Sequence record: PZ049694.1
DNA: 64,000 nt
From: a phage
Direction: 5' to 3' (one strand)
Shown here: piece by piece, positions 1 through 64,000 of the stretch
How positions within the stretch are numbered: the first letter of the stretch is position 1
How the letters are laid out: every line of letters begins with the position of its first letter
Made by a program: the position numbers and the translations under genes
The notes under the pieces: model-generated
Told to the model about the DNA's origin: nothing
Seen by the model: only the letters and a program-made list of their open reading frames with translations
Databases searched by the model: none

Positions 1-28
1 AAAAAAAAAAGGAATCCCGAAGGATTCC
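1..28 (-). terminator. rho-independent terminator downstream of soc
   Basis: Hairpin ggaatcc-cgaa-ggattcc (11-28); on the minus-strand RNA this is a UUCG-tetraloop stem followed by U10 (complement of A10 at 1-10). Confidence 0.7.
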
Positions 29-37
29 TTAAATTAT

Positions 38-274
38 TTAACCACTTACTGGTGTAGGGGTAAACATTGCTGCGTTCTTAGTTTTCCAAGTTGCTGCATC
101 AGAAACGACATCAGAATAAGCTGCCTTTTCTGATGGAAAGATTTGGTAATGAGAATCTGCAATCCGATGTTCGTTTGAATAAATCTCAAACGGTACAGAA
201 ACTTCCATACCTTTAACTTCTTTGCCTTCACCTGCAGGATGCGTAAAGGTTTTGATATTAACGTAACCACCCAT
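38..274 (-). CDS. soc: small outer capsid protein Soc
   Basis: 78 aa; GYVNIKTF and HYQIFPSEKAAYS motifs as remembered for T4 Soc; AAGGAG SD; late promoter upstream, terminator downstream. Confidence 0.8.
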   Translation of the reverse strand: MGGYVNIKTFTHPAGEGKEVKGMEVSVPFEIYSNEHRIADSHYQIFPSEKAAYSDVVSDAATWKTKNAAMFTPTPVSG

Positions 275-305
275 AATTAACTCCTTTGTTGTTTAATTAC
301 AGGTG

Positions 306-313
306 TATTTATA
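306..313 (-). promoter_or_regulatory. T4-type late promoter (TATAAATA on minus strand)
   Basis: Plus strand reads tatttata, about 30 nt upstream of the soc start codon. Confidence 0.6.
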
Positions 314-319
314 ACTTAA

Positions 320-841
320 TCAGTAACCATTATCCTGGCGTTCAAAGTTGTGTTGGTTTTTCAAGTAGTAAAGTTTAAAGATTTCTTCAGCAGAAAGACC
401 CAGACCTTGGAACATGTTCAGAACGAAGTGCAGAATATCAATCATCTCAAATTTAATTTCAAGCTGGTCTTCAGGAGACAGTTCATCGATACGACGATTA
501 CGATATTCAGCATGTTGTGCTTTCCACGGCTTCCATACACTGCTGGCGGCTTTTTCACCATTGCTCATACCACCAAGTGAAGTCAGCAGTTCACGGAATT
601 CATCATCAATATAATCTTTCTGATTACGCAGCCAATCAACAACGTCGCCTGCAGTGGCCAATTCATCAGGATGTTTGTTATGTTCAGGCTTGTCATTTGC
701 CAAACGAACCTGTAAAGATTTCTGCATATCAAGCATTACCTGAAGTGGGTCTTTATCTTCGTGAATCAGAGCATTAAAATAAGCTTCTTCTGCTTTATCA
801 ACACCAGAAATAAGTTGTGAACATTCGTTAAAGTGTGCCAT
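320..841 (-). CDS. 56: dCTP pyrophosphatase gp56 (MazG-like)
   Basis: ExxE (EFRE) and ExxD (EMID) MazG-type motifs; N-terminus MAHFNEC as remembered for T4 gp56; start moved to internal ATG at 841 (track start 856). Confidence 0.75.
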   Translation of the reverse strand: MAHFNECSQLISGVDKAEEAYFNALIHEDKDPLQVMLDMQKSLQVRLANDKPEHNKHPDELATAGDVVDWLRNQKDYIDDEFRELLTSLGGMSNGEKAASSVWKPWKAQHAEYRNRRIDELSPEDQLEIKFEMIDILHFVLNMFQGLGLSAEEIFKLYYLKNQHNFERQDNGY

Positions 842-929
842 TATTTTTCCTTTCAATTCAGTATAAGAGAGTTAATTCTAACATTAATTTTATAAAGCGT
901 AATAAATAATAGGTAACTAAGGAGATATT

Positions 930-1127
930 ATGTTTAAACTTCCATCGTTAATCAATGCTATTAAAGGCAATAAAAAGAAAACTGCTATCGCCGCAATAGT
1001 TGTAGGTGGCATTATTTCATGGAACTTCGGTATCGCACCATTATTAGTTGCTAATGGTATTATAGTTCCTTCTGTTCCATTGGATACTGTAGTCGATTTG
1101 GCCTTTGCTATTATAGGGCTTGTTTAA
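930..1127 (+). CDS. small hydrophobic protein (65 aa), opposite strand to neighbours
   Basis: Strong SD AAGGAG 5 nt before ATG; two hydrophobic segments (AIAAIVVGGIISW, VVDLAFAIIGLV); ends convergent with the primase gene. Confidence 0.45.
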   Translation: MFKLPSLINAIKGNKKKTAIAAIVVGGIISWNFGIAPLLVANGIIVPSVPLDTVVDLAFAIIGLV

Positions 1128-2146
1128 ATCTTCGAATAATGAGATAATCTCATTTTAGCATGCAACCCACTTGAAATATTCTGTTTCATGTATTCTAAAA
1201 TTTCTTGTGGTGTTGCATTTTCTTTCATTACCATATCATTCACGTCCTTTGATCTCCATGGAGCTCGGTCCCAGAACATGACACGTTCGCCTGCATCAAC
1301 TAATCGCTTCATGCGAGCTATAGTGTCTTTGTGTCGCGGTTCATTATCCATTACCCATACCCGACGTTCTTTAAATGGTACCACATCTAAATCTATTGAG
1401 CCGCCTGTAATAGCGATTGCATTGGGTATGAATAAACTATCAATAGGGCCTTCCATTACCCAGACGTCTCCTTCCTTAACACGTTCAACACCGTAAATTT
1501 TTGTTGCAGACTCAAACGCTTTAATAGTGATATATTTCTGAGGAGCATCTTTACGAAGTGCACGTCCTTGGAATGACTCGGCCTTCCCGTCTTTATTAAA
1601 AATAGGAATCACTAAACGTGGTTCGGGAATCTCTTTCTTATACGTACCAGGTTGAATCTTGTTGACCAATTTAGGCCATTCTAATGTGAACCATAATCTG
1701 TTCCACGATTCTTTAGGAATACACCGAGACTTAACATATTTCACAATAGGATGCTCTTCGGGCAGCTTGTCCAGACGAGAACAAGACGGCAAAGAATTTA
1801 TAGTCTTTTTCTCCGGTTCCGGTTTATGTTCAGGAACCTTTTCAATCTTTGGTTCCATTCTAGCTTTTTCTTTACGAACTTCCATTAGATATTCGCGATA
1901 AAGCTCTTCATCATACTCTTTTAAGTATCCGGAAATTGTATTGTGGTATTGGCAATTATAACAATGTACATTACCAGGAGTACCGCCATAATACCATCCG
2001 CGAGCTTTCATTGCATCTGTCTGGGAGTCGCCACAAACTGGACATCGAAATGTTAATTTAAATGTGCTTGAATTATTGATTTGTCTAAAACGAGGTAGGT
2101 GAGAAAACGCGCGATAAGCAAATTCATTATCTATCCATTCAGCCAT
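1124..2146 (-). CDS. 61: DNA primase gp61
   Basis: 340 aa; N-terminal zinc ribbon CPVCGDS...CYNC; position between 56 and 41. Confidence 0.9.
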   Translation of the reverse strand: MAEWIDNEFAYRAFSHLPRFRQINNSSTFKLTFRCPVCGDSQTDAMKARGWYYGGTPGNVHCYNCQYHNTISGYLKEYDEELYREYLMEVRKEKARMEPKIEKVPEHKPEPEKKTINSLPSCSRLDKLPEEHPIVKYVKSRCIPKESWNRLWFTLEWPKLVNKIQPGTYKKEIPEPRLVIPIFNKDGKAESFQGRALRKDAPQKYITIKAFESATKIYGVERVKEGDVWVMEGPIDSLFIPNAIAITGGSIDLDVVPFKERRVWVMDNEPRHKDTIARMKRLVDAGERVMFWDRAPWRSKDVNDMVMKENATPQEILEYMKQNISSGLHAKMRLSHYSKI

Positions 2147-2185
2147 AGTATTCTCCAGAGGCCTTAAATTAATAAGGCCATCTTA

Positions 2186-2680
2186 TCACAACTTATTAAT
2201 ATTTACTTTAATTCGCTTTCTTTTCTTGGAAGGAATTTGTTCTGGACCTTTATTTACTACTGCACCTGTAGTTGTTCCTGATGCAATAGCTTGAGGGCTG
2301 CCACCTGAATCACCAGCAACCATATCCTCAAATAAAGGGAGTTCTTTAAATATTTCTTTCTGCTGTTCTTCCGTAATGTTATAGCGTGAAGCTACAGCAC
2401 TCCAGGCAGACATCATTGAGGCCATTCCATTAAGACCTGGAACAGTGCTCATCATTCGCTTCATTGAACGAACTGAAGCATGAAAAGGTGTATAAGCCGC
2501 TTTCTCTTCAGGAGTGGAAGGACGTTTAAGAACACTTCCACGTTCATCGATGATTTTGGCTTCGTATGCTTTCCATTCGGTAAAAGGTTTTTGCATTAGT
2601 CGAATAAACTTATATGCGTAAACAGAATCTATTGCAGTGTTAATAATACCCATAGGTACCTCCTGAGTATATTTAATCAA
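2186..2680 (-). CDS. hypothetical protein (164 aa)
   Basis: Minus-strand ORF in the 61-to-sp interval, tightly packed with neighbours. Confidence 0.5.
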   Translation of the reverse strand: MIKYTQEVPMGIINTAIDSVYAYKFIRLMQKPFTEWKAYEAKIIDERGSVLKRPSTPEEKAAYTPFHASVRSMKRMMSTVPGLNGMASMMSAWSAVASRYNITEEQQKEIFKELPLFEDMVAGDSGGSPQAIASGTTTGAVVNKGPEQIPSKKRKRIKVNINKL

Positions 2681-2870
2681 TTACAAAGATTGCTTTGTCA
2701 CCATTTATATCTGTGACTTCATATGTAGTGCCTTCATACTGTGGAATATTCCAAATTACACCGTCATTAGCTTTTACGCTAATATGGCATTGGTGTTTTG
2801 AAATAACTTCATAATCTTCAAAACTTGTAAAAACACTAATTTTAGAACCAGTGCAAATTGCAGTAGTCAT
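2673..2870 (-). CDS. hypothetical protein (65 aa)
   Basis: Minus-strand ORF, 8-nt overlap with downstream gene. Confidence 0.4.
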   Translation of the reverse strand: MTTAICTGSKISVFTSFEDYEVISKHQCHISVKANDGVIWNIPQYEGTTYEVTDINGDKAIFVID

Positions 2871-2871
2871 T

Positions 2872-3531
2872 TTAACCTCGATTCATAAATGCATTAAATA
2901 TTTGGTCATCGACAGAAATTTCTAATTCGACTTCAATTGCTTCAGCCTTTTCTTCGGGTGGTAATTCGTATCCACACACTACAATTTTTTCATCGATATC
3001 AAAATATACAGAAGCAATATGATTAATGTTATTTTCAGTTAAGTCTAAATCAACATCAACATCTTTTTGACCTACACTTAGAGGATAACTAATACGGGTT
3101 ATTTTATTATCTTTAACAAAGAGTCCACCAACATACTCTGTACTACGTTTGAAGTTTACACGTTTCCGAATTGAAAGATATGATACATCTTTACCGTGAG
3201 CTCGGCTCATAGGACATAATGAATAGCTAGAATAGGAGATGTCAAATCCTACACCTTCAATATGAACCAACGCGTCATGATTAAACCAATTATAATCATA
3301 TGCCAAATCCATTATATTGTAATATGTGAAAGGCACAGGATTAACATCATATGTTGTACCTTTAAAATCTGCCCAGGCAACGATTTCGTTATCTTTAACA
3401 ATTACAAAAATTACACCAATATGATATCCGTTATTATTTTCATTCGGCGTTATATTATAACATTGCGCATTAGGAAATTTACCATATTTAAATGGCGCAT
3501 TTTTGTGCATGTAATAAATCATGTTATTCAC
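2872..3531 (-). CDS. hypothetical protein (219 aa)
   Basis: Minus-strand ORF between primase and spackle. Confidence 0.55.
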   Translation of the reverse strand: MNNMIYYMHKNAPFKYGKFPNAQCYNITPNENNNGYHIGVIFVIVKDNEIVAWADFKGTTYDVNPVPFTYYNIMDLAYDYNWFNHDALVHIEGVGFDISYSSYSLCPMSRAHGKDVSYLSIRKRVNFKRSTEYVGGLFVKDNKITRISYPLSVGQKDVDVDLDLTENNINHIASVYFDIDEKIVVCGYELPPEEKAEAIEVELEISVDDQIFNAFMNRG

Positions 3532-3817
3532 CTGTGATTTCGGTTACGATATCTTTGTTATCGAAATTAGGGTCACAATACAAAACATAGTTGTACTGCA
3601 TGATACCGCCAGACTTAAGTTGTTCAACAACTTTATTAACCATATTAGGACGGTCTCGTTTAGTGATGTTCATGATATCAGAGAAGATTTGTTGTTCAAC
3701 ATCTTCTTGATTTGCAGTCATTGACCACTCACAGAGGTCTTTATCATAACCTGCCGTAACTGGAGCCGGTGCACATGATACTGCAAGTAAGATTGCTGCC
3801 AATGATAACTTTTTCAT
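3524..3817 (-). CDS. sp: Spackle periplasmic superinfection-exclusion protein
   Basis: 97 aa; signal peptide; AGYDKDLCEWSMTA and LKSGGIMQYNYVLYCD as remembered for T4 Sp. Confidence 0.75.
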   Translation of the reverse strand: MKKLSLAAILLAVSCAPAPVTAGYDKDLCEWSMTANQEDVEQQIFSDIMNITKRDRPNMVNKVVEQLKSGGIMQYNYVLYCDPNFDNKDIVTEITGE

Positions 3818-3846
3818 TTTAACTCCTTAGTTGATTTGATAGGACT

Positions 3847-3875
3847 ACTATACTATAGTCCATCTATAATGTAAA
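3847..3875 (-). promoter_or_regulatory. early-type sigma70 promoter cassette
   Basis: Minus strand: -35 TTTACA, 17-bp spacer, -10 TATAGT; inverted repeat aggacta...tagtcc spans the -10; upstream of sp. Confidence 0.5.
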
Positions 3876-3880
3876 CAAGT

Positions 3881-4129
3881 TTATTCTTTTTCGCGAATAA
3901 TAATTACTTGTTGAGGCTGTAGAGCAGATTTCTTTTCGGCAACGATAGACCAAATTAAAGTTCCAATCCAACCAACCATCGTCCAGTTAAAGAGTAAAGA
4001 TACGAAGAAGATTGCTGTTGTGCTTTTTGTGCCACGAATAAGTGCGATTACCCAAGGCAACATGTAAATGATGATTGAACCAATACCTGCGATTAAAACT
4101 GCTACTGAACTAGCTACGAATAATTCCAT
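3881..4129 (-). CDS. small membrane protein (82 aa, two hydrophobic helices)
   Basis: Hydrophobic segments VAVLIAGIGSIIIYMLPWVIALI and IFFVSLLFNWTMVGWIGTLIWSIV. Confidence 0.55.
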   Translation of the reverse strand: MELFVASSVAVLIAGIGSIIIYMLPWVIALIRGTKSTTAIFFVSLLFNWTMVGWIGTLIWSIVAEKKSALQPQQVIIIREKE

Positions 4130-4190
4130 GTTAATTTCCTCTTGATTTGTTATGTTTATAGTATCTTGGTTTAACTTTAGTGTAAACCAA

Positions 4191-4559
4191 TTAATTAAAT
4201 TTGTTTAAACGTTCAATACACTGGATGTAGTTATTCGCGATTTGTTTCTGGGTAGGCTCTTTACCAGTTGTTTCAACATAGCGAATGAATGCGATTTCAG
4301 TAGCCTGTAAGCAATGTTCTTTAACGCGCTGTTCTTTTGACATAGCTACAGTATCAGAATCACGATAACGTTGAGCATGAGCATCAGCTTGAATCATTCG
4401 ATTACCTACAGTAACCGGGTCTTCCACTTCAACTTTAGGTTGTTCATACTGTTTAACATTCGGATTGTAAATCAGTTGGCCGACGTTATTAGGAATAAAG
4501 CCATGGGCACCACATCCTGTTAATCCAAATACCATTGCTAAAGCGATTAATTTTTTCAT
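4191..4559 (-). CDS. putative lipoprotein (122 aa)
   Basis: Signal peptide with lipobox LTGC. Confidence 0.6.
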   Translation of the reverse strand: MKKLIALAMVFGLTGCGAHGFIPNNVGQLIYNPNVKQYEQPKVEVEDPVTVGNRMIQADAHAQRYRDSDTVAMSKEQRVKEHCLQATEIAFIRYVETTGKEPTQKQIANNYIQCIERLNKFN

Positions 4560-4587
4560 TTCAATTTCCTCTATAGTTGATAGAAAG

Positions 4588-4616
4588 ATAGTAACACAGT
4601 ATGCGATGCTTGTAAA
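4588..4616 (-). promoter_or_regulatory. early-type sigma70 promoter cassette
   Basis: Minus strand -35 TTTACA, 17-bp spacer, -10 TACTAT; upstream of the lipoprotein gene. Confidence 0.5.
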
Positions 4617-4619
4617 CAG

Positions 4620-4745
4620 CTATTTTAAACTTTTGCGAAATTTGCGTTTTTCTTGACGAATCTGTCGTTTAGTCGGACGTACAGCAAATTTAACGAAGTC
4701 CACTTTGCCGTGTGGAAACTTTTCAGATGCTTCACGGTCCATCAT
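4620..4745 (-). CDS. small basic protein (41 aa) with RPTKRQ motif
   Basis: ATG-ATG start; C-terminal VRPTKRQIRQEKRKFRKSLK; paralog of the small ORFs at 32635-32814 and 33239-33436; below the track's 60-aa cutoff. Confidence 0.3.
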   Translation of the reverse strand: MMDREASEKFPHGKVDFVKFAVRPTKRQIRQEKRKFRKSLK

Positions 4746-4832
4746 TAGTTCCATCCTTCCAGAATAAGAGCTTTCCATTGTGTAGTTGATGCAAATTCGT
4801 ATGTTGATGGTTTAAACACAGTTGAATACATA

Positions 4833-5024
4833 TTATCCTCTGAAATCAGCTTCAAAAACTTTCTCGTCATTAACAAATGCTTTAACTAATGCGTTGTTCA
4901 CTTCAGCAAGTTGTACCGTAACCCACTCGATTTCTTCACGGTCACCTGATAACATGATATCTTTAGTGAACATCTCACCACTTTTAAACCAACCAATAAA
5001 AGTAACTTTAGTTAATTTGCTCAT
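4833..5024 (-). CDS. hypothetical protein (63 aa)
   Basis: Start taken at internal ATG that forms an ATGA overlap with the upstream gene stop. Confidence 0.4.
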   Translation of the reverse strand: MSKLTKVTFIGWFKSGEMFTKDIMLSGDREEIEWVTVQLAEVNNALVKAFVNDEKVFEADFRG

Positions 5025-5338
5025 ATTTCCTCGCAAAATGCCCATTCAGCGTGATAAACTGTAGCACCTTTAGTATTATTCATTTGAACTACGTCTACCG
5101 GAGAAATTACTCGATAGAGACGTGGTTCACCTCCATAAGAGCGTGCTGCTCGTCCTGCATAAATCTTTGCTAAACCGATATCTTCAGTAAAGAATACACG
5201 ATCCAAGTTTTTCTTACGTCCGATTTCAGACAGAACTCCTGTTTCCTCAGGAGGACAAAGCATGTTTTCGATGTTAGCTGAACTGCTTGAACCGTGATAA
5301 AAAATCTTAAATTCTGCTTTACAATCGATGGTTTTCAT
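5021..5338 (-). CDS. hypothetical protein (105 aa)
   Basis: Minus-strand ORF with promoter cassette upstream. Confidence 0.5.
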   Translation of the reverse strand: MKTIDCKAEFKIFYHGSSSSANIENMLCPPEETGVLSEIGRKKNLDRVFFTEDIGLAKIYAGRAARSYGGEPRLYRVISPVDVVQMNNTKGATVYHAEWAFCEEI

Positions 5339-5364
5339 TTTGTTCTCCAGTAGTTGATAGGTCT

Positions 5365-5393
5365 ATAATAACACAACTACTGGAGAAGTAAAC
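5365..5393 (-). promoter_or_regulatory. early-type sigma70 promoter cassette
   Basis: Minus strand -35 GTTTAC, about 17-bp spacer, -10 TATTAT; inverted repeat ggtctat...atagacc-like. Confidence 0.45.
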
Positions 5394-5768
5394 TTAAAAA
5401 CGTAATTTAGATATATCTGCGTTGATTTCGTTTTGGTTTGCGTCGTATGCAATTAAACGAACCGCTTTAGATGGGTCATTCAATGCATAGAAATGATGGA
5501 ACATTGCTCGAACGATATCACCATTTACGAGTTCTACCTGGATAGGAGAACCTTTTTCGAGTTGGAAATGTTCATAAGCTTTGATGGTTCGTAGATAATC
5601 AAGTTTTTGATTTCCAGCTCCAACTATTTGTACGATACGTTTGCCTGTGTTTTCCATACGAGATACAATAGTTTTAGGAGCAAGAATAACGTAGGTTGCC
5701 AGCGGAGAAACTACTTCAACAGTTGTGTTTTCGGTGATTGCAGTAAAAATTGCTTGAGACATATTCAT
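5394..5768 (-). CDS. hypothetical protein (124 aa)
   Basis: Minus-strand ORF immediately downstream of gene 41. Confidence 0.5.
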   Translation of the reverse strand: MNMSQAIFTAITENTTVEVVSPLATYVILAPKTIVSRMENTGKRIVQIVGAGNQKLDYLRTIKAYEHFQLEKGSPIQVELVNGDIVRAMFHHFYALNDPSKAVRLIAYDANQNEINADISKLRF

Positions 5769-5797
5769 AATGTTTTCCTCTTGGTTGGTGTAAGTTC

Positions 5798-5826
5798 ATC
5801 ATATCATGCCTAGAGGAAGATGTAAA
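5798..5826 (-). promoter_or_regulatory. early-type sigma70 promoter
   Basis: Minus strand -35 TTTACA, 17-bp spacer, -10 TATGAT. Confidence 0.45.
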
Positions 5827-5834
5827 CCCCGAAA

Positions 5835-5855
5835 GGAGACCGAAGTCTCCTTTTT
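5835..5855. other. stem-loop between gene 41 and downstream gene
   Basis: ggagac-cgaa-gtctcc (UUCG tetraloop on minus RNA); the T5 run is on the plus side. Confidence 0.4.
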
Positions 5856-5856
5856 A

Positions 5857-7299
5857 TTAAAATTTTAACTCATTGGCTAAGCTATCTAGGTCAGCCCGTG
5901 TTGTTTTGGCTTTACCTACGCGTTCCGTACGATTCACCTCTGCCTGACGCATCTGAGCACCTGCGTTTTCATTTACCGTGTTAGGTGTGTTCATTCCTTC
6001 TTGCTCAATCTCAATCCATTTCTGGTTGCCTTTACGTACACCCATTAGGAATTTATTCCATTTATTCTTATCACCATATCGTGATTTGATTTGTTTGATA
6101 AGTTGTTGTTCAGCTTGTGCAAGTTCTTCGGTTTCAATTACAGCCAACATGAAATCTGCCGTTGCCGGTAAACCTGCTGATTCTGCAATATCGCTCATGT
6201 TCATATCCGAAGCATCCCATGCTGCACGTCCTACTTGAGCTGCAGTCCATAGAACTGTTTCAGATTCTACTGCTAATGCACGAAGTTCTTCTGCGATAGC
6301 TTTAACTAATGTGTAGCTATTTTCAGTATAAACTCTGATACGACAAGACCCACAAATACCTAAGTAATCAACCATGATTACGGATGGCACAAAGTTCTTC
6401 TTAAGTTTTAACTCATTAAGCAATGCACGGAATGTATTAGCATTAGCTCCACCAGTAGGATACTGTTTAACTACTAAACGTCCTAATGTGGATTTTGAAC
6501 GCCATTTTTCCATCTTGGCTTTATATTCAGCATAAGATACGTTGCCATCATCGATATCATCGAGCGATACGTCAAGCATGTTTGCATCTATACGCTTAGC
6601 ACAAACTTCTTCAGCCATTTCCATGGAAATATAAAGAACATTATGACCTGTTTGAAGATAATCTGCAGCAAGTGAACAAAGGCCTAAAGATTTACCAACG
6701 TTAACACCGGCCATTAAAACATTCAGTGTACCGGTTTCAGCACCACCTTTAGTGATTTTATTCAAAATGTTTAATTTGAACGGGACCTTACGTGCTTTGT
6801 TCAGATAAGAAAGCCAGCGTGCTTCGTAGTCTTCCATCCAGTCATGTCCAACATAACTATCAAACGAAATTGAAAGTGCTTGACGCATAATATCAGGAAT
6901 AGCTCCTACGTCAGGCATTTTCTTGTTACGTTGTTCTGGAGGTAATTCAGCATTAGACTGAATCTCAATGATTTTGGATGTAGCATTATACATCGCTTTT
7001 TGCTGGACATATTTCTCAGTTTCTTTAACCAACCATTCATGGTCTTCAGGAGTATCAGCCAATTTTTCAATTAGGTCTGAAGTTCCTTTATATTCGGCTT
7101 CAGTTAAAGAACTGTTATCTAAAGCCACCTTTAATGCATTGATAGATGGCATTGCATTATATTCGTTAACGTGGCTCTTTATAATTTTAAAGACGTTTTT
7201 TGCCGGTCCACGCTCAAAATACTCAGAATCCATATAAGGCCAGACCTTAGAAAAATAAGCCTGGTCATATACGAGATGAGACAAAATAATTTCTACCAC
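5857..7299 (-). CDS. 41: replicative DNA helicase gp41 (DnaB-like)
   Basis: 480 aa; Walker A GVNVGKS; extensive match to remembered T4 gp41; GTG start. Confidence 0.9.
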   Translation of the reverse strand: MVEIILSHLVYDQAYFSKVWPYMDSEYFERGPAKNVFKIIKSHVNEYNAMPSINALKVALDNSSLTEAEYKGTSDLIEKLADTPEDHEWLVKETEKYVQQKAMYNATSKIIEIQSNAELPPEQRNKKMPDVGAIPDIMRQALSISFDSYVGHDWMEDYEARWLSYLNKARKVPFKLNILNKITKGGAETGTLNVLMAGVNVGKSLGLCSLAADYLQTGHNVLYISMEMAEEVCAKRIDANMLDVSLDDIDDGNVSYAEYKAKMEKWRSKSTLGRLVVKQYPTGGANANTFRALLNELKLKKNFVPSVIMVDYLGICGSCRIRVYTENSYTLVKAIAEELRALAVESETVLWTAAQVGRAAWDASDMNMSDIAESAGLPATADFMLAVIETEELAQAEQQLIKQIKSRYGDKNKWNKFLMGVRKGNQKWIEIEQEGMNTPNTVNENAGAQMRQAEVNRTERVGKAKTTRADLDSLANELKF

Positions 7300-7308
7300 G
7301 ATAACTCC

Positions 7309-7650
7309 TTAAAAGAATTTAAATTTTTTCTTGGTCCTTTCATTAAAAGCTTGTTGTACTTGCATTGTAACACATTTTTCAACATGCGGTGCAAGTTCTG
7401 CTTTTCTGTCCTGGTCAAGAACTGCAAAGTCCATTACGATTTTACCATCAACCCAGTCTAGTTTTGTAATATAGACTATATGATGAGAACCATCTTCAAG
7501 TGTAATCAGAATCTCTTGAATGACATTTTCCATTGCTGAACGGATAATTTTAAGAGATTCATTAAACACTCGTTCTTTGCGAATGTCTTCCCCTTCCGAA
7601 GAAGGGGATTCATCAACGATTTCTAGATTTAAATCATCGAGATTATTCAT
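7309..7650 (-). CDS. hypothetical protein at the position of T4 gene 40
   Basis: 113 aa after moving start to internal ATG clear of uvsX; assignment by synteny only. Confidence 0.4.
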   Translation of the reverse strand: MNNLDDLNLEIVDESPSSEGEDIRKERVFNESLKIIRSAMENVIQEILITLEDGSHHIVYITKLDWVDGKIVMDFAVLDQDRKAELAPHVEKCVTMQVQQAFNERTKKKFKFF

Positions 7651-8815
7651 CGAAATCTTCCATTTCGTCAAGGTCGTTTTCTATATCTGCTGCAGACGGA
7701 GCATCAGAAGTTTTAACCGGAACTTTAGTTGTTGCTTTGCAATTAATAAGGTCGTTAACAGCATCATCAACTTCTTTAATAGAAGAGATAGCACCTAGTT
7801 TATATTTAGTTTCAATTGCATCTCGGAAAGGTTTGTGTTTAAACAACGGTCCCCAGAATTCTACACAATCAGTAGCTTTAGCACGCCATGATTTTTCTTC
7901 ACGAATCATTTCACCTGTTTCTTCGTCAAGGAATTCTCGAGCATACCAACCAGCTTTAGGCTTAACCACAAAACCGATTTCAGTTGCCATTTCTAACAAG
8001 CCACTGAATGGGTCGATACCACCATCGAAATTAACCGTGATTGGGAAAGTAGATTTCTCTTTAACTGTACGAGATTTTTCTGCTTTCAACGTGAAGTCAT
8101 AACCGGTCAATTCTGTACCTTCTTTAACCTGACGTTTAGAGATAAAGAATACAGTGTTAGCAGAGTAAAGAATACCTGTACCACCACCCATAATCTCTTT
8201 AGGATACAATCCGCCAATTTCCATTGCTGTATGGTTAATTGCAACACACGGAATATCTTTAATAGTCAGATACGGTGTCACAATACGGAAAAGAGATTTA
8301 AGTGCCTTAGCACGAGACATATCACCTACGACTTTCTCGTTCAATGCATCTTCGGTTTCTTTCTTAGATGCAGTATTACCGATTGAATCGATAAAGATAA
8401 TAACTTTATCACCGCGTTCAATAGCGTCAAGCTGATTAGTCATATCAACTTTAAGTTGTTCGACAGATTGAATCGGAGTATGAACTACACGGTCTAAATC
8501 AACACCCATTGAACGAAAATAAGATTCTGAAGCACCAAATTCTGAATCATAGAACAAACAAATTGCATCTTTATATTTCTTCATATATGCTGCAACCATG
8601 GTCAGCCCAAACAACGTTTTAAAGTGTTTAGAAGGAGCAGCAAAAATAGTTAAGCCTGATTGCAACCCGGCATTCAGTGCACCACCTAATGCAATATTCA
8701 ACATCGGAATACGAGTAGGGACTTCATCACGATTATTAAACAGCTTAGACTTAGTCAAGTCTGCAGTCATTTTAGAAGTAGAAGCTTTAATCAGACGAGA
8801 TTTTAAATCAGACAT
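7643..8815 (-). CDS. uvsX: RecA-like recombinase UvsX
   Basis: 390 aa; N-terminus MSDLKSRLIKASTS and core motifs as remembered for T4 UvsX. Confidence 0.9.
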   Translation of the reverse strand: MSDLKSRLIKASTSKMTADLTKSKLFNNRDEVPTRIPMLNIALGGALNAGLQSGLTIFAAPSKHFKTLFGLTMVAAYMKKYKDAICLFYDSEFGASESYFRSMGVDLDRVVHTPIQSVEQLKVDMTNQLDAIERGDKVIIFIDSIGNTASKKETEDALNEKVVGDMSRAKALKSLFRIVTPYLTIKDIPCVAINHTAMEIGGLYPKEIMGGGTGILYSANTVFFISKRQVKEGTELTGYDFTLKAEKSRTVKEKSTFPITVNFDGGIDPFSGLLEMATEIGFVVKPKAGWYAREFLDEETGEMIREEKSWRAKATDCVEFWGPLFKHKPFRDAIETKYKLGAISSIKEVDDAVNDLINCKATTKVPVKTSDAPSAADIENDLDEMEDFDE

Positions 8816-8914
8816 TGTATTTTTCCATAGGCATCATTATATTTTACTCATGTTTAAAAGATAAGACGATTATATACTAAGGGTTATACAGCATTTAAAA
8901 CTTTAAACAGGCTC

Positions 8915-9463
8915 TTAACGAGCCCATTTGATAATTTCTGTAATCAAATAATTACGTTCGCTTGCATTAAATCCTATAACTTTGTTAGCACCGTCATGAT
9001 TAAGTAATTGATACGTTTGGATTTTGTTATGAATTGCAAACTCTTCAAAATATGAAATGACTGTATTAAAACCGAACGAAGACAAAGTAATAAGGTCGTC
9101 TTCAAAACTTTCAGTCATTTCGTTACGTGTTAAAATAATTGTGAACACATCATGGTTTTGGCAAAGACGAACATAATCCTGTTCATAAACGTCAAGAACC
9201 GAGTCCGCATCTTGTCGAATACGTCCATAAACCCAGTTACTAATATATCCACGGTCTAACAGATAAATCTTAGTAGGGTCTAAATAATTCAACATCGTTT
9301 CGAAACAGCCAACTTCATTTCGAGACTTAACATCGAAACGTCCATCAACTGTTCGTTTAGGGAAATCAATCTTTACATATCTTTCACTAATTTCCATTAT
9401 GTCATTAATGAAAGTTGTTTTACCAGCATTATCCGGGCCATCTACTAAAATAATTTTAGCCAT
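8915..9463 (-). CDS. P-loop kinase, thymidylate/dNMP-kinase-like
   Basis: 182 aa; Walker A GPDNAGKTT; LLDRGYISNWVYG resembles the TMP-kinase DRx..S..Y motif. Confidence 0.55.
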   Translation of the reverse strand: MAKIILVDGPDNAGKTTFINDIMEISERYVKIDFPKRTVDGRFDVKSRNEVGCFETMLNYLDPTKIYLLDRGYISNWVYGRIRQDADSVLDVYEQDYVRLCQNHDVFTIILTRNEMTESFEDDLITLSSFGFNTVISYFEEFAIHNKIQTYQLLNHDGANKVIGFNASERNYLITEIIKWAR

Positions 9464-9464
9464 T

Positions 9465-10364
9465 TTATTCCTCGATTACGACATCTTCATATTTAGGTAT
9501 ATTATACGGTGAAGAAATTAAAGCATTAAAGTAGATGAACTCACCAAGACCTGGATGGAATACTTCTTCAGGATTTTCGAAATATTGAATCTTCGGTCTT
9601 CCTTTAAGAATTTGATAGTACTCAGTTTTAGTTGGTTTAAAAATTCGAATCAGTGCTTCTTCAGGATACTTATTTCTGTCGAAGCTATTATTTGGATCGG
9701 TTATATAAAGCGGTTGACCTAATTGAATTGCGCATTCAACCACTTGTTCAAAACGATAACACGGGTCACTAATTCGAAATGGATGAAAAATACCATCTAG
9801 ATGAATAGGGGCCAAATCACCTACAAGACGCTGCATGATGGAAGGACGTATAACTTTCTGCGTTACGATAATCTTATTACCATCTGCACCAGCGTTAACC
9901 AGCACTTCCTTTTGACGTTTATTCAACACAGTAGTTTGAAGTGAACGATTAACCGACAACATATCGGTTTTTAAGAATTCGTCAATATAAAAACGTGGTT
10001 TATTAGGGTCTGCAGTGATATTGAAATTGAATTCCACATCAAAAGCGCCGTCATATCCAGTGATATCTGTGATTAGAAAATCACAATCATAATAAGCAAT
10101 TAATGAATCAACCACAAATTCATTTTCAGACCAGAAATATTTACGAGTGTTATACGCGTTATCTTTATACCATAATGGAACAAACTTAAATTCTGGGAAA
10201 AGACGTTCACATTCTTTAATATCAGATGCATTACGTGGATATGTAATCACATCACCCGGATTAGCACGGTGCAAATGAAGTTGGAAGTTGCCATCCTTAA
10301 GGATAGCATACTGTCCAGTTTCATAAGACCGCATACTCAAGATAGGTACGCGGAAAATAGCCAT
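9465..10364 (-). CDS. hypothetical protein (299 aa), candidate sugar transferase
   Basis: Occupies the slot where T4 has beta-gt; no recognisable motif; start overlaps the 42-like stop (TAATG). Confidence 0.5.
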   Translation of the reverse strand: MAIFRVPILSMRSYETGQYAILKDGNFQLHLHRANPGDVITYPRNASDIKECERLFPEFKFVPLWYKDNAYNTRKYFWSENEFVVDSLIAYYDCDFLITDITGYDGAFDVEFNFNITADPNKPRFYIDEFLKTDMLSVNRSLQTTVLNKRQKEVLVNAGADGNKIIVTQKVIRPSIMQRLVGDLAPIHLDGIFHPFRISDPCYRFEQVVECAIQLGQPLYITDPNNSFDRNKYPEEALIRIFKPTKTEYYQILKGRPKIQYFENPEEVFHPGLGEFIYFNALISSPYNIPKYEDVVIEE

Positions 10365-11080
10365 TAGTCAAGGAATCCTTTAACATAATCAAAATCACGT
10401 TCAAACACATGGGCACTTACCATGGTATGAGTATAATCACCAACTTCTACACCACATTCGTTAGCGATATAATGAAGTAATTTTCCTTGGAGATAAAAAT
10501 CTAACTGCATAACAACAGCACAGTTCTGAGAACGCATATGGCAGTGGGTATAAAGCTTACCATCACGAATATAATAAGTCACTGAGTCAGTACATGGATA
10601 TTCAAGCGTTTCGTCCGAATCAAGCAAAGCCTGATCTGAACTTTCAAGAATTTGAAACACAACTCTTCGTGAATTAGGTTTCTCTTTAAGTTCTTTTAGA
10701 AGAGCTGGTAATTGGGCCGCAATGCGAGGACCATAGAAAGTGTTGAAGTTCGCCGGCAAAACATCTGATTTTGGTTTAGAAATAAATTTAGCGACATTAG
10801 GATATGCCTTAAACGCTTCTTCTGCGTTGGTACCACCAGAAATCATAAACTTCCAGAAGTCTTCGGCATATTCATAAGAGATGCGGTTAATACGTGGGTC
10901 AGTCATTTTGAATGATGACGGAGTGTCAACAACTACTGTCATAGACCCAATTTCATTACAACGTCCAATACGAGAATCAGTTACGAATTCCGGGTTTTCT
11001 AAAATTTCACGATTGACTGCTTTAAATGCGGTTTGAAAATCTGCGGCTTTGATATATTTCATTGTGTTATGTTTTCCCAT
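10364..11080 (-). CDS. 42: dCMP hydroxymethylase-like enzyme (thymidylate synthase family)
   Basis: 238 aa; TS-family active-site region EYPCTDSVTYYIRDGKLYTHCHMRSQN; divergent from remembered T4 gp42. Confidence 0.7.
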   Translation of the reverse strand: MGKHNTMKYIKAADFQTAFKAVNREILENPEFVTDSRIGRCNEIGSMTVVVDTPSSFKMTDPRINRISYEYAEDFWKFMISGGTNAEEAFKAYPNVAKFISKPKSDVLPANFNTFYGPRIAAQLPALLKELKEKPNSRRVVFQILESSDQALLDSDETLEYPCTDSVTYYIRDGKLYTHCHMRSQNCAVVMQLDFYLQGKLLHYIANECGVEVGDYTHTMVSAHVFERDFDYVKGFLD

Positions 11081-11359
11081 GTTTACCTCAATACAATTTA
11101 TTATATACTCAATTCGTAAAGCTTATTTGAATTTCTTGACAATGTTGATATAACGTAAAGCTTCAGCATCGATACTTCCAAGAACACTATGAAGAAATGC
11201 ATCAGCGTAGTATTCCAATTGAACAGGTTTCTTTAATCACTTTAGCCGCTTTAGTTTCAAACAGGCCCATCAGGGCCTTTTTAAGAATTTGTTCATTAGT
11301 GTTCAGTTTCATAGTCAAAATCTCTTCATTAAGTTGGTGGTTAAAAGTTTTTCTAGAAA

Positions 11360-12520
11360 TCATTCCGGGTACCTCAAAGCGTCATCAGAGTTAGTTATAT
11401 CAATAATAGATATAGAGTTTTCTGCTAACCCGTTTTTAGATAATTGACGTTTATAATATCTTTCACAATATGTACACGTCGTCCCGCAGATTTCATTAGC
11501 ACAATCGAAATCTGGATGTCTGAACCACCTTTTTTCTAAAAAGCCATCTAACAAAGAGGTTTCAATATTTACTGTATGTGAAAACTCTGTCTCATTTTCA
11601 AGAGTGAAAATGGTCTCTAAAGGCTTCCACAGTTCTAACAAATTACCTTCAAACTTTTCAGAAGCGTATGCTTCAAGAACTTTCAAAATGTAGTCTGTGC
11701 TACCTGTACGTCCTGAAACTTTGAATTGAGTGATACCAATATCATTATAAAGTTTCAAATCTTGAGGACGAACAAAACGAGTTCTCAACCAGTTAAATGG
11801 ATCTGTATCACGAGCTTTAATACAATGTTGCATTGGATATCCATTTAAAGATTTGGCATCATCTACTGTAACATCGGTGCTATGGAAAATATAGCAAGAG
11901 TCACGATAACTACAATGTGTTGTATACCCTTTACCAGCATTAGAACAGAACTCATTTACAAGAACTTCAAATATTATATTGTTCTTATTACAAAACTCTG
12001 CTGCACGCTTCAGGAAAGAAACTGAACGGTTTTTATGAATTCCGCAGCAGACCTTTTTGATATTATATTGGTCATGCAAGTATTTGATTTGAGTTACAGC
12101 ATCGACATGTAGAATTGTTGAAACTTCAATCTCAATGTCTTTATTGACTTCACGAACAATTTCCATAACAACAGGGTTAGCGATAGTAATACGCCATACG
12201 CCTATTGACCAAAGATACTGAACATAATCCTGAATAGCTTTCTTCTTCCACTCAACTAGTTCTCTTTTTGAACCAGGATTTATCGTGTTGAGTGTATAGT
12301 TAAAGCAAATACCTAATTCGTTACAACGTTTAACGTAATCTTCTAACATCTTTTTGTCAACGTCAGGAAGCCTAAAATCAGGTCTGGCTGCTACAAAAGC
12401 CATTTCTCTTGTAGAGCCGTATACTTCATTTATCAAGCTATTAGGATAAGTTTTATTGAGCTCTACGATTTTATCAAGAAGAGCTAAATCAAAATTCGTT
12501 CCGATTTTAAAAGTATTCAT
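11360..12520 (-). CDS. Cys-rich enzyme of unknown function (386 aa)
   Basis: 13 or more Cys; C-terminal CANEICGTTCTYCERYY contains a C-x3-C-x2-C pattern; possible Fe-S or metal site. Confidence 0.5.
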   Translation of the reverse strand: MNTFKIGTNFDLALLDKIVELNKTYPNSLINEVYGSTREMAFVAARPDFRLPDVDKKMLEDYVKRCNELGICFNYTLNTINPGSKRELVEWKKKAIQDYVQYLWSIGVWRITIANPVVMEIVREVNKDIEIEVSTILHVDAVTQIKYLHDQYNIKKVCCGIHKNRSVSFLKRAAEFCNKNNIIFEVLVNEFCSNAGKGYTTHCSYRDSCYIFHSTDVTVDDAKSLNGYPMQHCIKARDTDPFNWLRTRFVRPQDLKLYNDIGITQFKVSGRTGSTDYILKVLEAYASEKFEGNLLELWKPLETIFTLENETEFSHTVNIETSLLDGFLEKRWFRHPDFDCANEICGTTCTYCERYYKRQLSKNGLAENSISIIDITNSDDALRYPE

Positions 12521-12577
12521 TTTTTTACATCTCGCGTTAATTGATGCGATGGTTTTTTGCAGGTCTTACTTAAATTA

Positions 12578-12979
12578 TTATAGATTCGGTTTATATGATT
12601 TAAATGTTTCGAATTCGCCTTTATTCATAAGAGCTTTGAATTCGTCAGGACGCATAGCTTTGTCGTCGATAATCCAATCATATACTGGTTTATGTGTTAG
12701 CAAATTATGGTACTTCAAGCCAATGTTTGCCAAGTTCTGAATCAGACTTGGGAGAATGTCAATTGCTATACGACCAGGACCTACTGACTTCATACCGCGA
12801 GCAGTGTAAAGCGTTATTGTATGCCCTGCATCATACAGGGCATTAATGGCAGACACCATTTCGACGTCTGGTTTGAAGTTCACGTAATCACGATTGTTAT
12901 TCCACTCTGTTATACAATCATCGACATCAAAACAAAGATTAAGCATGTTTTCTACACGGTGCATTAGATTCGTTCCCAT
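12578..12979 (-). CDS. HAD-superfamily phosphatase (small, 133 aa)
   Basis: Motif I FDVDDCIT (DxDxT); overlaps the upstream gene by 16 nt. Confidence 0.65.
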   Translation of the reverse strand: MGTNLMHRVENMLNLCFDVDDCITEWNNNRDYVNFKPDVEMVSAINALYDAGHTITLYTARGMKSVGPGRIAIDILPSLIQNLANIGLKYHNLLTHKPVYDWIIDDKAMRPDEFKALMNKGEFETFKSYKPNL

Positions 12980-14649
12980 TGATGAGTGATATCGCCACCG
13001 ATTGGACGATAAGAAACACCAGTTTCTTTATCAGTTAGTACCCATTTACCAGGATTTTTTGTAATCAGAGTAGCCGTTACAGGTTCTGCTACGTCATAAC
13101 TAATAGAGCCGTCTTGAAGTACACGGCCCATGTTACGTAATTGTTTAGTCAGAAGTTCCATACCTTTATAATATGCGGCTACCGCTTTAAGTGGATTATT
13201 CTTGAAATAACCACCTAATGCAATCCAGATAATTGCAACTGCCAAATGATGATACTCGTTAAACGAACTCATCTTTCCATATTTGTAAACTAATGGATTG
13301 ATGTTAATAGTCACATTACAAGTTGTTTCATCAATAGTAAACTGTCCCCAGGTCGGATTAGCGTTGAATTCATCATACCCTGAAACAGCATAAAGCACTT
13401 TAGCTTCGTCATACAATTTTGGTCCGTAAATCTTGGTTTCGCCAAAATATCCACGAGGGTCGATAAACTTGACTTCGCCATTATCAGTAATCATAGTATT
13501 ACTGAAGTTCGGGTCACCATGAATAACAGAGTACTGTCCCTGAGAACGGTTATGATAACGAATAAGGTGTTCTAAAGCTTGTTTCAGCATTGGCTTCAGA
13601 CGCCCAATCTTAGTGTAGTTCACATGTGTGATTTTACCAAATGAATCAATCAATGGTTGAATACTTTCACAACGATCAATAACTTTCGTATAGAACTCTT
13701 TAGTGAAATCACGACGAACAGTTTCAGGACTTACAAAATAAGTGTCTGTGCTGAATTTCAGTGCATCTAAAATTGCATCAACAATTTGTGGACGAGCAAG
13801 ACTTGATTTGGATTTAATATATTCAAATGCCGGCTTACCTTTAATGCGTTCCATTTCAAAGTTATTTTCATTAACAGAAACTAACTGAGGAACTGAATCT
13901 GATTTCACTTTAAGATACCATGAAATCTCATCTTTCTGAAGAGCTCGACCCTGTTCGGTTAATGCGAATTTAGTTACAGTTTCTTCACCGATTTCAACTG
14001 CATTAAAACTACGATTAAGTTCACGAACTTCATGAGCTTTTTCAAGTTTAGGCATATCACCTAAATCAATTAGATTCATAAGCTCTGATTTATTGAATGC
14101 ACCGCTGTAAAGGAATTCTACGAAATCACGTCCTTTGCAGTATTCATGAATTTCCTCATCAGTAGAACCCATATAGAATTCCCAGTCTTTGAACTGATAA
14201 ATTCCTACAACATTACCACCTGTTGAACCTACGTTAGTGATATTTTCACCGTCGAAATTATATCGACATTCGTCGCCCTTAACATAGATTGCGTTAACAT
14301 TCCAAGACCATGAACCAAAATCGGGAATAATATCACACCAGTTAACAATTACATTATGGCCGTTTAAATCTTTGTGTAATTTAGCAAGAGCATAAGCAGA
14401 ACCATACGCTTCATCAACTGTACGAATAGTCACATTGAACCCTTCTTGCTCACAATAAGCTCGAACAGTTTCAGCAAATTTTGAATGAACTACTACAATA
14501 ATTTCGTCTGCGCCAAGGTCAGAATAAATTGTATACAAATTGCTCAGAATAGTGTCTTGTTTATAGTTAACAAGCACCTTAGGAATATGATGCGTTATTG
14601 GATACAAACGAGTTGCCAGTCCAGCACCAAGAATAACAGCTTTTTTCAT
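12964..14649 (-). CDS. bifunctional sugar-1-phosphate nucleotidyltransferase / APH-type kinase
   Basis: N-terminal ILGAGLATRL (GxGxR of NDP-sugar pyrophosphorylases such as LicC, MurU, RmlA); C-terminal VIHGDPNFSN Brenner motif and FIDPRG (APH/choline-kinase fold). Confidence 0.75.
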   Translation of the reverse strand: MKKAVILGAGLATRLYPITHHIPKVLVNYKQDTILSNLYTIYSDLGADEIIVVVHSKFAETVRAYCEQEGFNVTIRTVDEAYGSAYALAKLHKDLNGHNVIVNWCDIIPDFGSWSWNVNAIYVKGDECRYNFDGENITNVGSTGGNVVGIYQFKDWEFYMGSTDEEIHEYCKGRDFVEFLYSGAFNKSELMNLIDLGDMPKLEKAHEVRELNRSFNAVEIGEETVTKFALTEQGRALQKDEISWYLKVKSDSVPQLVSVNENNFEMERIKGKPAFEYIKSKSSLARPQIVDAILDALKFSTDTYFVSPETVRRDFTKEFYTKVIDRCESIQPLIDSFGKITHVNYTKIGRLKPMLKQALEHLIRYHNRSQGQYSVIHGDPNFSNTMITDNGEVKFIDPRGYFGETKIYGPKLYDEAKVLYAVSGYDEFNANPTWGQFTIDETTCNVTININPLVYKYGKMSSFNEYHHLAVAIIWIALGGYFKNNPLKAVAAYYKGMELLTKQLRNMGRVLQDGSISYDVAEPVTATLITKNPGKWVLTDKETGVSYRPIGGDITHQWERI

Positions 14650-14690
14650 GTTGTGGTCCTCATTGGTAAGTAGGAGTATTGTACACTATT

Positions 14691-14834
14691 CTAGTTAAAG
14701 CATTCATACTTTGCTTGTAGTCCAATCATAATCCATCCAATTACAAGTGTCGGAATCATTACTGGAGCCGTTAAGCTCCAGTAGATAGTCATGACAAGCA
14801 TCAATAGTAAAAGTCCTATTGTTATTGCTTTCAT
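14691..14834 (-). CDS. small hydrophobic protein (47 aa)
   Basis: MKAITIGLLLLMLVMTIYWSLTAPVMIPTLVIGWIMIGLQAKYECFN; ATG overlaps the SIS gene stop (ATGA); below track cutoff. Confidence 0.35.
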   Translation of the reverse strand: MKAITIGLLLLMLVMTIYWSLTAPVMIPTLVIGWIMIGLQAKYECFN

Positions 14835-15466
14835 TGTTCGCCTCGTAACATGGCACCTAGTGCACCGCCAGGGTGGAACTTAAGGAAGTCATTAGAGGTA
14901 AATCCACGTTCAGACGAAAGGTTGATAGCAAACGTATCGATAAGCGCTAACAACAATGTAGTGGACATGGTCGGAGCCAGAGAATTCTCATCGACCTCTA
15001 CCGCGATGCCTGTACAGAAAGAGTAATCAAAAAGGGCTTCATTTTCTTGTGGAATGTCTGGGTTACAATGCAACAGAATTTGTTTGACGTTCGGACGAAT
15101 CATTTTAAGATGCTTAGCCACGCCTATCATTTCTTCAGTTTTACCAGAACGACTAATATGAATCAACACATCATTAGGCGCAATGAATCCTGCATCACCG
15201 TGAGAATAATGCCCAGTGTTCAAGTACATACTCGGGATACCGAGTGAAGCAAATGTCTCAGAAGCTTTAGTTGCAATATTAGCATTCTTACCAACACCTG
15301 TAATAATTACTCGGCTTTCATAATTACTAAGTCCCGGACGTCGAAGAGTTTCTAGAATAGCATTATAACGAGCAGGGTTTTGACTAATTACTTTGGCCAT
15401 AGCGGCCAAAGAAGAAGCTTGTTTTATGATTGCGTCAATAGCGATAGTAATAGGAGTAGTTTTCAT
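14831..15466 (-). CDS. SIS-domain sugar-phosphate isomerase, arabinose-5-phosphate isomerase-like (no CBS domains)
   Basis: 211 aa; SIS motif ITGVGKNANIA; C-terminal FLKFHPGGALG matches the KdsD/GutQ/KpsF signature. Confidence 0.7.
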   Translation of the reverse strand: MKTTPITIAIDAIIKQASSLAAMAKVISQNPARYNAILETLRRPGLSNYESRVIITGVGKNANIATKASETFASLGIPSMYLNTGHYSHGDAGFIAPNDVLIHISRSGKTEEMIGVAKHLKMIRPNVKQILLHCNPDIPQENEALFDYSFCTGIAVEVDENSLAPTMSTTLLLALIDTFAINLSSERGFTSNDFLKFHPGGALGAMLRGEQ

Positions 15467-15506
15467 ATTTCTCTCATTTAATTAGTTTACCGTCCATGTC
15501 ATTATA

Positions 15507-18218
15507 TCAAAAATCGAACATATCGAATAGAGATGCTTTCTTCTCGTAATCGAGTTTCGCTGCTGATGTGAATCCTTCAAGTGGTTTAATAAATGTCTTC
15601 TCAAGGAGAACAGTGTAGTCCATCCAATGAAGTACGTCGTCTTTAATTAAATCTGTGATTTCAGTACCAGAAGGCCATGCGATACATTTATCACCGAATG
15701 GGTTTCCTTCACGTAAAGGCAGAACATATACTTTTTCACCTTCTACAACTTGCGGCGCATCGATATTACCTTTGATAGCACGGTTATACGTCAGAATTCC
15801 ACGAATATGGAACGGGCATTTGGGACCAGGGAATCCACCTACATCATATTTAGCAATGTTATTCGCAGAAGATACCGACGCGATGCTAATATAATTCAAT
15901 TGACGGAATTCTTTTTCAAACTCTTTAAAATATTCTTGTAATGATTCTTCACCTTCTTGAAGCATACGACGAATACATTCTTTAAGAGCTTTCTGTACTG
16001 CTTTAGGAGTCGAAGATTTCTGCGTTTCAAGACCCATGATTTTAAGCTTAGGTTCAGCGTATCTGGTTCCTTCCATATCCCACACGTTTAATGCATAACG
16101 TTTCTTACCAGTCCAGAATCCACCAATACCTTTAGAACCGAGCGGAGGACCAGCGATAGCTTCTCGGTCCATGAACATTAAGTGTTGTTTATTGTTCATG
16201 TATTCACACATTTCACGGAAACCTCTATCAATAGCTGGTTCCATACGTTCACGAGCGAACTTATCTAAGAAGTCTACCCAATGGTTGGTATCACGGAATT
16301 TAGATTCACCAACCTTATCGATAATTTTATCAGCAGATACGTAAATAGAGTCTGTATCACCATAAAGAACGAAAGCTTCACCTTCTGTACCACAAACTTC
16401 GTTCAGATATTCATTAACTTTACGTTCAATCCACTGTAAAGCCATTTGCCCGAATGTTGTGATTGCAGTAGCATTACGCAAATCATAATAACGAAACCAA
16501 ACGTTGCCAAGTGCACCATAAAGTGAGTTGATAAGCAATTTACGGTTAATTTGGGCAGTCATACCTGCAACTTCAGTACGTTGAGCTCTAAACAACATTT
16601 CATTAAGAGATTTAGCAGACAACTTTTTAATCTTTTCTTTAATCTCATCGCTGAAGTCGAAACGATAATCAACATCTAATGGTTCGTCAACAGAAAGATT
16701 AGGATTATGCAATGCCTCTTTAATTATTTCGCCATTACGTTGAGCCGCAAGCATATAACCTTTATGTTCTTTACGTTGATTAAAGACTTTAGTGATTTCA
16801 GTTGGAACAACACCATCACGGTCTTTATAATACATCATGCCGTTAGGAGAACAACTGTACACATCAGAAGGACGTTCAGCGATTGCGTTAATATAATCAT
16901 GCAATGGAGCTACTTTAAACGTTCCTGCTATTGTTTCTGGGCTAATATTCACTTGGCGAATAATACTTGGATACAGAGATGTAAGGTCGAAACTCATTAC
17001 ATATTTGTATCGATTTGGAATAGGTTCCTTAACAAAAGCGCCAGGATAAGGTTGAACCGGGTGAGAACGACCTTGTGGAATCACCTTGTTCTGCTCTTTA
17101 AGGCTATTAAAAATAATAGCATCCCATGTTTTAATTGGGCTAAACACAGATTGAATCTGTATCTTAGCATAATAACCCATGTCCAAACTCAAGTTGATGA
17201 ACTGACGCTTAGCATCAATTTGCAATACACGATACACGTCGATAATGTTATAAGAAATATATCGTTGGTGATTGCTTTCACGAAGCTTAGAAATAGGGCC
17301 GTCATATTTCAGTTTACCAACGTTCAATTCAAATTCTGAAATGTAATCCAGAGAATATGATGGTTGGTTAGTAAAAGAGAATTTTTTGTAAAGGTCAATG
17401 TAATCAAGAACAGAGATACCGAACAATGTAATGATTTCACGAGAACCATACATGTTTTCGATAACTTTAACACGAGTTTTACGATGTGGTGATAAACGTT
17501 TCGCAGTAGATTCGCCAAAAATATTCTTGATTCGGTTATACACATATGGAATATCAAATGACTCAACGTTCCATCCAGTCAAAATGACAGGAGTTTTCTG
17601 TTGCCAGAAGTTGAGATATTCCATCAACAATTCTTTTTCGTTATCGAACGGCATATAAATGATTTTATCGATAATTTCGGATGGAACTTCATCACCACCT
17701 TGTTCTTGAAGCTTAGCCGCAATTTCGATAGACCATTCTTCTACATTACCATATGGAGAATTCAATAGATCAAATACGTAGAACCTGTCGTCAATTGAGT
17801 CATAATGGGTGATAGCATCAATTGGATGTTTTGCTTGTGACGGCTCAGGGAACCCGTCAGGAGATGTTACTTCGATGTCGAAGTTAGCCACACGAATTTT
17901 TGTATGGTCGTATTTGATTTCATAGTTATAAGTGTCAGACAAATACGCCAATTTGAAATCGTCCATGCCAAGTGCTTCAAGTCCGATATCTTCCATGCGT
18001 TTAATCCATTGGGAGGCATCACGCATATTAGCGAACAACTTACGAGTACACGGCTTACCGTAGATATCGAAATATTTCGTAGCCTGACTTTCTGGACAAT
18101 GAGCAAACAGTGATGGTTTATATTCTACTTCACGAGTACGTTCACGGCCATTAGAATCGATGTAACGTTCAAAAATTGAATCACCAATCTGTTCAACCGT
18201 TAAGTAAAATTCTTTCAT
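15507..18218 (-). CDS. 43: DNA polymerase gp43 (family B)
   Basis: 903 aa; exo motif FDIE; polymerase motif LYGDTDS; N-terminus as remembered for T4 gp43. Confidence 0.95.
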   Translation of the reverse strand: MKEFYLTVEQIGDSIFERYIDSNGRERTREVEYKPSLFAHCPESQATKYFDIYGKPCTRKLFANMRDASQWIKRMEDIGLEALGMDDFKLAYLSDTYNYEIKYDHTKIRVANFDIEVTSPDGFPEPSQAKHPIDAITHYDSIDDRFYVFDLLNSPYGNVEEWSIEIAAKLQEQGGDEVPSEIIDKIIYMPFDNEKELLMEYLNFWQQKTPVILTGWNVESFDIPYVYNRIKNIFGESTAKRLSPHRKTRVKVIENMYGSREIITLFGISVLDYIDLYKKFSFTNQPSYSLDYISEFELNVGKLKYDGPISKLRESNHQRYISYNIIDVYRVLQIDAKRQFINLSLDMGYYAKIQIQSVFSPIKTWDAIIFNSLKEQNKVIPQGRSHPVQPYPGAFVKEPIPNRYKYVMSFDLTSLYPSIIRQVNISPETIAGTFKVAPLHDYINAIAERPSDVYSCSPNGMMYYKDRDGVVPTEITKVFNQRKEHKGYMLAAQRNGEIIKEALHNPNLSVDEPLDVDYRFDFSDEIKEKIKKLSAKSLNEMLFRAQRTEVAGMTAQINRKLLINSLYGALGNVWFRYYDLRNATAITTFGQMALQWIERKVNEYLNEVCGTEGEAFVLYGDTDSIYVSADKIIDKVGESKFRDTNHWVDFLDKFARERMEPAIDRGFREMCEYMNNKQHLMFMDREAIAGPPLGSKGIGGFWTGKKRYALNVWDMEGTRYAEPKLKIMGLETQKSSTPKAVQKALKECIRRMLQEGEESLQEYFKEFEKEFRQLNYISIASVSSANNIAKYDVGGFPGPKCPFHIRGILTYNRAIKGNIDAPQVVEGEKVYVLPLREGNPFGDKCIAWPSGTEITDLIKDDVLHWMDYTVLLEKTFIKPLEGFTSAAKLDYEKKASLFDMFDF

Positions 18219-18276
18219 TTAATTTCCTTTAGACGAGTTATTGTCTTTTGTTTGTTGATGAACTTATTATACTCCA

Positions 18277-18296
18277 AATGGGACCGAAGTCCCATT
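18277..18296 (-). other. UUCG-tetraloop hairpin in the regA-43 intergenic region
   Basis: aatgggac-cgaa-gtcccatt; no adjacent U-run; about 60 nt upstream of the gene 43 start. Confidence 0.4.
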
Positions 18297-18299
18297 GCT

Positions 18300-18668
18300 T
18301 TAATTACCAATTGTATATTTTGCTTTCAAAGTCCAGTCATCTTTCTGTTTAAAAGAGATAACACGGAAGTTATTAGTCAGGCCAAACAGATCTTCACGAG
18401 CAGAGTCTTCAATAACAATCAATCCCCAGTCTTCAAGCAACTGGGCAATCGAATCACGTCGCTGATAGTCTTCACCATCAATATCAACCTGACGTCCGTC
18501 CATACGCAACATTTCTTTAAAGTGGACGATATAGTACTTACCTTGCTTTTGGAGGATATGACAAGACTGGTAAAGGACTTTATCCTTGTTATTAGCGATG
18601 CCCATACGGGTCAAAGTCTCTTTGACTTTTAGAAAATCTTCAGGGTTCTTCAATTTAATTTCAATCAT
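18300..18668 (-). CDS. regA: translational repressor RegA
   Basis: MIEIKLKNPEDFLKVKETLTRMGIANNKDKVLYQSCHILQK is near-identical to remembered T4 RegA; start moved to internal ATG. Confidence 0.9.
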   Translation of the reverse strand: MIEIKLKNPEDFLKVKETLTRMGIANNKDKVLYQSCHILQKQGKYYIVHFKEMLRMDGRQVDIDGEDYQRRDSIAQLLEDWGLIVIEDSAREDLFGLTNNFRVISFKQKDDWTLKAKYTIGN

Positions 18669-18670
18669 TT

Positions 18671-19234
18671 TTACCATTCCAATGCTAATTTTTTAAATTG
18701 TTTTTGTTCTTTCACATTTTTTGTAACTTCTTTGAGAAACTCATCAGTGACCATGGCCTTCAGTTCTTTAAGGACTATTGGCAACTTGTTATTTTTTTCA
18801 AGGAGCCGCTTATACTCAGTAGCATCATTCATGTTGATTGTGTAATGTTTCATCAACAGTTTGATAACTAGTAACTCTGAAGTGTCTTCGACTAGTTTAG
18901 CCCATTTAGAGAATCGACGACCACGCGGAATTGCCGCCATCATATAGTTGAAGTGCGCTTCATCACTTAATTCAGAACCGACTAAGTTCATCATGTAAAC
19001 AGCTGGCATACATTCTGGGAACTGGGATAATGAGTTCTCAACCATAAATTTTGAGTAGTCGACCTGAGCAATTGACATAGATTTCTTTTCATTAATAGCA
19101 TTAATGATTTTAAAGAATTCATTCTCAGGTTTTTCTTTAAACATATCAGCACATTTTTGAATCGCATCAGCGTCATTAGACTTCCATGCAATTTGGTGCT
19201 CGTTAAGCTGGACGTCATCATCGAATAAGTTCAT
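18671..19234 (-). CDS. 62: clamp-loader subunit gp62
   Basis: 187 aa; matches remembered T4 gp62 ([25 protein letters not shown]). Confidence 0.85.
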
Positions 19235-19235
19235 A

Positions 19236-20198
19236 TTATTTCCAAGTCAGTTCACAAGTCAATTGAAGAAGCATATACATAACATGTAATTCAATATTAC
19301 TTGCTAATCCATGAAACTTATTGTTTTCGCCTGCAATTTCATAAAGCGAAATAATACTTTTACCAGGTGCAACTTGGTCATAACATTCTGAAACTAATTT
19401 ATCGATGAACCATGAATAATCTGCGGCATATTTTGGAGCTAATGCACGAAGCTGTTTGATATCTTTGTTTTTCATTGCTTCGATAACATCAGAGACTGTG
19501 CCACGGTCATTAGTTACGATAGACAGAATACCTGCATCAAGAACACCTTTAGACGAGTACTGGTCTAATTGACCAATTGTACGACGAAAGTCCGGGAAGT
19601 TCTTTTTAACCAGAGCTGCAACAACTTTCATATCAGCGATTTCGATATTTTCGTTCTTACAGATTTCAACCATACGATGAATCATTTTCTTCATCATCGA
19701 GATTTTATCTTCTTCGGTTGGACGTCCGAATTCGATAACTCGACAACGACTACGTAATGGTTCAATAATTCCATCGATGTTGTTAGCAGTAATAATAATA
19801 GAACAGTTACTAGAGAATTCTTCCATGAATGTACGAAGGTGCCGTTGTGATTCAGCAAGGCCACTACGGTCAAATTCATCAATAACAATAACTTTAGGCT
19901 TGCCTTCCATTGAGACCGAACGAGCGAATGCAGTTAACGGACCACGCACAAAATCAATCTTACAATCAGAACCGTTGACGAACATCATTTCGGCATTGAT
20001 ATCATTACATAATGCTTTTGCTACGGTTGTTTTACCTGTACCAGGAGATGGAGAGTGCAAAATAATATGAGGAAGTTTTCCTTTAGATACTAAAGACTTG
20101 AATGTTTCATGGTCATACGCAGGCAGAATACATTCGTCAATGGAAGAAGGACGATATTTCTGTTCTAGAATGTGTTCTTTGGAATTGATAGTAATCAT
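19236..20198 (-). CDS. 44: clamp-loader ATPase gp44
   Basis: 320 aa; Walker [11 protein letters not shown]; Walker B VIVIDEFD. Confidence 0.9.
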
Positions 20199-20273
20199 GT
20201 AATTTTCCTCATTATCATTAAACTGGAGGATTTCTCCTCCATAATAGTACTACATTAAACGTAAAGCTTTGAC

Positions 20274-20960
20274 TTAGAAGTCGTGAGTAGAATCGGCTTC
20301 CATCGCAATAACATAACTTACTTGAGAGCTTTCAAACTTAGCTGCAACTTTATCACCAGCTCCCCACAACATTACTTTATAGTTACCTGGCTGGATTTTC
20401 ATATTAGCCATATTGATTACGAAGTTAAAATTGTTAGAACCATCATAATCGGTAAGAGTCAAAGAATACTTAGGACGAGTTAGTCCAGAATCTTCAACTT
20501 TATTGTAACCATTGATAACAATTTTACCATCTTTATTTGTAATAGCAATTGTATCAATCTGGAGACCACGTGAAACTCGAAGCAATTGTTGAAGGTCTTC
20601 AGCTTTAATTTCAGTAATCACAGAAGCCACTGGGAATTGAATTGGCTTATTAGGAAAAACAATGGTGCTCTTGTCAGCGGCAGGCCAATAAACTGTGGAA
20701 CGTGTATCTGCAATTTTAATATTGCCATCGGTGTGCATTGAAATTTCAGCATCATCAGACACTAGACTCAAAATGCTTAAGAAGCTATTCAAATCATAAA
20801 GTGCTACGTCAAAATCAATTTCATCAGAGATATTTGCTTCCGCATAAGTGGTGCCATTAACTGCACGAGTCATAATAAATTTACCTTGACTCAGCAGAAT
20901 GCCGGAGTTAATAGAGGCAAAGTTTTTCAGAATAGCGATAGTATCTTTAGACAGTTTCAT
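20274..20960 (-). CDS. 45: sliding clamp gp45
   Basis: MKLSKDTIAILKNFASINSGI as remembered for T4 gp45; start moved to internal ATG (track start 20975). Confidence 0.9.
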   Translation of the reverse strand: MKLSKDTIAILKNFASINSGILLSQGKFIMTRAVNGTTYAEANISDEIDFDVALYDLNSFLSILSLVSDDAEISMHTDGNIKIADTRSTVYWPAADKSTIVFPNKPIQFPVASVITEIKAEDLQQLLRVSRGLQIDTIAITNKDGKIVINGYNKVEDSGLTRPKYSLTLTDYDGSNNFNFVINMANMKIQPGNYKVMLWGAGDKVAAKFESSQVSYVIAMEADSTHDF

Positions 20961-21002
20961 TTTATTTCCTTTCAAGACAATTCAAAGTTTATAACAAATT
21001 TA

Positions 21003-21419
21003 TTATGCAGCAACCATCTGCTTTTTAATAGCTTCAGGCAGTGATTCAATATATTCTGGAATTTTAGAAGCAACAATTTCGCCAGCGGCAATTAGTTGTT
21101 CGTCAGCATCAACACAGTAGAAATCTTCCAGACGCTCAGAACCGTCTTTATCAAGAACGATTTTTCCGCCAGCTTCAATAGAATCTTTATAGTGCTTACG
21201 CATCAGATGAATCCACATATCAGATACATCGTTATCAATAAAACCATAAATCATAAAACGAGTTTCTTGTGGAAGAGATTGAAGCTTTTTAGCACTTGCG
21301 TCATCACAATGCAGGACCCATGCTTTACGAACACGATTATGGTTATGTGGGTTAGCGTCAGTACGGATAGAAGTAACTTTCAGATCAGCAGCAGTGAAAC
21401 CTTTAGCAGTAGTAAACAT
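21003..21419 (-). CDS. rpbA: RNA polymerase-binding protein RpbA (by position)
   Basis: 138 aa between 45 and 46, as in T4; sequence not independently recognised. Confidence 0.45.
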   Translation of the reverse strand: MFTTAKGFTAADLKVTSIRTDANPHNHNRVRKAWVLHCDDASAKKLQSLPQETRFMIYGFIDNDVSDMWIHLMRKHYKDSIEAGGKIVLDKDGSERLEDFYCVDADEQLIAAGEIVASKIPEYIESLPEAIKKQMVAA

Positions 21420-21431
21420 ATTATTTCTCTC

Positions 21432-21632
21432 TTATTCGTAGAAGTCGGTAACTGTCCATGCGGAATTGCGATTAGACATTATTTTATTATACTCATCTTT
21501 AAAAGCAGATTTGAGCATTTGTTCAGTAACAATATGTTCTTCACCTGAAAACGTATTGGTCAAAACATATTTTTTAATTTCAGGGACAACGAGAAGATGT
21601 TGTCCGGTTGAATACTCCATGTTGTTCTCCAT
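21432..21632 (-). CDS. hypothetical protein (66 aa)
   Basis: Minus-strand ORF between rpbA and 46. Confidence 0.45.
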   Translation of the reverse strand: MENNMEYSTGQHLLVVPEIKKYVLTNTFSGEEHIVTEQMLKSAFKDEYNKIMSNRNSAWTVTDFYE

Positions 21633-21674
21633 TTAATTTGATGTGGTCATTATAACCACATCGTGTTAAAGCGT

Positions 21675-23363
21675 TTATGAAACAGTCATTACCGTAAATC
21701 GTCCAACTTTGCTCATCTGAAGATGTTGTCCATAACGTTGAGGGTCATGGTCTCGATGAGAGATAATGAACACATTAGTATTTTGTAAACTTCCAAGAAT
21801 GGTATCTATAGCCTTAACAGCCTCAGAATCGACAGCACCATCAAAAACCTCATCAAGAATCAGAGTGTTGATTTTAACACCAGAGACCTTTTCAGCAATA
21901 TCTCGCCATGTAAACAACAATGCGATATCGATACGTGCCTTTTCACCTTGACTAAATGAAGCATAACTAAAATCTTCACGACCACGTGATTTTATAGATT
22001 CATTGAATTCTTCGTCAATAGAAAACACGTAATCAGCTTCCATGATTTTAAGATAATGGTTAATCTGCTTATTGAACAAAGGCACGTATTTTTTAATGAT
22101 AGCACCTTTAATACCAGAATCTTTTAACATATCTGTGATAATACCACGATGGTATTTTTCAAGAACGATATCAGATTTTGTTTTAATGATTTTATCAAGT
22201 TCTTTTTGAAGCAAAGCTATCTCATCGGCATGGTCGATAAATTCCGCCGAGGCTTGTTCTATTGCAGCTTTAACTTTCTTAGCTTTATCAATAGTGGCAA
22301 TCATTGCTTGTTTCTTGGTACGAATATCAGATGCAAGGTCCTGTTTAGTCTTAACATTAGCTCTATATTCGTCCACTAGGACACTCAGATTATCTCTGTG
22401 ACATGTAAGTTGCTCGAATGAGTGATTACATTCATGAAGCTTATCGGTAATCTTAGAGACAATAGGATCACCCTGGTGCAACTGTGATGCACAAGTAGGA
22501 CATGTACCGCCGTCATGATACATCTTAATAACTTTGTTATATGAGTCAATTTTAGATTTAATCAAGAATGCTTCTTGTCCTATCTTGTTAAATGCCTCAG
22601 TAGGGTCTTCATCAAGAACGATATTAAGTAGTCGCTCATTAGCTTCTTCAATTTCTGCTTTTAATGAACGAGCTTCTTTGGCTAGGTCGTCATACATATT
22701 CTGTAGACGCGCTACATTATCACCAGATAATTTCTTTTGACGTTCGATATTCTCGTTATAAATCTTAATTTGTTGGATAACACCATCTTTCTTGGCATCG
22801 AGAACTTGTCCCTGGGAATTAAGTTCTCGAACTTGAGACTTATTGATTTTATCCATTTCAGCGAGTGTTCCAACTTCTAATAAGTCTTCAACAAGCTTTC
22901 TGCGAGCAGGGGTGCTAAGAGCCATGAAAGGGGTATACCCTGCCGTCCCAAGCACAACGATTTGTTTAAAAGACGCGTATGACATTCCGATGCTACGTTC
23001 AAATTCTTCTTGGAAGTCACGACTGCTGGCAGATTCATCAAGACGAACACCGTCAACGGAGATTTCGAAAATATTAGGCTTTTGGCCACGTTTAATGAAG
23101 TATTTTTTACCATCAAATTCCATCCAAAGCTCAACTAAGAGCTCTTTCTTGTTCGTGCTATTAATGATTTGTCCTTTCTTAACATCACGAAATGGTTTAC
23201 CGAAAAGTCCGAAAGTAATGGCTTCTAACATCGTAGATTTACCACCGCCGTTTTTACCAGTGATTAATGTCTTTTGGACTTTATCTAATTGGATGTCAAT
23301 AGGATTCCCACCTACCGACATGATGTTTTGATAACGAACACGATTTAATTTAAATGATTTCAT
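21675..23363 (-). CDS. 46: recombination endonuclease subunit gp46 (SbcC/Rad50-like)
   Basis: 562 aa; Walker A GKNGGGKST; central coiled coil; C-terminal ABC signature region. Confidence 0.9.
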   Translation of the reverse strand: MKSFKLNRVRYQNIMSVGGNPIDIQLDKVQKTLITGKNGGGKSTMLEAITFGLFGKPFRDVKKGQIINSTNKKELLVELWMEFDGKKYFIKRGQKPNIFEISVDGVRLDESASSRDFQEEFERSIGMSYASFKQIVVLGTAGYTPFMALSTPARRKLVEDLLEVGTLAEMDKINKSQVRELNSQGQVLDAKKDGVIQQIKIYNENIERQKKLSGDNVARLQNMYDDLAKEARSLKAEIEEANERLLNIVLDEDPTEAFNKIGQEAFLIKSKIDSYNKVIKMYHDGGTCPTCASQLHQGDPIVSKITDKLHECNHSFEQLTCHRDNLSVLVDEYRANVKTKQDLASDIRTKKQAMIATIDKAKKVKAAIEQASAEFIDHADEIALLQKELDKIIKTKSDIVLEKYHRGIITDMLKDSGIKGAIIKKYVPLFNKQINHYLKIMEADYVFSIDEEFNESIKSRGREDFSYASFSQGEKARIDIALLFTWRDIAEKVSGVKINTLILDEVFDGAVDSEAVKAIDTILGSLQNTNVFIISHRDHDPQRYGQHLQMSKVGRFTVMTVS

Positions 23364-23614
23364 ATGTATTCTCTTCGAATGAAGTCCTCTACATATTTTA
23401 ACATGTCATCTCTATCAGCAAAATATTCATCTAGTTCTGCATATATAACAACACCTGGTGCGTACTCACAGGTAACATACATTGTTCCAAAGAAACGAGG
23501 AGTTGATTCCTCGTAATTCTCGGTCCATTCAACGATACCAATATAACCGTCACCAATACTAAATTCATGACGATGGATTTCATAATCAGTCTTCGTCATT
23601 ATACGCGTCCTCAA
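23360..23614 (-). CDS. hypothetical protein (84 aa)
   Basis: Translationally coupled ORF between 47 and 46. Confidence 0.5.
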   Translation of the reverse strand: MRTRIMTKTDYEIHRHEFSIGDGYIGIVEWTENYEESTPRFFGTMYVTCEYAPGVVIYAELDEYFADRDDMLKYVEDFIRREYI

Positions 23615-23843
23615 TACACGCTTCAGCCATTTTAAGAATAGAGCCAGGAGTATCGTTGTCCATTATATTAAAGCTAAATTCAATAGCCCAGTCTGTGCAG
23701 ACATGAACTGCTTTAACTTCATTGCCTTCAACGCGTAATGGCTCAATCCAATACTTGATAGTGTTCTCGAATCCATCATCATCTTTAACGTCCATTTCAA
23801 CTTCAAGCCTGAGTCCGGCATTGTTAAATTCATCTAAAGTCAT
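23586..23843 (-). CDS. hypothetical protein (85 aa)
   Basis: Translationally coupled ORF between 47 and 46. Confidence 0.5.
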   Translation of the reverse strand: MTLDEFNNAGLRLEVEMDVKDDDGFENTIKYWIEPLRVEGNEVKAVHVCTDWAIEFSFNIMDNDTPGSILKMAEACIEDAYNDED

Positions 23844-24859
23844 TGTGTTGCCTCAATATAAAGTTCGTTGGAATATTTGACCAGCGCTTCTCTGTCTTCG
23901 TCTGAGATATCTGGAATCGCGTCAATATATTCTTTAATGATATCTTGAAGTGATTTAATCTCGATTTCCTGGTCGTCATCAGATTCAACACTGTTATCAA
24001 CTTTAGAAACCATACGAAGAGAGTGAACTACTTTTTCAAGTTCAGATTCAAACTTAGTCAACTCTGAATCAATTTCTGATACTATAACACGTACGGCTAG
24101 ATTAGTATAATCAGAATAATTGATTTTGCCTTTAAACGGATAAGTGATTCGTCGATGCCATGTTGTTTCATTAGGAATAAATTCCATACGTTCAACATCA
24201 GTGTCAAATACCCAGAATCCGCGCGGGTCGTTTTCATCACCTGCAGTAAGGGTCCATGGTGTCCCAATATATTTAACGTTAGCAGCTTCAGAGATTGTGT
24301 GGAAGTGGCCGGACCAGACTTGTTTATAGGTCTTTAAGAAATCAGGTTCAAGCCCATGAGACTTCATTCCTTTATAGAAATAAAAGCCGTTCAGTTCCCA
24401 GTGACCAACACAATACGCGGCAGAAGAAGTTTTGATGTGCTCTAAGATTTCACCTGTATTTTCTTCACACATCCATGGAACGATATCAATCAGACATCCG
24501 TCAAAATCTACAGTAGTTGGATGCTCGTAAATAGTAAAGTTTTCAAATTGAGTTAACAATTCAGAAACAGTGTTAGGTGTTATTGTATTCTTGAACGCCA
24601 TGTCATGGTTTCCTATCGTGACATGAACGTGAATGCCTGCTTTAGAAATCATATCAACGATTTCACGATTGAATTCCATTGTACGATGTGTTATTGCTTT
24701 ACGGACGTCAAACCAATCACCGTACTGAATCCAAGTTTTAATCCCGTGTTTCTTAGAGTATTCAATTGCTTGACGAATACCATCACGTTGAATATCTTGA
24801 ACCCATGGGTCGTCTTGTTTGACTCCGATATGGAAGTCGCCTAAGTGCAAAATTTTCAT
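23840..24859 (-). CDS. 47: recombination endonuclease subunit gp47 (Mre11/SbcD-like)
   Basis: 339 aa; calcineurin-like phosphoesterase motifs LHLGDFH, GNHD, GHWE. Confidence 0.9.
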   Translation of the reverse strand: MKILHLGDFHIGVKQDDPWVQDIQRDGIRQAIEYSKKHGIKTWIQYGDWFDVRKAITHRTMEFNREIVDMISKAGIHVHVTIGNHDMAFKNTITPNTVSELLTQFENFTIYEHPTTVDFDGCLIDIVPWMCEENTGEILEHIKTSSAAYCVGHWELNGFYFYKGMKSHGLEPDFLKTYKQVWSGHFHTISEAANVKYIGTPWTLTAGDENDPRGFWVFDTDVERMEFIPNETTWHRRITYPFKGKINYSDYTNLAVRVIVSEIDSELTKFESELEKVVHSLRMVSKVDNSVESDDDQEIEIKSLQDIIKEYIDAIPDISDEDREALVKYSNELYIEATQ

Positions 24860-24903
24860 ATTATTTCCTCATTAGTTAATTCATTCTATCATCCGTTTAT
24901 AAA

Positions 24904-24931
24904 GCAAAAAAAGGAACTCCGAAGAGTTCCT
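24904..24931 (-). terminator. rho-independent terminator
   Basis: ggaactc-cgaa-gagttcc hairpin (UUCG loop on minus RNA) followed on the minus strand by U7. Confidence 0.65.
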
Positions 24932-25103
24932 ATCCACATAGTACACCGTACAGAGGCTCATTTGAACTTTTAAATCGAATGGGCTTGTATGTAATAGTTC
25001 CTTCGGCTTTAGCTTTATCATAAGACTCTTTAAAACGTCTCATTCTTTCTGCTTTGCCTTTACGGATTTTATCGAAATTTTCAGAGGTCAGGTCGTTCGT
25101 CAT
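24930..25103 (-). CDS. small hypothetical protein (57 aa)
   Basis: ORF MTNDLTSENFDKIRKGKAERMRRFKESYDKAKAEG... with GAGGTG SD; stop abuts the terminator; below track cutoff. Confidence 0.35.
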   Translation of the reverse strand: MTNDLTSENFDKIRKGKAERMRRFKESYDKAKAEGTITYKPIRFKSSNEPLYGVLCG

Positions 25104-25142
25104 GCATAATCACCTCTCAGAAAATACCTAAATCGATTTCTC

Positions 25143-25364
25143 TCATCGTTTCCACCATTTCTTAACTTGAAATGAATCAACCCACACGAGTTGTTTTGGG
25201 TCGGCCTTTACAATAGGCGGACAAATTTCTGTAATAGAACCGTCGTGATATTCCTTTTCAGAAATTTTAACACAAAGAGGACCTCCCAATTTAAGGGTGA
25301 ACCCTGCGTTCAGCTTCAGACGTTTAAACTTTGTTTGAACTAGCGCCATTAATGATGTCCTCAA
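25143..25364 (-). CDS. hypothetical protein (73 aa)
   Basis: Minus-strand ORF; start may be internal. Confidence 0.4.
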   Translation of the reverse strand: MRTSLMALVQTKFKRLKLNAGFTLKLGGPLCVKISEKEYHDGSITEICPPIVKADPKQLVWVDSFQVKKWWKR

Positions 25365-25647
25365 TAGCCTGACGAGTAGTAACCCACTGGATTTTAATTA
25401 ACTTGTCATTATATGGTTGTCGTAGAATATCCCGAGATTTCTTAATAGCATATTCGTAAGCTTCGAAGTTGTTTTGAATTGCTGCTTCTTGAGCGTGAGC
25501 ATAAAGACGGTTTAGTTCAAAACGATTCTTTTTAAGAATCTTTTCGGATTTTTTACGTGCTTCAGCTTCATTTTTCTTTTGGATTTCTTGTAGCATTTTA
25601 GCTACTGCATCTTCTGCTTCTTTATTTTCAATAATCTCGGTAGTCAT
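25324..25647 (-). CDS. hypothetical protein (107 aa), coiled-coil rich
   Basis: Minus-strand ORF in the 47-to-55 interval where T4 carries alpha-gt. Confidence 0.5.
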   Translation of the reverse strand: MTTEIIENKEAEDAVAKMLQEIQKKNEAEARKKSEKILKKNRFELNRLYAHAQEAAIQNNFEAYEYAIKKSRDILRQPYNDKLIKIQWVTTRQAIEDIINGASSNKV

Positions 25648-25648
25648 A

Positions 25649-25864
25649 TTATCTCATTAAATTAAAATAAAAACGTCCATCCTCTTCAATACAGAACTCA
25701 TACTCAACCGGAGTCCCATTTATCGAAAATGACACGTCATGTGGGTTCAAAGGGTCGATGTCAAAATTAATTTTAAATTCACGACCCAACAGTTTTACCA
25801 AATAAGGGATTGCTTCGTCAAAAGGTTCTTCTAAGTAGTTAGAGATGTCAATTGTCATCCTCAT
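25649..25864 (-). CDS. hypothetical protein (about 71 aa)
   Basis: Track ORF 25649-25942 trimmed to an internal ATG clear of gene 55. Confidence 0.4.
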
Positions 25865-26405
25865 ATAAAAAATCCAAACTAGGCGAATCGCTAACAACTT
25901 CCTTCTTTTCAGCCCCAGGAGCTTTATAAGCGGATTCTTCATAATGCGTCATTTTATCGTAGATGTCTTGAATAAACGTTTCATCTACCAACGCTACCAT
26001 ATCATCGTCATGACTGTCGTAGACATTATGAACGAAGTAACTATATTTCTTTGCAACTTCCTTACGTTCTTTTTTGATACGTTGGACAAAAGCATTAAAA
26101 CAAGCTCGAGTTATGTATGCATGTGGGTTATTGTACTTAGTTTCGTCGAAATTATGAAGTCCCTTAATAGAGGCTTCAATCCCATCTGCAATCATCTCCT
26201 GCTTCCAAGACTGGGTATATCCTGAAAAGTTGAAACGTTTGGACAGGCCTTCGGCGATAAGCATAATTGCTAAACCGATGGTATCATTCTGACGAATAAT
26301 TTTGTTTGGGTCTTTATTATTTAAGAGCTCCTTTTTCCACTCGATTATAGCGGCGAGAAGCTCTTTATTATTCACATAGTTATTTTTAGGTTTTTGTCCA
26401 GTCAT
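25848..26405 (-). CDS. 55: late-transcription sigma factor gp55
   Basis: 185 aa; [49 protein letters not shown] near-identical to remembered T4 gp55. Confidence 0.92.
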
Positions 26406-26477
26406 AAGTACCTCTTAGCTCAATTCATAGGTCTATTATATCATAATATTTGGAGACCTATCTTAAAGCACGAGATA

Positions 26478-26747
26478 CTATCGGAGCAAACAATAAGCCT
26501 GAAACACTTTTTCCATTAAACGTTTGAACTCATGGATATCGATATAAAGCTCAGTAAGACCGGCATTATAAAGAAAATCTAAAAAGTTCTCATGAGTTTC
26601 GTTATAGTCGCCTTCGTTTAATTGAGATACATGAGTTTCCCAAAAACCAACACCTTTAACGAATGGAAAATACGTGACTTTCATGTATTCGTCAACATAA
26701 AATTCGCCCAGCTTTTCTTCAGTTATACTGATTCGAGTTAATTTCAT
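26478..26747 (-). CDS. hypothetical protein (89 aa)
   Basis: Minus-strand ORF, translationally coupled chain. Confidence 0.5.
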   Translation of the reverse strand: MKLTRISITEEKLGEFYVDEYMKVTYFPFVKGVGFWETHVSQLNEGDYNETHENFLDFLYNAGLTELYIDIHEFKRLMEKVFQAYCLLR

Positions 26748-26971
26748 TCTAGTTCCTTTGCTGCTTCAAGAGCATCATCCAACGAATCAAATTGGTCAAC
26801 GAAATCGATATTCAACGCATCGTCAGCCGTAGCATATAGCCACCATTGTTTGAATTCATATTCTAGGATAAATCCAAGCCCTTCAATCTGAGAAAGACCT
26901 AGGCTATTTGTACCAACTTCGTAACCAGCTAGACGCAGGTCATTAATCAAAGATTCTGTTAATACGCTCAT
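26744..26971 (-). CDS. hypothetical protein (75 aa)
   Basis: Minus-strand ORF, 4-nt overlap with neighbour. Confidence 0.5.
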   Translation of the reverse strand: MSVLTESLINDLRLAGYEVGTNSLGLSQIEGLGFILEYEFKQWWLYATADDALNIDFVDQFDSLDDALEAAKELE

Positions 26972-27300
26972 TTTACCGCCTTAACAATTTTCAGGTCAAC
27001 GAATTTTTTCTTACGTTGATTTTTCATACGACGGATAGTCTTTTCAGAGATTTCATGTTTCTGATAAGCTTTAGATTCAACACCAAATGCAGCAACGTCA
27101 AATTCAGAAAGAATATATTGTACTAGAATTTCACGAATAGAATTACGTCCAATTTTCTGGTCGTGTTTTTGCATGATTTCATAAAGACGGAATTCCCACG
27201 CGTCAAGGACTTGAGGAGTAACAATATTGCCGGATTCCAGAAGAGCAACAACTTTATCGAAAGCGAAAGAATTAACTACGTTTTTGATTTTAGTAGACAT
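26968..27300 (-). CDS. hypothetical protein (110 aa)
   Basis: Track start 27369 lies inside the promoter cassette; internal ATG at 27300 has SD GAGGAAA. Confidence 0.5.
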   Translation of the reverse strand: MSTKIKNVVNSFAFDKVVALLESGNIVTPQVLDAWEFRLYEIMQKHDQKIGRNSIREILVQYILSEFDVAAFGVESKAYQKHEISEKTIRRMKNQRKKKFVDLKIVKAVK

Positions 27301-27319
27301 ATTATTTTCCTCGGTTATT

Positions 27320-27368
27320 TTATTATCCAATGAGAGAGCATTATACTCTGCTCTCAAGAGTTTGTGCA
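27320..27368 (-). repeat. 47-bp promoter/stem-loop cassette, copy 1
   Basis: ttattatccaatgagagagcattatactctgctctcaagagtttgt; near-identical to 57498-57543; -10 TATAAT on minus strand inside inverted repeat gagagca...tgctctc. Confidence 0.65.
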
Positions 27369-27608
27369 TTATTCCGTGATAAGATAATGTAAATAGTTTG
27401 CTTGACGAACACTGATATCAACACCCATATCAAAGATACCTTTATAGAACGGGTATTTGTTTTCAGTAGAATCTAGACTAAAAGCCTTTCCACCACAACT
27501 AACGGTAATAGCATCAGTTAAAGTGTCATATACAAACTTAATAGTTGAGCCATTCACTACGACTTCAAGACGTTTTTTCGATGTAATAATGTCTAATTCT
27601 TGTTCCAT
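27369..27608 (-). CDS. hypothetical protein (79 aa)
   Basis: Minus-strand ORF. Confidence 0.5.
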   Translation of the reverse strand: MEQELDIITSKKRLEVVVNGSTIKFVYDTLTDAITVSCGGKAFSLDSTENKYPFYKGIFDMGVDISVRQANYLHYLITE

Positions 27609-27671
27609 GATATTTTCCTCATTTTAAGACGATAGGAAGATAATAACATGTCTTCCTATCGTTGTATATTA

Positions 27672-27884
27672 TTAACCGAACTTTTTAGCGCCTTTCCAGC
27701 CTTCGTACATAGTTGCGCAAGTCAATAGCACAGCATGTTGACATTCTTTGTATTTGTAAATCCAGAACCAACGTAAAAAGTCTTCATCCTCAACACCGTT
27801 GAGTTTCATATTGGCAAAGAATTCGGCACGTTCTTCACGAAGTTGCCATGACACAATATTTTCAGGATTCATTTTGTGTTCCAC
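27672..27884 (-). CDS. hypothetical protein (70 aa)
   Basis: Minus-strand ORF. Confidence 0.45.
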   Translation of the reverse strand: MEHKMNPENIVSWQLREERAEFFANMKLNGVEDEDFLRWFWIYKYKECQHAVLLTCATMYEGWKGAKKFG

Positions 27885-28096
27885 GCCCCATTTTCATCGA
27901 TGAACTTAATCCAGTCATTTACAGACCATTTAGTTGTATCACCCTTTGGATTAGCATTTAAAGTATATAATCCCTGCTTAAAAAGCATTCGTTTGATGTT
28001 CATAATTTCCTCAACTGTAACGATAACATTCGTTAGCTTTACGTTTGGCTTCAGTATGAGAAGTATTATAATCATAATCTTCTTTACTGTAAACAT
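27869..28096 (-). CDS. hypothetical protein (75 aa), hydrophobic N-terminus
   Basis: Overlaps the 28011-28331 ORF; true start uncertain. Confidence 0.4.
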   Translation of the reverse strand: MFTVKKIMIIILLILKPNVKLTNVIVTVEEIMNIKRMLFKQGLYTLNANPKGDTTKWSVNDWIKFIDENGAWNTK

Positions 28097-28331
28097 CTTT
28101 TTTCAACTTACGAACTTCTTTGCGGAGTTGTCGATTCATTTCGTTCTTGACTTCGGAATCAACGCCTTTCATACGTTTCCATTTATCTGAGCGGAAAATG
28201 TTTTCAACCATGTCTTTGTGGCTAACACCGTCAGGAGCTTTACGTTTACCAAAATAGTCATAATCACGAACTTTCAAATCTTTACGACGATACGTTTTAC
28301 CCATAAGTACCTCAGAGGTTGATTGATACAA
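28011..28331 (-). CDS. hypothetical basic protein (106 aa)
   Basis: Lys/Arg-rich minus-strand ORF. Confidence 0.45.
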   Translation of the reverse strand: MYQSTSEVLMGKTYRRKDLKVRDYDYFGKRKAPDGVSHKDMVENIFRSDKWKRMKGVDSEVKNEMNRQLRKEVRKLKKDVYSKEDYDYNTSHTEAKRKANECYRYS

Positions 28332-28560
28332 TACGTTTGATAAAATTCACTTCACTTACTGAAAGGTCTTTAAGACCGATTGATTCTAAACGCTGAGTAA
28401 GAGTCAACATTGGGATATAGTCCCATTGTGTTTTAGACGTTTGATAAGTACGGACGCCATTAGCAATTTCAACATGCAAATCTGAAATGGTAACGAATAC
28501 TAGACGCTCATCATTAACTTTAAGGGTTAGAACAACTTTCTTTGAATCTAAACTAATCAT
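28312..28560 (-). CDS. hypothetical protein (82 aa)
   Basis: Minus-strand ORF. Confidence 0.45.
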   Translation of the reverse strand: MISLDSKKVVLTLKVNDERLVFVTISDLHVEIANGVRTYQTSKTQWDYIPMLTLTQRLESIGLKDLSVSEVNFIKRIVSINL

Positions 28561-28901
28561 GGCTTAATTTCCTTAGCAATTGAACAGAAGATACCACGGT
28601 CACAAAGCATTTCACCAATTTCTGGATATTTGATTGAACGGTACCAAACATCCAGGCTTGAAACTCTGGTTATCTGTACTGCATTACCGTTGACAGAATA
28701 GTACTGGTCGACCTTAATTTCTTTATCTTCAATTGTCATTTTATTTTCCTCTATAGTAGATGGTTTAATCTTAACACATCTATTGAGGATGTAAACTGTT
28801 TTATGAAAATATTTTTTGATTTGAGAGTGGCACAAGGAGATAGTGAAGTGAAGATTCCAATGGATTATATTAGAAATGAGATAAAGAAGACCAGGCGGCA
28901 C
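28557..28901 (-). CDS. hypothetical protein (114 aa)
   Basis: Minus-strand ORF. Confidence 0.45.
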   Translation of the reverse strand: MPPGLLYLISNIIHWNLHFTISLCHSQIKKYFHKTVYILNRCVKIKPSTIEENKMTIEDKEIKVDQYYSVNGNAVQITRVSSLDVWYRSIKYPEIGEMLCDRGIFCSIAKEIKP

Positions 28902-28905
28902 CTGG

Positions 28906-29229
28906 TCAATCTTCTATGATATCGGAGTCATATCCTAATGAAATCAAGGACTTTTTAAACTCTGCAATATTCTTTTGTTTCTTATCATTTAAAAATATGA
29001 CAGGATAACGAATATTAAGTGAAGTGAATCCTGCACGTTTAGCAAGAGATACGATTAAAGGACGGTCATATTCAATCTTACCATTATTAGTGAGGACTTT
29101 ATAAAATGTATAAGGAGCATTGAGCTCCTTTAAAAGTTTTGTAACAGTATAACATCCCGGACAACGTCCTACTTCTTCAGGGATGCCATAAATTTCAATC
29201 TTGTTCTTTAAGTTCGAGTTTTGTTCCAC
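28906..29229 (-). CDS. thioredoxin-fold redoxin (NrdH/glutaredoxin-like)
   Basis: IEIYGIPEEVGRCPGCYTV with CxxC active site; track ORF trimmed to a candidate GTG start with AAGGA SD; start uncertain. Confidence 0.5.
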   Translation of the reverse strand: MEQNSNLKNKIEIYGIPEEVGRCPGCYTVTKLLKELNAPYTFYKVLTNNGKIEYDRPLIVSLAKRAGFTSLNIRYPVIFLNDKKQKNIAEFKKSLISLGYDSDIIED

Positions 29230-29512
29230 GAGAAATAATTCCTTGGTAAGCCCAATAAGGAGGATTAACAGAATCCTCGCCAGAGTTTTCTTCAGGAAAA
29301 TAAACCTGGATAACAAATCCAGATTCATCAAAGGTAAAATAAACTGTAGGCAGTTCACCTAACAATTCGGCACGAGCATTAATTTCTTCGAGATCTCGTT
29401 CACGTCCAGCCCAAAAACTAGGATTTAGATTACATTCGTAAAAATAATAGTCATTACCGAACATATCAAAACCTTTCCAACTCTCTACCACATACCGCTC
29501 AAAACTAATCAT
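29195..29512 (-). CDS. hypothetical protein (105 aa)
   Basis: Minus-strand ORF. Confidence 0.45.
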   Translation of the reverse strand: MISFERYVVESWKGFDMFGNDYYFYECNLNPSFWAGRERDLEEINARAELLGELPTVYFTFDESGFVIQVYFPEENSGEDSVNPPYWAYQGIISRGTKLELKEQD

Positions 29513-29514
29513 AA

Positions 29515-29730
29515 TTAAGCCTTTTTATCAAGAACAGAATTCAGTTTATTAGTAATTTTGTCCAAACGTTCATTGAATTCGCTGGAGGATAAACCCTTTT
29601 CCGGAGAAATTAAACTAATCAAGAAAAATACAACAGTAAAAGGAATAAGAAAAATAGCTCCAACTGCCATAAACAAAAAGAACGTTACAGTTGTAAGAAA
29701 ATCAGCTAAACCTTTACGAAATTTATACAT
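29515..29730 (-). CDS. small membrane protein (71 aa)
   Basis: Hydrophobic core FLTTVTFFLFMAVGAIFLIPFTVVFFLISLI. Confidence 0.45.
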   Translation of the reverse strand: MYKFRKGLADFLTTVTFFLFMAVGAIFLIPFTVVFFLISLISPEKGLSSSEFNERLDKITNKLNSVLDKKA

Positions 29731-29840
29731 ATTTACCCTTAATTAACTAAGCATTGATAAACACCAAACTATACTGCGAATAAAATTCTGGACCAAAACG
29801 AAAAATCATATCATTTATAGTATCCATAATGTAATTCAAT

Positions 29841-30311
29841 TTAATCATGTTTCCACACCCCATCGGTATTTGACCAAAGTCGCTGATTATCTGATCCTCG
29901 CCACAGTTTTTTGGTCGGAAGATTTTTCTCATACTTCCCATCAATAATAACATCAACATATTTAAGCATTTCTAGTTGTTTAATATCTTCAAACTTATAT
30001 CCTGTCCACAACCAAATGCTTTTATTGGGATAAAGATTTTTTACTGTTTGAGCAATGCAATGAACAACATCTCTGTTATCGGGATAGAGAGGGTCTCCTC
30101 CAGTTATAGTTAATCCTTCTATATAATCATTATTCAAACATTCAATTAATTGCTCTAGTGTTTCACCCGTGAATGGAATACCATTTCTAGCGTTCCATGT
30201 TGATTTATTATAACACCCTTCGCATTTATGCAAACAACCTGTAACGAAAAGAACGACCCTGCAACCAGGGCCATTCACAAAATCGCAAGGATAAAATCTA
30301 TCATAATTCAT
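29841..30311 (-). CDS. nrdG: anaerobic ribonucleotide reductase activating protein NrdG (radical SAM)
   Basis: 156 aa; CLHKCEGC radical-SAM cysteine triad; ATGA overlap with nrdD. Confidence 0.9.
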   Translation of the reverse strand: MNYDRFYPCDFVNGPGCRVVLFVTGCLHKCEGCYNKSTWNARNGIPFTGETLEQLIECLNNDYIEGLTITGGDPLYPDNRDVVHCIAQTVKNLYPNKSIWLWTGYKFEDIKQLEMLKYVDVIIDGKYEKNLPTKKLWRGSDNQRLWSNTDGVWKHD

Positions 30312-32125
30312 TGGTGTTTAACCCTATGCATGATTTCTTTATTTTTGCCGAGATTAAATCCACGTTCATTCGGATTTCCAAGATAACCGCATGTTCTTCT
30401 TATTGTGTTCATCTTTTTAGGATCAGTTTCTCCACAAATAGAACAAACAAATCCGTTTTCGGTAGGAGTCATTTCATGGGTACTTCCACACGTAAAACAT
30501 TTATCTACTGGCATATTAACACCAAAATAATCTAAATGTTGCGCAGCATAATCCCAGACGGCCTCAAGACCTTTTAAGTTATTTTTCATATCAGGAAGTT
30601 CAACATAAGAAATGTGTCCACCGGTCGCAATGAAATGATATGGGGCTTCGCGAGAAATCTTTTCAAACGGAGTAATATTTTCTTCTACTGAAACGTGGAA
30701 ACTATTAGTGTACCAGCCTTTATCAGTAACATCTTTTACACTTCCATATTTTTCGGTATCAAGTTTACAGAAGCGATAGCACAGGTTTTCAGCAGGTGTA
30801 GAATACAAACTAAAAGCAAAACCGGTTCTTTCAGTCCACTGCTTAAGACGAGCATTCATTTTAGTTAAAATTTCCTGTCCAATATCACGTCCGACAAGAA
30901 TATTCAATTCGTGAATACCAATGTATCCTAAAGACACTGAACTTCTACCGTTTTTAAATAACTCAATTATATCATCATCAGGTTTAAGACGAACCCCGAA
31001 TGCACCTTCTTGGTAAAGAATAGGAGCAACAGTAGCTTTAACTCCTTTTAAGGAACTAATTCTACACATCAAAGCTTCAAAACACAGATCCATTCGTTCA
31101 TTAAATAGCTCAACAAATTTCTGTTCATTGAATTGTGTTCCAATATAAGAATCTAACGCAATACGAGGAAGATTCAGTGTTACAACACCGAGATTATTAC
31201 GTCCATCAAGAATTTCATTACCGGTCGAATCTTTCCATACGCTCAAGAAACTACGGCAACCCATTGGAGAAACAGGAATAGATGAACCAGTGATAGCTTT
31301 ATTATTCTTAACTGAAATAATATCAGGATACATTCTTTTGCTTGCACATTCTAATGCAAGTTGTTTAATATCATAGTTCGGGTCGTCTTTATAAAGATTG
31401 ACACCCTCTTCAACGAACATAACAAGTTTAGGGAAAATAGGAGTTATCCCATCGCGACCAAGACCTTTAATGCGGTTTTTAAGAATTGCCTTCTGAATAA
31501 TTCGTTCAGTCCAGTCAGTTCCAGTACCAAATGTAATTGTTACAAAAGGCGTTTGTCCGTTTGAACTAAAGAGAGTATTTACTTCGTATTCATACGCTTG
31601 GAATGCATCGTATACGTCTTTTTCTGTTTTAGATTGGGCATAATTCAACGCATCAGCGATTTGCCATTTTTCTGCATCCTCAATATGTTTTGCATAGGTG
31701 CGTTTAACATAAGGAGAAAGTACTTTATCTACATTAGCAAAAGTCGTTCCGCCGTACTGATGTGAAGCAACTTGTGCGGTAATTTGTGCCATAATTGCAG
31801 TAGCAACGCCAATCGATTTAGGCGTTTCAATTTGAGCATTACCTAGCTTAAATCCGTTTTCAAGCATTCCTTTTAAATCTACTAAACAACAATTAGTAAA
31901 TGGAAGAGCAGGGGAATAATCAATATCATGGAAATGGATAATTCCGCTTTCATGTGCTTTCATAATAAAAGACGGGACCATATTTTTGGCAATGTGCTTA
32001 GACACAATACCAGCCATAAGGTCCCGTTGAGTTGGAAAAACACGAGAATCTTTATTAGCATTCTCGTTTAAAAGGTCTTTATTAGTTTTATGAATCAATC
32101 CTTCAATTTCTTTTTCAATTGTCAT
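30308..32125 (-). CDS. nrdD: anaerobic ribonucleoside-triphosphate reductase NrdD
   Basis: 605 aa, continuous (no intron); C-terminal glycyl-radical region RRTCGYLG and Zn-ribbon cysteines. Confidence 0.95.
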   Translation of the reverse strand: MTIEKEIEGLIHKTNKDLLNENANKDSRVFPTQRDLMAGIVSKHIAKNMVPSFIMKAHESGIIHFHDIDYSPALPFTNCCLVDLKGMLENGFKLGNAQIETPKSIGVATAIMAQITAQVASHQYGGTTFANVDKVLSPYVKRTYAKHIEDAEKWQIADALNYAQSKTEKDVYDAFQAYEYEVNTLFSSNGQTPFVTITFGTGTDWTERIIQKAILKNRIKGLGRDGITPIFPKLVMFVEEGVNLYKDDPNYDIKQLALECASKRMYPDIISVKNNKAITGSSIPVSPMGCRSFLSVWKDSTGNEILDGRNNLGVVTLNLPRIALDSYIGTQFNEQKFVELFNERMDLCFEALMCRISSLKGVKATVAPILYQEGAFGVRLKPDDDIIELFKNGRSSVSLGYIGIHELNILVGRDIGQEILTKMNARLKQWTERTGFAFSLYSTPAENLCYRFCKLDTEKYGSVKDVTDKGWYTNSFHVSVEENITPFEKISREAPYHFIATGGHISYVELPDMKNNLKGLEAVWDYAAQHLDYFGVNMPVDKCFTCGSTHEMTPTENGFVCSICGETDPKKMNTIRRTCGYLGNPNERGFNLGKNKEIMHRVKHQ

Positions 32126-32595
32126 TTTAAACTCTTTCTAAGCTGCTTTTTGAATGAAGCTATTAATTGTGTTTTAGTATCAGATTCATTATATTCAAAT
32201 CCTCTTTGAAGCATCTCAGCCATCATTTCCTCTTTACCTAGTCTTGAGAACTCTTTAGTTTTGTCTGGAACAAAATTAGGATGGATATTATTATCAGAAT
32301 AATCTTGTTTCAAATAAGCAAGAAGAGCTTCAAGCCATTCGAGGTAGTCGACATCACGTCCTTTAAGACCGGAACGGTTGAACTTATGCTTCATTTGACC
32401 TTCTGCTGCGTTGCACAGATTACAGAGTAATCCACGAACTCTACCGGCTTTTGGCCCGTTTAATTCATGGTCGTGGTCAAGATGGTTACCTTGAACATCA
32501 GGGTCTAATTCACGGTGGCAAATAGGACACTTACCATTCTGTGCATCATAAAATTTTTGTTTTTCTTCTTTATATTTTGCGCCTGATAATAACAT
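32122..32595 (-). CDS. 49: Holliday-junction resolvase Endonuclease VII (gp49)
   Basis: 157 aa; near-identical to remembered T4 Endo VII (GNHLDHDHELNGPKAGRVRGLLCNLCNAAEGQ). Confidence 0.92.
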   Translation of the reverse strand: MLLSGAKYKEEKQKFYDAQNGKCPICHRELDPDVQGNHLDHDHELNGPKAGRVRGLLCNLCNAAEGQMKHKFNRSGLKGRDVDYLEWLEALLAYLKQDYSDNNIHPNFVPDKTKEFSRLGKEEMMAEMLQRGFEYNESDTKTQLIASFKKQLRKSLK

Positions 32596-32624
32596 GATAA
32601 ACCCTTACCTTAAATAGATAAGGG

Positions 32625-32632
32625 TATTTATA
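32625..32632 (-). promoter_or_regulatory. T4-type late promoter (TATAAATA)
   Basis: Plus strand tatttata 30 nt upstream of the gene 49 start. Confidence 0.55.
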
Positions 32633-32634
32633 AT

Positions 32635-32814
32635 TTAATAAATGTTATAAAAGTCACGATGGAAACGTTTGTATTGGCGAATCATTCTTTTAGTAGGACG
32701 TGTTACCGAAATGATTGAAGTCCTCATGTTCGGATTGTTTGGAGCACCAATTATAACAAATTTCCAAGATTTTTGACCGTTTGTTCTTTCGCCAAAAAAT
32801 AATGCAGTTTTCAT
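32635..32814 (-). CDS. small basic protein (59 aa), RPTKR family
   Basis: C-terminus ISVTRPTKRMIRQYKRFHRDFYNIY; paralog of 33239-33436; below track cutoff. Confidence 0.35.
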   Translation of the reverse strand: MKTALFFGERTNGQKSWKFVIIGAPNNPNMRTSIISVTRPTKRMIRQYKRFHRDFYNIY

Positions 32815-32823
32815 AATAGGCCC

Positions 32824-33237
32824 TTAACTTAAACGTCTTTCTAAATATTCAATGTATTCCGCTGCGGCTTGCATCAGATTACCTTCATAACCGTCATTAT
32901 TTTCTTGGGCGGCTAATTTAGCTAAAGCATAAGAAATACGTTCACCTTCGAATTCGCCAAGTCCACCATCACAAACTACTTGGTCAATTTCTTCGAGTTC
33001 ATCTATTGAATGGGATTCCCAGAAGCACCAAAGAGAAGTATCACGGTCATAGATGCAAAGTTTCTCACCTGTGTTCAACATCACTTCGATAATGCCATGG
33101 TCGCCATAACCATCTTCGGTAGTAGTACCAATTACCTTGATGATCGTATCTTTCTTTAATTCAGGAAACTTATCTTGGAGTTCTTCGTCTTCTTTAACAA
33201 TCTTGAACCATTTACCGCGAGTTTCAGAAATATTCAT
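32824..33237 (-). CDS. hypothetical protein (137 aa)
   Basis: Minus-strand ORF flanked by the two RPTKR-family ORFs. Confidence 0.5.
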   Translation of the reverse strand: MNISETRGKWFKIVKEDEELQDKFPELKKDTIIKVIGTTTEDGYGDHGIIEVMLNTGEKLCIYDRDTSLWCFWESHSIDELEEIDQVVCDGGLGEFEGERISYALAKLAAQENNDGYEGNLMQAAAEYIEYLERRLS

Positions 33238-33238
33238 A

Positions 33239-33436
33239 TCAATATTCTCTATAAAAGTTACGATGAGAACGTTTAGCTTTGCGAAGCTGACGTTTAGTAG
33301 GACGAACTGTAAATGGTTGTCCAGAGAAAAAATTTGGTTCAGTTTTAATCAACACATACCAATCGTGTTCGCCGCTTTTTAATAAACGATATAACAATTT
33401 AACTTGCATAATAATCTCTTCCCATTTCCATATCAA
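33239..33436 (-). CDS. small basic protein (65 aa), RPTKR family
   Basis: C-terminus FTVRPTKRQLRKAKRSHRNFYREY; DNA about 70 percent identical to the 32635-32814 copy with mainly third-position differences. Confidence 0.4.
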   Translation of the reverse strand: MIWKWEEIIMQVKLLYRLLKSGEHDWYVLIKTEPNFFSGQPFTVRPTKRQLRKAKRSHRNFYREY

Positions 33437-33537
33437 TTAATTCATTTATTGAAGGTTCATCATAACACGTTTCTTCGTCATTGTAAACTGTTTCGACGTC
33501 TGGCTCGACTGTCTCCCATCGAGCCGAATACCACGGT

Positions 33538-33846
33538 TTAACGGTCATACCAATAACTACTTACTTCAAAATCGGGTTCGCCATCTTCCCAGAACCATGG
33601 GCCAACCGGATGCCAATCGCCATGCTTATCTTCTTCATATTCTATAGATTCAAGCCCAACGTATTGCCATTGGACTTCATAAGCAGTGCCGCCGATTACA
33701 ACAGTGTTCTCACCATATGGGTTAGCCACGGCAAAGTCAATACCTTCTTCCTTTGCCAGGGCAACCATGTATTCGTATAGTTTATATTCCAGGTCATCTT
33801 TGTTGCCATCGCCTAGATAAATTGTTTGTCCGTCTAATTCACTCAT
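33538..33846 (-). CDS. hypothetical acidic protein (102 aa)
   Basis: Minus-strand ORF. Confidence 0.5.
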   Translation of the reverse strand: MSELDGQTIYLGDGNKDDLEYKLYEYMVALAKEEGIDFAVANPYGENTVVIGGTAYEVQWQYVGLESIEYEEDKHGDWHPVGPWFWEDGEPDFEVSSYWYDR

Positions 33847-34031
33847 AATTCCACCATAAATTCAAATAGCTGGTCACGTACACAAGTATCAGTCCAACCC
33901 CATTCATTGGCTTCTTCTTTTAACCAATCCGGGAGATTTACCAATACGGTTTCTTTACTAGGCGCAGGAGTATAAAACTCACTTGCAAACTCTCTTGCGC
34001 ATGTTTCATAAGCTTTATCAAATTCGGTCAT
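33843..34031 (-). CDS. hypothetical protein (62 aa)
   Basis: Minus-strand ORF, 4-nt overlap. Confidence 0.45.
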   Translation of the reverse strand: MTEFDKAYETCAREFASEFYTPAPSKETVLVNLPDWLKEEANEWGWTDTCVRDQLFEFMVEL

Positions 34032-34185
34032 TTAAAGTTCCAGAATGAAGCACCAACCAGAAATAAAGGCCAACAAATCATAGACGTCAACCACCAACAA
34101 AAGTCACCTGAATCATCTAATTTAGCTAGGGTCTTAGCATAACCAATACCTATGATAAGATACAAAACAACCAACATTAATTCAA

Positions 34186-34449
34186 TCATTTGAAATACGC
34201 TCGCAGTTGGTCAAATCCACCAATATGACTTCCGTCAGGAGCAAACACTTGAGGCATAGTCAATCCGATTTGTGATTCACGTCCAAGCTTAACCAGAAGC
34301 TCAGCAATTTTCTCATCATCAAAAACACCTTTTTCCGGCATAACATTAATGAATTCGAATGGCTGTTTCTTAACGGTCAGCAATCGTTTCGCATTATCGC
34401 AATAAATGCATTTATGAATAGTAGAGTCATAACCATACACTTTAAACAT
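34186..34449 (-). CDS. nrdC: thioredoxin NrdC
   Basis: MFKVYGYDSTIHKCIYCDNAKRLLTVKKQPFEFINVMPEKGVFDDEKIAELL near-identical to remembered T4 NrdC; start moved to internal ATG. Confidence 0.9.
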   Translation of the reverse strand: MFKVYGYDSTIHKCIYCDNAKRLLTVKKQPFEFINVMPEKGVFDDEKIAELLVKLGRESQIGLTMPQVFAPDGSHIGGFDQLRAYFK

Positions 34450-34855
34450 TATTTTTCCTTTCATCGATTAAATATGCAATGCCAAATACAATACATGTAA
34501 TAAAACCTGTGATACAGATAGAAACCAACAACACTGTACCAAAGAACCAAATCAAGTTATCTTTAGTAGTTTGTTTGATATCCATCTCACGAATTTCTAT
34601 AGCTATCGTATCACCTTTATTCAGAAGCGTATAAAACGACGGTGATACATGCCTGTCAAAAACACGGCCTTGTTCATCTTTATAAACTGCAATAAATTCC
34701 AATTTAGAATATTTTCCTGTAGATTGGCCTGAGATTAATTCCACTACCTCCACAGGAATTACTTTAGTTTCCATGTAAGTATTCTGGCTGTTCCAAATGA
34801 ATGGAATGATGGCAAAAACTAAAGCTGCAATAAAGCAACGAAGGCTATATCTCAT
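34442..34855 (-). CDS. membrane protein (137 aa)
   Basis: N-terminal and C-terminal hydrophobic helices. Confidence 0.5.
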   Translation of the reverse strand: MRYSLRCFIAALVFAIIPFIWNSQNTYMETKVIPVEVVELISGQSTGKYSKLEFIAVYKDEQGRVFDRHVSPSFYTLLNKGDTIAIEIREMDIKQTTKDNLIWFFGTVLLVSICITGFITCIVFGIAYLIDERKNNV

Positions 34856-35160
34856 TATAATGTTCTCTCAAATTTGTGGAAGCATTTACGGCATTTCAAT
34901 TTCAAGTTATCAGTGGTCCAGTTAACCAGTTGGACTTGGATAGTTCCACATTCCGGACATGGATGTTTTGCTGCCGATTTGGCAGCATTTTCACGTCGTT
35001 CAACCATTTTCATTATTTCGTTCCATGCCGGAGGAACGAACTCTTCTTCACCGTGGATTTTATCTCGCTGAACAAATTCAATCTTTGAACTATCGTCAAT
35101 AAACTTAACCAAGCCATGATTAGTGCTCATATCAATATCCTCTAAAAGACGTAGTTTCAT
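34855..35160 (-). CDS. zinc-ribbon protein (101 aa)
   Basis: CPECG...CRKC four-cysteine ribbon at the C-terminus. Confidence 0.5.
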   Translation of the reverse strand: MKLRLLEDIDMSTNHGLVKFIDDSSKIEFVQRDKIHGEEEFVPPAWNEIMKMVERRENAAKSAAKHPCPECGTIQVQLVNWTTDNLKLKCRKCFHKFERTL

Positions 35161-36110
35161 TATAACACCTCAATGGCATTTCGTAAGCCATCCGCTTTCG
35201 CATTCAGAGCTTTTAACGATTTAGTTTGTTCTGCAATCTGGGCTTCGACTTCTTTCAGACGAGATTTGAGATATTCGCGTTCTTCTCTTAAGTTATCAAC
35301 TTTTTCTGCTTTAGGCTCTTTAATAGGCTTAGGCTTATACTCATTAGGGTTCTTCAACTTAATTTGAATGCGAGAACTGTATAACATTGAACCGTTATCT
35401 TCGGTTTCGCTGAACATTTCAACAACATCCATAGTCTGTAATATCATACGAAGTTTATAAGACAGCGAACTAACGGTTTTGTTGCGCTTATTAATTTCTT
35501 CGGCTTTCATGGTACCGAGATTACGTGAGTAGTAATAAGGAACCTGGATATCAATTGACAATGATGCGTTACCATTACCAGTTGGTTTGAATACTGCAGT
35601 AACCCAATCTTTAACATGAACTTTATTTGTACGACCGTCGCCGCCTGTGAATAATTTACGTGAATGTTTAAAAAGCATATTCACTTGGTTATTGAATTCA
35701 CAAGCAAATTTATCAGCAAATTTAGTTTCAGGAATGGTAGATAACCAATCAGCCAAATGAGTCTTTTTAACATCGTTAATAATAGTAAATTCAACTAAAT
35801 CAGTTTTAGATGTCACAGATTTAATAAAGCTCGGCTTCATAAAGTTTTTAATGTTATCGCGAGCTACAGTAGAAGATAATAAACGAGAACGTTTGAACCA
35901 TTGAAGCAGTGTCCCTAATGAATGAGAATACGCATTCTGAGTATCTTTACAGATATGATTTTCTTGGCCTGTGTATGTACCAAAATCGCGAAGAATACCA
36001 CTTACTACAACTCGGTGTGGAACATCAAATCCTAATGAACCAGAAGCACGTTGGGCATGAACGTTAGCGATAAGACCTGCAAAATAATCAACATAATGTG
36101 AACGTGTCAT
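35160..36110 (-). CDS. hypothetical protein (316 aa) with C-terminal coiled coil
   Basis: C-terminal heptad-rich segment REEREYLKSRLKEVEAQIAEQTKSLKALNAKADGLRNAIEVL. Confidence 0.55.
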   Translation of the reverse strand: MTRSHYVDYFAGLIANVHAQRASGSLGFDVPHRVVVSGILRDFGTYTGQENHICKDTQNAYSHSLGTLLQWFKRSRLLSSTVARDNIKNFMKPSFIKSVTSKTDLVEFTIINDVKKTHLADWLSTIPETKFADKFACEFNNQVNMLFKHSRKLFTGGDGRTNKVHVKDWVTAVFKPTGNGNASLSIDIQVPYYYSRNLGTMKAEEINKRNKTVSSLSYKLRMILQTMDVVEMFSETEDNGSMLYSSRIQIKLKNPNEYKPKPIKEPKAEKVDNLREEREYLKSRLKEVEAQIAEQTKSLKALNAKADGLRNAIEVL

Positions 36111-36138
36111 AATATTTTCCTCTCGTTAAGATAGAAAG

Positions 36139-36167
36139 ATTATACTCCAACCATCCTTGGTTGTAAA
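36139..36167 (-). promoter_or_regulatory. early-type sigma70 promoter cassette
   Basis: Minus strand -35 TTTACA, 17-bp spacer, -10 TATAAT; block ttatactccaaccatccttggttgta repeated at 37132. Confidence 0.55.
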
Positions 36168-36172
36168 CTGAT

Positions 36173-37105
36173 TTATGATTTTAATGCATTCATTGCGTTA
36201 AAAAGTTTAGAGTACTGCAACTGGAGCTTGGTAACTACTTGTTGAGCATCACGAAGCTTAGCTTGTGCTTTGTCAAGTTCAACAGACAGTTGGTCCACAG
36301 TGCCTTTGATTTGATTATAATAGTAATCTTCGGCAGGAAGAAGACCGTTAGAGATTTCCAGTTTAGTCGACGGTGTGCCGTTAAACATAACAGGTTGTGC
36401 TGAAGCTGCATTAATCTTACCGATAGTTGGGGCGACAATAATTGACGCTTCGAACGTTGCATTTTCCTTTTTAAGATTTTGATAGTATTCAGAGTCTTTG
36501 TGCCACCATGGCGCAGGAACCTTTTTACCAATAGATACACGAGCCTGGATAGCGATATGGCCCTTATTCTTGATAGGGTTGATAATATTAAGCTCACGAG
36601 AATAAATTGCTTTAATCTGGTGAATATTATCACCTAGCACTTCCAACGCTTGGTGGAATACACGAGCAACGTTATCATTCTTAGGTTTATACGTAAGAGT
36701 GAACTCGTTCTCACTGATAACCATGATTTCCAACTTATCGTAAGTATATTTCAAATGTTTCATGTTAATTGCTTGAGGACGAATACGAGAAGCAATGGCC
36801 ATCAGATTGTTAAGGTTATTCCGGAACTGCTTAGCGAAATATTGTCCTTCACCGCCAATACAAAAATTACGAAGTTTCTGTTTGGCTAATAAACGGCTGA
36901 ACTCACCATTTTTAATGAACTCTTTAACGGGTGTGTTAGTAACGCATTCAAATTGAGTAAACTTACGAGAATTAATCCCATAATACGAACAGATTTCCTC
37001 AATCTCTTCAGGAGTCTTTACAGGCATACGGATAGGATTAGGTCCTGGGGTATATGCGTTCGAGGTAAATTCTTTGATAAGTTCTCTACGTGTAATAGAA
37101 GCCAT
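36173..37105 (-). CDS. hypothetical protein (310 aa) with C-terminal coiled coil
   Basis: C-terminal coiled-coil segment LSVELDKAQAKLRDAQQVVTKLQLQYSKLFNAMNALKS. Confidence 0.55.
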   Translation of the reverse strand: MASITRRELIKEFTSNAYTPGPNPIRMPVKTPEEIEEICSYYGINSRKFTQFECVTNTPVKEFIKNGEFSRLLAKQKLRNFCIGGEGQYFAKQFRNNLNNLMAIASRIRPQAINMKHLKYTYDKLEIMVISENEFTLTYKPKNDNVARVFHQALEVLGDNIHQIKAIYSRELNIINPIKNKGHIAIQARVSIGKKVPAPWWHKDSEYYQNLKKENATFEASIIVAPTIGKINAASAQPVMFNGTPSTKLEISNGLLPAEDYYYNQIKGTVDQLSVELDKAQAKLRDAQQVVTKLQLQYSKLFNAMNALKS

Positions 37106-37131
37106 TTTATATTCCTCATGTTGAAAAATTT

Positions 37132-37160
37132 ATTATACTCCAACCATCCTTGGTTGTACA
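37132..37160 (-). promoter_or_regulatory. early-type sigma70 promoter cassette (repeat of 36139-36167)
   Basis: Identical block tattatactccaaccatccttggttgta; -10 TATAAT, -35 TGTACA. Confidence 0.5.
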
Positions 37161-38156
37161 TCATTCCTTAAGAAGTTTTACTACTTGAATAAGATTAGCT
37201 CGTTCTGTTTTATTTTTACCGTTTAAGCCTGCTAATCGTGAGATTTCATCATCAGTCTGTTGAATAGTTACATTAAGTTCGTTAATCAAAGCTTCAAAGT
37301 ATTTGATTTGCTCAGCATGTTTTGATTCAAATTTTTGAACCGGAATAACGTCTTGGTTTAGTTCATCAATAAGGTCTTTAAGAGCATCTTCTTGGTTGAT
37401 ATCATATTCAACTTCTTTTATTTCTTCAACGAGCTCGTCTTTATATCTAACGTCTTTTAGTCCTGGTGCTGGTCCTGAAATCTCTTCTTTAAGAGTACAA
37501 ACATATCCAATACGGTATCCAATACCGTCTCGCTTGATAACAACTTCGTCAATAAATCCACAATGTTTAAGACCGGAGCCGATTAGGTCAAAATATCCTT
37601 GACGTCGTCCTTCAAACGTTACACGAACTACTAAGACAGTTTTACCTGCAACCTTTTGAAGCTCACATTTATAAAAGTCTGTTGAACCTGAATAACGTGG
37701 ATGAGTTTTAAAGTTCATCTGACGATCTAGACCCATTTGTAAGCGTGCTGATACGGCCATAAAACGTGTTTGGTTCTCGTTAAGATGAGCAACAATCCAT
37801 TTCAAAGGCATTTTACACTGTTCACGACCGAACAAATCAGTACGTCCTAGATTACGCAGGATGTTGTTAGAGTTAATCATCGACAGAACGTTAAGTTTAT
37901 TCAGCGCGCTGAAGATTCCATCGGCCATTGATTTTCCGTAACCTTTACACGCTTTAATAAGCGCTCGCGGTAGATTAGTATAGATTTCAGACGGCATATG
38001 AAAATCAAATTTACTAGTCAGTAATTGATGAACTTGGATAGCAATTTGCTCATAATTAAGTGCTCTGCGATCATTATGGTCTTTAAACCACACTTTAATC
38101 TGTGAAGCACATAAACCGTTAATTTCATGTTTTACCGCATCAGATGTAATGCTCAT
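37161..38156 (-). CDS. hypothetical protein (331 aa) with C-terminal coiled coil
   Basis: C-terminal coiled coil; third member of a tandem set of similarly sized genes. Confidence 0.55.
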   Translation of the reverse strand: MSITSDAVKHEINGLCASQIKVWFKDHNDRRALNYEQIAIQVHQLLTSKFDFHMPSEIYTNLPRALIKACKGYGKSMADGIFSALNKLNVLSMINSNNILRNLGRTDLFGREQCKMPLKWIVAHLNENQTRFMAVSARLQMGLDRQMNFKTHPRYSGSTDFYKCELQKVAGKTVLVVRVTFEGRRQGYFDLIGSGLKHCGFIDEVVIKRDGIGYRIGYVCTLKEEISGPAPGLKDVRYKDELVEEIKEVEYDINQEDALKDLIDELNQDVIPVQKFESKHAEQIKYFEALINELNVTIQQTDDEISRLAGLNGKNKTERANLIQVVKLLKE

Positions 38157-38218
38157 AACTATTTCCTCAGATTGAATTGGAACTCAAAACCATTATAACC
38201 CGTCCTTGGGTAAAGCGT

Positions 38219-38746
38219 TTATGCGTGAACCGTCTTTAAACGTTCTTCAAATTTCCGAAGAGTACTAATACGTTCTGCTTTCTGTTTTGTATAGTTTGCA
38301 ATACGTTCTGAAGTGAGAGCGTATCGTTCGTTTACTGTTTCTTTCATGAAGTCAGGGATTTCACGAGAAGCTTTAATTTCATCAAACTTATCGAGTACTG
38401 CCTGGTCTTCAGCGATTAAATTTTCGTACATCTCGATATCTTTCTTGATAAACTCGATATCTTCCTGGGTTACTTTGGATAAACGAGATGCTTTATCCTT
38501 TTTGTACTGCTCGTTAGTTTCACGAGACCAGAATAATGTACGTTTTTTGTTAGTGTTTTTGTAGACTTCCACAATTCCAACTGAATCGATGATAGCAATC
38601 CAATTCCAGCGAGATTTGAAAATCTGACCTCCGTCCACGGTAATCTCGTTACCATAAGCAACGTCATTAAAGAACTTGCTTTGTGCTTCAGATTTAAATT
38701 TACCGTCGTTATAATTTACCAGGTTGAAAATATCTTTAGCGTTCAT
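38219..38746 (-). CDS. hypothetical protein (175 aa)
   Basis: Minus-strand ORF. Confidence 0.5.
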   Translation of the reverse strand: MNAKDIFNLVNYNDGKFKSEAQSKFFNDVAYGNEITVDGGQIFKSRWNWIAIIDSVGIVEVYKNTNKKRTLFWSRETNEQYKKDKASRLSKVTQEDIEFIKKDIEMYENLIAEDQAVLDKFDEIKASREIPDFMKETVNERYALTSERIANYTKQKAERISTLRKFEERLKTVHA

Positions 38747-38773
38747 GTTTTACCTCCAGTAGTTGATAGGTCT

Positions 38774-38802
38774 ATAATAACATAACCATAGACCTTGTAA
38801 AC
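38774..38802 (-). promoter_or_regulatory. early-type sigma70 promoter cassette
   Basis: Minus strand -35 GTTTAC, -10 TATTAT; inverted repeat ggtctat...atagacc. Confidence 0.45.
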
Positions 38803-38804
38803 AA

Positions 38805-39092
38805 CTAAAAGAAACTTTTTTCGGTATTTTTTCCACTGAACCAAACCGATTTCGGAATTTTCTGTAATTTTTCAGATTTAAGTTTCTCTTCCTGTTCTTT
38901 CTTATATGCATCCTTGTCGTACTGGAACAACTCTAAGGCATTCTTTTGTAGACGGTCTAAGGTAATTAAGGCTTTAGTTTTTCCTTTCAAGGAAGAGTCC
39001 TGGCGAACCTCCTCGCTATATTGCATCGTAGAACTAACCATACGATGTGCATAGAGTTCGACTGCGGCTTTAATTTTTTGCATAAAATCCAT
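38805..39092 (-). CDS. hypothetical protein (95 aa)
   Basis: Minus-strand ORF. Confidence 0.45.
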   Translation of the reverse strand: MDFMQKIKAAVELYAHRMVSSTMQYSEEVRQDSSLKGKTKALITLDRLQKNALELFQYDKDAYKKEQEEKLKSEKLQKIPKSVWFSGKNTEKSFF

Positions 39093-39230
39093 AACATATC
39101 CTCTTTGATTTGTACATCATTATTTTTAAATATTTCTATGCCCTCAGTAGGTTCCTGGTGTCCTTCTTTGAGGTAAGCCATATGATTATTCATCTTTATG
39201 GCTTTTGTTACCTCAGAACTTCCTATAAGC

Positions 39231-40232
39231 TTATTTCAGTAAAGTTACTTCAGAGATTTCCTCCCAACCATCTTTATCAGTTGAAATAAAATCTGCTACG
39301 TAAAGAGCCGTACGTAATGATACATTGCGAAGACGAGATACGTTAGCCTTCATCCAGGACAATGCTTTATACGTTTCTGCATCCGTCAGACCACGTTTCT
39401 GCATCATGTCAGTAGATAATATTACATCTTCAACTCGAACCATAATCTCTTCATTAGAGTGTACTCCAAGGTCGAGATACACTGAACGAGATACTAAAGC
39501 TTGAAGGTGTGGGGCAAGTTTCGAACCGCGTTCTAACTCTTTATCGATATCAACGTTTGTAATGAAAACGATAGTACCTTCAAACTCAAATTCTTTATCA
39601 ATACCCTTATCATCGAGATAAGATGACGCAGTGCTCCAACAAACTTTGCGTTTATCTCCAGTATCTAATGCTGCTTTAAGAAGGTTCAAGATGTCCATAT
39701 CTGAGAATACGTCAACGTCGTCGATTAAGAGAACGCTGTCTGCATCACGGTTGAGCCAAAGTTGTTCGTAAAGGCCGATACCAGAGATTTTACCATTAAT
39801 GCTTTTGTATTTGATGAAACCATTATCATTAGCGTTATTAAGTGCTTTATCCAGAGAATACGTCTTACCAATACCAGCTGCACCTGAAATAATGAGTGAA
39901 CGAATTTTACCATCGATAATGCCATTCGTCATCATGTTCATTACTTTAAAGCGTTTGTTGATACGAGTTTTCATATCTTCAGTGCTTTCAACGACTGCAA
40001 CTGGTGATGTCTCAACTCCTTCCATTACGATGTCTGATTTGAAGACCCATACTCCACGTTCAGAACCGTCAATCATAACGAAGATTTTACCATCACCTAA
40101 GTGGGAACATTCAGGATTAAGCTTTGCCGGGAACCAGGTCTTTGTGGCAACATAAGAACCAGAGATTTCGTTATTACGATAGATACCTTTTTTGATTTGA
40201 ACGTTGAACATTTTATTCTCCAATTTACTCAT
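39231..40232 (-). CDS. P-loop NTPase (AAA-like ATPase) of unknown function
   Basis: 333 aa; Walker A GAAGIGKTY; Walker B VLLIDDVD. Confidence 0.6.
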   Translation of the reverse strand: MSKLENKMFNVQIKKGIYRNNEISGSYVATKTWFPAKLNPECSHLGDGKIFVMIDGSERGVWVFKSDIVMEGVETSPVAVVESTEDMKTRINKRFKVMNMMTNGIIDGKIRSLIISGAAGIGKTYSLDKALNNANDNGFIKYKSINGKISGIGLYEQLWLNRDADSVLLIDDVDVFSDMDILNLLKAALDTGDKRKVCWSTASSYLDDKGIDKEFEFEGTIVFITNVDIDKELERGSKLAPHLQALVSRSVYLDLGVHSNEEIMVRVEDVILSTDMMQKRGLTDAETYKALSWMKANVSRLRNVSLRTALYVADFISTDKDGWEEISEVTLLK

Positions 40233-40309
40233 TTCGTTTCGATAGGTCTATAGTATCATATCCTAAAAGCATGTACACTACTTTTTTAAAAATATTTTAA
40301 CCCCCTAAA

Positions 40310-40325
40310 GGGACCCGAAGGTCCC
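40310..40325 (-). terminator. UUCG-tetraloop hairpin, terminator-like
   Basis: gggacc-cgaa-ggtccc immediately downstream of the 40331-40612 gene; weak U-run. Confidence 0.45.
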
Positions 40326-40330
40326 CACAT

Positions 40331-40612
40331 TTACTTATCGCACTTAGCAACATAATTAGGCATATCACAGAATACGGAGCGAGTAACTACTCGGCCCTTT
40401 GACCATGCTTCAGTTGCTTGTCCGGCTGTGCTATTAATATAGCTTGATCTAATGTTCTCAATACCCTGAGAATGTGAGGCATTTACCGAACCATTAGAAG
40501 ACCCAGAAGACTGGTTACCGCCAGCTCCTGCACTACCGCTGGCTGCACCCGTGGTAGCACCAACAGAGAATGCCATCATTACTGCGAATAAACCAATTAC
40601 TAATTTTTTCAT
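40331..40612 (-). CDS. secreted Gly/Ser-rich protein (93 aa)
   Basis: Signal peptide MKKLVIGLFAVMMAFSVGA; Gly/Ser-rich middle; two C-terminal Cys; late promoter upstream. Confidence 0.55.
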   Translation of the reverse strand: MKKLVIGLFAVMMAFSVGATTGAASGSAGAGGNQSSGSSNGSVNASHSQGIENIRSSYINSTAGQATEAWSKGRVVTRSVFCDMPNYVAKCDK

Positions 40613-40643
40613 ATTTACCTCAAGTTAATGGTTATTTATCTAC

Positions 40644-41657
40644 TTATTTATAGTAAGAATTATGATTTTCGAGATAGACTTGTTCAAGGAAGTCATCCCA
40701 GAAACTCATATCTACTTTTTGTTGCATACCGTTCTTGGCCGCTTGTTCTGACGCATGTTCAACTTGGTCAACGATATCTTCTAGGAATTCTTGTACAGTT
40801 TTAAACGTATGTTTACCAAGCTTAACATCGAGAATAAATGGAGCATCCTGAAGTGGGTAAACCAAGTCACCAGTTTTGTAAATTTCCAATAGTTGGAGTC
40901 CACCACGACAAGCATGACTTAGAGCTTTCCAGTCAATGCCCTCATTCGCTTCAGCCTTACGAGCACGTTCGCCATATTCAGCATCAAGTTTATTCAAAGA
41001 CTGCTTAAGCTCAATAAGAGAAAGTGTTGTCTGATATTTACGACCCAACACGGTATAGAACGTTTGCGGGCCTGTTTTCTCGTGGTTATGGAATACCCAT
41101 TCACAGAACTCGTTTTCAGGGAGTCTGTGTTTGATATCTTCTACCTTAGTACGACGAAGTCTATCAGGGATTCCTTCTTGATAGTCGACCCACTGGTCAG
41201 GGATTTGATTAACTACTTTCAATACATCACGTAATGCGGCCAAACGAGAACCCTTGACACCGTATTTAGAAGCTTGCTTGCGGACATATCCTAAATAGGA
41301 TTTCATGTTAGTTGTATAAAACCGTGAACGATTGTCTTGGATAAATTTCCATACATCAGGCAAATCAGATTTAACCACTAGTTCAGGCGGAGTGTGAAGC
41401 ATATCCAATGCTACAGTTTCACCATCTGCTGCTAATTTAAAGAAATACTTAAGACTGTACAGTTCATGGTCAATATCATCTTTGGTGTTTTTAGATGATG
41501 TGTTGTTAGTGTTTTTACTCATATGCTCTTTAACATTTCCGATAAGAATATCGCGAGCAGGAGGAACAAAGATTTCTTTAAAATCGACGTCAGATTCAGG
41601 AGTAGACGTTCCATAAAGGTGGCTACCAAAGTAGCCTTTCATAATTGTTTTCATCAT
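40644..41657 (-). CDS. Pol-beta-superfamily nucleotidyltransferase-domain protein (337 aa)
   Basis: N-terminal GSHLYGTSTPESDVDF fits the hG[GS]x9-13DhD nucleotidyltransferase signature. Confidence 0.55.
   Translation of the reverse strand: MMKTIMKGYFGSHLYGTSTPESDVDFKEIFVPPARDILIGNVKEHMSKNTNNTSSKNTKDDIDHELYSLKYFFKLAADGETVALDMLHTPPELVVKSDLPDVWKFIQDNRSRFYTTNMKSYLGYVRKQASKYGVKGSRLAALRDVLKVVNQIPDQWVDYQEGIPDRLRRTKVEDIKHRLPENEFCEWVFHNHEKTGPQTFYTVLGRKYQTTLSLIELKQSLNKLDAEYGERARKAEANEGIDWKALSHACRGGLQLLEIYKTGDLVYPLQDAPFILDVKLGKHTFKTVQEFLEDIVDQVEHASEQAAKNGMQQKVDMSFWDDFLEQVYLENHNSYYK
40645..40652 (-). promoter_or_regulatory. T4-type late promoter (TATAAATA)
   Basis: Plus strand tatttata 33 nt upstream of the secreted-protein gene; overlaps the stop of the upstream gene. 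Confidence 0.5.
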
Positions 41658-42127
41658 TTAGCCTTATATTCAAGAGTAGGACAGACTTTTTCTTTACGAG
41701 CTTTAAGGTATTCACCTATTAATGATTTCTTACGTTCAATAGGTCCAAGTCCATTTTTAATTCGTTCTTGGTTTTGTGCAATGAACTCAATTTCTTTATA
41801 ATATTTTCTGTCGTTATATTTGTCTAACAACCAAGACGGACCAATTACCAACCCGGCAGAAATAAAAGCCATGACTGCTACCATTAAAATGCCTACGCCA
41901 ATTGAGGCTGGAACTAATGTCCATAGACTGCTAAAAACAAAGAATCTAGTTAAAATTTCCTGGCCAATGATTGTTACTGCTGCTAAAATCGCAAATCCGA
42001 TAATTGAAACAGACAATACTGGGATTAACGTTTTCCAAAAATAAGCACACAACGTTTTAGGGCGATTCCATGTACTATTGAACGCGGCATAAATTTTAAA
42101 GTGCCAAGAGTTTTCATTGATAATCAT
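41654..42127 (-). CDS. membrane protein (157 aa)
   Basis: Three or more hydrophobic helices; stop overlaps the nucleotidyltransferase start. Confidence 0.5.
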   Translation of the reverse strand: MIINENSWHFKIYAAFNSTWNRPKTLCAYFWKTLIPVLSVSIIGFAILAAVTIIGQEILTRFFVFSSLWTLVPASIGVGILMVAVMAFISAGLVIGPSWLLDKYNDRKYYKEIEFIAQNQERIKNGLGPIERKKSLIGEYLKARKEKVCPTLEYKAK

Positions 42128-42136
42128 AATAATTCC

Positions 42137-42679
42137 TTATTTCAAAGTCGGGATAATAGAATCAAGATAAGCTTTAAGAGCTACAGCTTCGTCTTTGGTA
42201 AATGTAGTAACATGTGAACGTAAATCATCATTTTGGCGAATAGTTACGACATCACCATCTTCATAAGAATTCATGACTGCCAAAGTCGTGGTATAGTTTG
42301 GAGCTATTGGATTAATAATGTAAGCACCACGACTGATACCCCATTTAAGTTTAGCCTTTTCAGGTGGTTCGGATTCCAAGAATTCTTTCACCTTAGCAAC
42401 GAATGTTTTCCAGTTATCGATAGAAAGGCATTTGTCTTCAGTTTCGATATTAGCACCGTTATAAAGCCCATGATAAAAACGAGCCTGAAGGTCTCCACCA
42501 ATATTAATTGCCGATGCATGACCAGGCGGATTGAGTTTCAAAATCTCGTCTAGTTCCATAGGACAAATAGTAATACCATCATCTTCCTGAGTCAGAACGT
42601 ATACATTACCACGTTTTTCGATAGTCAAATCACCGAACAGTTCGGTTGTTTCAATTACAGTTTTCATATTATTCACCAA
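42137..42679 (-). CDS. hypothetical protein (180 aa)
   Basis: Minus-strand ORF. Confidence 0.5.
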   Translation of the reverse strand: MVNNMKTVIETTELFGDLTIEKRGNVYVLTQEDDGITICPMELDEILKLNPPGHASAINIGGDLQARFYHGLYNGANIETEDKCLSIDNWKTFVAKVKEFLESEPPEKAKLKWGISRGAYIINPIAPNYTTTLAVMNSYEDGDVVTIRQNDDLRSHVTTFTKDEAVALKAYLDSIIPTLK

Positions 42680-42983
42680 TTAAAGTTTCAACAAAATTCA
42701 CCAAATCATTCTGACGAGAATCAACTTGTTTTTCATAAAAGTCTCCACAGTCATTTACTGCATGATAAGCTACATCATTTAAATCTGAATCAGCTTCACG
42801 TAAGTCATGGATAAGGTCCATCAATTTATTAGCTTGTTCACGGGTCATTTTACCATACTCGTTTCAATAAGATTCACTATGCCGTTTACCATGTTATAAG
42901 TAAACATCGGATAATTGTATTGTACTACAACATAAGCGATAAGCAAAAGTTTCATTTTGTTCTCCGTTTGTTTTGATAGGACT

Positions 42984-43012
42984 ACTATAACATAGTCCTA
43001 CCAAGATGTAAA
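42984..43012 (-). promoter_or_regulatory. early-type sigma70 promoter cassette
   Basis: Minus strand -35 TTTACA, 17-bp spacer, -10 TATAGT; inverted repeat aggacta...tagtcct. Confidence 0.5.
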
Positions 43013-43249
43013 CTACCGATTGTGTTTTAAATGTTGATAAAGTTCTTCAACTTGTTTAGGGTCCAAAACAATTAGGTCATTTTCTTGGCGAAGATAAATC
43101 CATCCCTTATCCCCAGGACCATTTTTACAAAACATCACCGTCGTCATATCGTCATCTTCAGCGCTTTCAGGTAAAAGTTCAAGTACACCGTCTTCAGATT
43201 TTCCAGTATAATCGTAAAGCATAATATCCTCACATAATCTCGTTAACAT
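43013..43249 (-). CDS. hypothetical protein (78 aa)
   Basis: Minus-strand ORF. Confidence 0.45.
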   Translation of the reverse strand: MLTRLCEDIMLYDYTGKSEDGVLELLPESAEDDDMTTVMFCKNGPGDKGWIYLRQENDLIVLDPKQVEELYQHLKHNR

Positions 43250-43409
43250 ACATTTGCAATTCGGAGTGGGCTTCGGCCATCTTTTTCATAGCTCTGTTAA
43301 TGTCGATGTCTCCATCTTCGCAACCATGAGCATTTTCCCAATCAGATACCGCATTAGCGTACTCTTCAATCAAAAACATTAACTTAGAAATTTTTTCTTT
43401 ACGTGACAT
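43230..43409 (-). CDS. hypothetical protein (59 aa)
   Basis: Track ORF has a TTG start inside the promoter; trimmed to internal ATG with GAGGAG SD. Confidence 0.4.
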   Translation of the reverse strand: MSRKEKISKLMFLIEEYANAVSDWENAHGCEDGDIDINRAMKKMAEAHSELQMYVNEIM

Positions 43410-43436
43410 AACGTTCTCCTCTAGTAAGTAAGGACT

Positions 43437-43465
43437 ACTATAACACAACCTGAGGAGAAGTAAAC
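43437..43465 (-). promoter_or_regulatory. early-type sigma70 promoter cassette
   Basis: Minus strand -35 GTTTAC, 17-bp spacer, -10 TATAGT. Confidence 0.45.
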
Positions 43466-43476
43466 TGATAGATGCC

Positions 43477-43504
43477 AAAAAGCCCCAACCATAAGGAAGG
43501 GGCT
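43477..43504 (-). terminator. rho-independent terminator downstream of rI
   Basis: agcccc...ggggct hairpin followed on the minus strand by a U-run; same architecture as 59326-59354. Confidence 0.6.
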
Positions 43505-43510
43505 AGTAAA

Positions 43511-43813
43511 TTAGATAGATGTAGGCTCTAATTTTATTTTCATGAACTCGGCAAATTGTCTGGCAGTTTTTATGCCTTGTTCATGACATTCAAATGCATC
43601 ATCACAGGGGCTATTTTTGTAATGCTTTACCATATACTTATAGAATTTTTCAGAATTCTCGACATTTTGAATTTCAAACAAAGTATATACGTTTTTAATC
43701 CCTGATTCCATAAAGTTGTCAAAATATGGGTCGGTGTACGCAGTACCAACGATAGGAGTTGTTGCTGCAAAAAACCCCAGCATCGCCATGACAGCTATCG
43801 CTCTTAAGGCCAT
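43511..43813 (-). CDS. rI: lysis-inhibition antiholin RI
   Basis: 100 aa; signal/SAR N-terminus; DPYFDNFMESGIKNVYTLFE and KNSPCDDAFEC as remembered for T4 RI. Confidence 0.75.
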   Translation of the reverse strand: MALRAIAVMAMLGFFAATTPIVGTAYTDPYFDNFMESGIKNVYTLFEIQNVENSEKFYKYMVKHYKNSPCDDAFECHEQGIKTARQFAEFMKIKLEPTSI

Positions 43814-43825
43814 ATAGGCCTCCTG

Positions 43826-44038
43826 TTAATTTTGGCCAGTATTTATTTTTCGCCTTTGGACGGCCTTAACATCTGTGAGGTATTTTTCCAGCTTGCGCTT
43901 GCGTGTATAATCAGCTTTAGAACCAGTTTGACGGATATCCTCGTTTAAATGAGAAATAGAATGTCCTAATTCTCTTCGGATTTCATCCAGTTGGGTTACA
44001 GTAAGATTACGAAGTTGTCTTTCGTTTAATTGCTGCAT
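43826..44038 (-). CDS. hypothetical protein (70 aa)
   Basis: Minus-strand ORF with candidate late promoter upstream. Confidence 0.45.
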
Positions 44039-44062
44039 ATATACCTCTTGGTTAGATATTAG

Positions 44063-44070
44063 TATTTATA
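44063..44070 (-). promoter_or_regulatory. candidate late promoter (TATAAATA)
   Basis: Plus strand tatttata overlapping the tk stop, 25 nt upstream of the 43826-44038 start. Confidence 0.4.
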
Positions 44071-44647
44071 ACAACCCTGTCAAATCATTCCAATGCTTCC
44101 GGCATAATGACACATATCTATCAGTATCACCAATTTCAATTTGACTGCCATCTGTAATTGGAAGTCCGTCTTCCGTGACTCTAGCTACCATTGTGGCCTT
44201 TTTACCGCAATGACAGACACCTTTAAGTTCAACAAGCTTATCGGCAATAGCCATTAATGCTTGAGAACCTTCAAATAGATTACCTTTAAAATCTGTTCGT
44301 AGTCCATATGCCATTACCGGCACATTGTATACGTCAACAATACGACTAAGTTGATACACCTTTTCAGTAGTTAAGAATTGAGCTTCGTCAACAAATACAC
44401 AATGAATATCCTTTTGTGCTGCAGCCCATTTATAGAATTCAAAGATATCCATGTCTTTTGTAATTATATTGGCGTCCTGACGAATACCAATACGAGAGAC
44501 TATTTCACCTTTTGAATCGCGAGTATCAATAGCCGGTTTAAGAACTAATACACCCATGCCACGTTCTTTATAGTTATGTGCGGCTGTAAGTAATGAAGCA
44601 GACTTACCAGCGTTCATAGCGGCATATGTAAAAATTAAACTAGCCAT
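44066..44647 (-). CDS. tk: thymidine kinase
   Basis: 193 aa; P-loop MNAGKSASLL; C-terminal zinc cysteines CHCGKKA...CRKH. Confidence 0.9.
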   Translation of the reverse strand: MASLIFTYAAMNAGKSASLLTAAHNYKERGMGVLVLKPAIDTRDSKGEIVSRIGIRQDANIITKDMDIFEFYKWAAAQKDIHCVFVDEAQFLTTEKVYQLSRIVDVYNVPVMAYGLRTDFKGNLFEGSQALMAIADKLVELKGVCHCGKKATMVARVTEDGLPITDGSQIEIGDTDRYVSLCRKHWNDLTGLL

Positions 44648-44837
44648 AAGAGTCCTTAGTTAAATTTTCTAAATATGTTTCTAAATCATTTTCGGCTTTA
44701 TCGATAGATTTTACTAATTCGTAGTATGTTTCAGCATCTCCATAATCCGAAGCCAATTCAAAAGATAAATCTCGTTCTAAACTAATAATTTCGCTGATTA
44801 AAAATCGTATTTCATTCTTTTGTTCGCGAGTAATCAT
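44640..44837 (-). CDS. hypothetical protein (65 aa)
   Basis: Minus-strand ORF. Confidence 0.45.
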   Translation of the reverse strand: MITREQKNEIRFLISEIISLERDLSFELASDYGDAETYYELVKSIDKAENDLETYLENLTKDSYG

Positions 44838-45040
44838 AAGGAATTTATATAATCAATAAGTTCTTGTTCTTTATCGTCGAAATCTTTACACAGTTCTTCG
44901 TATTCGTCGGTATTAAAAGGACCGCATTCATCGCAAACTTTTTCCAATTCACTATTTTTATCCATAACTTCGTGAATAAGAGAAAACAGTCTGTCTTTTT
45001 GTTCTTTACTTAAACTCATAACCATGTCACCTTTAAGCAA
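44834..45040 (-). CDS. hypothetical protein (68 aa)
   Basis: Minus-strand ORF. Confidence 0.45.
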   Translation of the reverse strand: MLKGDMVMSLSKEQKDRLFSLIHEVMDKNSELEKVCDECGPFNTDEYEELCKDFDDKEQELIDYINSL

Positions 45041-45243
45041 TATTCTTCTACATGTTGTTTACGGCCTTTCTTATCGATAAAAGTATATTCAACGAATGTT
45101 CCGATGTAGTCTTTATCTACATCATGTGGACTATTAATTGGACATTTGGTACGACAAATGCGTTCCCATTGACGAATAATTACTGCCTTATTCTTTGGGT
45201 CATATGGATGTGGATAATGTATATTCATAATAATGGTTCCCAA
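45016..45243 (-). CDS. hypothetical protein (75 aa)
   Basis: Minus-strand ORF. Confidence 0.45.
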   Translation of the reverse strand: MGTIIMNIHYPHPYDPKNKAVIIRQWERICRTKCPINSPHDVDKDYIGTFVEYTFIDKKGRKQHVEEYCLKVTWL

Positions 45244-45722
45244 TCAACAATCACAATTTCTAGTTTAGTGGAATACGTATCTAAAATCTCTTCGATGACA
45301 TCCCAGTTTCCACCACCAATACCTGCACCAATTCTTGGCATATAAATTACAGGCTTTGTTATCTTATTCTTTCCGAATTCATTTAATTCTATTATACAAT
45401 TCATTAAAGCATAGTACTCAAAATTAGGTCCCGGCTCAAACTGTGTATAAAGATTAAAGCAATAAGCTTTATGGGTCTTAAAATATTTTTCATAAACCGA
45501 ATAAGTCCCGAGTTTAGACTTGTCTCCGAATTCGGTTTGAAGTTTATCGGCTTCTAAAATTTTTGGATAAGCCTTTGCTAATTGTCCTGCCACACCAGCG
45601 CCCATTGTATGAAAACAATTACACCCATGAGCAATATTATTACCTTTAGAAAACAGGGCGACAATATCGCCCTTGATATAGTTTTTAATCACTTGCTGCA
45701 AGTCCTCTAGTATAAGAGTCAA
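45225..45722 (-). CDS. macro-domain protein (ADP-ribose binding/processing fold)
   Basis: NIAHGCNCFHTMGAGVAGQLAKA and PRIGAGIGGGNWD resemble macro-domain motifs; TTG start in track. Confidence 0.55.
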   Translation of the reverse strand: MTLILEDLQQVIKNYIKGDIVALFSKGNNIAHGCNCFHTMGAGVAGQLAKAYPKILEADKLQTEFGDKSKLGTYSVYEKYFKTHKAYCFNLYTQFEPGPNFEYYALMNCIIELNEFGKNKITKPVIYMPRIGAGIGGGNWDVIEEILDTYSTKLEIVIVDWEPLL

Positions 45723-46032
45723 CTAGACGGTCCACCATAGAATTGCATGCTGCCTTATCTTTAGGTTCCGCCACCGAGCATTCTAATATTTGCCATTTTT
45801 TATAGTATCTTTTAATTAAGGTAGACGCCTTGAACCTACTAGACGCCCCATCTTTTTCTCCGTCTTTATACGCATATAACAATTTTTGTGAAAAATCTAC
45901 TTTACACTCTTGACTTTGACCACAATAATCAGATGCCGTTCTGTTTGTATACTCCGTTACATCAGTATATGTAGTATTAGCAAGAGCGTTAAATGAAACC
46001 AAGCCAACTATTAAAGCCAACATTTTGGTCAT
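45685..46032 (-). CDS. secreted protein (115 aa, four Cys)
   Basis: Signal peptide MTKMLALIVGLVSFNALA. Confidence 0.5.
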   Translation of the reverse strand: MTKMLALIVGLVSFNALANTTYTDVTEYTNRTASDYCGQSQECKVDFSQKLLYAYKDGEKDGASSRFKASTLIKRYYKKWQILECSVAEPKDKAACNSMVDRLVDSYTRGLAASD

Positions 46033-46571
46033 TCTTTTATTTCCAGTAGTTTGTTTGATTTAAGGTAATTAGCCTTTTCTAGGACTTCAGAAGCATATTT
46101 ACTTCCAGCACTCGTCTTCCATCCCGCATTATATGAGGATATAGCTTTTCTTATATCCCCGTTATGTATATTTAACCAATAAGAAAATTCGATATAAGCC
46201 CATCTGGCTGAATTAGACCGCTTAGATAGCATTTTCTTAATTTGGGCATCAGACATATTATAACCAAGCCGGTTAATTCTTGCCCTCATTGTTGGTAGAT
46301 AATTTTGGAACATTCCATACGCATGGTGACCTTTCTTATCTTTAAGATTAATACCGGCAGATGATTCCTGCCATAGTATTGCGGCCATTATGTATCCAAG
46401 TCCTTTCTTATGCATATTTTCATGCGTTTTAAATTTTCCATCCTTAGAAAACTGTTCCCCAAACTGATAAGCATAATTCAAGTTATCGAGTTGGACATTA
46501 CTAAAAGTATGCTCGGAGCTATGTGCTGATAACGAAAGAGCAAATAGACCAGCGAGTAGTGCTTTTCTCAT
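46029..46571 (-). CDS. periplasmic lytic transglycosylase-like protein (SLT domain)
   Basis: Signal peptide; LWQESS, GMFQ and YNAG motifs of family-1 lytic transglycosylases. Confidence 0.6.
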   Translation of the reverse strand: MRKALLAGLFALSLSAHSSEHTFSNVQLDNLNYAYQFGEQFSKDGKFKTHENMHKKGLGYIMAAILWQESSAGINLKDKKGHHAYGMFQNYLPTMRARINRLGYNMSDAQIKKMLSKRSNSARWAYIEFSYWLNIHNGDIRKAISSYNAGWKTSAGSKYASEVLEKANYLKSNKLLEIKE

Positions 46572-46579
46572 GTTTACCT

Positions 46580-47038
46580 CTAGATTTTAATCACTGCTTT
46601 AGAAGCTTTTCCTGGTAGTCGTTTACTGTTAATAATAGCCATTCTGCATTGAAGAGTCTTCATTTTGAATGCTGGATTTTCGCGACAAACTGTAAGTCCT
46701 AGCCAAAGATTTCCATCAGTTATTTCTAAACGGCCTGGACGATATTCGACACCTTCGACAAAATCTTCATCAACATCTGGACGTGCCGGCATTGATAAAA
46801 ATTCTGCAACTTCTTTAACATGATTTTTTACTTTACGAAATAATTCAAAAACGTAGTTCTCATCTATTTCTCTCTGGATAGCACGATCTAAGAGATGTTG
46901 AGAATACTTGATATGAAAGCCTGGTAGTCCAAGAGACTTTGCAGCATCTTTTATACCGGCATTTATTTTGCGGAACTCCGTTTCAAAGATTCGACGGAGT
47001 TTATTACGGCGGATAAAAACGTCAGAATTGATAGTCAT
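46580..47038 (-). CDS. regB: endoribonuclease RegB
   Basis: 152 aa; YSQHLLDRAIQREIDE and GVEYRPGRLEITDGNLWLG as remembered for T4 RegB. Confidence 0.88.
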   Translation of the reverse strand: MTINSDVFIRRNKLRRIFETEFRKINAGIKDAAKSLGLPGFHIKYSQHLLDRAIQREIDENYVFELFRKVKNHVKEVAEFLSMPARPDVDEDFVEGVEYRPGRLEITDGNLWLGLTVCRENPAFKMKTLQCRMAIINSKRLPGKASKAVIKI

Positions 47039-47067
47039 TTTTGATTTCTCCTCTAGTTGACAGGTCT

Positions 47068-47096
47068 ATAGTAACACAACTAGAGGAGAAGTAAAC
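47068..47096 (-). promoter_or_regulatory. early-type sigma70 promoter cassette upstream of regB
   Basis: Minus strand -35 GTTTAC, 17-bp spacer, -10 TACTAT; inverted repeat aggtcta...tagagg. Confidence 0.5.
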
Positions 47097-47395
47097 TACT
47101 CTTTGAAAGGAATTAACTTTTTAACTGCTTTAGATACTTCGTCACGAACCTGGTGGAAGTTCTTGAGCTGTTCAAGGCGTTGTTCGTAATACGCAATCTC
47201 ATCTTCTTCAAGACAATCGTCAGCGTCTTCTTTCAGATATGCCTTGTACTCATTAAAGAGGGCCCATAGGCGATTCTCAAAGTCATCAAGGCTTTGAATT
47301 TTCTTGTGCTTCGGAACAAGGCCAAAAGGATTGCTTTCAGTTATGCGTCGAGATGCTTCATAATGAGTTCCAAAGCCTGATAGGATTTGAGCCAT
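47096..47395 (-). CDS. hypothetical protein (about 99 aa)
   Basis: Track ORF trimmed to internal ATG. Confidence 0.45.
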
Positions 47396-47661
47396 TAGTA
47401 TTTTTCCTCTGGTCGAAATACCGCACGGCATGCCCACATGCTGGCTTCTTTTAGATGTTGCTTAGCATACTTAAGAGCCTGCACTGCATCCATATCTTCT
47501 TTGGTTTGTTGCTCTGATTCATTTTCTTTCAAGATATATGCTTCTTCAATCAGAGCATCAAACATCAATCCAAGACGGACTTCTGCGTCTTTAATAGCGT
47601 TCACTTTACTGATTTTATCATCGGTATGTGGCTTGTAGCCTTTGATGTCTTCAATCGACAT
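47395..47661 (-). CDS. hypothetical protein (about 88 aa)
   Basis: Track ORF 47395-47829 trimmed to internal ATG with GAGGAAA SD. Confidence 0.4.
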
Positions 47662-47875
47662 AAGGAATTTCCTCATCGGTGGCAAGGTCATATTCAACCA
47701 ATTGGATAGGCTCATTAATACCATATCCGCGTACAGTGATATCAGTTGTCGGATATTTTCCAGTAATATCACCCGTTCTAAATGCTTCAATGAATGATTG
47801 CTCGCCTGAGCAACTAAACCAGGCGGCAAAACATTTTAAAACATCTTCGGACCCTTCTATAATCAATTTAGCCAT
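47651..47875 (-). CDS. hypothetical protein (74 aa)
   Basis: Start overlaps the GrcA-like stop. Confidence 0.45.
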   Translation of the reverse strand: MAKLIIEGSEDVLKCFAAWFSCSGEQSFIEAFRTGDITGKYPTTDITVRGYGINEPIQLVEYDLATDEEIPYVD

Positions 47876-48237
47876 TATAGACTCTCAGTAAAGGTGCGAG
47901 CGATAACGTCGCGCTGCTGTTCCGGAGTCAGAGAGTTAAAGCGAACTGCATAACCAGATACACGGATGGTCAGCTGCGGATATTTTTCAGGATGCTTAAC
48001 TGCATCTTCCAGAGTTTCACGACGCAGAACGTTAACGTTCAGGTGTTGACCACCTTCAATTTTAACTTTAGGTTGTTGTTCAATTTCAATTTCACGAGCA
48101 TTCAAACCGTAGAAAATTTCCGGGTCTACAATATCGTCTTCTTTAAAAGTCTTAGAGACAATAATCCGGGCTTGAATACCGTCTTCAAAATAAATAGTGC
48201 CTTTATGTGCACCTTCAAGAATTTGATATGCTTTCAT
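47875..48237 (-). CDS. autonomous glycyl-radical cofactor (GrcA/YfiD-like)
   Basis: C-terminus [31 protein letters not shown] carries the RVSGY glycyl-radical motif, close to E. coli YfiD. Confidence 0.8.
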
Positions 48238-48243
48238 ATAACC

Positions 48244-48552
48244 TCAATTAGAAAATAAATTTATCCAAGATTTTTCTTTAATCAAAAATGGGTCGGAATT
48301 AAACGCCATTAAACTTTGAGTAATTAATCCCTTAAATGGTCCATCAATAAATTCCATTTTGAAATGCGGAATACTAGTCATCAACCGTGCATTAGGAGCA
48401 GTACAAAGAACCTGCTGACCTGCGAATGGACCTTTAGTCAAACGATATCGTTTAGGTTTAAAATGGTAAATCTCGTAATTTTCTACAAGAGCCCTTTTAT
48501 TGCATACTGGACTGTTATAACAATACTCAAAAACTTCAATAGTGGTCATCAT
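48244..48552 (-). CDS. hypothetical protein (about 102 aa)
   Basis: Trimmed to ATG forming ATGA overlap with upstream stop. Confidence 0.45.
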   Translation of the reverse strand: MMTTIEVFEYCYNSPVCNKRALVENYEIYHFKPKRYRLTKGPFAGQQVLCTAPNARLMTSIPHFKMEFIDGPFKGLITQSLMAFNSDPFLIKEKSWINLFSN

Positions 48553-49088
48553 TGCATTCCAATCACAAAAAATTGAGGACGAGCAGTACCGCCTATGCAA
48601 TATTTGCTTTTGCAGCAGTGCTGTACTGATTTAATATGGACATTGTAAATCTTATCCATATCAGGAGCTTTAATAGGCTCGTCAATTATGTATAGAATAC
48701 GAGAAAGCGTTAATCCACGGAATTTAGAACCTTCATTGCCAATAAAACTACGGACAGAATCAGTAAATAAACGGAATCGAATATCATCGCTAGAATAACG
48801 AGAAAATTCTTTTTTAATATTGCCAACAGAAATTTTAGCATAAGCTGAAGTATTAGAAAGAACAATAACTGTTCCACCGTCGTACAGCCAATTAACAGCA
48901 AAATTAGTTACTGCAGTCGATTTACCTGATTGTCTGCCGCCGTCTAAACGAAGTGTACAGTACTGCTTGAGTACGTCTTCAAATGGCGGGATATAACCAT
49001 TCTTACAAATTTCTTCTACTCTAGCATCAGAATGGTGTGTAAAAGCATTCATCAGGGATAGATAAGGCCCAGTTAAAAATGTTCTCAT
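48549..49088 (-). CDS. P-loop NTPase (about 179 aa)
   Basis: Walker A GGRQSGKST; start placed at MRTFLTG, excluding the GC-rich leader. Confidence 0.5.
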   Translation of the reverse strand: MRTFLTGPYLSLMNAFTHHSDARVEEICKNGYIPPFEDVLKQYCTLRLDGGRQSGKSTAVTNFAVNWLYDGGTVIVLSNTSAYAKISVGNIKKEFSRYSSDDIRFRLFTDSVRSFIGNEGSKFRGLTLSRILYIIDEPIKAPDMDKIYNVHIKSVQHCCKSKYCIGGTARPQFFVIGMQ

Positions 49089-49260
49089 TTTATTCTCTCT
49101 AGGTTGGGGCCATTCCGTGGCACATGTTAGGTCCTTCGACTCGCTATGTAAACCCATTACCGCACTTGGGCTCGACCTTATTACAGGTTGGAAAAGGTAC
49201 ATCACTCAGAGGACTCGACGTTCATAAGGAGAGGTTGCGTTTCCCTTTATTAGGCAAGAA

Positions 49261-49590
49261 TTATACTCTAGGCTTTTGAGCTTGTTTGGTATTGGATTCC
49301 CATGCGGCTTTGGTAATTTTGTTAGCGGCATAACCAAAGGCACTAGATAGAACACCTTTAGAGTTGAATACATCCAATCCAATAAGTACACTTGCTGTGT
49401 TAAATTTAGGAGCAAAGTACGCATTAGTTTTAGAAAGAGCTTTTTTCAATTCAGGGTCTTGAACCAAGCCATCAAAAACGCCTTTACCATTTACTTTATA
49501 TGTTACTTTGGGATTTTTAGCTTCTTCGATAGCAGCTTTCTGTTCCGCAGATAATGTAACTTCAGTAATAAATTCTTGATATGTTTTCAT
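49261..49590 (-). CDS. internal head protein (IPII-like)
   Basis: N-terminal capsid-targeting sequence MKTYQEFITE typical of T4 internal proteins; early promoter upstream. Confidence 0.65.
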   Translation of the reverse strand: MKTYQEFITEVTLSAEQKAAIEEAKNPKVTYKVNGKGVFDGLVQDPELKKALSKTNAYFAPKFNTASVLIGLDVFNSKGVLSSAFGYAANKITKAAWESNTKQAQKPRV

Positions 49591-49620
49591 TTTTGTTTCC
49601 TTGTTTGTTTTGATAGAGTA

Positions 49621-49649
49621 ATTATACCATATTAATACTTAAGCGTAAA
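49621..49649 (-). promoter_or_regulatory. early-type sigma70 promoter
   Basis: Minus strand -35 TTTACG, 17-bp spacer, -10 TATAAT. Confidence 0.5.
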
Positions 49650-49681
49650 CTGTTTAAGCTTTACCATCGCAACCTTTTTCC

Positions 49682-50095
49682 TTAGTAAATTGATTTACCA
49701 TAGTATTTGTACCAAGTAGGACGTTGAGCAATTTTTTCATCTAAACGAGCTTGACTTATCGCAATGGACGCTTCGGTCGGGACATAATTATTACGAAATT
49801 CGGCAGGGATGTCGGAAATATCTTGGACAGTCGTGTCCTTGATTTTGAAACCACGTTTCAAGCATTCAGCGATTAGCTCGATTTGACGTAAACGTAAAAA
49901 TTCGAGTTTGTCGTAAAAGAATGTTACGTGACCTGTGCCTAAGATAAATGCTGGAGAGATTTTAAAATCCTTTACACGTTTACCGTTTTGAACATGTTTA
50001 CGGACTGCACCAAATACGCGTGGTAATTCACGATACTCAGCCATAAGATGTTGGTCGGTCAGTTCAGAAACAAGTGTTAAATTGATACGAGTCAT
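49682..50095 (-). CDS. denV: Endonuclease V (pyrimidine-dimer DNA glycosylase, DenV)
   Basis: [35 protein letters not shown] near-identical to remembered T4 DenV; start moved to internal ATG. Confidence 0.9.
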
Positions 50096-50122
50096 AATTT
50101 CCTCCAAGTAGTTGATGAATGT

Positions 50123-50152
50123 ATAGTATCAAAGTCCTTGGAGGAAGTAAAC
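50123..50152 (-). promoter_or_regulatory. early-type sigma70 promoter cassette upstream of denV
   Basis: Minus strand -35 GTTTAC, 18-bp spacer, -10 TACTAT. Confidence 0.45.
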
Positions 50153-50153
50153 A

Positions 50154-50354
50154 CTATTTTTCTGAAGCGCCTGAAATATATTTTTCAAGACGTTGTTTCA
50201 TCAGCGAACCGTTCTTGGCGATTTCTTCCGGTTTATCGCACATACGCAACAAGGCTTCAAGCTTAACGATATCACTGGTGCGTTCAAATTTGCGAGTATC
50301 TATCTTACTAGCAAGTTCAGAAATACGTGCTAATAGACTTTCGGCTTCAACCAA
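50154..50354 (-). CDS. hypothetical protein (66 aa)
   Basis: Minus-strand ORF; antisense plus-strand ORF also present. Confidence 0.4.
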   Translation of the reverse strand: MVEAESLLARISELASKIDTRKFERTSDIVKLEALLRMCDKPEEIAKNGSLMKQRLEKYISGASEK

Positions 50355-50431
50355 AGCTGCACCTAGCTTAGTTGCAAATGTGTCAGTAGCTTAGTTAAGA
50401 ATAGATTCTGATAAAAATTCACTATATGTTT

Positions 50432-50920
50432 TCATATATACGCTTTCCAAGTTCCTGTTTTAAATGTTGAGATTACGCGTTTAGCGCGATTAGGTGTCTG
50501 ACGATACCATTTAGATTGAGCTAGATTTACTGCCGCTTCATCCCAACGTTTCTGTTGAAGCATACGAAGAGAATTAGTAAAACCAGCGACGCCTGCTACG
50601 CCCATTTGGAAGACCATATTGACCAATGCACATCTACGAACCGCATCTAAAGAATCATATACCGGTTTAAGTTTAGCATTACCCAAGATTCCGCGAACGG
50701 CTTTATCAACGTCTTCATTAAATAGCTTTTCAGCCTCATCAAGGGTAATTGTACCGTTGCATTTACGTCCGATCATTCTGTCAAGTTCAGCTTTAGCTAC
50801 GGCTAAAGACGGGTTCTTTGTTACTAAATGACCTATGCCAATCGTCCAAAAGCCTTCAGTGTCTTTGTATAAAGTCAGTCTAAGACCTTCGTCATTACGA
50901 AGCATTTCAAATATATTCAT
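50432..50920 (-). CDS. e: lysozyme (endolysin, gene e)
   Basis: [32 protein letters not shown] with catalytic E11/D20/T26 context as in T4 lysozyme; start moved to internal ATG. Confidence 0.92.
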
Positions 50921-50954
50921 AATACCTCCCACGTTTATAGGAGGTATTTATTAC

Positions 50955-51413
50955 TTATAGGAGGGTAGTGAGCACCTTATATAATGATTTGCCCATTACA
51001 TATTCCCATTGAGAAGGTTTAATTAAAGCGAATGCATCAAATTCAGGAATCTGACGTCCGTCTGGGAATGTATGATAGGAATTACAAACACTGTTTCTGA
51101 ATTGCTCGTGCTCTACAGGGATGGTATATAGGAACAGATGAATATTCTTATTGTCTGAGTAATGATGTTCACCTAGGTCTTTCAGGAAGGCAGGGTCATA
51201 TTGTGTAAACCCAGTTTCTTCTTCGCATTCACGAATAGCGGCTTCAATAGGAGATTCGCCAGGCTCGACACGTCCTTTAGGAATATCCCACCGATGAGCT
51301 AAAGAACCTTTAGGACGAGAACCAGTTACACGCCCCATGAATAATTCTTTATCTTCGGTAAGGAAAATAATACCGGCTGATAGTTCTTTCACTTTATTTT
51401 TCTTACTCATCAT
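50955..51413 (-). CDS. nudE: Nudix hydrolase (NudE-like)
   Basis: Nudix box GRVEPGESPIEAAIRECEEETGF. Confidence 0.7.
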   Translation of the reverse strand: MMSKKNKVKELSAGIIFLTEDKELFMGRVTGSRPKGSLAHRWDIPKGRVEPGESPIEAAIRECEEETGFTQYDPAFLKDLGEHHYSDNKNIHLFLYTIPVEHEQFRNSVCNSYHTFPDGRQIPEFDAFALIKPSQWEYVMGKSLYKVLTTLL

Positions 51414-51654
51414 CTCGGTCCCATGATTTGACCATTAATTCGGACATAAATTCTTCAATGCGCGTTTCTTTAGATGGACTTTCACTATTAGAGACCGCAA
51501 GTTTGTAATCTGCAATAGGACAGAACATATCAAGGTCCATATTAAGGTCGTCTTTGATTTTTTCTTCTGACACATCTTTATCGTATGTATACAGATAACT
51601 ATCACACGATTCTGATTTAATGTAAATTGCTATACTCATCTCAAATTCCTGCAT
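51403..51654 (-). CDS. hypothetical acidic protein (83 aa)
   Basis: Minus-strand ORF. Confidence 0.45.
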   Translation of the reverse strand: MQEFEMSIAIYIKSESCDSYLYTYDKDVSEEKIKDDLNMDLDMFCPIADYKLAVSNSESPSKETRIEEFMSELMVKSWDRDDE

Positions 51655-52127
51655 TCGGTAATAAAACGTTCAACTTCATTATTCTTGGCTTTTATCTTGT
51701 CTTTATGTTCTTGTAAACTACTTTTAATAAGATTAATAATGATGCCTACAGTACCTCCACCAATTATACCGCCAATTATACTTACGATAGTAGATGCTAA
51801 TAAGATAGCGATAATATCTAGTACAGCAAAGGCACTTACTTTAGTACTAAAAAACCATACCGACGGTACAAATATAATCCATCCTGTTATCCATTGGCAC
51901 TTATTGAAAAACTTTTCAAGCTCAGCTTGAGTTGTTCGTATTACTTCATCGATAGGTTGATATCCATTAATGTATCTATTCACGATAATACCTGCTGGCT
52001 GGTCGATTTTAAATTCTTGGCAAATACGTTTCACTAAGTAGGATGGACATCCTGTCCAATCTACTGAATAGTATGAAATACCTTCGTTGCCATCGTCTAT
52101 ATTAGACCAATATGTTTTGTTAATCAT
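51636..52127 (-). CDS. membrane-anchored protein (163 aa)
   Basis: C-terminal hydrophobic helices. Confidence 0.5.
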   Translation of the reverse strand: MINKTYWSNIDDGNEGISYYSVDWTGCPSYLVKRICQEFKIDQPAGIIVNRYINGYQPIDEVIRTTQAELEKFFNKCQWITGWIIFVPSVWFFSTKVSAFAVLDIIAILLASTIVSIIGGIIGGGTVGIIINLIKSSLQEHKDKIKAKNNEVERFITECRNLR

Positions 52128-52813
52128 TACCAGCCTTCCATAGGGAATTCCAGATAAACTTGAGCGTTGACACGAATTTCATTGGTAATCTTTTTAACTC
52201 GGTCTGTATTACGAGATACACGTCCGAACCAACGCCATCCATTACTAATTGCACGAGAACCAGTGTGCCATGTTTGCCAATCAAACTGAAGAAGAGTACG
52301 GTCCGGAGCTTCCCATTTCTCTAGTTCGCCTTTTTCGATTTTTTCGAGGACTTCTTTGTGCCACTGGCGATAGATAAGTTCGCCATCAGGAATCTGACTG
52401 AACTCCGCAGTTCCTGTTGCAAAATGAGTAGGACACACATCAGCATTAACAAGACCAAGAATATGTTCAGAATGGTAACGAGGGTTGTCATAATCAGGTT
52501 GTCCTGCAGTAATAAAATGTTGTCCTGTTGGAATATCTGGGCGTGGTACGTCATCATGGTGATATCCAGGAATAGCAGGATACCAACCAGGCATCAGCAT
52601 GTGGACTCGTGAATCAAATACTACATCCGAGACTTTCCAATCATCAGGAAGATTTTGGATAAAGCTACGAGTAATCGGGCCGCCATTATCAAAAGCAAAA
52701 TTCAAATCGCAGTTAAAGAACATAGGCTCGTTTTTAATCTGGTCGTTTTTAATCGCATGAGCAAAACCACCTACTGCACGAGCTTGACTATTAAACACTT
52801 TAGAACTATTCAT
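52127..52813 (-). CDS. hypothetical protein (228 aa)
   Basis: His/Asp-rich segment YHHDDVPRPD; possible metal-dependent enzyme, unassigned. Confidence 0.5.
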   Translation of the reverse strand: MNSSKVFNSQARAVGGFAHAIKNDQIKNEPMFFNCDLNFAFDNGGPITRSFIQNLPDDWKVSDVVFDSRVHMLMPGWYPAIPGYHHDDVPRPDIPTGQHFITAGQPDYDNPRYHSEHILGLVNADVCPTHFATGTAEFSQIPDGELIYRQWHKEVLEKIEKGELEKWEAPDRTLLQFDWQTWHTGSRAISNGWRWFGRVSRNTDRVKKITNEIRVNAQVYLEFPMEGW

Positions 52814-52814
52814 A

Positions 52815-53120
52815 TTATTTTCCTCGACATTCTTTAATGAAATTTTCTAGATTGGTAGATTCAATAGCTTTTTTACGAGCTTCTGCGTGTTCTTCTTCGG
52901 ACAATTTACGTTTATAATTGACCCAGACATTATGGTCGAAACCAGTCGTGGCATATAATAACAATGCTCCAACGAATAGCAAAAACGGCGATAAGAATAC
53001 AAAACCAGGAACACCATCCATATCGTAAGCCTTTTGTAATACTGCAACAGAAAGAGCTACGTAAAAAGGTGATGCAAGTATTGTTAAAAGACCAATTCGG
53101 TTGGTTTCTGTTAATTTCAT
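52815..53120 (-). CDS. membrane protein (101 aa)
   Basis: Two hydrophobic helices. Confidence 0.5.
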   Translation of the reverse strand: MKLTETNRIGLLTILASPFYVALSVAVLQKAYDMDGVPGFVFLSPFLLFVGALLLYATTGFDHNVWVNYKRKLSEEEHAEARKKAIESTNLENFIKECRGK

Positions 53121-53146
53121 AATATTCTCCTCAAGTTGATAGGACT

Positions 53147-53175
53147 ACTATAACATAGCCCTATCAGTTTGTACA
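53147..53175 (-). promoter_or_regulatory. early-type sigma70 promoter cassette
   Basis: Minus strand -35 TGTACA, 17-bp spacer, -10 TATAGT; inverted repeat aggacta...tagccct. Confidence 0.45.
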
Positions 53176-53176
53176 C

Positions 53177-53377
53177 TTATTTTGACATTTCTTCGATGTC
53201 ACGACGATACCCATCACGAACTTCACGAAGAGCTTCAAGGCCACACATAGGCTCGATACCAGTAATGTGAACTTGATTAATCTGATACTCTACATCTTCT
53301 AACTGAGCGAAAACATAACGACGTTCTGCTGCACAACCAGGTTTAGCTTTACCGAAACGTTTATTCAAAGTAGTCAT
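53177..53377 (-). CDS. hypothetical protein (about 66 aa)
   Basis: Track GTG start trimmed to internal ATG. Confidence 0.4.
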   Translation of the reverse strand: MTTLNKRFGKAKPGCAAERRYVFAQLEDVEYQINQVHITGIEPMCGLEALREVRDGYRRDIEEMSK

Positions 53378-53415
53378 TTTTATATCTCCATTCACTCATT
53401 TGTTTTGATAGGTCT

Positions 53416-53444
53416 ATAGTATCAACAACTACAGACCTTGTAAA
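53416..53444 (-). promoter_or_regulatory. early-type sigma70 promoter cassette
   Basis: Minus strand -35 TTTACA, 17-bp spacer, -10 TACTAT. Confidence 0.5.
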
Positions 53445-53457
53445 CTGTTTTGTGAAA

Positions 53458-54414
53458 TTATTTGAAAGGTTTTACCATATGGAAATTTTGTTTGAAACGT
53501 TTTACGTAATCGTCGTGTCCTAAGCTTTGGTACATACTTACTACTTTGCTATAATTTTCCCAAGCGAACTCACGGAACCATCCTGATGTGATTGATGTAC
53601 AGACCTTTTCCAATGCCATCATGAAACTGGCTTCAGGGTTAATTTTAAAGTCATTAGGAATCTGAGAACGTTCTAACGCTAGTACACATGATTCTTCATA
53701 TACACCGGCCAATTTGACAATTTCTGGTAACGATTCGAACTTCTCGCGTGAGGTCATGACTTCAGAACCGTCTTTCATATAAAATGTATAAGCCGGACGG
53801 TCTGTTAGTGCAATGGCTTCATGAATAGTATCATGGTCATACGTATAGATGTCATCTTTAAAGAACGCACTTTTAGAAGTGTCAAGAACTGGGTGAGCAT
53901 AGTTCAAGGTTTCTTTCTGGCGTTTCAGCATAATTTCAGTAAGTTCATCGTTCAGTGTAACACCTTTACCACGAAGATACTGAATATGGTTCATAGTCTT
54001 TAAAAAGAATGGATTATTTTTCTTGAAACGATGAGACATCTTAATTGCAAGACATATCTCAGGAGTTGCCCAGTAAAACCCGTTCAAACGGTCTTTAGTC
54101 AAATTTTTCTTGGCGTATTTTAAAAGGTCATAAGAAGACGTGAAATCTTCAGGAGTGAGTTCACCTACTAATTCACGGACATTAGTGATTGCCGGAACAA
54201 TATATGCTTCAAAATGAGTTTCGCGTCCATTATGGAAGCATTTGAAAACTTGGACATCAGGGTTATCTTGGTGAACATATACACCCATCATTTGATTTTT
54301 GAATGCGTTCCAAGAACCTTGGTCCGCAATAAAGTCCCAATCGCTATTTTTGATAGCGCTAGAATCAATAAGACCGTGATAGTGAAGTGCACGAGAACCA
54401 ATAACTAACATCAT
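53458..54414 (-). CDS. hypothetical protein (318 aa), possibly nucleotidyltransferase-like
   Basis: N-terminal GSRAL...DWDF loosely fits the G[GS]...DxD pattern. Confidence 0.45.
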   Translation of the reverse strand: MMLVIGSRALHYHGLIDSSAIKNSDWDFIADQGSWNAFKNQMMGVYVHQDNPDVQVFKCFHNGRETHFEAYIVPAITNVRELVGELTPEDFTSSYDLLKYAKKNLTKDRLNGFYWATPEICLAIKMSHRFKKNNPFFLKTMNHIQYLRGKGVTLNDELTEIMLKRQKETLNYAHPVLDTSKSAFFKDDIYTYDHDTIHEAIALTDRPAYTFYMKDGSEVMTSREKFESLPEIVKLAGVYEESCVLALERSQIPNDFKINPEASFMMALEKVCTSITSGWFREFAWENYSKVVSMYQSLGHDDYVKRFKQNFHMVKPFK

Positions 54415-54438
54415 AATATTTTCCTCGGATTAATTAAC

Positions 54439-54690
54439 TTAAATTTCACGACATGCGATATTATATTCATCCCAGAGGTCATCGTGTGAAGCCTCTACCA
54501 ATGGAACGATTGTACCATTTATGTCTTCATTATAAGGGCAAATTGTACAGTGCGCATCTTCGAATCGGATACCTTTGTGTTCAGATTTTTTATAACGCAT
54601 ATCGAATATCTTTGCAAATTTTTCACGAGTAATGGTTTTACCAACCACTTTGGTTCCGATACTTTCGTAATAAATCATTGTGGACTCCAT
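54439..54690 (-). CDS. hypothetical protein (83 aa)
   Basis: Minus-strand ORF. Confidence 0.45.
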   Translation of the reverse strand: MESTMIYYESIGTKVVGKTITREKFAKIFDMRYKKSEHKGIRFEDAHCTICPYNEDINGTIVPLVEASHDDLWDEYNIACREI

Positions 54691-54706
54691 TTAATTTGAT
54701 AGGACT

Positions 54707-54735
54707 ACTATAACATAGCCCTATCTTGTTGTAAA
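54707..54735 (-). promoter_or_regulatory. early-type sigma70 promoter cassette
   Basis: Minus strand -35 TTTACA, 17-bp spacer, -10 TATAGT. Confidence 0.5.
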
Positions 54736-54740
54736 CTGTT

Positions 54741-54938
54741 TTAGCAAGAATAACTAGACGATACCCAGCCTTGAACAGTGATACTATTGTGGGATAATGA
54801 GATCGCGTCCTGGAGATTCAGACCTGCGTTATCTTCAATCCATAACGTAACTTCTTCGCGTTCTTCTGTTGCAATTTGGAACAGGTTTTCCAGAGCAGCT
54901 ACTGCCGTACGTACAGCACAATCTAATTCACGAGACAT
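54741..54938 (-). CDS. small protein (65 aa), GWxSSSxxC family
   Basis: C-terminus QGWVSSSYSC. Confidence 0.45.
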   Translation of the reverse strand: MSRELDCAVRTAVAALENLFQIATEEREEVTLWIEDNAGLNLQDAISLSHNSITVQGWVSSSYSC

Positions 54939-54947
54939 ATGGTTTCC

Positions 54948-55220
54948 TTAGCAAGTGTGAGAAGATGCGATCCAACCACCAGTTTCGAGGCTTAGGTTGT
55001 AGTCGTATTGGTAAACGTCGGCCCATTCAGCATAGCCGTTTTTTGTACAACGTTCAAGGTCGGCTTTAAGCTGTCCGGGTGAATGATATGTTCCACCCAT
55101 ACCATAAGCTGGATACAAGTCGAATGTTGTGTTTTGTTTATCAGCAATTTCTTTGGCAGCCTCAATAGCTGCATAGATTTTTGCTACAGCTTCGGCCAGT
55201 TCGGTTTGTTCTTTAGACAT
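54948..55220 (-). CDS. small protein (90 aa), GWxSSSxxC family
   Basis: C-terminus GGWIASSHTC. Confidence 0.45.
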   Translation of the reverse strand: MSKEQTELAEAVAKIYAAIEAAKEIADKQNTTFDLYPAYGMGGTYHSPGQLKADLERCTKNGYAEWADVYQYDYNLSLETGGWIASSHTC

Positions 55221-55229
55221 AATGATTCC

Positions 55230-55535
55230 TTAGCACATCGCAGAAGACGAAACCCAAGCACCTTCAGTAATAACGTAACCATTACCTTCACGCTTAACAT
55301 CGCCACCATTATTTTCAATTTCATCTTTCATCCACTGGGATACGATTTCACCCTTAGGATAATAAGTACGACCGCTACCATAATCACCTACAGAAAATGA
55401 TACGGCATATTGGTCCGCGATCTTTGTTGCTTCTTCTTCGATACGTTCAGCTTGATTCAGAAGTTTATAAATTGCATCTGAAGCGGATTTGGCATCATTA
55501 AACTCTGGTACTTTAATTTCAATAATCTTACTCAT
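55230..55535 (-). CDS. small protein (101 aa), GWxSSSxxC family
   Basis: C-terminus GAWVSSSAMC; N-terminus MSK... similar to the 54948 copy. Confidence 0.45.
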   Translation of the reverse strand: MSKIIEIKVPEFNDAKSASDAIYKLLNQAERIEEEATKIADQYAVSFSVGDYGSGRTYYPKGEIVSQWMKDEIENNGGDVKREGNGYVITEGAWVSSSAMC

Positions 55536-55891
55536 TTTCTACATTCCTTAATAAAGTTTTCGATTGTTTCATTTTCACGTCTAGCTAGGAGTTCATTATA
55601 ACTAATCATTTGAGAAGCGTAAACCTTTTTATTTTTCTTGTTATGGTTTATAAAATCGTAGTAAAAATAGACTACAGTACAAAATGATGCGATGGATGCA
55701 AAGGCTTGGGTATACCGTAAGTCCCGCCATTGGTCTATGAATCCGCCAGTGTTACCTATAAATCCTAATACAACTCCGTCAATAAGAAATCCAACTAATC
55801 CAAAGGCAAATCCCATGCCAATACTCATAATAAAAATTAGAATGTTCTCACCAAGAGAAGGCCATACGGTTAAGAGTTGAGGCTTTTGCAT
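55532..55891 (-). CDS. membrane protein (119 aa)
   Basis: Multiple hydrophobic helices. Confidence 0.5.
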   Translation of the reverse strand: MQKPQLLTVWPSLGENILIFIMSIGMGFAFGLVGFLIDGVVLGFIGNTGGFIDQWRDLRYTQAFASIASFCTVVYFYYDFINHNKKNKKVYASQMISYNELLARRENETIENFIKECRK

Positions 55892-56295
55892 CTTATTTCC
55901 TTAACGAATTCCATAGCTTCTTCATATTCATACTTTTTAACAGCTTCATCATACTGAGCTTGGGCTTTTGCGCACTGAACTTTCCACTCACGAACTCGGG
56001 CTCTGTGATGACGGCCTTGGTACCAATATCCCACCCAGTTAATAGGCATTAATAAAAATGGTACAATAAACGACCCGGCTATAATAAGTAAAAACACTGC
56101 ATCAGACGATATAACTTTATTGGAATCTAAAATAGCTCCTATAATCATAAAGATTAAAAATGCTAAAGCTAAAATAGGACCAAACAACACTTCATTAGGA
56201 ATTAATTTACGTTTGTATTCGTATGCCCAGGGCTTAATTGGCATGTACAGGGTTGGCTTTGACATATTCTCTACATTCCATAATAAATTGCTCAA
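55870..56295 (-). CDS. membrane protein (141 aa)
   Basis: Hydrophobic helices; start may be internal. Confidence 0.45.
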   Translation of the reverse strand: MSNLLWNVENMSKPTLYMPIKPWAYEYKRKLIPNEVLFGPILALAFLIFMIIGAILDSNKVISSDAVFLLIIAGSFIVPFLLMPINWVGYWYQGRHHRARVREWKVQCAKAQAQYDEAVKKYEYEEAMEFVKEIRCKSLNS

Positions 56296-56830
56296 GGATT
56301 AAATTGTTAGTGAAATTAGGACTAACAACCATGGTTTCATAAAGCGCATCAATAGCACTTAAAGCATCAACTCTCTTAAGCAAAGGCTTGCCTTCATACA
56401 TAGTTTCAGAATCGACGATTAAAGTGAAGTAGTATTTTTTATTATTGACCAGAACTTCTGTATCAATATAAAACATGTTAGACCTTAAAAGCTTGTCTCT
56501 AAAGCCTACGTAATCATCTGAACGTTCACTGATATATTCCCATTCAGTGTTTAAACAACAAACAGACCACGTAGGAGCAACGAAATCAGTGAATCTAATA
56601 TCATGATCTGCAACTAATTTAGCAATAGCTCCGATATCATGAATCATAATACCTGGGGCTAATAAAGATTTTCGGCGATTTGCATATTCAGTTGTCTCAT
56701 AAGAAGCTGACCAGTACCATTTACGTCCAGTTGCAACATATCGTAATGAATCAACTAAAGACGTAGGTGGATTTACCTTATTTCGGAACTCTTCGAACAT
56801 TGAGTCAATATCATTATTTTGGTTTCGCAT
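56234..56830 (-). CDS. hypothetical protein (about 198 aa)
   Basis: Track TTG start trimmed to ATG with AAGGAG SD. Confidence 0.5.
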   Translation of the reverse strand: MRNQNNDIDSMFEEFRNKVNPPTSLVDSLRYVATGRKWYWSASYETTEYANRRKSLLAPGIMIHDIGAIAKLVADHDIRFTDFVAPTWSVCCLNTEWEYISERSDDYVGFRDKLLRSNMFYIDTEVLVNNKKYYFTLIVDSETMYEGKPLLKRVDALSAIDALYETMVVSPNFTNNLILEQFIMECREYVKANPVHAN

Positions 56831-56853
56831 GTTAACTCCTTTATTATCCAAAA

Positions 56854-56871
56854 GGAGGACCGGAGTCCTCC
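56854..56871. other. intergenic stem-loop
   Basis: ggaggac-cgga-gtcctcc with U-rich flanks on both strands. Confidence 0.4.
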
Positions 56872-56879
56872 GTATTATT

Positions 56880-57473
56880 TTATTTCAAAGAGTTAATATA
56901 TTCTTGTACATCGGCAGAAGTGGTTTCGACACCGGTTGGAGTGCCATTGAACGTTTCAACACGAGTCAGAGTGTCTTCGATATCAACCTTAGTCAGTGCA
57001 GCGATTTCAATTACATCATCAGCCGTAGAGATACCAAGGGCATTAGCTGCTCGAGTTTCACGAATGTATTCGAGTTTGATTGCCAGGTTCTGACGAGCAT
57101 CGTCAAGTTCAACCACCTTACGAGCAATTTCAATTCGCATAGCGGCATACCCGTCAGCTTTTGTATTAAGTTGTTCGGCAGTTCGACGATACAGAAGACC
57201 AAGCTTGGCATGCATGGTAACATCTTGTCCTTCAGCCAGGAGCTTACGAATTTCACGTTCCTTAGAAGCGGCTTGCTTATTCTTTTCAATAACAAGTTCG
57301 CGAATACGTTTTTCTTCATTAATAGATTTAACAGAAGCCGTTTTTAGTTCTTTGATTTGGGTAATCAACTTATCTGCAGCTGCGTTATACTGTTCTTCGA
57401 CAGTCAGATTTTTAGCCATAGCAGTACCCAGTTTAGTGCGGATGAATTCAACAAGTTTCTTCAGTGTGTTCAT
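56880..57473 (-). CDS. coiled-coil protein (about 197 aa)
   Basis: Track TTG start trimmed to internal ATG; heptad-rich throughout. Confidence 0.5.
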
Positions 57474-57497
57474 ATTATTACCTTTCAATTGGTGGTT

Positions 57498-57543
57498 TAT
57501 TATCCAATGAGAGCATTATACTCTGCTCTCAAGAGTTTGTAAA
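57498..57543 (-). repeat. promoter/stem-loop cassette, copy 2
   Basis: ttattatccaatgagagcattatactctgctctcaagagtttgt; minus strand -35 TTTACA, 17 bp, -10 TATAAT; near-identical to 27320-27368. Confidence 0.65.
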
Positions 57544-57771
57544 TTATTTTTTAATCAAATTAACATAAAACTTGGCGTCTTCGGGGTGCATGCCTTCGCA
57601 GTATTCTTCAACCATGAACTTCTTAACAGCTTCATAAGGACCACTCAGATTAAGCTCGGTTGTCCAGAACTTGGAATCTTGGACTGAATCGATACGAACT
57701 TCAGGGTGACGGTTGCGAATAACTTCTTCGGTGTATTCATAATCAACGACATCAATACTAACTGTAGCCAT
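57544..57771 (-). CDS. hypothetical protein (75 aa)
   Basis: Minus-strand ORF. Confidence 0.45.
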   Translation of the reverse strand: MATVSIDVVDYEYTEEVIRNRHPEVRIDSVQDSKFWTTELNLSGPYEAVKKFMVEEYCEGMHPEDAKFYVNLIKK

Positions 57772-57799
57772 TTTGTTTTCCTCTTGATTTGATAGGACT

Positions 57800-57828
57800 A
57801 CTATAACATAAACTTACTTAGATGTAAA
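57800..57828 (-). promoter_or_regulatory. early-type sigma70 promoter cassette
   Basis: Minus strand -35 TTTACA, 17-bp spacer, -10 TATAGT. Confidence 0.5.
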
Positions 57829-57982
57829 TTATTTCAACGTCACCTTTAGCTGCTTTATAACCTTCAGCCCAAGATACAACAGAGTTTTTATCTGAGGATT
57901 CAAATTCAGGCATTGGGCTTTCGCCAATGTTCACACAGTATGTTTCTTCATTTTCGTCAAACCAAATAATTAAAGTAGTCAT
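57818..57982 (-). CDS. hypothetical protein (about 54 aa)
   Basis: Track ORF trimmed to internal ATG with AGGAG SD. Confidence 0.4.
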   Translation of the reverse strand: MTTLIIWFDENEETYCVNIGESPMPEFESSDKNSVVSWAEGYKAAKGDVEIIYI

Positions 57983-58012
57983 TTTGTTTACTCCTCTGTA
58001 GTTGATAAGTCT

Positions 58013-58042
58013 ATAGTAACACCGTCCTTGGCGTTTGTACAT
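58013..58042 (-). promoter_or_regulatory. early-type sigma70 promoter cassette
   Basis: Minus strand -35 TGTACA, about 17-bp spacer, -10 TACTAT. Confidence 0.45.
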
Positions 58043-58545
58043 CATTTATTTTTAATTTTGCAAATTTTTTCTGCTTCAGCAATTGCAGCGTCAATGATGC
58101 TTTGTGCAATTTTATTACTAGTTGACCTGGCAATCACACTAAGAACAATTTCTTTTTCTTCACCACCCCAACCCCAAGTCCTTTGTTCGTGGGTACCTTT
58201 AACTACAGCTGAAACTTCAACAGAACGTCCACCATCAGAAGTTTTAACATCTACAACCCAATCACCATCTTTCTCTTCTACCCTTGATTTATCCCAAGAA
58301 ATACTAATATATGATTCGCTGTCAATAGAAGTCGCCGGGTTTTTCTCTACCGTAAGACCTTCACTTTCCAGCCATTCAATAGTATTTGCGCATAAATCAG
58401 AAGAACACCTCATCGGAAACCGGCAAGATTTTTCACCTTTAGATGCTGCATCGTACATCTTTTCCAAAATACGCTTTTGCACGTTTTTAAAAATAGTTTC
58501 AGCGGATTCTTCAGATTTTTTATTCAGTTCAGTGTAAAGACTCAT
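58042..58545 (-). CDS. hypothetical protein (167 aa)
   Basis: Minus-strand ORF. Confidence 0.5.
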   Translation of the reverse strand: MSLYTELNKKSEESAETIFKNVQKRILEKMYDAASKGEKSCRFPMRCSSDLCANTIEWLESEGLTVEKNPATSIDSESYISISWDKSRVEEKDGDWVVDVKTSDGGRSVEVSAVVKGTHEQRTWGWGGEEKEIVLSVIARSTSNKIAQSIIDAAIAEAEKICKIKNK

Positions 58546-58573
58546 AATATTCTCCTCATGTTTTAATAGGACT

Positions 58574-58602
58574 ATAGTAACACATCTAGGGAAGAAGTAA
58601 AC
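58574..58602 (-). promoter_or_regulatory. early-type sigma70 promoter cassette
   Basis: Minus strand -35 GTTTAC, 17-bp spacer, -10 TACTAT. Confidence 0.5.
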
Positions 58603-58633
58603 AACTTTTTCAGTAAGTTATAGACCCCCTAAT

Positions 58634-58649
58634 GGGGACCGAAGTCCCC
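58634..58649 (-). other. UUCG-tetraloop hairpin downstream of the IPIII-like gene
   Basis: ggggac-cgaa-gtcccc; lacks a clear U-run on the minus strand. Confidence 0.4.
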
Positions 58650-58654
58650 ATTCT

Positions 58655-59281
58655 TTACTTACGAGTTTTTGCATACTGAGCAGCGTCAGCAGCCAAACGA
58701 CCTGCCTGACGAAGTTTTTCTTTAATCGCATCGTGAAGTGGTTGAGTATACTTCAAACCTTCGATAGTCAAATAAAGACGATAAAGGTCTGGGGTATCAA
58801 GGTTGTTGATATGTTGGCCATTACGAAGACTGTTGAATTCACGAACGAGTGAAGATGTATCGGATTCAATATCACGAACAAGCGAAGATAGTTGTTTATA
58901 TTTTTTTTCCAGGCTAGAAGTATCAAACTTAAGAGCAGGAGCTTTAGGAGTTGCTTTTACTTCCGGCTTAGGCTCAGGTTTTGCTATTGCTTTAGGGGTC
59001 GCAGGTTTAGGAACGGTAGGAGCAGGTTTTACTTTAGGCGAACCCGATTTAGCAGAAACACCGCCACTAACAATATCTTTGAATGCTTTAGAAGCTCTGT
59101 AATATTCTTTTTGGCTGGAAGTGTCGATACCATACATGGCTTGAACGTTTTTGAAAAACTCTGTACTAGTTTTTGTACCAGAAATAGCATCGTAAGCAGC
59201 TTGCCATTTCTCTTTTGTCATACGTACACCGGCTTCGGTGATTACTTCCGTTTCGGCTAAAAATTCATTAAAAGTATACAT
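58655..59281 (-). CDS. internal head protein (IPIII-like)
   Basis: 208 aa; N-terminal MYTFNEFLAE capsid-targeting-type leader; Lys/Pro/Ala-rich middle; late promoter upstream. Confidence 0.6.
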   Translation of the reverse strand: MYTFNEFLAETEVITEAGVRMTKEKWQAAYDAISGTKTSTEFFKNVQAMYGIDTSSQKEYYRASKAFKDIVSGGVSAKSGSPKVKPAPTVPKPATPKAIAKPEPKPEVKATPKAPALKFDTSSLEKKYKQLSSLVRDIESDTSSLVREFNSLRNGQHINNLDTPDLYRLYLTIEGLKYTQPLHDAIKEKLRQAGRLAADAAQYAKTRK

Positions 59282-59316
59282 TGATGGTCCTTAGAAAGTA
59301 GGTTTATTGTTTACTA

Positions 59317-59324
59317 TATTTATA
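59317..59324 (-). promoter_or_regulatory. T4-type late promoter (TATAAATA)
   Basis: Plus strand tatttata about 36 nt upstream of the IPIII-like start. Confidence 0.55.
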
Positions 59325-59325
59325 C

Positions 59326-59354
59326 AAAAAAGCCCCAACCTTTCGGAAGGGGCT
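59326..59354 (-). terminator. rho-independent terminator
   Basis: agcccc...ggggct hairpin followed on the minus strand by U5-6; closes the tRNA-region transcript. Confidence 0.6.
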
Positions 59355-59397
59355 ATATACCTTGTCGGGGTTTCCACCTACTAAGGCAAGTGTTTGT

Positions 59398-59489
59398 ACG
59401 AAACGCCGGGATTCGAACCCGGTTATTAAGCAGTTGACGCTACTCAATATTTTTAAAAGGCCATATCTCGACCATATCCGAACGTTCCG
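59398..59489 (-). ncRNA. tRNA-like element (T-arm plus acceptor-like pairing), non-canonical
   Basis: Perfect T-arm CCGGG-TTCGAAT-CCCGG on the minus strand with flanking CGGAACG/CGTTTCG pairing; D and anticodon arms do not fold canonically. Confidence 0.25.
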
Positions 59490-59657
59490 TCAAAAACGCT
59501 ACTCGGCTTACGGCAAAGATATTTCCTCGAATCGGTAATTCTTTGCGCCGTTTCTGCTGTGATGTAAGGGGATATTAACAAATCATAAAGATTTATTAAG
59601 ACAAGTCCTTACTCAGGGAACATCAGTCCGACGACTTGCCGGTAGCGACCCGGCTTC

Positions 59658-60002
59658 TTATTTTGACATATCATCAATTTGTTCTCTACGTCTACGCCAT
59701 AGATTAATTACTTCATCAACACATTCAGCATTTGGTATATGACGACAATAGTATAGTGATTCGCGTTTCTGGAACCGATGTTGTAATGGAATTTCGTTTA
59801 AAAGGTCTTTACGGTCAAAGTATTCAAAACTAGTTAACCCGGAACGGTTTTTAAGAAACTTCCAATGTCCGAATTCATTTTGAAAATAGACATAATCAGC
59901 ATGCTGATACAGCGAATTAATTAACCTATCGGAAATAACTGTTTCACGTTCGTTAAAATAAAACGTTAAGTCATGAACTACCAGATAAATATTGCCTTTC
60001 AT
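59658..60002 (-). CDS. hypothetical protein (about 114 aa) within the tRNA region
   Basis: Track TTG start overlaps tRNA-Arg; trimmed to internal ATG with GAGGAAA SD. Confidence 0.4.
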   Translation of the reverse strand: MKGNIYLVVHDLTFYFNERETVISDRLINSLYQHADYVYFQNEFGHWKFLKNRSGLTSFEYFDRKDLLNEIPLQHRFQKRESLYYCRHIPNAECVDEVINLWRRRREQIDDMSK

Positions 60003-60020
60003 ATTTTCCTCACTTAAAGT

Positions 60021-60097
<77 letters not shown>

Positions 60098-60100
60098 GAT

Positions 60101-60175
60101 TGGTGACCCTGGCTGGTTTCGATCCAGCTACCTATCAGTTATGAGCTGACAGCTCTCCCATTGAGCTACAGGGCC
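60101..60175 (-). tRNA. tRNA with CAU anticodon (Ile-lysidine type or Met)
   Basis: 75 nt cloverleaf: acceptor GGCCCTG/CAGGGTC, D-arm GCTC...GAGC, anticodon loop CTCATAA, T-arm GCTGG...CCAGC, encoded CCA. Confidence 0.8.
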
Positions 60176-60254
60176 TAAATAACTTTCTATTATGAAAGGC
60201 ACTTTAGAGCACCTTTGGTAATAGAGGGTATGAATTAATAATAACACATAATTC

Positions 60255-60770
60255 TTAAAGCAAATCAATCATTTTAACAGTCGGCAAAACAATTTCTTCT
60301 TCAATATAAGCGAATTCAACACGTTCAACTACACGCAAGAAATCATAGTCGTAGTATTCAGAAGCATAGCCAAGAATATCAATAAGGCCTTGGGATATCT
60401 CATCGCCTTTCACAAAGAACAGGTCGAATACACGCGATTCGTCTTCTTCAGATTTATTACCAAGGTCGACTTCAATATCAAAGACCTTTTTAATGAATTC
60501 TGGATAAAGCTGGTCTGAGAACAGTCCTTCAACCAAGTATTCATAGATTAAAAGCGAGCAATCACTGAATGGTGTATTACCACAGTAACGTTCAGCTTTA
60601 GTGCTAGAATGACGACTCTTAAATTTCTTCAAGAGATATTTAAACTGTTGGAGCTCATGCTCTTCTACACCAAATAATGTTTTGGTTTTATAGTTGTCGC
60701 CGTCATTTTCCCAAGTAGTGACATCAATTACGTAACCTTTAGGAATTGTACTGCCTAAACAAATATTCAT
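60255..60770 (-). CDS. hypothetical protein (171 aa)
   Basis: Minus-strand ORF. Confidence 0.5.
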   Translation of the reverse strand: MNICLGSTIPKGYVIDVTTWENDGDNYKTKTLFGVEEHELQQFKYLLKKFKSRHSSTKAERYCGNTPFSDCSLLIYEYLVEGLFSDQLYPEFIKKVFDIEVDLGNKSEEDESRVFDLFFVKGDEISQGLIDILGYASEYYDYDFLRVVERVEFAYIEEEIVLPTVKMIDLL

Positions 60771-60774
60771 TTAC

Positions 60775-61065
60775 TCACCGTACCATATTAATGTAATTAT
60801 ATTCAATGCAACATAATTTCAAAGGATTCTTGAAAATATCATATTCAAGAGGACCTTTTTCTGTTTCAATAAAGAAATCAAAGTTCACACTATTAAATTT
60901 GCGGTCTTCCCAAAGTAATTTAACCTGTGAAGATGAACGGTCGACGTAAACCTTTTCAACTTCAAAGTGGGTCAAAATACCATAGTAATCGACTAGTGCT
61001 TTAGCTGCAGCTCGGTCGCTTTCATATCCATTCTCAACGGATTTTACCTTAGCATAAAGAATCAT
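60775..61065 (-). CDS. hypothetical protein (96 aa)
   Basis: Minus-strand ORF. Confidence 0.45.
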   Translation of the reverse strand: MILYAKVKSVENGYESDRAAAKALVDYYGILTHFEVEKVYVDRSSSQVKLLWEDRKFNSVNFDFFIETEKGPLEYDIFKNPLKLCCIEYNYINMVR

Positions 61066-61442
61066 GAATGTTCCACCATTTCAAAGGTATGAGCATCAAC
61101 AATATGATACCAGTCAAAATTTTCTTCTGCGTTTTTACAAATTTCGCGAAGAGCCTCAACAGTTTTTCCTGTAGCAACAAGGTCGTCAATACCGCCAAGA
61201 GGATAACAGTCGTAACCGGCAAACAGAAGGAAATTAATAGTTTCTGTAGGGGCCGGATGCAGTGTACCATTGTCATCGACTACTTCAAAGAACATATAAC
61301 CAGGCGATTTAGATTTAATCCAAGCCCATGCTTGAGCTGCTGAATCAAATGGTCTGCGTATCAAACGACAATCAGGGTCTTTAGAAGGATTTGCTTCAAA
61401 ATCCGCATATACGTGATATTTCATTTTACTCACCTTTTGCAA
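61062..61442 (-). CDS. hypothetical protein (126 aa)
   Basis: Minus-strand ORF, 4-nt overlap. Confidence 0.5.
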   Translation of the reverse strand: MQKVSKMKYHVYADFEANPSKDPDCRLIRRPFDSAAQAWAWIKSKSPGYMFFEVVDDNGTLHPAPTETINFLLFAGYDCYPLGGIDDLVATGKTVEALREICKNAEENFDWYHIVDAHTFEMVEHS

Positions 61443-61632
61443 TTTTATCCATAACGATAGCGATTAAGCCGATTAGAAATGCTACTACCAATGAGATAGA
61501 ATTTTCTGTTGTTGTCAGTAGTCCACAAATGAATCCTACAAACATCGAAAAACTAAAAGCCATTGAAGCAATTACTACAGCAACATTACGAATCAGTTCA
61601 GCGCGTTTCATTTTATTTCTCCATTTACTCAT
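61426..61632 (-). CDS. small membrane protein (68 aa)
   Basis: Two hydrophobic helices. Confidence 0.45.
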   Translation of the reverse strand: MSKWRNKMKRAELIRNVAVVIASMAFSFSMFVGFICGLLTTTENSISLVVAFLIGLIAIVMDKIAKGE

Positions 61633-61649
61633 TTTGTTTTGATAGGACT

Positions 61650-61678
61650 ACTATAACATAGTCCTATCAGCGTGTAAA
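61650..61678 (-). promoter_or_regulatory. early-type sigma70 promoter cassette
   Basis: Minus strand -35 TTTACA, 17-bp spacer, -10 TATAGT; inverted repeat ataggact...agtcctat. Confidence 0.5.
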
Positions 61679-61682
61679 CTAC

Positions 61683-61970
61683 TTACAGAAGAGTTTTTGC
61701 AATAATTTTAAGCTGAGCTACAGAAATGTGCTTAGCTTTAAACAGTGCAGTCTCTTCAGCCGGAGAGATAACAATAGTAGCGCCATCTTTCTTAGCGGAC
61801 CACCCGTCTCCTAAGTAAACAGTACCTTTTACTTCTTCGCCGTCAGCTAGACTAATCATTGGTTTACCCTCACGGCCTTTGTTTGCTTTAATAACTTCGG
61901 AAGTAAGGGTTGCTTCAGTCAGAGTAGAAACGTTAGCAACAGGTGATATAAATTCTTTATAGGTTTTCAT
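61683..61970 (-). CDS. internal head protein (IPI-like)
   Basis: 95 aa; N-terminal MKTYKEFISP capsid-targeting-type leader. Confidence 0.6.
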   Translation of the reverse strand: MKTYKEFISPVANVSTLTEATLTSEVIKANKGREGKPMISLADGEEVKGTVYLGDGWSAKKDGATIVISPAEETALFKAKHISVAQLKIIAKTLL

Positions 61971-62004
61971 TTTATTTCCTTGAGGTTGTTTATTTGATAG
62001 GATG

Positions 62005-62033
62005 ATAGTAACACACCATCATCCTTATGTAAA
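62005..62033 (-). promoter_or_regulatory. early-type sigma70 promoter cassette
   Basis: Minus strand -35 TTTACA, 17-bp spacer, -10 TACTAT; inverted repeat aggatgat...atcatcct. Confidence 0.5.
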
Positions 62034-62047
62034 CTGTTTTGTGAAAA

Positions 62048-62733
<686 letters not shown>

Positions 62734-62737
62734 TTTA

Positions 62738-63472
62738 TTACCTTAAGATTGTTTCAATTTTAGAATAAAGCTCTTCTAAAGAGCCGTCGTTTGTAATAAC
62801 TAAATCGCCTTCTTCAATAGGCAACCCAGCTTCTGTAATATGTTTATCGGTGGATTCCGTACCAGAGCGAACCACATGAATAACTGTAGCACCCATCGCT
62901 CTAGCGGTTTCCATTTCATGGACTTGACGTGTATCGGTTACGACATAGTAATCGAAATCACTTCCAATATAATCCATATAGTTTAATGCAAAAAGTTTAA
63001 CCCAATACATACGGTCAAATAAATTAACGACAACATCCGTACCGAGGGCTTGCATAAGACGGCGGATTGACCATGTGTCGTTGATATTATTTATAGCTTC
63101 ACGCAGGGCTTCATATGGTTTAATATCTAGATACGAATATCCACCTTCTAACGATGATAATACTTTAACATTATTAATTGGTAAATATTGACTTTGCAAA
63201 TAAATTAGCGCTTCTTCCAATAATTCAATAACATCCAACTTATTGAGATTTAATGGTGTTTCACGGTCGTATCCAATGCCTTCAAAGTATTCGTATTTCA
63301 ACTCTGTGAATACATCAGGGTTTTCAGCATGCCTACGTCCCCAGGCTATTGCTAGAGCGTCTTTAATCGGATATGCCAATTGGTATTTTACGGATTTAAA
63401 GTTTGAATTGATGTAATCGGCAGTGGTGTCTTTACCACTACGTTTGATGCCGCTTAAAAAGATTAGCTCCAT
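62738..63472 (-). CDS. 1: deoxynucleoside monophosphate kinase gp1
   Basis: 244 aa; P-loop LSGIKRSGKDTTAD; RRLMQALGTDVVVN and MYWVKLFAL as remembered for T4 gp1. Confidence 0.9.
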   Translation of the reverse strand: MELIFLSGIKRSGKDTTADYINSNFKSVKYQLAYPIKDALAIAWGRRHAENPDVFTELKYEYFEGIGYDRETPLNLNKLDVIELLEEALIYLQSQYLPINNVKVLSSLEGGYSYLDIKPYEALREAINNINDTWSIRRLMQALGTDVVVNLFDRMYWVKLFALNYMDYIGSDFDYYVVTDTRQVHEMETARAMGATVIHVVRSGTESTDKHITEAGLPIEEGDLVITNDGSLEELYSKIETILR

Positions 63473-63525
63473 AGGTTTTCCTCATATAATTTATGAGTGA
63501 TTATAACATACGGAGCTAGAAGCGA

Positions 63526-63987
63526 TTAACGCAAGGAAGGGTGTCTAGAAATGGATTTAGATTCGACTGCTTGACGTGGTTGTTGAGATACAATGACTTC
63601 GCCATCCTTTTCTATCGTCATATATGCGTAGTGAATAGTTGCTACGCACGTAACAGCAGGGTCAGAGTCTTCAGTGTAACTAAATTCAATTTCACTCAAA
63701 TCAGAAATCCATGGTTTATAGAAATTTGCCGTCAAAACTACTTCGGTCTTATTGTTGTTTAAAATGTGCAAAGTAACAAACTCAGGACCATCAGAGTGGG
63801 CCGTATTATGTCCGGTTATATAGTTATTAGTGCTGAGCATCCATTTATACATGTTCATCCAGGACGTCATGTCTTCATCAACTATAAATCGTACAACAAA
63901 AGGGTCGTATTCAAATGTGGTGCCTGCACGCATCGCACGTCCTAACCCCATTGTGCCTGTCACAGTTTCAACAACAGGAATTCTCAC
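63526..63987 (-). CDS. gene-3-like protein (by position); true N-terminus may lie beyond the window
   Basis: 153-aa ORF upstream of gene 1; start 13 nt from the window edge. Confidence 0.4.
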   Translation of the reverse strand: MRIPVVETVTGTMGLGRAMRAGTTFEYDPFVVRFIVDEDMTSWMNMYKWMLSTNNYITGHNTAHSDGPEFVTLHILNNNKTEVVLTANFYKPWISDLSEIEFSYTEDSDPAVTCVATIHYAYMTIEKDGEVIVSQQPRQAVESKSISRHPSLR

Positions 63988-64000
63988 ACCTGGTAATGGA

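Follow-up and report, generated by a model that had tools for sequence, protein, structure and literature searches.

A fused nucleotidyltransferase and kinase gene in a T4-like phage, very probably the Mosigvirus orthologue of AfhE

Described systems that pair an anomeric kinase with a nucleotidyltransferase

L-fucokinase/GDP-fucose pyrophosphorylase (FKP) and the arabino/fucokinase-pyrophosphorylases of Leishmania carry a pyrophosphorylase at the N-terminus and an anomeric kinase at the C-terminus; the kinase of such enzymes has the GHMP fold, and the two activities salvage free sugars in consecutive steps. In HldE, a kinase of the ribokinase (PfkB) type occupies the N-terminus and is followed by a cytidylyltransferase-like transferase. 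The enzyme pairs LicA/LicC and AmgK/MurU have the two folds found in the phage protein described below, a combination that also reportedly occurs within a single chain in the fused LicCA of Treponema denticola. The pairs begin with an unphosphorylated compound, the product of the kinase being fed straight to the transferase. HddC, a heptose-1-phosphate guanylyltransferase (PDB 5xhw, 6jq8), acts after a kinase and a GmhB-type phosphatase. With GmhA and GmhB, HldE makes ADP-heptose in the order SIS isomerase, anomeric kinase acting on a distally phosphorylated sugar, HAD phosphatase and nucleotidyltransferase, so that kinase and transferase are fused despite catalysing non-consecutive steps (PMC10948575).

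The closest described system, however, lies in phages related to RB69. Thomas et al. (2018, PMC6024577) showed that RB69 ORF053c and ORF052c are one gene of 561 aa and proposed that it takes part in making UDP-arabinose. The RB69 product, gp52:53, has since been modelled, with an N-terminal domain resembling MurU and LicC and a C-terminal domain resembling APH, choline kinase and glucosamine kinase, and D-arabinofuranose (D-Araf) has been found in RB69 DNA by NMR (Lee et al., NAR 2026, PMC13326640). According to the portions of PMC13326640 that cite He et al. (Nat Chem Biol 2026), the kinase of AfhE converts D-arabinofuranose 5-phosphate to the 1,5-bisphosphate, and the HAD phosphatase AfhF takes off the 5-phosphate, after which UDP-Araf is formed by the transferase domain. 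In phage Thanatos, TH1_060 is essential for phage growth; the purified protein, supplied with xylose-1-phosphate (a different sugar), gave no UDP-xylose with any NTP (PMC12838424).

The gene and its orthologues

The window analysed here, meaning the whole stretch of 64,000 nucleotides of sequence record PZ049694.1, derives from a T4-like phage, as the genes flanking the cluster (UvsX, gp43 DNA polymerase, RegA and gp62/gp44) indicate, and the closest genomes are those of Mosigvirus (RB69-like) coliphages, at 98.5–98.7% DNA identity. A scan of the window for open reading frames (ORFs) found positions 12964..14649 of the minus strand to be a single uninterrupted ORF of 561 aa; the opposite strand of this interval held no ORF of at least 80 aa, and an antisense gene was accordingly rejected. 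A match to phrog_4098 spans the whole protein. The intact 561-aa ORF is also present in ~150 Mosigvirus genomes. The division of the gene into p053 and p052 in the GenBank record of RB69 is due to one extra C, a sequencing error in NC_004928, which in our own alignment was present in that record and absent from the window; apart from this nucleotide, the protein aligned to RB69 p053 plus p052 over its entire length. These two facts rule out the single ORF as an artefact of assembly.

AfhE of phage HY126, ORF53_52c (gp52:53) of RB69 and gp82 of DLP3 are the same gene in sister phages, with the same domains and neighbours. HY126 XAN60479.1 (AfhE) is identical to the protein at 542/562 positions (96%) over the full length; it is the sole homologue in the HY126 genome, the gene order of which is identical to that of the window. 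Identity to the HY126 and RB69 enzymes together lies between 96 and 99%, and TH1_060, the Thanatos orthologue, is 54% identical. The differences from AfhE, 20 substitutions and one indel, are clustered at residues ~190–266, in the linker and the N-lobe of the kinase. It is very probable that this Mosigvirus gene is orthologous to AfhE of HY126 and gp52:53 of RB69, and that it encodes a bifunctional enzyme of a four-step pathway to UDP-D-arabinofuranose; folds, residues, orthology and context are drawn from the sequence and a structural model, and the activities from the literature on the orthologues.

The Shine-Dalgarno sequence of the gene, GAGGA, lies at 14657–14661, and just upstream of the gene is a putative middle promoter of the MotA type (TGCTTTA, 12 nt, TACAAT; 14678..14702, minus strand), named by comparison with the T4 promoter consensus. 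The window has 12 matches to the MotA-box pattern where 1.77 would be expected, while a scan for sigma-70 promoters gave no enrichment (12 sites, 11 expected). At the other end of the gene, a C-terminal tail of residues 508–561 (12967..13128, minus strand) was conserved only in members from T4-like phages, homologues of ~500 aa spanning only ~89% of the query; it was modelled with a pLDDT of 73–82. For the full-length protein the AlphaFold model reached a pLDDT of 93.2 and a pTM of 0.89. No close solved structure of the protein was present among PDB sequence matches.

Two catalytic halves in one chain

The N-terminal half (residues ~1–205; 14035..14649, minus strand) is a sugar-1-phosphate nucleotidyltransferase domain, on the combined evidence of Pfam, profile search and Foldseek. 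It scored 39.1 bits against Pfam NTP_transferase (PF00483), above the curated cut-off of 21.2. Its best single-sequence match in the PDB was LicC (1jyk; phmmer, E 1.9e-5), in an alignment that placed GLATR on LicC GLGTR and K24 on the conserved lysine of LicC. When solved structures were searched with a profile of the 45-sequence family, HddC came out best (6.9e-14), followed by LicC (1.4e-11), with mannose-1-phosphate guanylyltransferases and RmlA also matched. Foldseek comparison of the AlphaFold model returned RmlA, HddC, MurU and GMPPB at E ~1e-8 and TM-scores, on the target, of 0.5–0.7, and assigned the half a Rossmann-like nucleotidyltransferase fold. The signature loop, ILGAGLATRL (residues 6–15; 14605..14634, minus strand), is followed by HIPKVL (14572–14589, minus strand), which carries K24. 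G10, R14, K24, D106, D195 and D198 are invariant among the 45 homologues.

The C-terminal half (residues ~212–507; 13129..14016, minus strand) is a kinase domain of the APH/choline-kinase fold. In the Pfam scan of this particular sequence, matches to APH (PF01636 and its clan) were sub-threshold only; 8/16 members of the family matched Pfam APH, the best with E 8.5e-8. The model shows a bilobal kinase fold, and NahK, maltokinase and LicA are among its fold matches. In alignment, the HGDxxxxN...D segment is in register with kinase catalytic loops: VIHGDPNFSN (residues 375–384; 13498..13527, minus strand) supplies H377, D379 and N384, and FIDPRG (13450..13467, minus strand) supplies Asp397, the equivalent of the DFG aspartate, and then the invariant R399. 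From the pattern of the family, D397 would be a ligand of the Mg ion. K227 (the beta3 lysine), E241 (the alphaC glutamate), D379, N384 and D397 are invariant in the 45 homologues; with the fusion relatives added, these residues and H377 are all invariant or nearly so. The catalytic residues of both halves are unchanged in the 45 homologues and in 15 multi-domain fusion relatives. Beyond the ATP lysine, six further basic residues (R213, K322, R326, R399, K417 and K488) are invariant.

These results bear out the original prediction, made from the sequence alone, of an NDP-sugar pyrophosphorylase and an APH-fold kinase in one polypeptide of 561 aa, which agrees with ORF scan, profiles and Foldseek alike. 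VIHGDPNFSN is indeed the catalytic loop of the kinase. The prediction had also read a GxGxR motif in ILGAGLATRL; the position and the assignment to a nucleotidyltransferase were right, although the signature does not follow GxGxR to the letter: it reads G-x-(G to A)-T-R...K, with alanine in place of the second glycine (G10-L-A-T-R14...K24). The likeness that it drew to LicA/LicC and AmgK/MurU finds its counterpart in the presence of LicC, LicA, MurU and NahK among the sequence or fold matches. Finally, it had called for structure prediction followed by Foldseek; once run, these gave RmlA, HddC and MurU for the N-terminal half and LicA and NahK for the C-terminal half, and not unrelated families.

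Despite the parallels in architecture, membership of two described classes of fused enzyme was rejected. Scans with Pfam and NCBIfam gave no PfkB domain and no cytidylyltransferase-type domain, so that only pathway logic is common to this protein and HldE; here the kinase is of the APH fold, an RmlA-like transferase occupies the N-terminus, and the substrates are a pentose and UTP as opposed to the heptose and ATP of HldE. Nor is the protein of the FKP class, there being no GHMP match in the Pfam scan and the fold of the kinase being APH-like. HddC, for its part, differs from the phage protein in that it stands alone and is specific for GTP and for heptose.

Neighbourhood, pathway and wider family

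The gene lies within a cluster transcribed from the minus strand that contains all the context of the AfhE family: a SIS isomerase, a HAD phosphatase, a thymidylate-synthase-like dCMP hydroxylase and a glycosyltransferase. Upstream is a SIS-domain D-arabinose-5-phosphate isomerase resembling KdsD and GutQ (14831..15466; Pfam SIS; NCBIfam KpsF/GutQ 2e-32 and KdsD 7e-31; PDB 3etn, 2xhz). The gap between the two holds a small ORF for a hydrophobic product of 47 aa (14691..14834), which overlaps the stop codon of the SIS gene as ATGA and is annotated in HY126 too. Directly downstream, the gene for the HAD phosphatase of 128 aa (12578..12964), the orthologue of AfhF, is probably translationally coupled to that of the fused enzyme, its ATG overlapping the TAA of the latter (TAATG); the phosphatase matches PDB 9iqw at 100% identity, and RB69p051 and HY126 XAN60478.1 are its equivalents in position. 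Further along come a protein of the Peptidase-U32 family (11360..12520; Pfam Peptidase_U32, with a weak match to UbiU) and a thymidylate-synthase homologue (10364..11080), near-identical to PDB 9iqc/9ir2/9iqu, which as a dCMP 5-hydroxylase makes the acceptor base (function according to PMC13326640). A protein of 299 aa (9465..10364), the equivalent of RB69 gp46:47, is the putative first DNA arabinosyltransferase and hence the consumer of UDP-Araf (synteny; phrog_3891; PMC13326640). A thymidylate-kinase-like P-loop protein (8915..9463; phrog_761; RB69p045 is annotated as thymidylate kinase) marks the edge of the cluster.

Taken with the literature on the orthologues, this arrangement suggests a pathway of four steps. 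Ribulose 5-phosphate of the host would be converted to D-arabinose 5-phosphate (Ara5P) by the upstream SIS isomerase; the APH-fold domain would then use ATP to phosphorylate the anomeric C1 of Ara5P, giving arabinofuranose 1,5-bisphosphate; the adjacent HAD phosphatase would remove the 5-phosphate to leave Araf-1-phosphate; and the N-terminal domain, of the RmlA/LicC/MurU type, would join this to UTP to form UDP-Araf. Phage glycosyltransferases would thereafter place arabinose on the 5-hydroxycytosine of phage DNA, shielding it from host nucleases. Retention of the 5-phosphate would hold the sugar in its furanose ring during phosphorylation at C1, and, the ring being locked in this manner, neither a pyranose-furanose mutase nor a phosphomutase should be needed.

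In the best-supported reading, which follows the AfhE/AfhF literature as cited in PMC13326640, the two activities of the enzyme are non-consecutive, with a phosphatase step between them, and the starting compound is a sugar 5-phosphate rather than a free sugar, in contrast to LicA/LicC and AmgK/MurU. The original prediction had proposed that the polypeptide could take a free sugar to the NDP form in two steps, one directly after the other, a scheme which the AfhE/AfhF route, as given in PMC13326640 with reference to He et al., contradicts; its guess of D-arabinose as the sugar was right according to the AfhE literature (PMC13326640). Novelty, which it had implied, is lost: the finding is correct but already known, the gene was described and its function predicted in 2018, by 2026 the folds had been assigned and an orthologue had been characterised, and the neighbours have been crystallised. 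Since all of this is contained in literature from 2018 to 2026, the window contributes a further allele but nothing new to the biology.

That the enzyme might nevertheless work consecutively, on free D-arabinose stripped of its phosphate by the HAD protein and passed from anomeric kinase to transferase, is improbable. The same pair of folds does operate so in AmgK/MurU and LicA/LicC, the fold matches of the kinase half include NahK, maltokinase and LicA, and the labels of the steps in Table 1 of PMC13326640 (Araf5p to Ara by the phosphatase, Ara to Araf1p by the kinase) fit such a route. The main text of that paper, where it cites He et al., instead gives Ara5P to Araf-1,5-P2 to Araf-1-P for AfhE and AfhF, and the best match of the HAD protein in the AlphaFold database is GmhB, a bisphosphate phosphatase (Lee et al., PMC13326640). 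On chemical grounds, free D-arabinose would be mostly pyranose, whereas the product is a furanose; and the six invariant basic residues noted above would suit a phosphorylated substrate, although this last point is only suggestive.

There is also a slight chance that the architecture has been turned to another sugar or nucleotide in this phage, given the mosaic patch that separates it from AfhE in the N-lobe of the kinase and the existence of remoter relatives that are joined to a cupin isomerase and probably act on another sugar; against this stand the near-identity to the HY126 and RB69 enzymes, the D-Araf detected by NMR in RB69 DNA (PMC13326640) and the isomerase for Ara5P that adjoins the gene. 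Hardly credible is the proposal that the N-terminal half, as a glycosyltransferase of the GT-A type, would itself transfer the sugar. An NCBI conserved-domain comment on RB69ORF053c does read ‘glycosyltransferase family A superfamily’ (Thomas et al., PMC6024577), and TH1_060 is retained as a glycosyltransferase candidate in the Thanatos paper (PMC12838424), but sugar-1-phosphate nucleotidyltransferases, marked by the signature G-x-(G/A)-T-R...K, account for every sequence and fold match of this half. Moreover, the custom HMMs that Thomas et al. used for glycosyltransferases scored the RB69 protein poorly (PMC6024577), and the cluster has separate GT-B transferases (PMC13326640).

As an orthologue of AfhE, the enzyme would supply the activated sugar for arabinosyl-5-hydroxycytosine, a DNA hypermodification that protects RB69-like phages against restriction enzymes. 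The modified base also alters sensitivity to other defence systems, which matters when phages are selected for therapy and when their genomes are engineered, while the pathway itself would offer a rare sugar donor, UDP-D-arabinofuranose, by a compact enzymatic route.

The fused family is large, comprising 557 cluster representatives at E ≤1e-30. Homologues of ~35% identity, on contigs of 159–350 kb, keep the order transferase-kinase, HAD phosphatase and thymidylate-synthase homologue, with SIS and glycosyltransferase genes nearby. In proteins of 890–1010 aa, HAD, SIS, transferase and kinase domains are joined in one chain, and these four-domain fusions, which retain all the catalytic residues together with R213, K322, R326, R399, K417 and K488, tie the four activities together in the Rosetta-stone manner. 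In other relatives a cupin isomerase takes the place of the SIS domain, which implies another sugar. We suggest, tentatively and as the less likely case, that the fusion of transferase and APH-fold kinase may mark a module, general among viruses, that makes NDP-sugars directly from central sugar phosphates (by isomerase, anomeric kinase, distal phosphatase and nucleotidyltransferase) and dispenses with phosphomutase and ring mutase, extending beyond T4-like phages to phages of 160–350 kb and to giant-virus-like contigs.

The occurrence of the four-domain and cupin forms on giant-virus-like contigs is the sole possibly new point, and a peripheral one; if it is true and the forms are undescribed, it predicts that viruses infecting eukaryotes have NDP-D-arabinose or donors akin to it. 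The contigs bearing the four-domain and cupin-containing relatives carry giant-virus hallmarks, either MutS with HNH, Rpb2 and Rpb10, or RING, NADAR and Pif1. A match to Indivirus in BFVD also points to a giant-virus link.

Domain fusions in distant relatives and a conserved module in large phages

The NTP-transferase and APH-like kinase domains combined in the target protein recurred in larger fusions, in which HAD, SIS, NTP-transferase and APH-like kinase domains were joined in single proteins of ~890–1010 aa. Judged by predicted domain content, one such four-domain protein would suffice for the whole four-step route from Ru5P to NDP-arabinose. One of them, P0084, is encoded at 8001–10781 of L003 (contig JACCDH010973257.1 of assembly GCA_013558355.1); the others were P0088, P0089, P0091 (from a eukaryote transcriptome), P0092, P0096 and P0109. 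Gene neighbours of P0084 encoded MutS (with HNH), Rpb2, Rpb10 and Autophagy_act_C, and by these genes the contig looks like part of a giant virus.

A variant fusion, in which transferase and kinase were followed by a C-terminal cupin, was represented by P0108 (786 aa; contig L010, 7001–9361) and its relatives P0106, P0111 and P0113. The cupin part weakly matched mannose-6-P-isomerase. The contig carrying P0108 is giant-virus-like, with RING, NADAR, DUF1796 and Pif1 genes, and next to P0108 it encodes an epimerase+HAD fusion and two more NDP-sugar epimerase/dehydratases. Possibly, the cupin variant applies the kinase/phosphatase logic of the target pathway to another sugar.

Genes were kept together as a module in the contigs of two distant large phages, L006 (350 kb) and L008 (159 kb), comprising SIS, glycosyltransferase, transferase-kinase, HAD, a thymidylate-synthase homologue and an EndoIV-like gene. 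Flavodoxin_2 and UDG-like genes lay beside the module in both, and the flavodoxin-like gene would fit the flavin-dependent cytosine hydroxylase.

Allelic differences, C-terminal tail and database records of the target gene

Differences between the window/RB69 allele and AfhE of HY126 (L002) crowded into one patch (window 13850–14080, minus strand; DNA alignment columns ~575–800), spanning residues ~190–266, the linker and kinase N-lobe; outside it, the gene was ~99% identical to its HY126 counterpart. The patch looks, from this alignment, like a recombination mosaic. The C-terminal tail (residues 508–561; window 12967–13128, minus strand; conserved pattern KW.L.D.ETG..Y.P......W) was found only in T4-like phage members, was absent from homologues of ~500 aa, and was modelled with reduced confidence (pLDDT 73–82).

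The RB69 reference record (NC_004928, L001) still holds two split genes in the cluster, p046/p047 and p052/p053 (L001 positions 2598–3498 and 6095–7781), which are single ORFs of 299 and 561 aa, respectively, in the window. Because that record is split, the only target entries in UniProt and BFVD are a pair of partial sequences, Q7Y585 and Q7Y586.

Neighbouring genes and candidate MotA-box promoters

Between isomerase and target (window 14691–14834, minus strand) lies a very hydrophobic 47-aa ORF, MKAITIGLLLLMLVMTIYWSLTAPVMIPTLVIGWIMIGLQAKYECFN, annotated as hypothetical in HY126, which overlaps the isomerase stop via ATGA. The HAD phosphatase (12578–12964, minus strand) matched NCBIfam TIGR01689, capsule biosynthesis phosphatase, and shared 100% identity with PDB 9iqw (‘Capsule biosynthesis protein’); its label in GenBank records and PHROGs, ‘phosphoheptose isomerase’, is a misnomer. 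A peptidase-U32-family protein inside the cluster (11360–12520, minus strand) weakly matched UbiU, of the O2-independent hydroxylase family; its RB69 counterpart, RB69p050, is a ‘sugar or heterocycle reductase’ in Table 1 of Lee et al. (PMC13326640).

Scanning the window for the T4 MotA-box middle-promoter pattern (TGCTTYA-N11-13-TANNNT) recovered 12 copies where 1.77 were expected. One (14678–14702, minus strand) lies directly 5′ of the target start codon; other minus-strand pattern matches were at 9501–9525, 13372–13397, 22189–22213, 24883–24906, 32188–32213, 45386–45411 and 60238–60262.

Follow-up and report, generated by a model that had tools for sequence, protein, structure and literature searches.

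An RB69-like phage locus that very probably encodes the sugar-activation half of the published arabinosyl-5-hydroxycytosine DNA modification module

Introduction

Arabinosylated 5-hydroxycytosine is present in the DNA of phage RB69, and related glycosyltransferases use UDP-arabinofuranose (UDP-Araf) (Lee 2026). The genes behind this modification have been published as a UDP-D-arabinofuranose pathway feeding 5-hydroxycytosine arabinosylation (Thomas 2018; Lee 2026; He 2026, as summarized by Lee 2026). RB69 gp53:52 was shown to be one ORF, ORF055c and ORF53_52c were named as UDP-arabinose candidates, and a Butyrivibrio protein was found that joins an ORF53_52c-like region to a SIS domain (Thomas 2018). 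In the summary of He 2026 given by Lee 2026, the kinase domain of HY126 AfhE converts arabinofuranose-5-phosphate (Araf5P) to Araf-1,5-bisphosphate, and the HAD protein AfhF, a Mg2+-dependent phosphatase, then strips the 5-phosphate to leave Araf1P for the nucleotidyltransferase domain. The locus described here carries the same genes as the RB69 and HY126 Afh systems, is 98 to 100% identical to RB69 with matching gene order and neighbors, and departs from them by strain-level differences only.

Bacterial pathways offer more distant parallels. The GmhA-HldE-GmhB route to ADP-heptose runs through the same four kinds of step: isomerization by a SIS enzyme, phosphorylation of a sugar phosphate at its anomeric carbon, removal of the distal phosphate of the bisphosphate by a HAD phosphatase, and nucleotidyl transfer. 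There too, kinase and transferase share one polypeptide, although the substrate is a heptose rather than a pentose and the fused enzyme is an analogue of the phage protein, not a homologue. HldE consists of a PfkB kinase and a cytidylyltransferase-fold domain, whereas the phage enzyme has an RmlA/GlmU-type NTP_transferase domain and an APH-type kinase domain in the opposite order. The AmgK-MurU and LicA-LicC pairs belong to the same domain families as the two halves of the phage enzyme, but they are separate proteins, take unphosphorylated substrates (MurNAc and choline), and need no phosphatase step.

The isomerase has two sets of relatives. E. coli KdsD, GutQ, and KpsF share its predicted reaction, and KdsD is 37% identical to it with active-site positions and the HPGGALG motif kept; unlike the phage protein they carry a tandem CBS pair, and they feed Kdo synthesis, while the phage product would feed DNA glycosylation. 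The arabinose-5-phosphate isomerase (API) of Bacteroides fragilis (PDB 3etn) and the 5uqi protein, which we take to be E. coli CFT073 c3406, have the SIS domain alone (198 to 220 aa) and end right after HxGG(Y/A)LG, but they are bacterial, are linked to functions of the capsule or of genomic islands, and are roughly 35 to 40% identical to the phage protein as judged by eye from the alignment. Mosberg in 2011 and Chiu/Cech in 2014 are said to have described API activity for these single-SIS-domain enzymes (3etn and 5uqi). Our own literature search on CBS-less API enzymes (c3406, single SIS) returned nothing relevant.

Results

The window, a stretch of 64,000 nucleotides from record PZ049694.1, comes from a Mosigvirus, an RB69-like T4-type coliphage, and its module is 97.8 to 98.6% identical to RB69 and relatives. 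The ORFs for the SIS protein, a 47-aa protein, the fused enzyme, and the HAD protein all lie on the minus strand at the coordinates that the first-pass annotation had given. Each of the four matches a PHROG family (E values from 7e-27 to 7e-295) and has hundreds of phage homologues, which argues that these are real genes and not chance ORFs. Identity to the RB69 proteins is 100% for gp55, 98.1% for gp53, 99.7% for gp52, and 99.2% for gp51, and the SIS, fused, and HAD proteins are orthologues of gp55, gp53:52, and gp51, respectively. Scans of positions 8800 to 15600 found promoter matches (22, against 25.4 expected from shuffled sequence) and terminator matches (4, against 3.8) at chance level.

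The module lies between gene 43 (DNA polymerase) and uvsX, together with genes for a ThyA-like synthase, a nucleotide kinase, and a glycosyltransferase, and the same arrangement recurs in phages IME523, LC53, F48, and MX01. Beyond the HAD gene, also on the minus strand, lie a U32-family protein equivalent to RB69 gp50 (11360..12520; Pfam Peptidase_U32, 6e-11), a ThyA-like 5-hydroxy-dCMP synthase equivalent to gp48 (10364..11080; Pfam Thymidylat_synt, 2e-15), a putative first DNA arabinosyltransferase equivalent to gp46:47 (9465..10364; a single ORF of 299 aa), and a thymidylate-kinase-like nucleotide kinase equivalent to gp45 (8915..9463), identified by its P-loop GPDNAGKT, the RB69 annotation, and Table 1 of Lee 2026. 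The ThyA-like protein differs from PDB 9iqc at 5 of 238 residues, and RB69 gp48 has been experimentally demonstrated to be a 5hodCMP synthase (Lee 2026). The same study found gp46 and gp47 to be one ORF split by a sequencing error, with a model resembling glycosyltransferases. In the old RB69 record, sequencing frameshifts split both the fused enzyme and this glycosyltransferase, whereas both are intact single ORFs here.

This setting bears on whether the genes might instead be a moron that alters a host surface polysaccharide through Kdo, capsule, or LPS heptose synthesis. Database names and public phage annotations (KpsF, "capsule biosynthesis phosphatase," "phosphoheptose isomerase," GlmU) would suggest as much, and KdsD and KpsF do normally supply Kdo synthesis. 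However, the corresponding slot in T4, from DNA polymerase to uvsX, holds the DNA-modification genes 42 and beta-gt, and the genes always accompany those for the ThyA-like 5hodCMP synthase, the nucleotide kinase, and the glycosyltransferase. Genes for Kdo8P synthase, CMP-Kdo synthetase, and heptose synthesis are absent, the "phosphoheptose isomerase" label is a misannotation of a HAD-fold protein, and arabinose has been demonstrated chemically on RB69 DNA. We therefore regard a surface-polysaccharide role as extremely improbable.

The SIS gene (14831..15466, minus strand) encodes a 211-aa protein that is 100% identical to RB69 gp55 and matches Pfam SIS (E value of 1e-10). Pfam detects no CBS domain in it, while the same search finds CBS in KdsD at an E value of 3e-14, and in the alignment with KdsD the phage protein ends at the point from which KdsD extends a further 125 residues or so through its CBS pair, as the first-pass annotation had described. 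KdsD of B. pseudomallei has a SIS domain and two CBS domains (B. pseudomallei KdsD paper). The motif FLKFHPGGALG named in that annotation is present, but not at the very end: the C terminus reads FLKFHPGGALGAMLRGEQ, and HPGGALG stops 7 residues short of it.

Subfamily comparisons agree with an API assignment. The NCBIfam profiles kpsF (E value of 2e-32), KdsD (7e-31), and GutQ (9e-23) match over their SIS part only (profile positions 2 to 153, 47 to 202, and 41 to 195, respectively), and neither GmhA nor any other SIS subfamily profile in NCBIfam scores comparably. The protein thus shows family-level similarity to KpsF/GutQ/KdsD (TIGR00393 and NF008141) while lacking the tandem CBS domains, and it scores below the curated full-length cutoffs (112.9 bits versus 203.7, and 107.7 versus 505). 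Its PDB matches are 3etn (2.6e-25), 5uqi (4e-23), and 2xhz (3.5e-19). The first two, of 220 and 198 aa, align over query residues 46 to 206, and with about 200 residues, one SIS domain, and an end shortly after H-x-G-G-x-L-G, the phage protein falls in the single-SIS-domain API group. K60, H89, E112, E157, and H198 are invariant across the phage protein, its IME523 counterpart, and KdsD, where they align with K59, H88, E111, E152, and H193, which we take to be the active-site residues given in the KdsD structural literature. The API-type best matches in PDB and NCBIfam and the retention of all five positions uphold the earlier proposal and support the prediction of a KdsD/KpsF-type API without CBS domains that would convert D-ribulose-5-phosphate (Ru5P) to D-arabinose-5-phosphate (Ara5P). 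The literature that we searched contained no report of enzyme activity for the phage protein itself. In phages of the genera Dhakavirus and Marfavirus the module is otherwise complete but lacks a SIS gene, so the SIS step is not obligatory; we infer that it adds to host KdsD/GutQ activity without being an absolute requirement.

The 561-aa bifunctional enzyme (12964..14649, minus strand) is equivalent to RB69 gp53:52 and analogous to HY126 AfhE. Its N-terminal part matches Pfam NTP_transferase (8e-10, aa 3 to 99), its best PDB sequence match is LicC (1jyk, 1.9e-5), its NCBIfam matches include MurU equivalogs, and MurU (4y7t) was the top Foldseek match in Lee 2026. The C-terminal half gives weak kinase-fold Pfam matches at aa 308 to 409 and has kinase-type motifs (HGDPNFSN at 377 and IDPRG at 396), and the MX01 and F48 homologues exceed the Pfam APH cutoff. 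Judging by these similarities, residues 1 to about 215 appear to be a sugar-1-phosphate nucleotidyltransferase, and residues from about 216 to 561 an APH/choline-kinase-like sugar kinase. Pfam returned neither a PfkB nor a CTP_transf_like match, which places the protein outside the ADP-heptose pathway family.

The next gene (12578..12979, minus strand) encodes a small cap-less HAD phosphatase equivalent to RB69 gp51 and analogous to HY126 AfhF. The first-pass annotation had described a 133-aa HAD protein with the motif FDVDDCIT; the motif is there and 133 aa is the length of the maximal ORF, but the product is probably 128 aa, starting at a second ATG at 12964 (tcTAATGcac), which overlaps the stop codon of the fused gene by 1 nt. 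This is also the start in the RB69 annotation and in the crystallized 9iqw construct, to which residues 5 to 133 are 100% identical. DVDDCIT (18 to 24), TAR (59), HKP (96), and DDKA (105) align with DLDGT, TAR, GKP, and IDDRA of PDB 1xpj (match at 5e-10) and supply all four HAD motifs (D18-V-D20-D-C, T59, K97, and D105-D106), which bears out the call of a HAD phosphatase. Sequence similarity relates the protein to NCBIfam TIGR01689, the EcbF-BcbF capsule biosynthesis phosphatases (E value of 4.3e-13), but with 49.3 bits against a cutoff of 162 it is not a member by the NCBI criterion. An AlphaFold2 model of the 128-aa form, built without an alignment, had a mean pLDDT of 37.9, too low to be of use. 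A homologue from phage DLP3 has GmhB as a structural match (Lee 2026).

The HAD superfamily also contains mutases, and motif I has both of the aspartates that mutases and phosphatases need, so that a beta-phosphoglucomutase-like enzyme turning Ara5P directly into Ara1P, with the kinase domain serving another purpose, might be imagined. To our knowledge, however, HAD mutases require a cap domain, and this protein is a cap-less core of 128 aa whose nearest named families are phosphatases (TIGR01689). With AfhF itself reported as a Mg2+-dependent phosphatase in Lee 2026's account of He 2026, a mutase seems most improbable. We propose instead that the phosphatase takes Araf-1,5-bisphosphate to Araf-1-phosphate.

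Between the isomerase and the fused enzyme sits the 47-aa hydrophobic ORF that was noted earlier (14691..14834, minus strand), a small membrane-type protein equivalent to RB69 ORF054c and assigned to phrog_3610 (7e-27). It has a GRAVY score of +1.36, two hydrophobic stretches, and an ATG that overlaps the SIS stop codon (caATGAaa) with GAGG upstream. The link to the pathway implied by its position does not hold: tblastn finds the ORF in 580 phage records, Tequatrovirus among them, with 17 invariant positions in the family alignment, and the homologue comes after imm both in VR26 and in T4, whose unannotated 49-aa ORF lies between imm and gene 42; both genomes lack the arabinose-pathway enzymes. 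Because its homologues adjoin imm in phages without these enzymes, we reject it as a pathway-specific membrane partner; it is a conserved T-even-wide gene, unrelated to arabinose, that sits within the module by chance.

Discussion

Our results lead us to conclude that this locus is very probably the sugar-activation half of an arabinosyl-5-hydroxycytosine DNA hypermodification module operating by a UDP-arabinofuranose route. The argument joins protein identity and architecture, near-identity to RB69 and to crystallized proteins, and synteny, all observed here, to DNA chemistry and HY126 enzyme activities taken from the literature. We infer that the HY126 and RB69 activities carry over to the present phage and that UTP is the nucleotide. 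The CBS-less SIS enzyme would convert host D-ribulose-5-phosphate to D-arabinose-5-phosphate, which the C-terminal kinase domain of the 561-aa enzyme would phosphorylate at C1 to arabinofuranose-1,5-bisphosphate; the small HAD phosphatase would then take off the 5-phosphate, and the N-terminal nucleotidyltransferase domain would join arabinofuranose-1-phosphate and UTP into UDP-arabinofuranose. Phage glycosyltransferases would finally move the sugar onto 5-hydroxycytosine, the base being made as 5-hydroxy-dCMP by the ThyA-like enzyme. This step order is taken from Lee 2026's summary of He 2026. For Mosigvirus NP, the arabinose precursor was still described as unclear in a paper from June 2026, a point against this reconstruction.

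The first-pass annotation was right that the isomerase, the fused enzyme, and the phosphatase form a single pentose-activation pathway, but it had the phosphatase release a free pentose from the isomerase product: HAD would turn Ara5P into D-arabinose, an anomeric kinase would make Ara1P, and the nucleotidyltransferase would make NDP-arabinose, much as in Fkp or AmgK-MurU salvage. Table 1 of Lee 2026 labels the proteins in exactly this way (gp51 is the protein that "dephosphorylates Araf5P to Ara," while the C-terminal domain of gp52:53, the kinase, is the one that "phosphorylates Ara to Araf1P"), and the APH/choline-kinase-like fold, near glucosamine kinase and AmgK-type enzymes, usually takes unphosphorylated substrates. 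However, the text of Lee 2026 that recounts the AfhE/AfhF reconstitution puts the kinase first and the HAD enzyme on the 1,5-bisphosphate (Ara5P to Ara-1,5-P2 to Ara-1-P). Moreover, in every genus examined (Mosigvirus, Kanagawavirus, Winklervirus, Marfavirus, and Dhakavirus) the HAD gene adjoins the kinase/transferase gene on its downstream side and is translationally coupled to it by overlapping stop and start codons, and release of a free pentose would cost a phosphate bond and let a diffusible intermediate escape. We consider the free-pentose order improbable; going by the account of He 2026 in Lee 2026, probably no free pentose is formed and the earlier placing of the phosphatase was wrong.

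The neighboring U32 gene leads us to a more speculative point. The U32-family member RlhA makes 5-hydroxycytidine by means of Fe-S clusters and prephenate, and the U32 gene has a translationally coupled partner in two phages, LC53 of Serratia and F48 of Klebsiella: it is followed there by a gene for a type II chorismate mutase, which produces prephenate. The U32 gene is found at 80% identity or more in 222 phage records, whose hosts are facultative anaerobes, and is essentially absent from the 57 records in which phages of Acinetobacter, a strict aerobe, have SIS and HAD genes. The U32 protein might be an O2-independent, prephenate-dependent cytosine C5-hydroxylase that gives 5-hydroxycytosine when the ThyA-like synthase, taken here to be O2- and flavin dependent, cannot work; we offer this tentatively and hold it to be possible but, on balance, doubtful. 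The protein has no PDB sequence match at an E value of 0.01 or better, and at 21% identity to UbiU and 13% to UbiV, its distance leaves the alignment of Fe-S cysteines ambiguous. If the proposal is true, gut phages could use UDP-arabinose on 5-hydroxycytosine without O2.

The UDP-D-arabinofuranose gene set is real, but it has already been published and is not new. Mahler 2025 reportedly also counts among the publications on the UDP-arabinofuranose pathway of arabinosyl-5-hydroxycytosine phages. The novelty implied by the first-pass annotation falls away, as the exact phage module is in print and the PDB already contains API enzymes without CBS domains (3etn and 5uqi); what stands of its reading is the API-type isomerase, the HAD phosphatase, and their shared pathway, and what does not is the step order, the part given to the 47-aa ORF, and the novelty. 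Our reexamination adds a corrected step order, the accessory standing of the SIS gene, the separation of the 47-aa ORF from the pathway, and a testable hypothesis for the U32 protein.

The biological significance of the module is already established in the literature. It supplies the sugar donor for mono- and di-arabinosyl-5-hydroxycytosine DNA hypermodification, which gives RB69-like phages protection against restriction enzymes and influences how sensitive they are to other defense systems, and DNA arabinosylation thereby has a bearing on the therapeutic use and the engineering of phages.

Locus and phage identity

The genes surrounding the four ORFs encode homologues of UvsX, the gp43 DNA polymerase, gp45, gp44/62, and gp46, which identifies the window as T4-type phage DNA. 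A megablast search with positions 8900-15500 gave 152 phage records with query coverage of 80% or more, headed by Shigella phage phi25-307 and Escherichia phage ST0 (98.6%) and RB69 (97.8%), which places the phage in Mosigvirus. All four ORFs lie on the minus strand (12578-15466), at the positions that the first-pass annotation gave, and their RB69 equivalents are ORF055c, ORF054c, ORF053c plus ORF052c, and ORF051c. Identity to RB69 is 100% for the SIS protein, 99.2% for the HAD protein, and 98.1% and 99.7% for the two halves of the fused enzyme. Two genes split in the RB69 reference (NC_004928), ORF046c/047c and ORF052c/053c, are intact single ORFs in the window (9465-10364, 299 aa; 12964-14649, 561 aa), in agreement with the published attribution of the RB69 splits to Sanger-era sequencing errors.

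Isomerase, fused enzyme, and phosphatase

The 211-aa SIS protein (14831-15466; RB69 gp55) had been described as a KdsD-type arabinose-5-phosphate isomerase (API) without CBS domains, and its sequence supports both parts of this description. Pfam finds a single SIS domain in it and no CBS; in the control, E. coli KdsD, both were detected. Direct alignment gives 37% identity to KdsD, which runs about 125 residues beyond the point where the phage protein ends, and the active-site positions of KdsD (K59, H88, E111, E152, and H193) are all conserved. The top NCBIfam matches, to the KpsF/GutQ subfamily and to the KdsD and GutQ equivalogs, cover the SIS part only, and the full-length cut-offs of these models are not reached. 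The HPGGALG motif is present, but its placement at the extreme C terminus was wrong, as 7 residues still follow it. The nearest solved structures are 3etn (220 aa), 5uqi (198 aa), 2xhz (the SIS domain of KdsD), and 3fxa; since the best two, 3etn and 5uqi, are single-domain proteins that end shortly past the same motif, the phage protein falls into an already existing class of CBS-less KdsD-type isomerases.

The 561-aa fused enzyme (12964-14649; RB69 gp53:52) combines an N-terminal sugar-1-phosphate nucleotidyltransferase domain with a C-terminal protein-kinase-like domain carrying HGDxxxxN and, downstream, IDPRG. Its homologues in Escherichia phage MX01 (43% identical) and Klebsiella phage F48 pass the Pfam APH cut-off.

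All four HAD motifs are present in the 133-aa ORF (12578-12979; RB69 gp51), which bears out its assignment as a HAD protein. A second ATG at 12964, where TAATG overlaps the stop codon of the fused gene, gives a 128-aa product; this is the RB69-annotated start and also that of the crystallised construct (PDB 9iqw, 100% identical to residues 5-133), and the protein is probably 128 aa long rather than 133 aa. This length and the motif position are the only corrections to an observation that is otherwise confirmed. The structure 1xpj is related, as is TIGR01689 ("capsule biosynthesis phosphatase"), although the score is under that model's cut-off. The widespread label "phosphoheptose isomerase" on this HAD-fold protein, including in PHROG 1238, is a mis-annotation. 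Public records also widely mis-annotate homologues of the fused enzyme as "GlmU" and those of the adjacent U32 protein as "peptidase" or "collagenase".

The published pathway and the order of its steps

Arabinose was detected on RB69 DNA by Thomas et al. (2018, PMC6024577), who showed ORF053c and ORF052c to be one 561-residue gene divided by a sequencing error. For UDP-arabinose synthesis they put forward ORF055c and ORF53_52c, one of their grounds being a Butyrivibrio protein in which a SIS domain is joined to an ORF53_52c-like region. The chemistry has since been revised to mono- and di-arabinosyl-5-hydroxycytosine, with 5-hydroxy-dCMP made by the ThyA homologue gp48 using O2 and flavin, and the conversion of Ru5P to NDP-arabinofuranose has been ascribed to gp55, gp52:53, and gp51 (Lee et al. 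2026, PMC13326640). The single pentose-activation pathway of the first-pass annotation is supported. Related phage glycosyltransferases accept UDP-Araf as donor in vitro.

The same annotation had the HAD protein releasing a free pentose ahead of the kinase step, an order that is probably wrong, even though "free arabinose" labels still stand in Table 1 of Lee et al. 2026 (PMC13326640). According to the account of He et al. 2026 cited in PMC13326640, the bifunctional AfhE of phage HY126 converts Araf5P to Araf-1,5-bisphosphate, the Mg2+-dependent HAD phosphatase AfhF takes off a phosphate to leave Araf1P, and AfhE then produces UDP-arabinose. Gene order agrees with this kinase-first sequence, as the HAD gene lies directly downstream of the fused gene and overlaps it in every genus examined. 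The phage HAD protein thus probably acts after the kinase, on the 1,5-bisphosphate, with no release of free pentose. The same step logic is seen in the GmhA/HldE-kinase/GmhB/HldE-transferase route to ADP-heptose, although the two domains of HldE and of the phage fused enzyme are drawn from different families.

Besides 9iqw for the HAD protein, window proteins match 9iqc, 9ir2, and 9iqu (ThyA homologue, 5 of 238 residues differing), and these four structures probably originate in the work of He et al. The module is a published pathway, and its proteins in the window barely differ from those already characterised.

The 47-aa ORF

The ORF between the isomerase and fused-enzyme genes (14691-14834; RB69 ORF054c) is strongly hydrophobic and shares an ATGA stop/start overlap with the SIS gene, both as previously noted. 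It belongs to phrog_3610, and tblastn matches it in 580 phage records, Tequatrovirus included. In T4 the homologue is a 49-aa ORF between gene 42 and imm (minus strand, about 26227-26376 of NC_000866.4; 3728-3877 of the T4 stretch L006) that the reference annotation lacks. An alignment across four genera has 17 invariant positions, and the upstream stop/start overlap is 4 nt with imm (T4, Gaprivervirus VR26) or with SIS (the window, Serratia phage LC53) and 1 nt with SIS in IME523. A part in the arabinose pathway is contradicted by VR26, which has the homologue after imm and none of the arabinose genes. The 47-aa ORF is a small membrane-type gene that T-even phages conserve independently of DNA-modification type, and in Mosigvirus the slot upstream of it is simply taken by the SIS gene.

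The adjacent U32 gene

Directly downstream of the module, on the minus strand, lies a U32-family gene (11360-12520; RB69 gp50), whose product is listed merely as a "sugar or heterocycle reductase" (Lee et al. 2026, PMC13326640). In each of the 222 phage records that contain the gene, a Shewanella phage among them, identity is 80% or more; it is absent from some enterobacterial phages. SIS and HAD genes are carried by 57 Acinetobacter phage records, and from such phages the U32 gene is essentially absent, Acinetobacter falling outside the ten commonest host-name groups of U32-gene records (smallest group, 3 records). In LC53 (L008, 5492-7002) and F48 (L009, 5501-6903), the U32 gene is translationally coupled to an ORF that overlaps its stop codon and encodes a type II chorismate mutase, above the Pfam cut-off. 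In the window, the ORF in this slot (11202-11363, minus strand) has 53 aa, against 79 aa for RB69 ORF049c (3724-3963 of the RB69 stretch L001), because one extra A (gaaAcctg) shifts the frame; this may reflect gene decay or an error in sequencing, and no CM_2 match was found for the ORF in either phage.

RlhA, a U32 protein that produces 5-hydroxycytidine in rRNA, depends on Fe-S clusters and on prephenate, which chorismate mutase makes. The phage U32 protein is too distant from UbiU/UbiV for its cysteine ligands to be judged by alignment. The chemistry of RlhA, the coupled chorismate mutase, and the distribution of the gene are circumstantial evidence that the U32 protein may provide an O2-independent route to 5-hydroxycytosine, complementing the O2-dependent ThyA-like enzyme.

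Distribution and role of the isomerase

What the first-pass annotation described is thus confirmed and most of its functional reading holds, but CBS-less API enzymes are already known, the phosphatase step was probably mis-ordered, and the 47-aa ORF is unrelated. Phage records with the HAD gene number 375, and those with the SIS gene 276. No SIS gene is present in Dhakavirus MX01 or Marfavirus F48, although both carry genes for the fused enzyme, the HAD phosphatase, the nucleotide kinase, the ThyA-like protein, and the glycosyltransferase; MX01 lacks the U32 gene as well. This distribution points to the fused enzyme and HAD phosphatase as the conserved core and to the phage isomerase as an accessory, which most likely boosts an activity that the host already possesses in KdsD and GutQ.

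Follow-up and report, generated by a model that had tools for sequence, protein, structure and literature searches.

Probable early-promoter cassettes with selected hairpins in the early region of an RB69-like T4-type phage

What are two nearly identical promoter-like sequences, each wrapped in an inverted repeat, doing 30 kb apart in front of different phage genes? The question arises from a 64,000-nt stretch of record PZ049694.1 (hereafter the window), which is 96–99% identical to Mosigvirus genomes and represents the early region of a coliphage of that genus (RB69/JS09-like); all its genes are on the minus strand, in the order 41-43-55-nrdD-tk-regB-e-57A-1. The pair and the family around it are very probably strong early promoters of the T4 type, here in an RB69-like phage, built into small hairpins that are under selection, and they belong to an already known type of element, PeSL.

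The pair and its family

Both copies are present on the minus strand where the earlier note had placed them, at 27319-27369 (cassette 1) and 57496-57544 (cassette 2); 55 nt align locally, and a search for the 47-mer with up to three mismatches found nothing in shuffled sequence. The copies had been called identical apart from a 2-bp indel, which is not quite so, as besides this indel (CT, in the 3' stem arm) the -35 hexamers differ by two substitutions, with TGCACA in cassette 1 (27363-27368) versus TTTACA in cassette 2 (57538-57543). Each has a 17-bp spacer and a -10 TATAAT (27340-27345 and 57515-57520, respectively). The stem GAGAGC/GCTCTC(TC) round the -10 of cassette 1, followed by TTGGATAATAAA, has a ΔG of -11.4 and a z-score of -1.6, and the corresponding stem TGAGAGC/GCTCTCA of cassette 2, again followed by TTGGATAATAAA, has a ΔG of -13.8 and a z-score of -3.8; the marginal fold and the degraded -35 of cassette 1 count against the reading that we favor. 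Either copy occupies the interval from one gene's stop codon to the SD/ATG of a second gene, and the genes behind them indeed differ: cassette 1 lies between RB69ORF075c and gp55.2 (26968..27300, downstream), and cassette 2 abuts the stop codon of a frd.3-like gene (57544..57771), with e.6 (56880..57473) downstream. The two represent a single old promoter subtype, ACAAACTCTTG-stem-CAGAGTATAAT-stem, which in T4 drives motB.

Motif search confirmed the family within the window: TTTACW-N16-17-TAYWDT matched 20 times against 1.72 expected, a number reached in none of 100 shuffles, and 19 of the 20 matches were on the minus strand (a 19:1 bias). Curation gave 28 promoter cassettes, 27 of the early type and one of the MotA type. 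The claimed family of more than 20 members thus holds for the promoter layout, but not for the inverted repeat round the -10, which had been attributed to at least 20 and is found in only about 14. The common anatomy comprises an A-rich UP region, a GTTTAC -35, a spacer of 16–17 bp often ending in TGn (present in 20 of the 28), a TAnnnT -10 and a conserved start region, CCTATCAA. This anatomy fits the published definition of PeSL elements, to which the cassettes had been likened, namely a sigma-70-like early promoter preceded by A-rich sequence, together with a stem-loop that in most cases overlaps the -10 or lies between -35 and -10, in the intergenic interval from the upstream stop to the downstream SD/ATG (PMC2839356, section 14; PMC4122927). 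The T4 promoters of regB, denV, ipI, ipII, ipIII, e.7 and trna.4 have the same architecture. Orthology suggests that the cassettes are active promoters; the orthologous regB promoter of T4, for instance, is characterized in the literature as typical of early promoters (PMC3014915).

Hairpins among the 28 cassettes

About two-thirds of the cassettes contain a hairpin: about 14 round the -10, 8–9 in which promoter sequence is paired with the downstream Shine-Dalgarno (SD) sequence, and two within the spacer, with about six having none. Against dinucleotide shuffles, z is -2.5 or lower in 14 of the 20 folded cassettes, and free energies range from -12 to -22 kcal/mol. All cassettes described below are on the minus strand, with ΔG and z in brackets.

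Stems round the -10 occur at 27628..27669 (-35 ATATACA, -10 TATTAT, 11 bp, ACGATAGGAAG/CTTCCTATCGT; -16.7, -4.2), upstream of RB69ORF075c (27369..27608); at 38762..38802 (11 bp, AGGTCTATGGT/ATTATAGACCT; z -2.5), upstream of nrdC.8 (38219..38746); at 53404..53445 (11 bp, AGGTCTGTAGT/ACTATAGACCT; -16.4, -3.8), upstream of a 66-aa ORF (53177..53377); and at 61993..62034, an early-promoter cassette with GTTTACA, TGn, TACTAT and a 12-bp stem (AGGATGATGGTG.../...CATCCT; -16.6, -4.2), upstream of ORF 61683..61970. The MotA-box middle-type promoter at 21637..21680 (CGCTTTA, 12 bp, TATAAT), upstream of 45.2, also has a 10-bp stem round its -10 (GATGTGGTTA/TGACCACATC; -13.9, -3.2) and is PmSL-like. A 12-bp stem with one G·U, TGATAGGGCT/AGTCCTATCA, is found at 53135..53176 (-18.2, -4.1; ORF 52815..53120 downstream). 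Further stems belong to the subfamilies GATAGGACT/AGTCCTATC (61638..61679, an early promoter with a 12-bp stem and its -10 TATAGT partly in the loop; -17.7, -4.7), GATAGGGCT/AGTCCTATC (54695..54736, 11 bp including a sense-strand G·U pair; -16.0, -3.9), TAGGACT/AGTCCTA (42972..43013, 13 bp; -18.6, -3.7) and GGACT/AGTCC (3835..3876, bulged, z -1.9; ORF 3524..3817 downstream).

In the SD-masking class, the fold predicted for read-through RNA has the SD itself as its 3' arm, with a 5' arm that comes from the discriminator or from the part of the spacer adjoining the -35. A 14-bp stem (TTCTCCTCTAGTTG/CAACTAGAGGAGAA) joins the promoter spacer to the regB SD at 47046..47096 (-21.6, -3.6; ΔG of the T4 ortholog, -23.1), another of 14 bp (TTCTCCAGTAGTTG/CAACTACTGGAGAA) is found at 5337..5393 (-21.5, -5.0; ORF 5021..5338 downstream), the spacer sequence TTCCTCCAAG pairs with the SD in CTTGGAGGAA at 50099..50152 (-17.8, -3.8; ORF 49682..50095 downstream), and TTCTCCTC pairs with GAGGAGAA at 43411..43465 (ORF 43230..43409 downstream). 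At 28747..28797 (GTTTACA...TAAGAT; z -2.6), a TAGATG/CATCTA stem round the -10 is accompanied by an outer SD-masking stem, TCCTC/GAGGA. The cassettes at 36108..36168 (GTTTACA-ACCAAGGATGGTTGGAG-TATAAT; ORF 35160..36110 downstream) and 37111..37161 (ATGTACA-ACCAAGGATGGTTGGAG-TATAAT; ORF 36173..37105 downstream) are identical in their core and have the same hairpin within the spacer; in the latter, a second stem is predicted to mask the SD on read-through RNA.

No hairpin is found round the -10 at 4146..4187 (early promoter, GTTTACA, TACTAT), nor any at 49609..49650 (early promoter, GTTTACG, TATAAT; ORF 49261..49590 downstream) and 55583..55624 (early-promoter-like, GTTTACG, TATAAT), the last lying within the 3' end of ORF 55532..55891 with the next gene ~60 nt downstream. 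Gene 55.4 is preceded by another early-promoter-like site (28053..28094, GTTTACA, TATAAT), which lies within the 3' end of gp55.5. Among the remaining early promoters, the hairpin is weak at 40238..40278 (GTGTACA, TACTAT, AGACCTATC; ORF 39231..40211 downstream), structure is weak at 58001..58042 (ATGTACA, TACTAT; ORF 57818..57982 downstream), the hairpin is not significant at 58562..58602 (GTTTACT, TACTAT; z +0.4; ORF 58042..58545 downstream), nor is a small predicted discriminator/SD stem, CTTTCTAT/ATAGAGG, at 4568..4617 (GTTTACA, TACTAT; z +0.6), and the 5' arm is lost at 57788..57829 (ATTTACA, TATAGT, AGTCCTATCAA), upstream of the frd.3-like gene.

Breakpoints cluster at the cassettes

Comparison with seven relatives at 92–98% identity placed 11 of 40 distinct breakpoints inside the 61-nt cassette territories, which make up 2.5% of the sequence (binomial p = 3e-9). 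Gene junctions with a cassette were more often breakpoints than the others (12/24 vs 13/85; Fisher p = 8e-4), with an odds ratio of 4–13 when the test was restricted to plastic regions. In one relative, L006, breakpoints fall at 53135..53176, 53404..53445, 55583..55624, 57788..57829 and 58562..58602, as well as at the regB cassette (shared with L001) and at 61638..61679 (shared with L016). Some single ORFs are cleanly gained or lost between cassettes: in L006, the 66-aa ORF between 53404..53445 and 53135..53176 has given way to a single cassette, ORF075c, a single-gene module bracketed by 27628..27669 and cassette 1, is absent from L022, and L016 has an extra cassette and an 82-aa ORF inserted at cassette 2. 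These results support the modular gene shuffling that had been proposed and agree with the variability expected at cassettes among relatives, in line with the view that cassettes mark sites at which related phages have gained, lost or exchanged small genes. Presumably, the shared sequence serves as a substrate for homologous recombination, because many cassettes have 30–55 nt of near-identical sequence in common, and single-gene modules between them would thereby be inserted, deleted or exchanged. The cassettes are not the sole route to indels, since 29 of the 40 breakpoints lie outside them; the pin gene, for example, was lost via a repeat inside paralogous ORFs. Some of the enrichment could also be due to homology simply ending beside fast-evolving genes.

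Selection on pairing and the role of the hairpin

Stem sequence varies from cassette to cassette, with complementarity retained. The mean stem was 6.5 bp within a cassette versus 5.2 bp between cassettes, and none of 5000 permutations reached the observed value. In 18 distinct sequences of the pair's subtype (T4 motB, 55.2 and e.6 loci, IMG/VR), all 126 pair cells (100%) held standard pairs, and sliding one arm by 1–3 columns lowered the proportion to 35–52%. Changes on both sides were found in four of the seven stem pairs, and all 17 one-sided changes gave G·U or U·G on the sense strand; across all loci, mismatches in distinct long stems comprised 14 G·T, four C·A and five others. The regB stem covaries across genera, among RegB proteins of 63–98% identity, and e.6 orthologs have four different cassettes, three with different stems round the -10. 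The stem is therefore under selection. It could be argued that the cassettes are nothing more than strong early promoters, with incidental inverted repeats and a likeness due solely to constraint on promoter elements, as the known consensus of T4 early promoters reaches further than the -35 and -10 (PMC2988021) and about six of the 28 cassettes lack a hairpin. This argument is almost certainly wrong, being largely refuted by the covariation (compensatory double changes and complete pairing in the 18 subtype variants, and the regB stem), and being at odds with the complementarity retained by differing stems and with fold z-scores down to -5.

Our preferred reading of the selected hairpin is as follows. 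Each cassette would drive the small gene immediately downstream, and the spacer of about two-thirds of the cassettes would have evolved complementarity to sequence just past the -10 or to the downstream SD. A read-through transcript from an upstream promoter would fold into a hairpin of 6–14 bp, whereas the cassette's own transcript, starting ~7 nt past the -10, would lack the 5' arm, so that the hairpin would act only on read-through RNA; sense-strand G·U as every intermediate likewise points to RNA. The hairpin would probably be an attenuator, a processing or 3'-end structure or, in some cassettes (that of regB among them), a mask of the ribosome-binding site. We tentatively entertain the alternative that the hairpins are chiefly gates of translation and of exposure to RegB: the promoter-encoded 5' arm would mask the SD (GGAG) on read-through transcripts, so that only the transcript from a gene's own early promoter would be translated and open to RegB, extending to early promoters the late-promoter mechanism of T4 e, soc, 49 and I-TevI. 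Protection of GGAG from RegB by RNA structure is documented (PMC3014915), the T4 regB and denV orthologs are arranged likewise, and the regB stem covaries. Moreover, predicted SD accessibility is much lower on read-through than on own RNA in 8–9 of the 28 cassettes (paired Wilcoxon over all 28, p = 6e-4): 0.00 vs 0.39 for regB, 0.00 vs 0.75 for 5337..5393, 0.00 vs 0.41 for 50099..50152, 0.01 vs 0.68 for both 28747..28797 and 37111..37161, and 0.00 vs 0.53 for 43411..43465, where, however, the fold z is only -0.4. These figures are predictions only, and the gate is inapplicable to about 14 hairpins that end ahead of the SD and to the pair itself (0.53 vs 0.57 for cassette 1, 0.32 vs 0.31 for cassette 2).

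Termination or attenuation of upstream transcripts, the role proposed for PeSL stem-loops, is likewise possible without being probable. An RB49 PeSL stem-loop was as effective as rrnB T1 in lowering expression of a downstream lacZ (PMC2839356), relatives L019-L025 have a canonical terminator, GGGCTTCGGCCC-T6, at the spot of cassette 1 followed by the same GGATAATAAA, and the true terminator behind e.6 is followed by the same TTGGATAATAAA. The stems here, however, lead into AUCAAAAC or AUUGGAUAA and not into U-runs; a classical intrinsic-terminator role is doubtful because no cassette hairpin has a U-tract behind it or was called terminator-like, and none of 22 terminator-like sites in 44–64 kb coincides with a cassette. 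That the inverted repeats work as DNA-level sites (cruciforms, targets of site-specific recombination or operators of a dimeric protein, such as a factor shutting off early promoters), or that the cassettes are small mobile elements, is very unlikely. Although breakpoints cluster at cassettes and the literature gives no mechanism for the shut-off of early promoters (PMC3014915, PMC2988021), the half-sites vary and only their complementarity is conserved, which speaks against a sequence-specific protein, and the intermediates, all sense-strand G·U, are A·C on the other strand, unfavorable for a two-sided cruciform. Neither terminal repeats nor target duplications were found at cassettes, and the junctions are compatible with recombination inside shared promoter sequence. 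As a point against the RNA-level reading, the tolerance of G·T is also compatible with a hairpin in the non-template DNA strand.

Promoter and hairpin cassettes in the window

The two near-identical cassettes lie on the minus strand at 27319–27369, between RB69ORF075c and gp55.2 (cassette 1), and at 57496–57544, between a frd.3-like gene and e.6 (cassette 2). They align over 55 nt, and shuffled sequence contained no match to the 47-mer of the pair with three or fewer mismatches. The earlier note had described the copies as identical apart from a 2-bp indel, each upstream of a different gene; the latter holds (gp55.2 for cassette 1, e.6 for cassette 2), and the 2-bp (CT) indel is present in the 3' stem arm, but "identical" is slightly too strong, because the −35 element also differs by two substitutions (TGCACA vs TTTACA). 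Each copy spans the interval from one gene's stop codon to another gene's Shine-Dalgarno (SD) sequence/ATG, with the layout TTTACA, 17 bp, and TATAAT, and a stem, (T)GAGAGC...GCTCTC(A), surrounds the −10; for this stem, free energies of −11.4 (cassette 1) and −13.8 kcal/mol (cassette 2) are predicted (z-scores, −1.6 and −3.8, respectively). The 12-mer TTGGATAATAAA occurs in exactly three copies on the minus strand (27319–27330, 56840–56851, and 57496–57507; with at most one mismatch, five sites in the window vs 1.3 expected), each directly after a hairpin, that is, cassette 1, the canonical terminator GGAGGACTCCGGTCCTCC-TTTT after e.6, and cassette 2, and may serve as a 5' leader common to these sites or as an anchor for recombination.

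The 64-kb window has a GC content of ~37% with negative GC skew throughout and is 96–99% identical to the Mosigvirus phages JQD51, pEK20, JS09, and HX01. From the JS09 and HY126 annotations, its minus strand has the T4 early and middle gene order, with 41, uvsX, 43, regA, 62, 44, 45, 46, 47, 55, nrdH/G/D, and 49 followed by pin, nrdC, tk, regB, denV/ip, e, nudE, e.x, tRNAs, 57A, 1, and 3. The motif search that had been proposed as a check gave, within the window, 20 matches to the strict pattern TTTACW-N16-17-TAYWDT, compared with 1.72 expected (0 of 100 shuffles reached 20), with 19 of these matches lying on the coding (minus) strand. Using looser patterns and an unbiased repeat search, we curated 28 cassettes, comprising 27 of the early type and one of the MotA-box middle type. 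A TGn extended −10 is found in 20 of the 28, and most have an A-rich upstream region and the conserved start region AG(T/A)CCTATCAA, which fits the C-rich −3 to −1 described for RB69 early promoters (Nolan et al. 2006, PMC1524935). Their position is intergenic in 26, the other two (named 55595 and 28065 after their window positions) lying within the last ~60 nt of the upstream ORF. No early cassette was found at 5.4–27.3 kb, 22 kb of core replication genes (41, uvsX, 43, 44, 45, 46, 47, and 55), and 19 lie among small ORFs at 36–62 kb.

The predicted early promoters of the window correspond to the class predicted in RB69, which numbers 57 sites (PMC1524935). They resemble T4 (Hinton 2010, PMC2988021) and RB69 (PMC1524935) early promoters in the GTTTAC −35, the TGn and TAnnnT −10, the A-rich −40s, the C-rich −3 to −1, and the neighbourhoods occupied (regB, denV, ip genes, e.x, and 55.x); the passages of the two papers that were searched contain no mention of embedded hairpins. 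Promoter activity is predicted indirectly, by orthology with the T4 regB promoter, which is described as a typical early promoter (PMC3014915); for RB49, reporters have been tested (PMC2839356).

A second near-identical promoter pair, 1 kb apart on the minus strand (36139–36168 and 37132–37161), stands upstream of two large nrdC.x-region ORFs and has in common ACAACCAAGGATGGTTGGAGTATAAT and a 6-bp hairpin within the spacer. Three cassettes (minus strand, 40209–40260, 53375–53426, and 61609–61660) have a conserved 5' leader, AAATGAGT(A/G)AAT(T)GGAGA(A/T)ATAAAATG, in which the reading frame of the first ATG does not always match that of the gene, so that this looks like a conserved untranslated motif rather than a start codon. 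In the MotA-box middle-type promoter upstream of 45.2 (21624–21684, minus strand; CGCTTTA, 12 bp, TATAAT), a 10-bp stem encloses the −10 (dG −13.9, z −3.2), resembling the "PmSL" of phage nt-1. That such stems are general to MotA-type middle promoters was rejected, as only one of 13 MotA-like candidates in the window has one.

Cassettes and gene junctions

Comparison with seven related phage genomes of 92–98% identity (L001, L002, L005, L006, L016, L018, and L022) revealed 40 distinct internal homology breakpoints, of which 11 fall inside the 61-nt cassette territories that make up 2.5% of the compared sequence (binomial p = 3e-9). Gene junctions provide a fairer null, and 12 of the 24 cassette-bearing junctions were hit vs 13 of the 85 others (odds ratio 5.5, p = 8e-4), with within-region odds ratios of 3.9 at 26–64 kb (p = 0.015), 5.2 at 36–64 kb (p = 0.012), and 12.7 at 46.8–64 kb (p = 0.0015). 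Individual events are also clean: L006 has one cassette in place of cassette 53416, a 66-aa ORF, and cassette 53147 of the window; ORF075c, between cassettes 27640 and 27340, is absent from L022 and from the related genomes L019–L025; and L016 has an extra cassette with an 82-aa ORF inserted exactly at the stop/−35 junction of cassette 2. Upstream of cassette 2, the frd.3-like gene likewise stands alone with a cassette on either side. The junction enrichment and the cassette-to-cassette gains and losses (L006, L016, and L022) support the proposed link to modular gene shuffling, for which gene content between cassettes across phages was to be the check.

Indels also arise elsewhere than at the cassettes: 29 of the 40 breakpoints are outside them, and in the IMG/VR relative L018 pin was lost when two paralogous small ORFs recombined within a 55-nt repeat that they share, leaving a chimeric ORF. 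A mobile (MITE-like) element was rejected as an identity for the cassettes, which have neither terminal repeats nor target duplications. Lambdoid morons are ORFs flanked by their own promoter and terminator. The modules here are like them in being single accessory genes with their own expression signals that come and go between relatives, and unlike them in that promoter and hairpin are fused in one ~50-nt element common to neighbouring modules; novel ORFs of T4-type phages are also distinguished from morons by Nolan et al. (PMC1524935), because their GC content is the same as that of the genome.

Three paralogous small basic ORFs (52–65 aa; 32635–33436 and 4620–4778) bear the C-terminal motif RPTKRxxRxxKRxxRxFY, and pin, the gene for a Lon protease inhibitor, lies between two of them. 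Between the two tRNA genes (60024–60175, minus strand), the close relative HY126 has ~0.8 kb of extra sequence, indicating that the tRNA cluster is variable too. In the sequences L007/L008, two tandem promoter-like elements, an e.7-type hairpin cassette and then TTGACG...TATACT, stand upstream of the e.6 ortholog (~9890–10000), and may be the remnant of a cassette-to-cassette deletion.

Pairing of the cassette arms

Among 20 folded cassettes, 14 had z-scores of −2.5 or lower. The stem wraps the −10 in ~14 cassettes, with the 5' arm in the spacer and the 3' arm over the discriminator and start site, and reaches 12–13 bp (~ −16 to −18 kcal/mol). In 8–9 cassettes, the fold predicted for read-through RNA, that is, a transcript arriving from an upstream promoter, masks the SD with stems of up to 14 bp (−21.6 kcal/mol); the 5' arm is then in the spacer just past the −35 (5–6 cassettes, e.g., TTCTCC... 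with ...GGAGAA) or in the discriminator region (e.g., 36139 and 37132, with 4588 as a weak case). Cassettes 36139 and 37132, counted in the SD-masking class, are also the two with a stem within the spacer, and ~6 of the 28 have no significant structure. The expectation of at least 20 cassettes with an inverted repeat around the −10 is therefore borne out for ~14, the rest being SD-masking, in-spacer, or hairpin-free. In a scan of the window with Rfam 15, the two tRNAs alone reached gathering scores and no cassette matched any family.

Pairing of the cassette arms is under selection, as indicated by within-cassette pairing, compensatory changes, and the stems at e.6 and regB. The longest perfect stem averaged 6.5 bp within a cassette vs 5.2 bp across cassettes, a difference matched in 0 of 5000 permutations. 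The subtype to which the pair belongs, ACAAACTCTTG-[arm]-CAGAG-TATAAT-[arm], is old; it precedes motB in T4 (stem GGGACC/GGTCCC) and, in T4-like contigs of IMG/VR, orthologs of 55.2 or e.6, where the stems include GAGAGA/TCTCTC, GGGAGC/GCTCCC, and GGGGTC/GACCCC. In an alignment of 18 distinct variants (A1), all 126 pair cells of the 7-bp helix are paired, compared with 35–52% when one arm is slid by 1–3 columns. Both sides have changed in four of the seven pairs, and the one-sided changes are G.U or U.G on the sense strand in 17 of 17 cells, with no A.C. Over all loci, distinct stems with at least eight Watson-Crick pairs and one internal mismatch gave 14 G.T/T.G, 4 C.A/A.C, and 5 other mismatches; this count and the alignment of the subtype replaced an ambiguous earlier count on "best stems" of at least six pairs (10 G.T, 5 C.A, and 13 other), where many short stems are probably spurious. 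Moreover, e.6 orthologs have four different cassettes, three with differing stems around the −10 (GAGAGC/GCTCTC, AGGCTC/GAGCCT, and TGTAGGAG/CTCCTACA) and a fourth, T4-type, with little stem. The regB stem keeps its pairing through differing sequences among phages with RegB proteins of 63–98% identity. This was read from the individual sequences, since RNAalifold on a MAFFT alignment of regB leaders, with the arms out of register, recovered the SD/anti-SD pairs alone.

The asymmetry of the wobble pairs suggests that it is the sense strand that folds. The simplest candidate is read-through RNA, since a transcript from the cassette itself would begin ~7 nt past the −10, without the 5' arm; conceivably, the non-template DNA strand forms the hairpin instead. 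A protein operator or palindrome was rejected, since pairing alone, and not the half-site sequence, is conserved. Also rejected was the idea that subtype copies in the same genome evolve strictly in concert, as genomes such as IMG/VR 2706795401 and 2974739009 carry copies with differing stems.

Relation to known elements and possible roles of the hairpin

Promoter-early stem-loop (PeSL) elements have been described in RB49/phi1 (Arbiol et al. 2010, PMC2839356) and in PST/T4 and nt-1/KVP40 (Comeau et al. 2014, PMC4122927). Like these, the window elements are composites of a sigma-70-type early promoter, with A/T-rich upstream sequence, and a stem-loop in or next to it, mostly between the boxes or over the −10; they are intergenic, extending from the upstream stop to the downstream SD/ATG, concentrated among small accessory ORFs in hyperplastic regions, and located at the junctions where close relatives differ by insertion, deletion, or replacement. 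Unlike the published PeSLs, they belong to an RB69/JS09-like Mosigvirus lineage, their stems are not polyG/polyC, and their −35 is GTTTAC rather than TTGACA. The window elements, known here from sequence, would be the PeSLs of the Mosigvirus lineage; the resemblance drawn in the earlier note extends to promoter, stem-loop, position, clustering, and indel junctions, and its overall interpretation is supported. In the literature examined, we found no account of the subtype that the pair has in common with T4 motB, of the predicted SD-masking subset of early promoters (regB among them), of the junction statistics, or of quantitative evidence from covariation and sense-strand wobble; these points sharpen the PeSL picture without changing it. 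Promoter-hairpin cassettes as sites of accessory-gene gain, loss, and exchange are thereby confirmed, with statistics, in another T4-type lineage, which helps the annotation and comparison of the hundreds of sequenced RB69-like therapeutic phages.

The function of the hairpin is the weakest part of this account. In the PeSL papers the stem is termed a terminator or attenuator, and one RB49 stem acted in this way in a lacZ reporter (PMC2839356). In favour of such a role, L019–L025 have, at the position of cassette 1, a canonical terminator (GGGCTTCGGCCC-T6) and then the same GGATAATAAA, and the TTGGATAATAAA that comes after both cassettes also comes after the true terminator downstream of e.6. 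Against it, the cassette stems are followed by ATCAAAAC or ATTGGATAA instead of the U-tract that directly follows the GC-rich stem of a Rho-independent terminator, and none was called terminator-like, which makes a classical intrinsic-terminator role doubtful. True terminators do occur nearby (e.g., 56854–56871), but none of the terminator-like sites at 44–64 kb coincides with a cassette. The sense-strand G.U pattern points to an RNA role, and a subset of the stems is predicted to mask the SD.

We tentatively propose, as one possibility, that the hairpins are RNA devices rather than terminators, the fate of a gene being set by the promoter from which its transcript comes. With its 5' arm encoded in the spacer of the promoter itself, the hairpin would form on read-through RNA only and would hide the GGAG SD from ribosomes and RegB (regB, denV-type, and several ORFs); alternatively, a protective 3' hairpin might be left on the upstream message after cleavage. 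RNA structure is known to protect GGAG from RegB (PMC3014915). In predicted folds of read-through RNA, pairing leaves almost none of the SD free in 8–9 of the 28 cassettes, including regB, 5365, 50123, 43437, 28768, 37132, and 36139, and the SD is far more accessible when the transcript comes from the cassette itself (regB, 0.00 vs 0.39; 5365, 0.00 vs 0.75; 50123, 0.00 vs 0.41; paired Wilcoxon p = 6e-4 for all 28 cassettes). No such masking is predicted for cassettes 1 and 2 (0.53 vs 0.57 and 0.32 vs 0.31, respectively).

The SD-masking subset, which excludes cassettes 1 and 2, is predicted to resemble T4 e, soc, 49, and I-TevI, whose RBS-sequestering hairpins have the promoter inside or just past the 5' arm, so that folding conceals the SD in long upstream transcripts and the 5' arm is missing from the proximal one (Uzan & Miller 2010, PMC3014915). 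In those T4 genes, late promoters (TATAAATA) delay translation, whereas here the embedded promoter is early (regB, denV-type, 5365, 50123, and others). If the proposal is true, this mechanism would be extended to a whole class of early promoters, and many early genes would be translated from their own immediate-early transcript only. Two results go beyond the papers examined: compensatory change, with sense-strand G·U as the sole kind of intermediate, maintains the stems, and in a conserved subset, to which the regB promoter belongs, promoter sequence is predicted to pair with the ribosome-binding site downstream; together, these provide a concrete, testable hypothesis for stem-loop function that may bear on the time restriction of early gene expression. 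We found no usable T4 transcription-start or 3'-end maps in the literature. The same architecture is present in T4 itself (L108, NC_000866.4 58000-76000), where the early promoters of regB, denV, ipI, ipII, ipIII, e.7, and trna.4 lie inside predicted hairpins of −12 to −23 kcal/mol, with the SD sequence as the predicted 3' arm at regB and denV, indicating that the promoter-hairpin feature is general to the T-even group.
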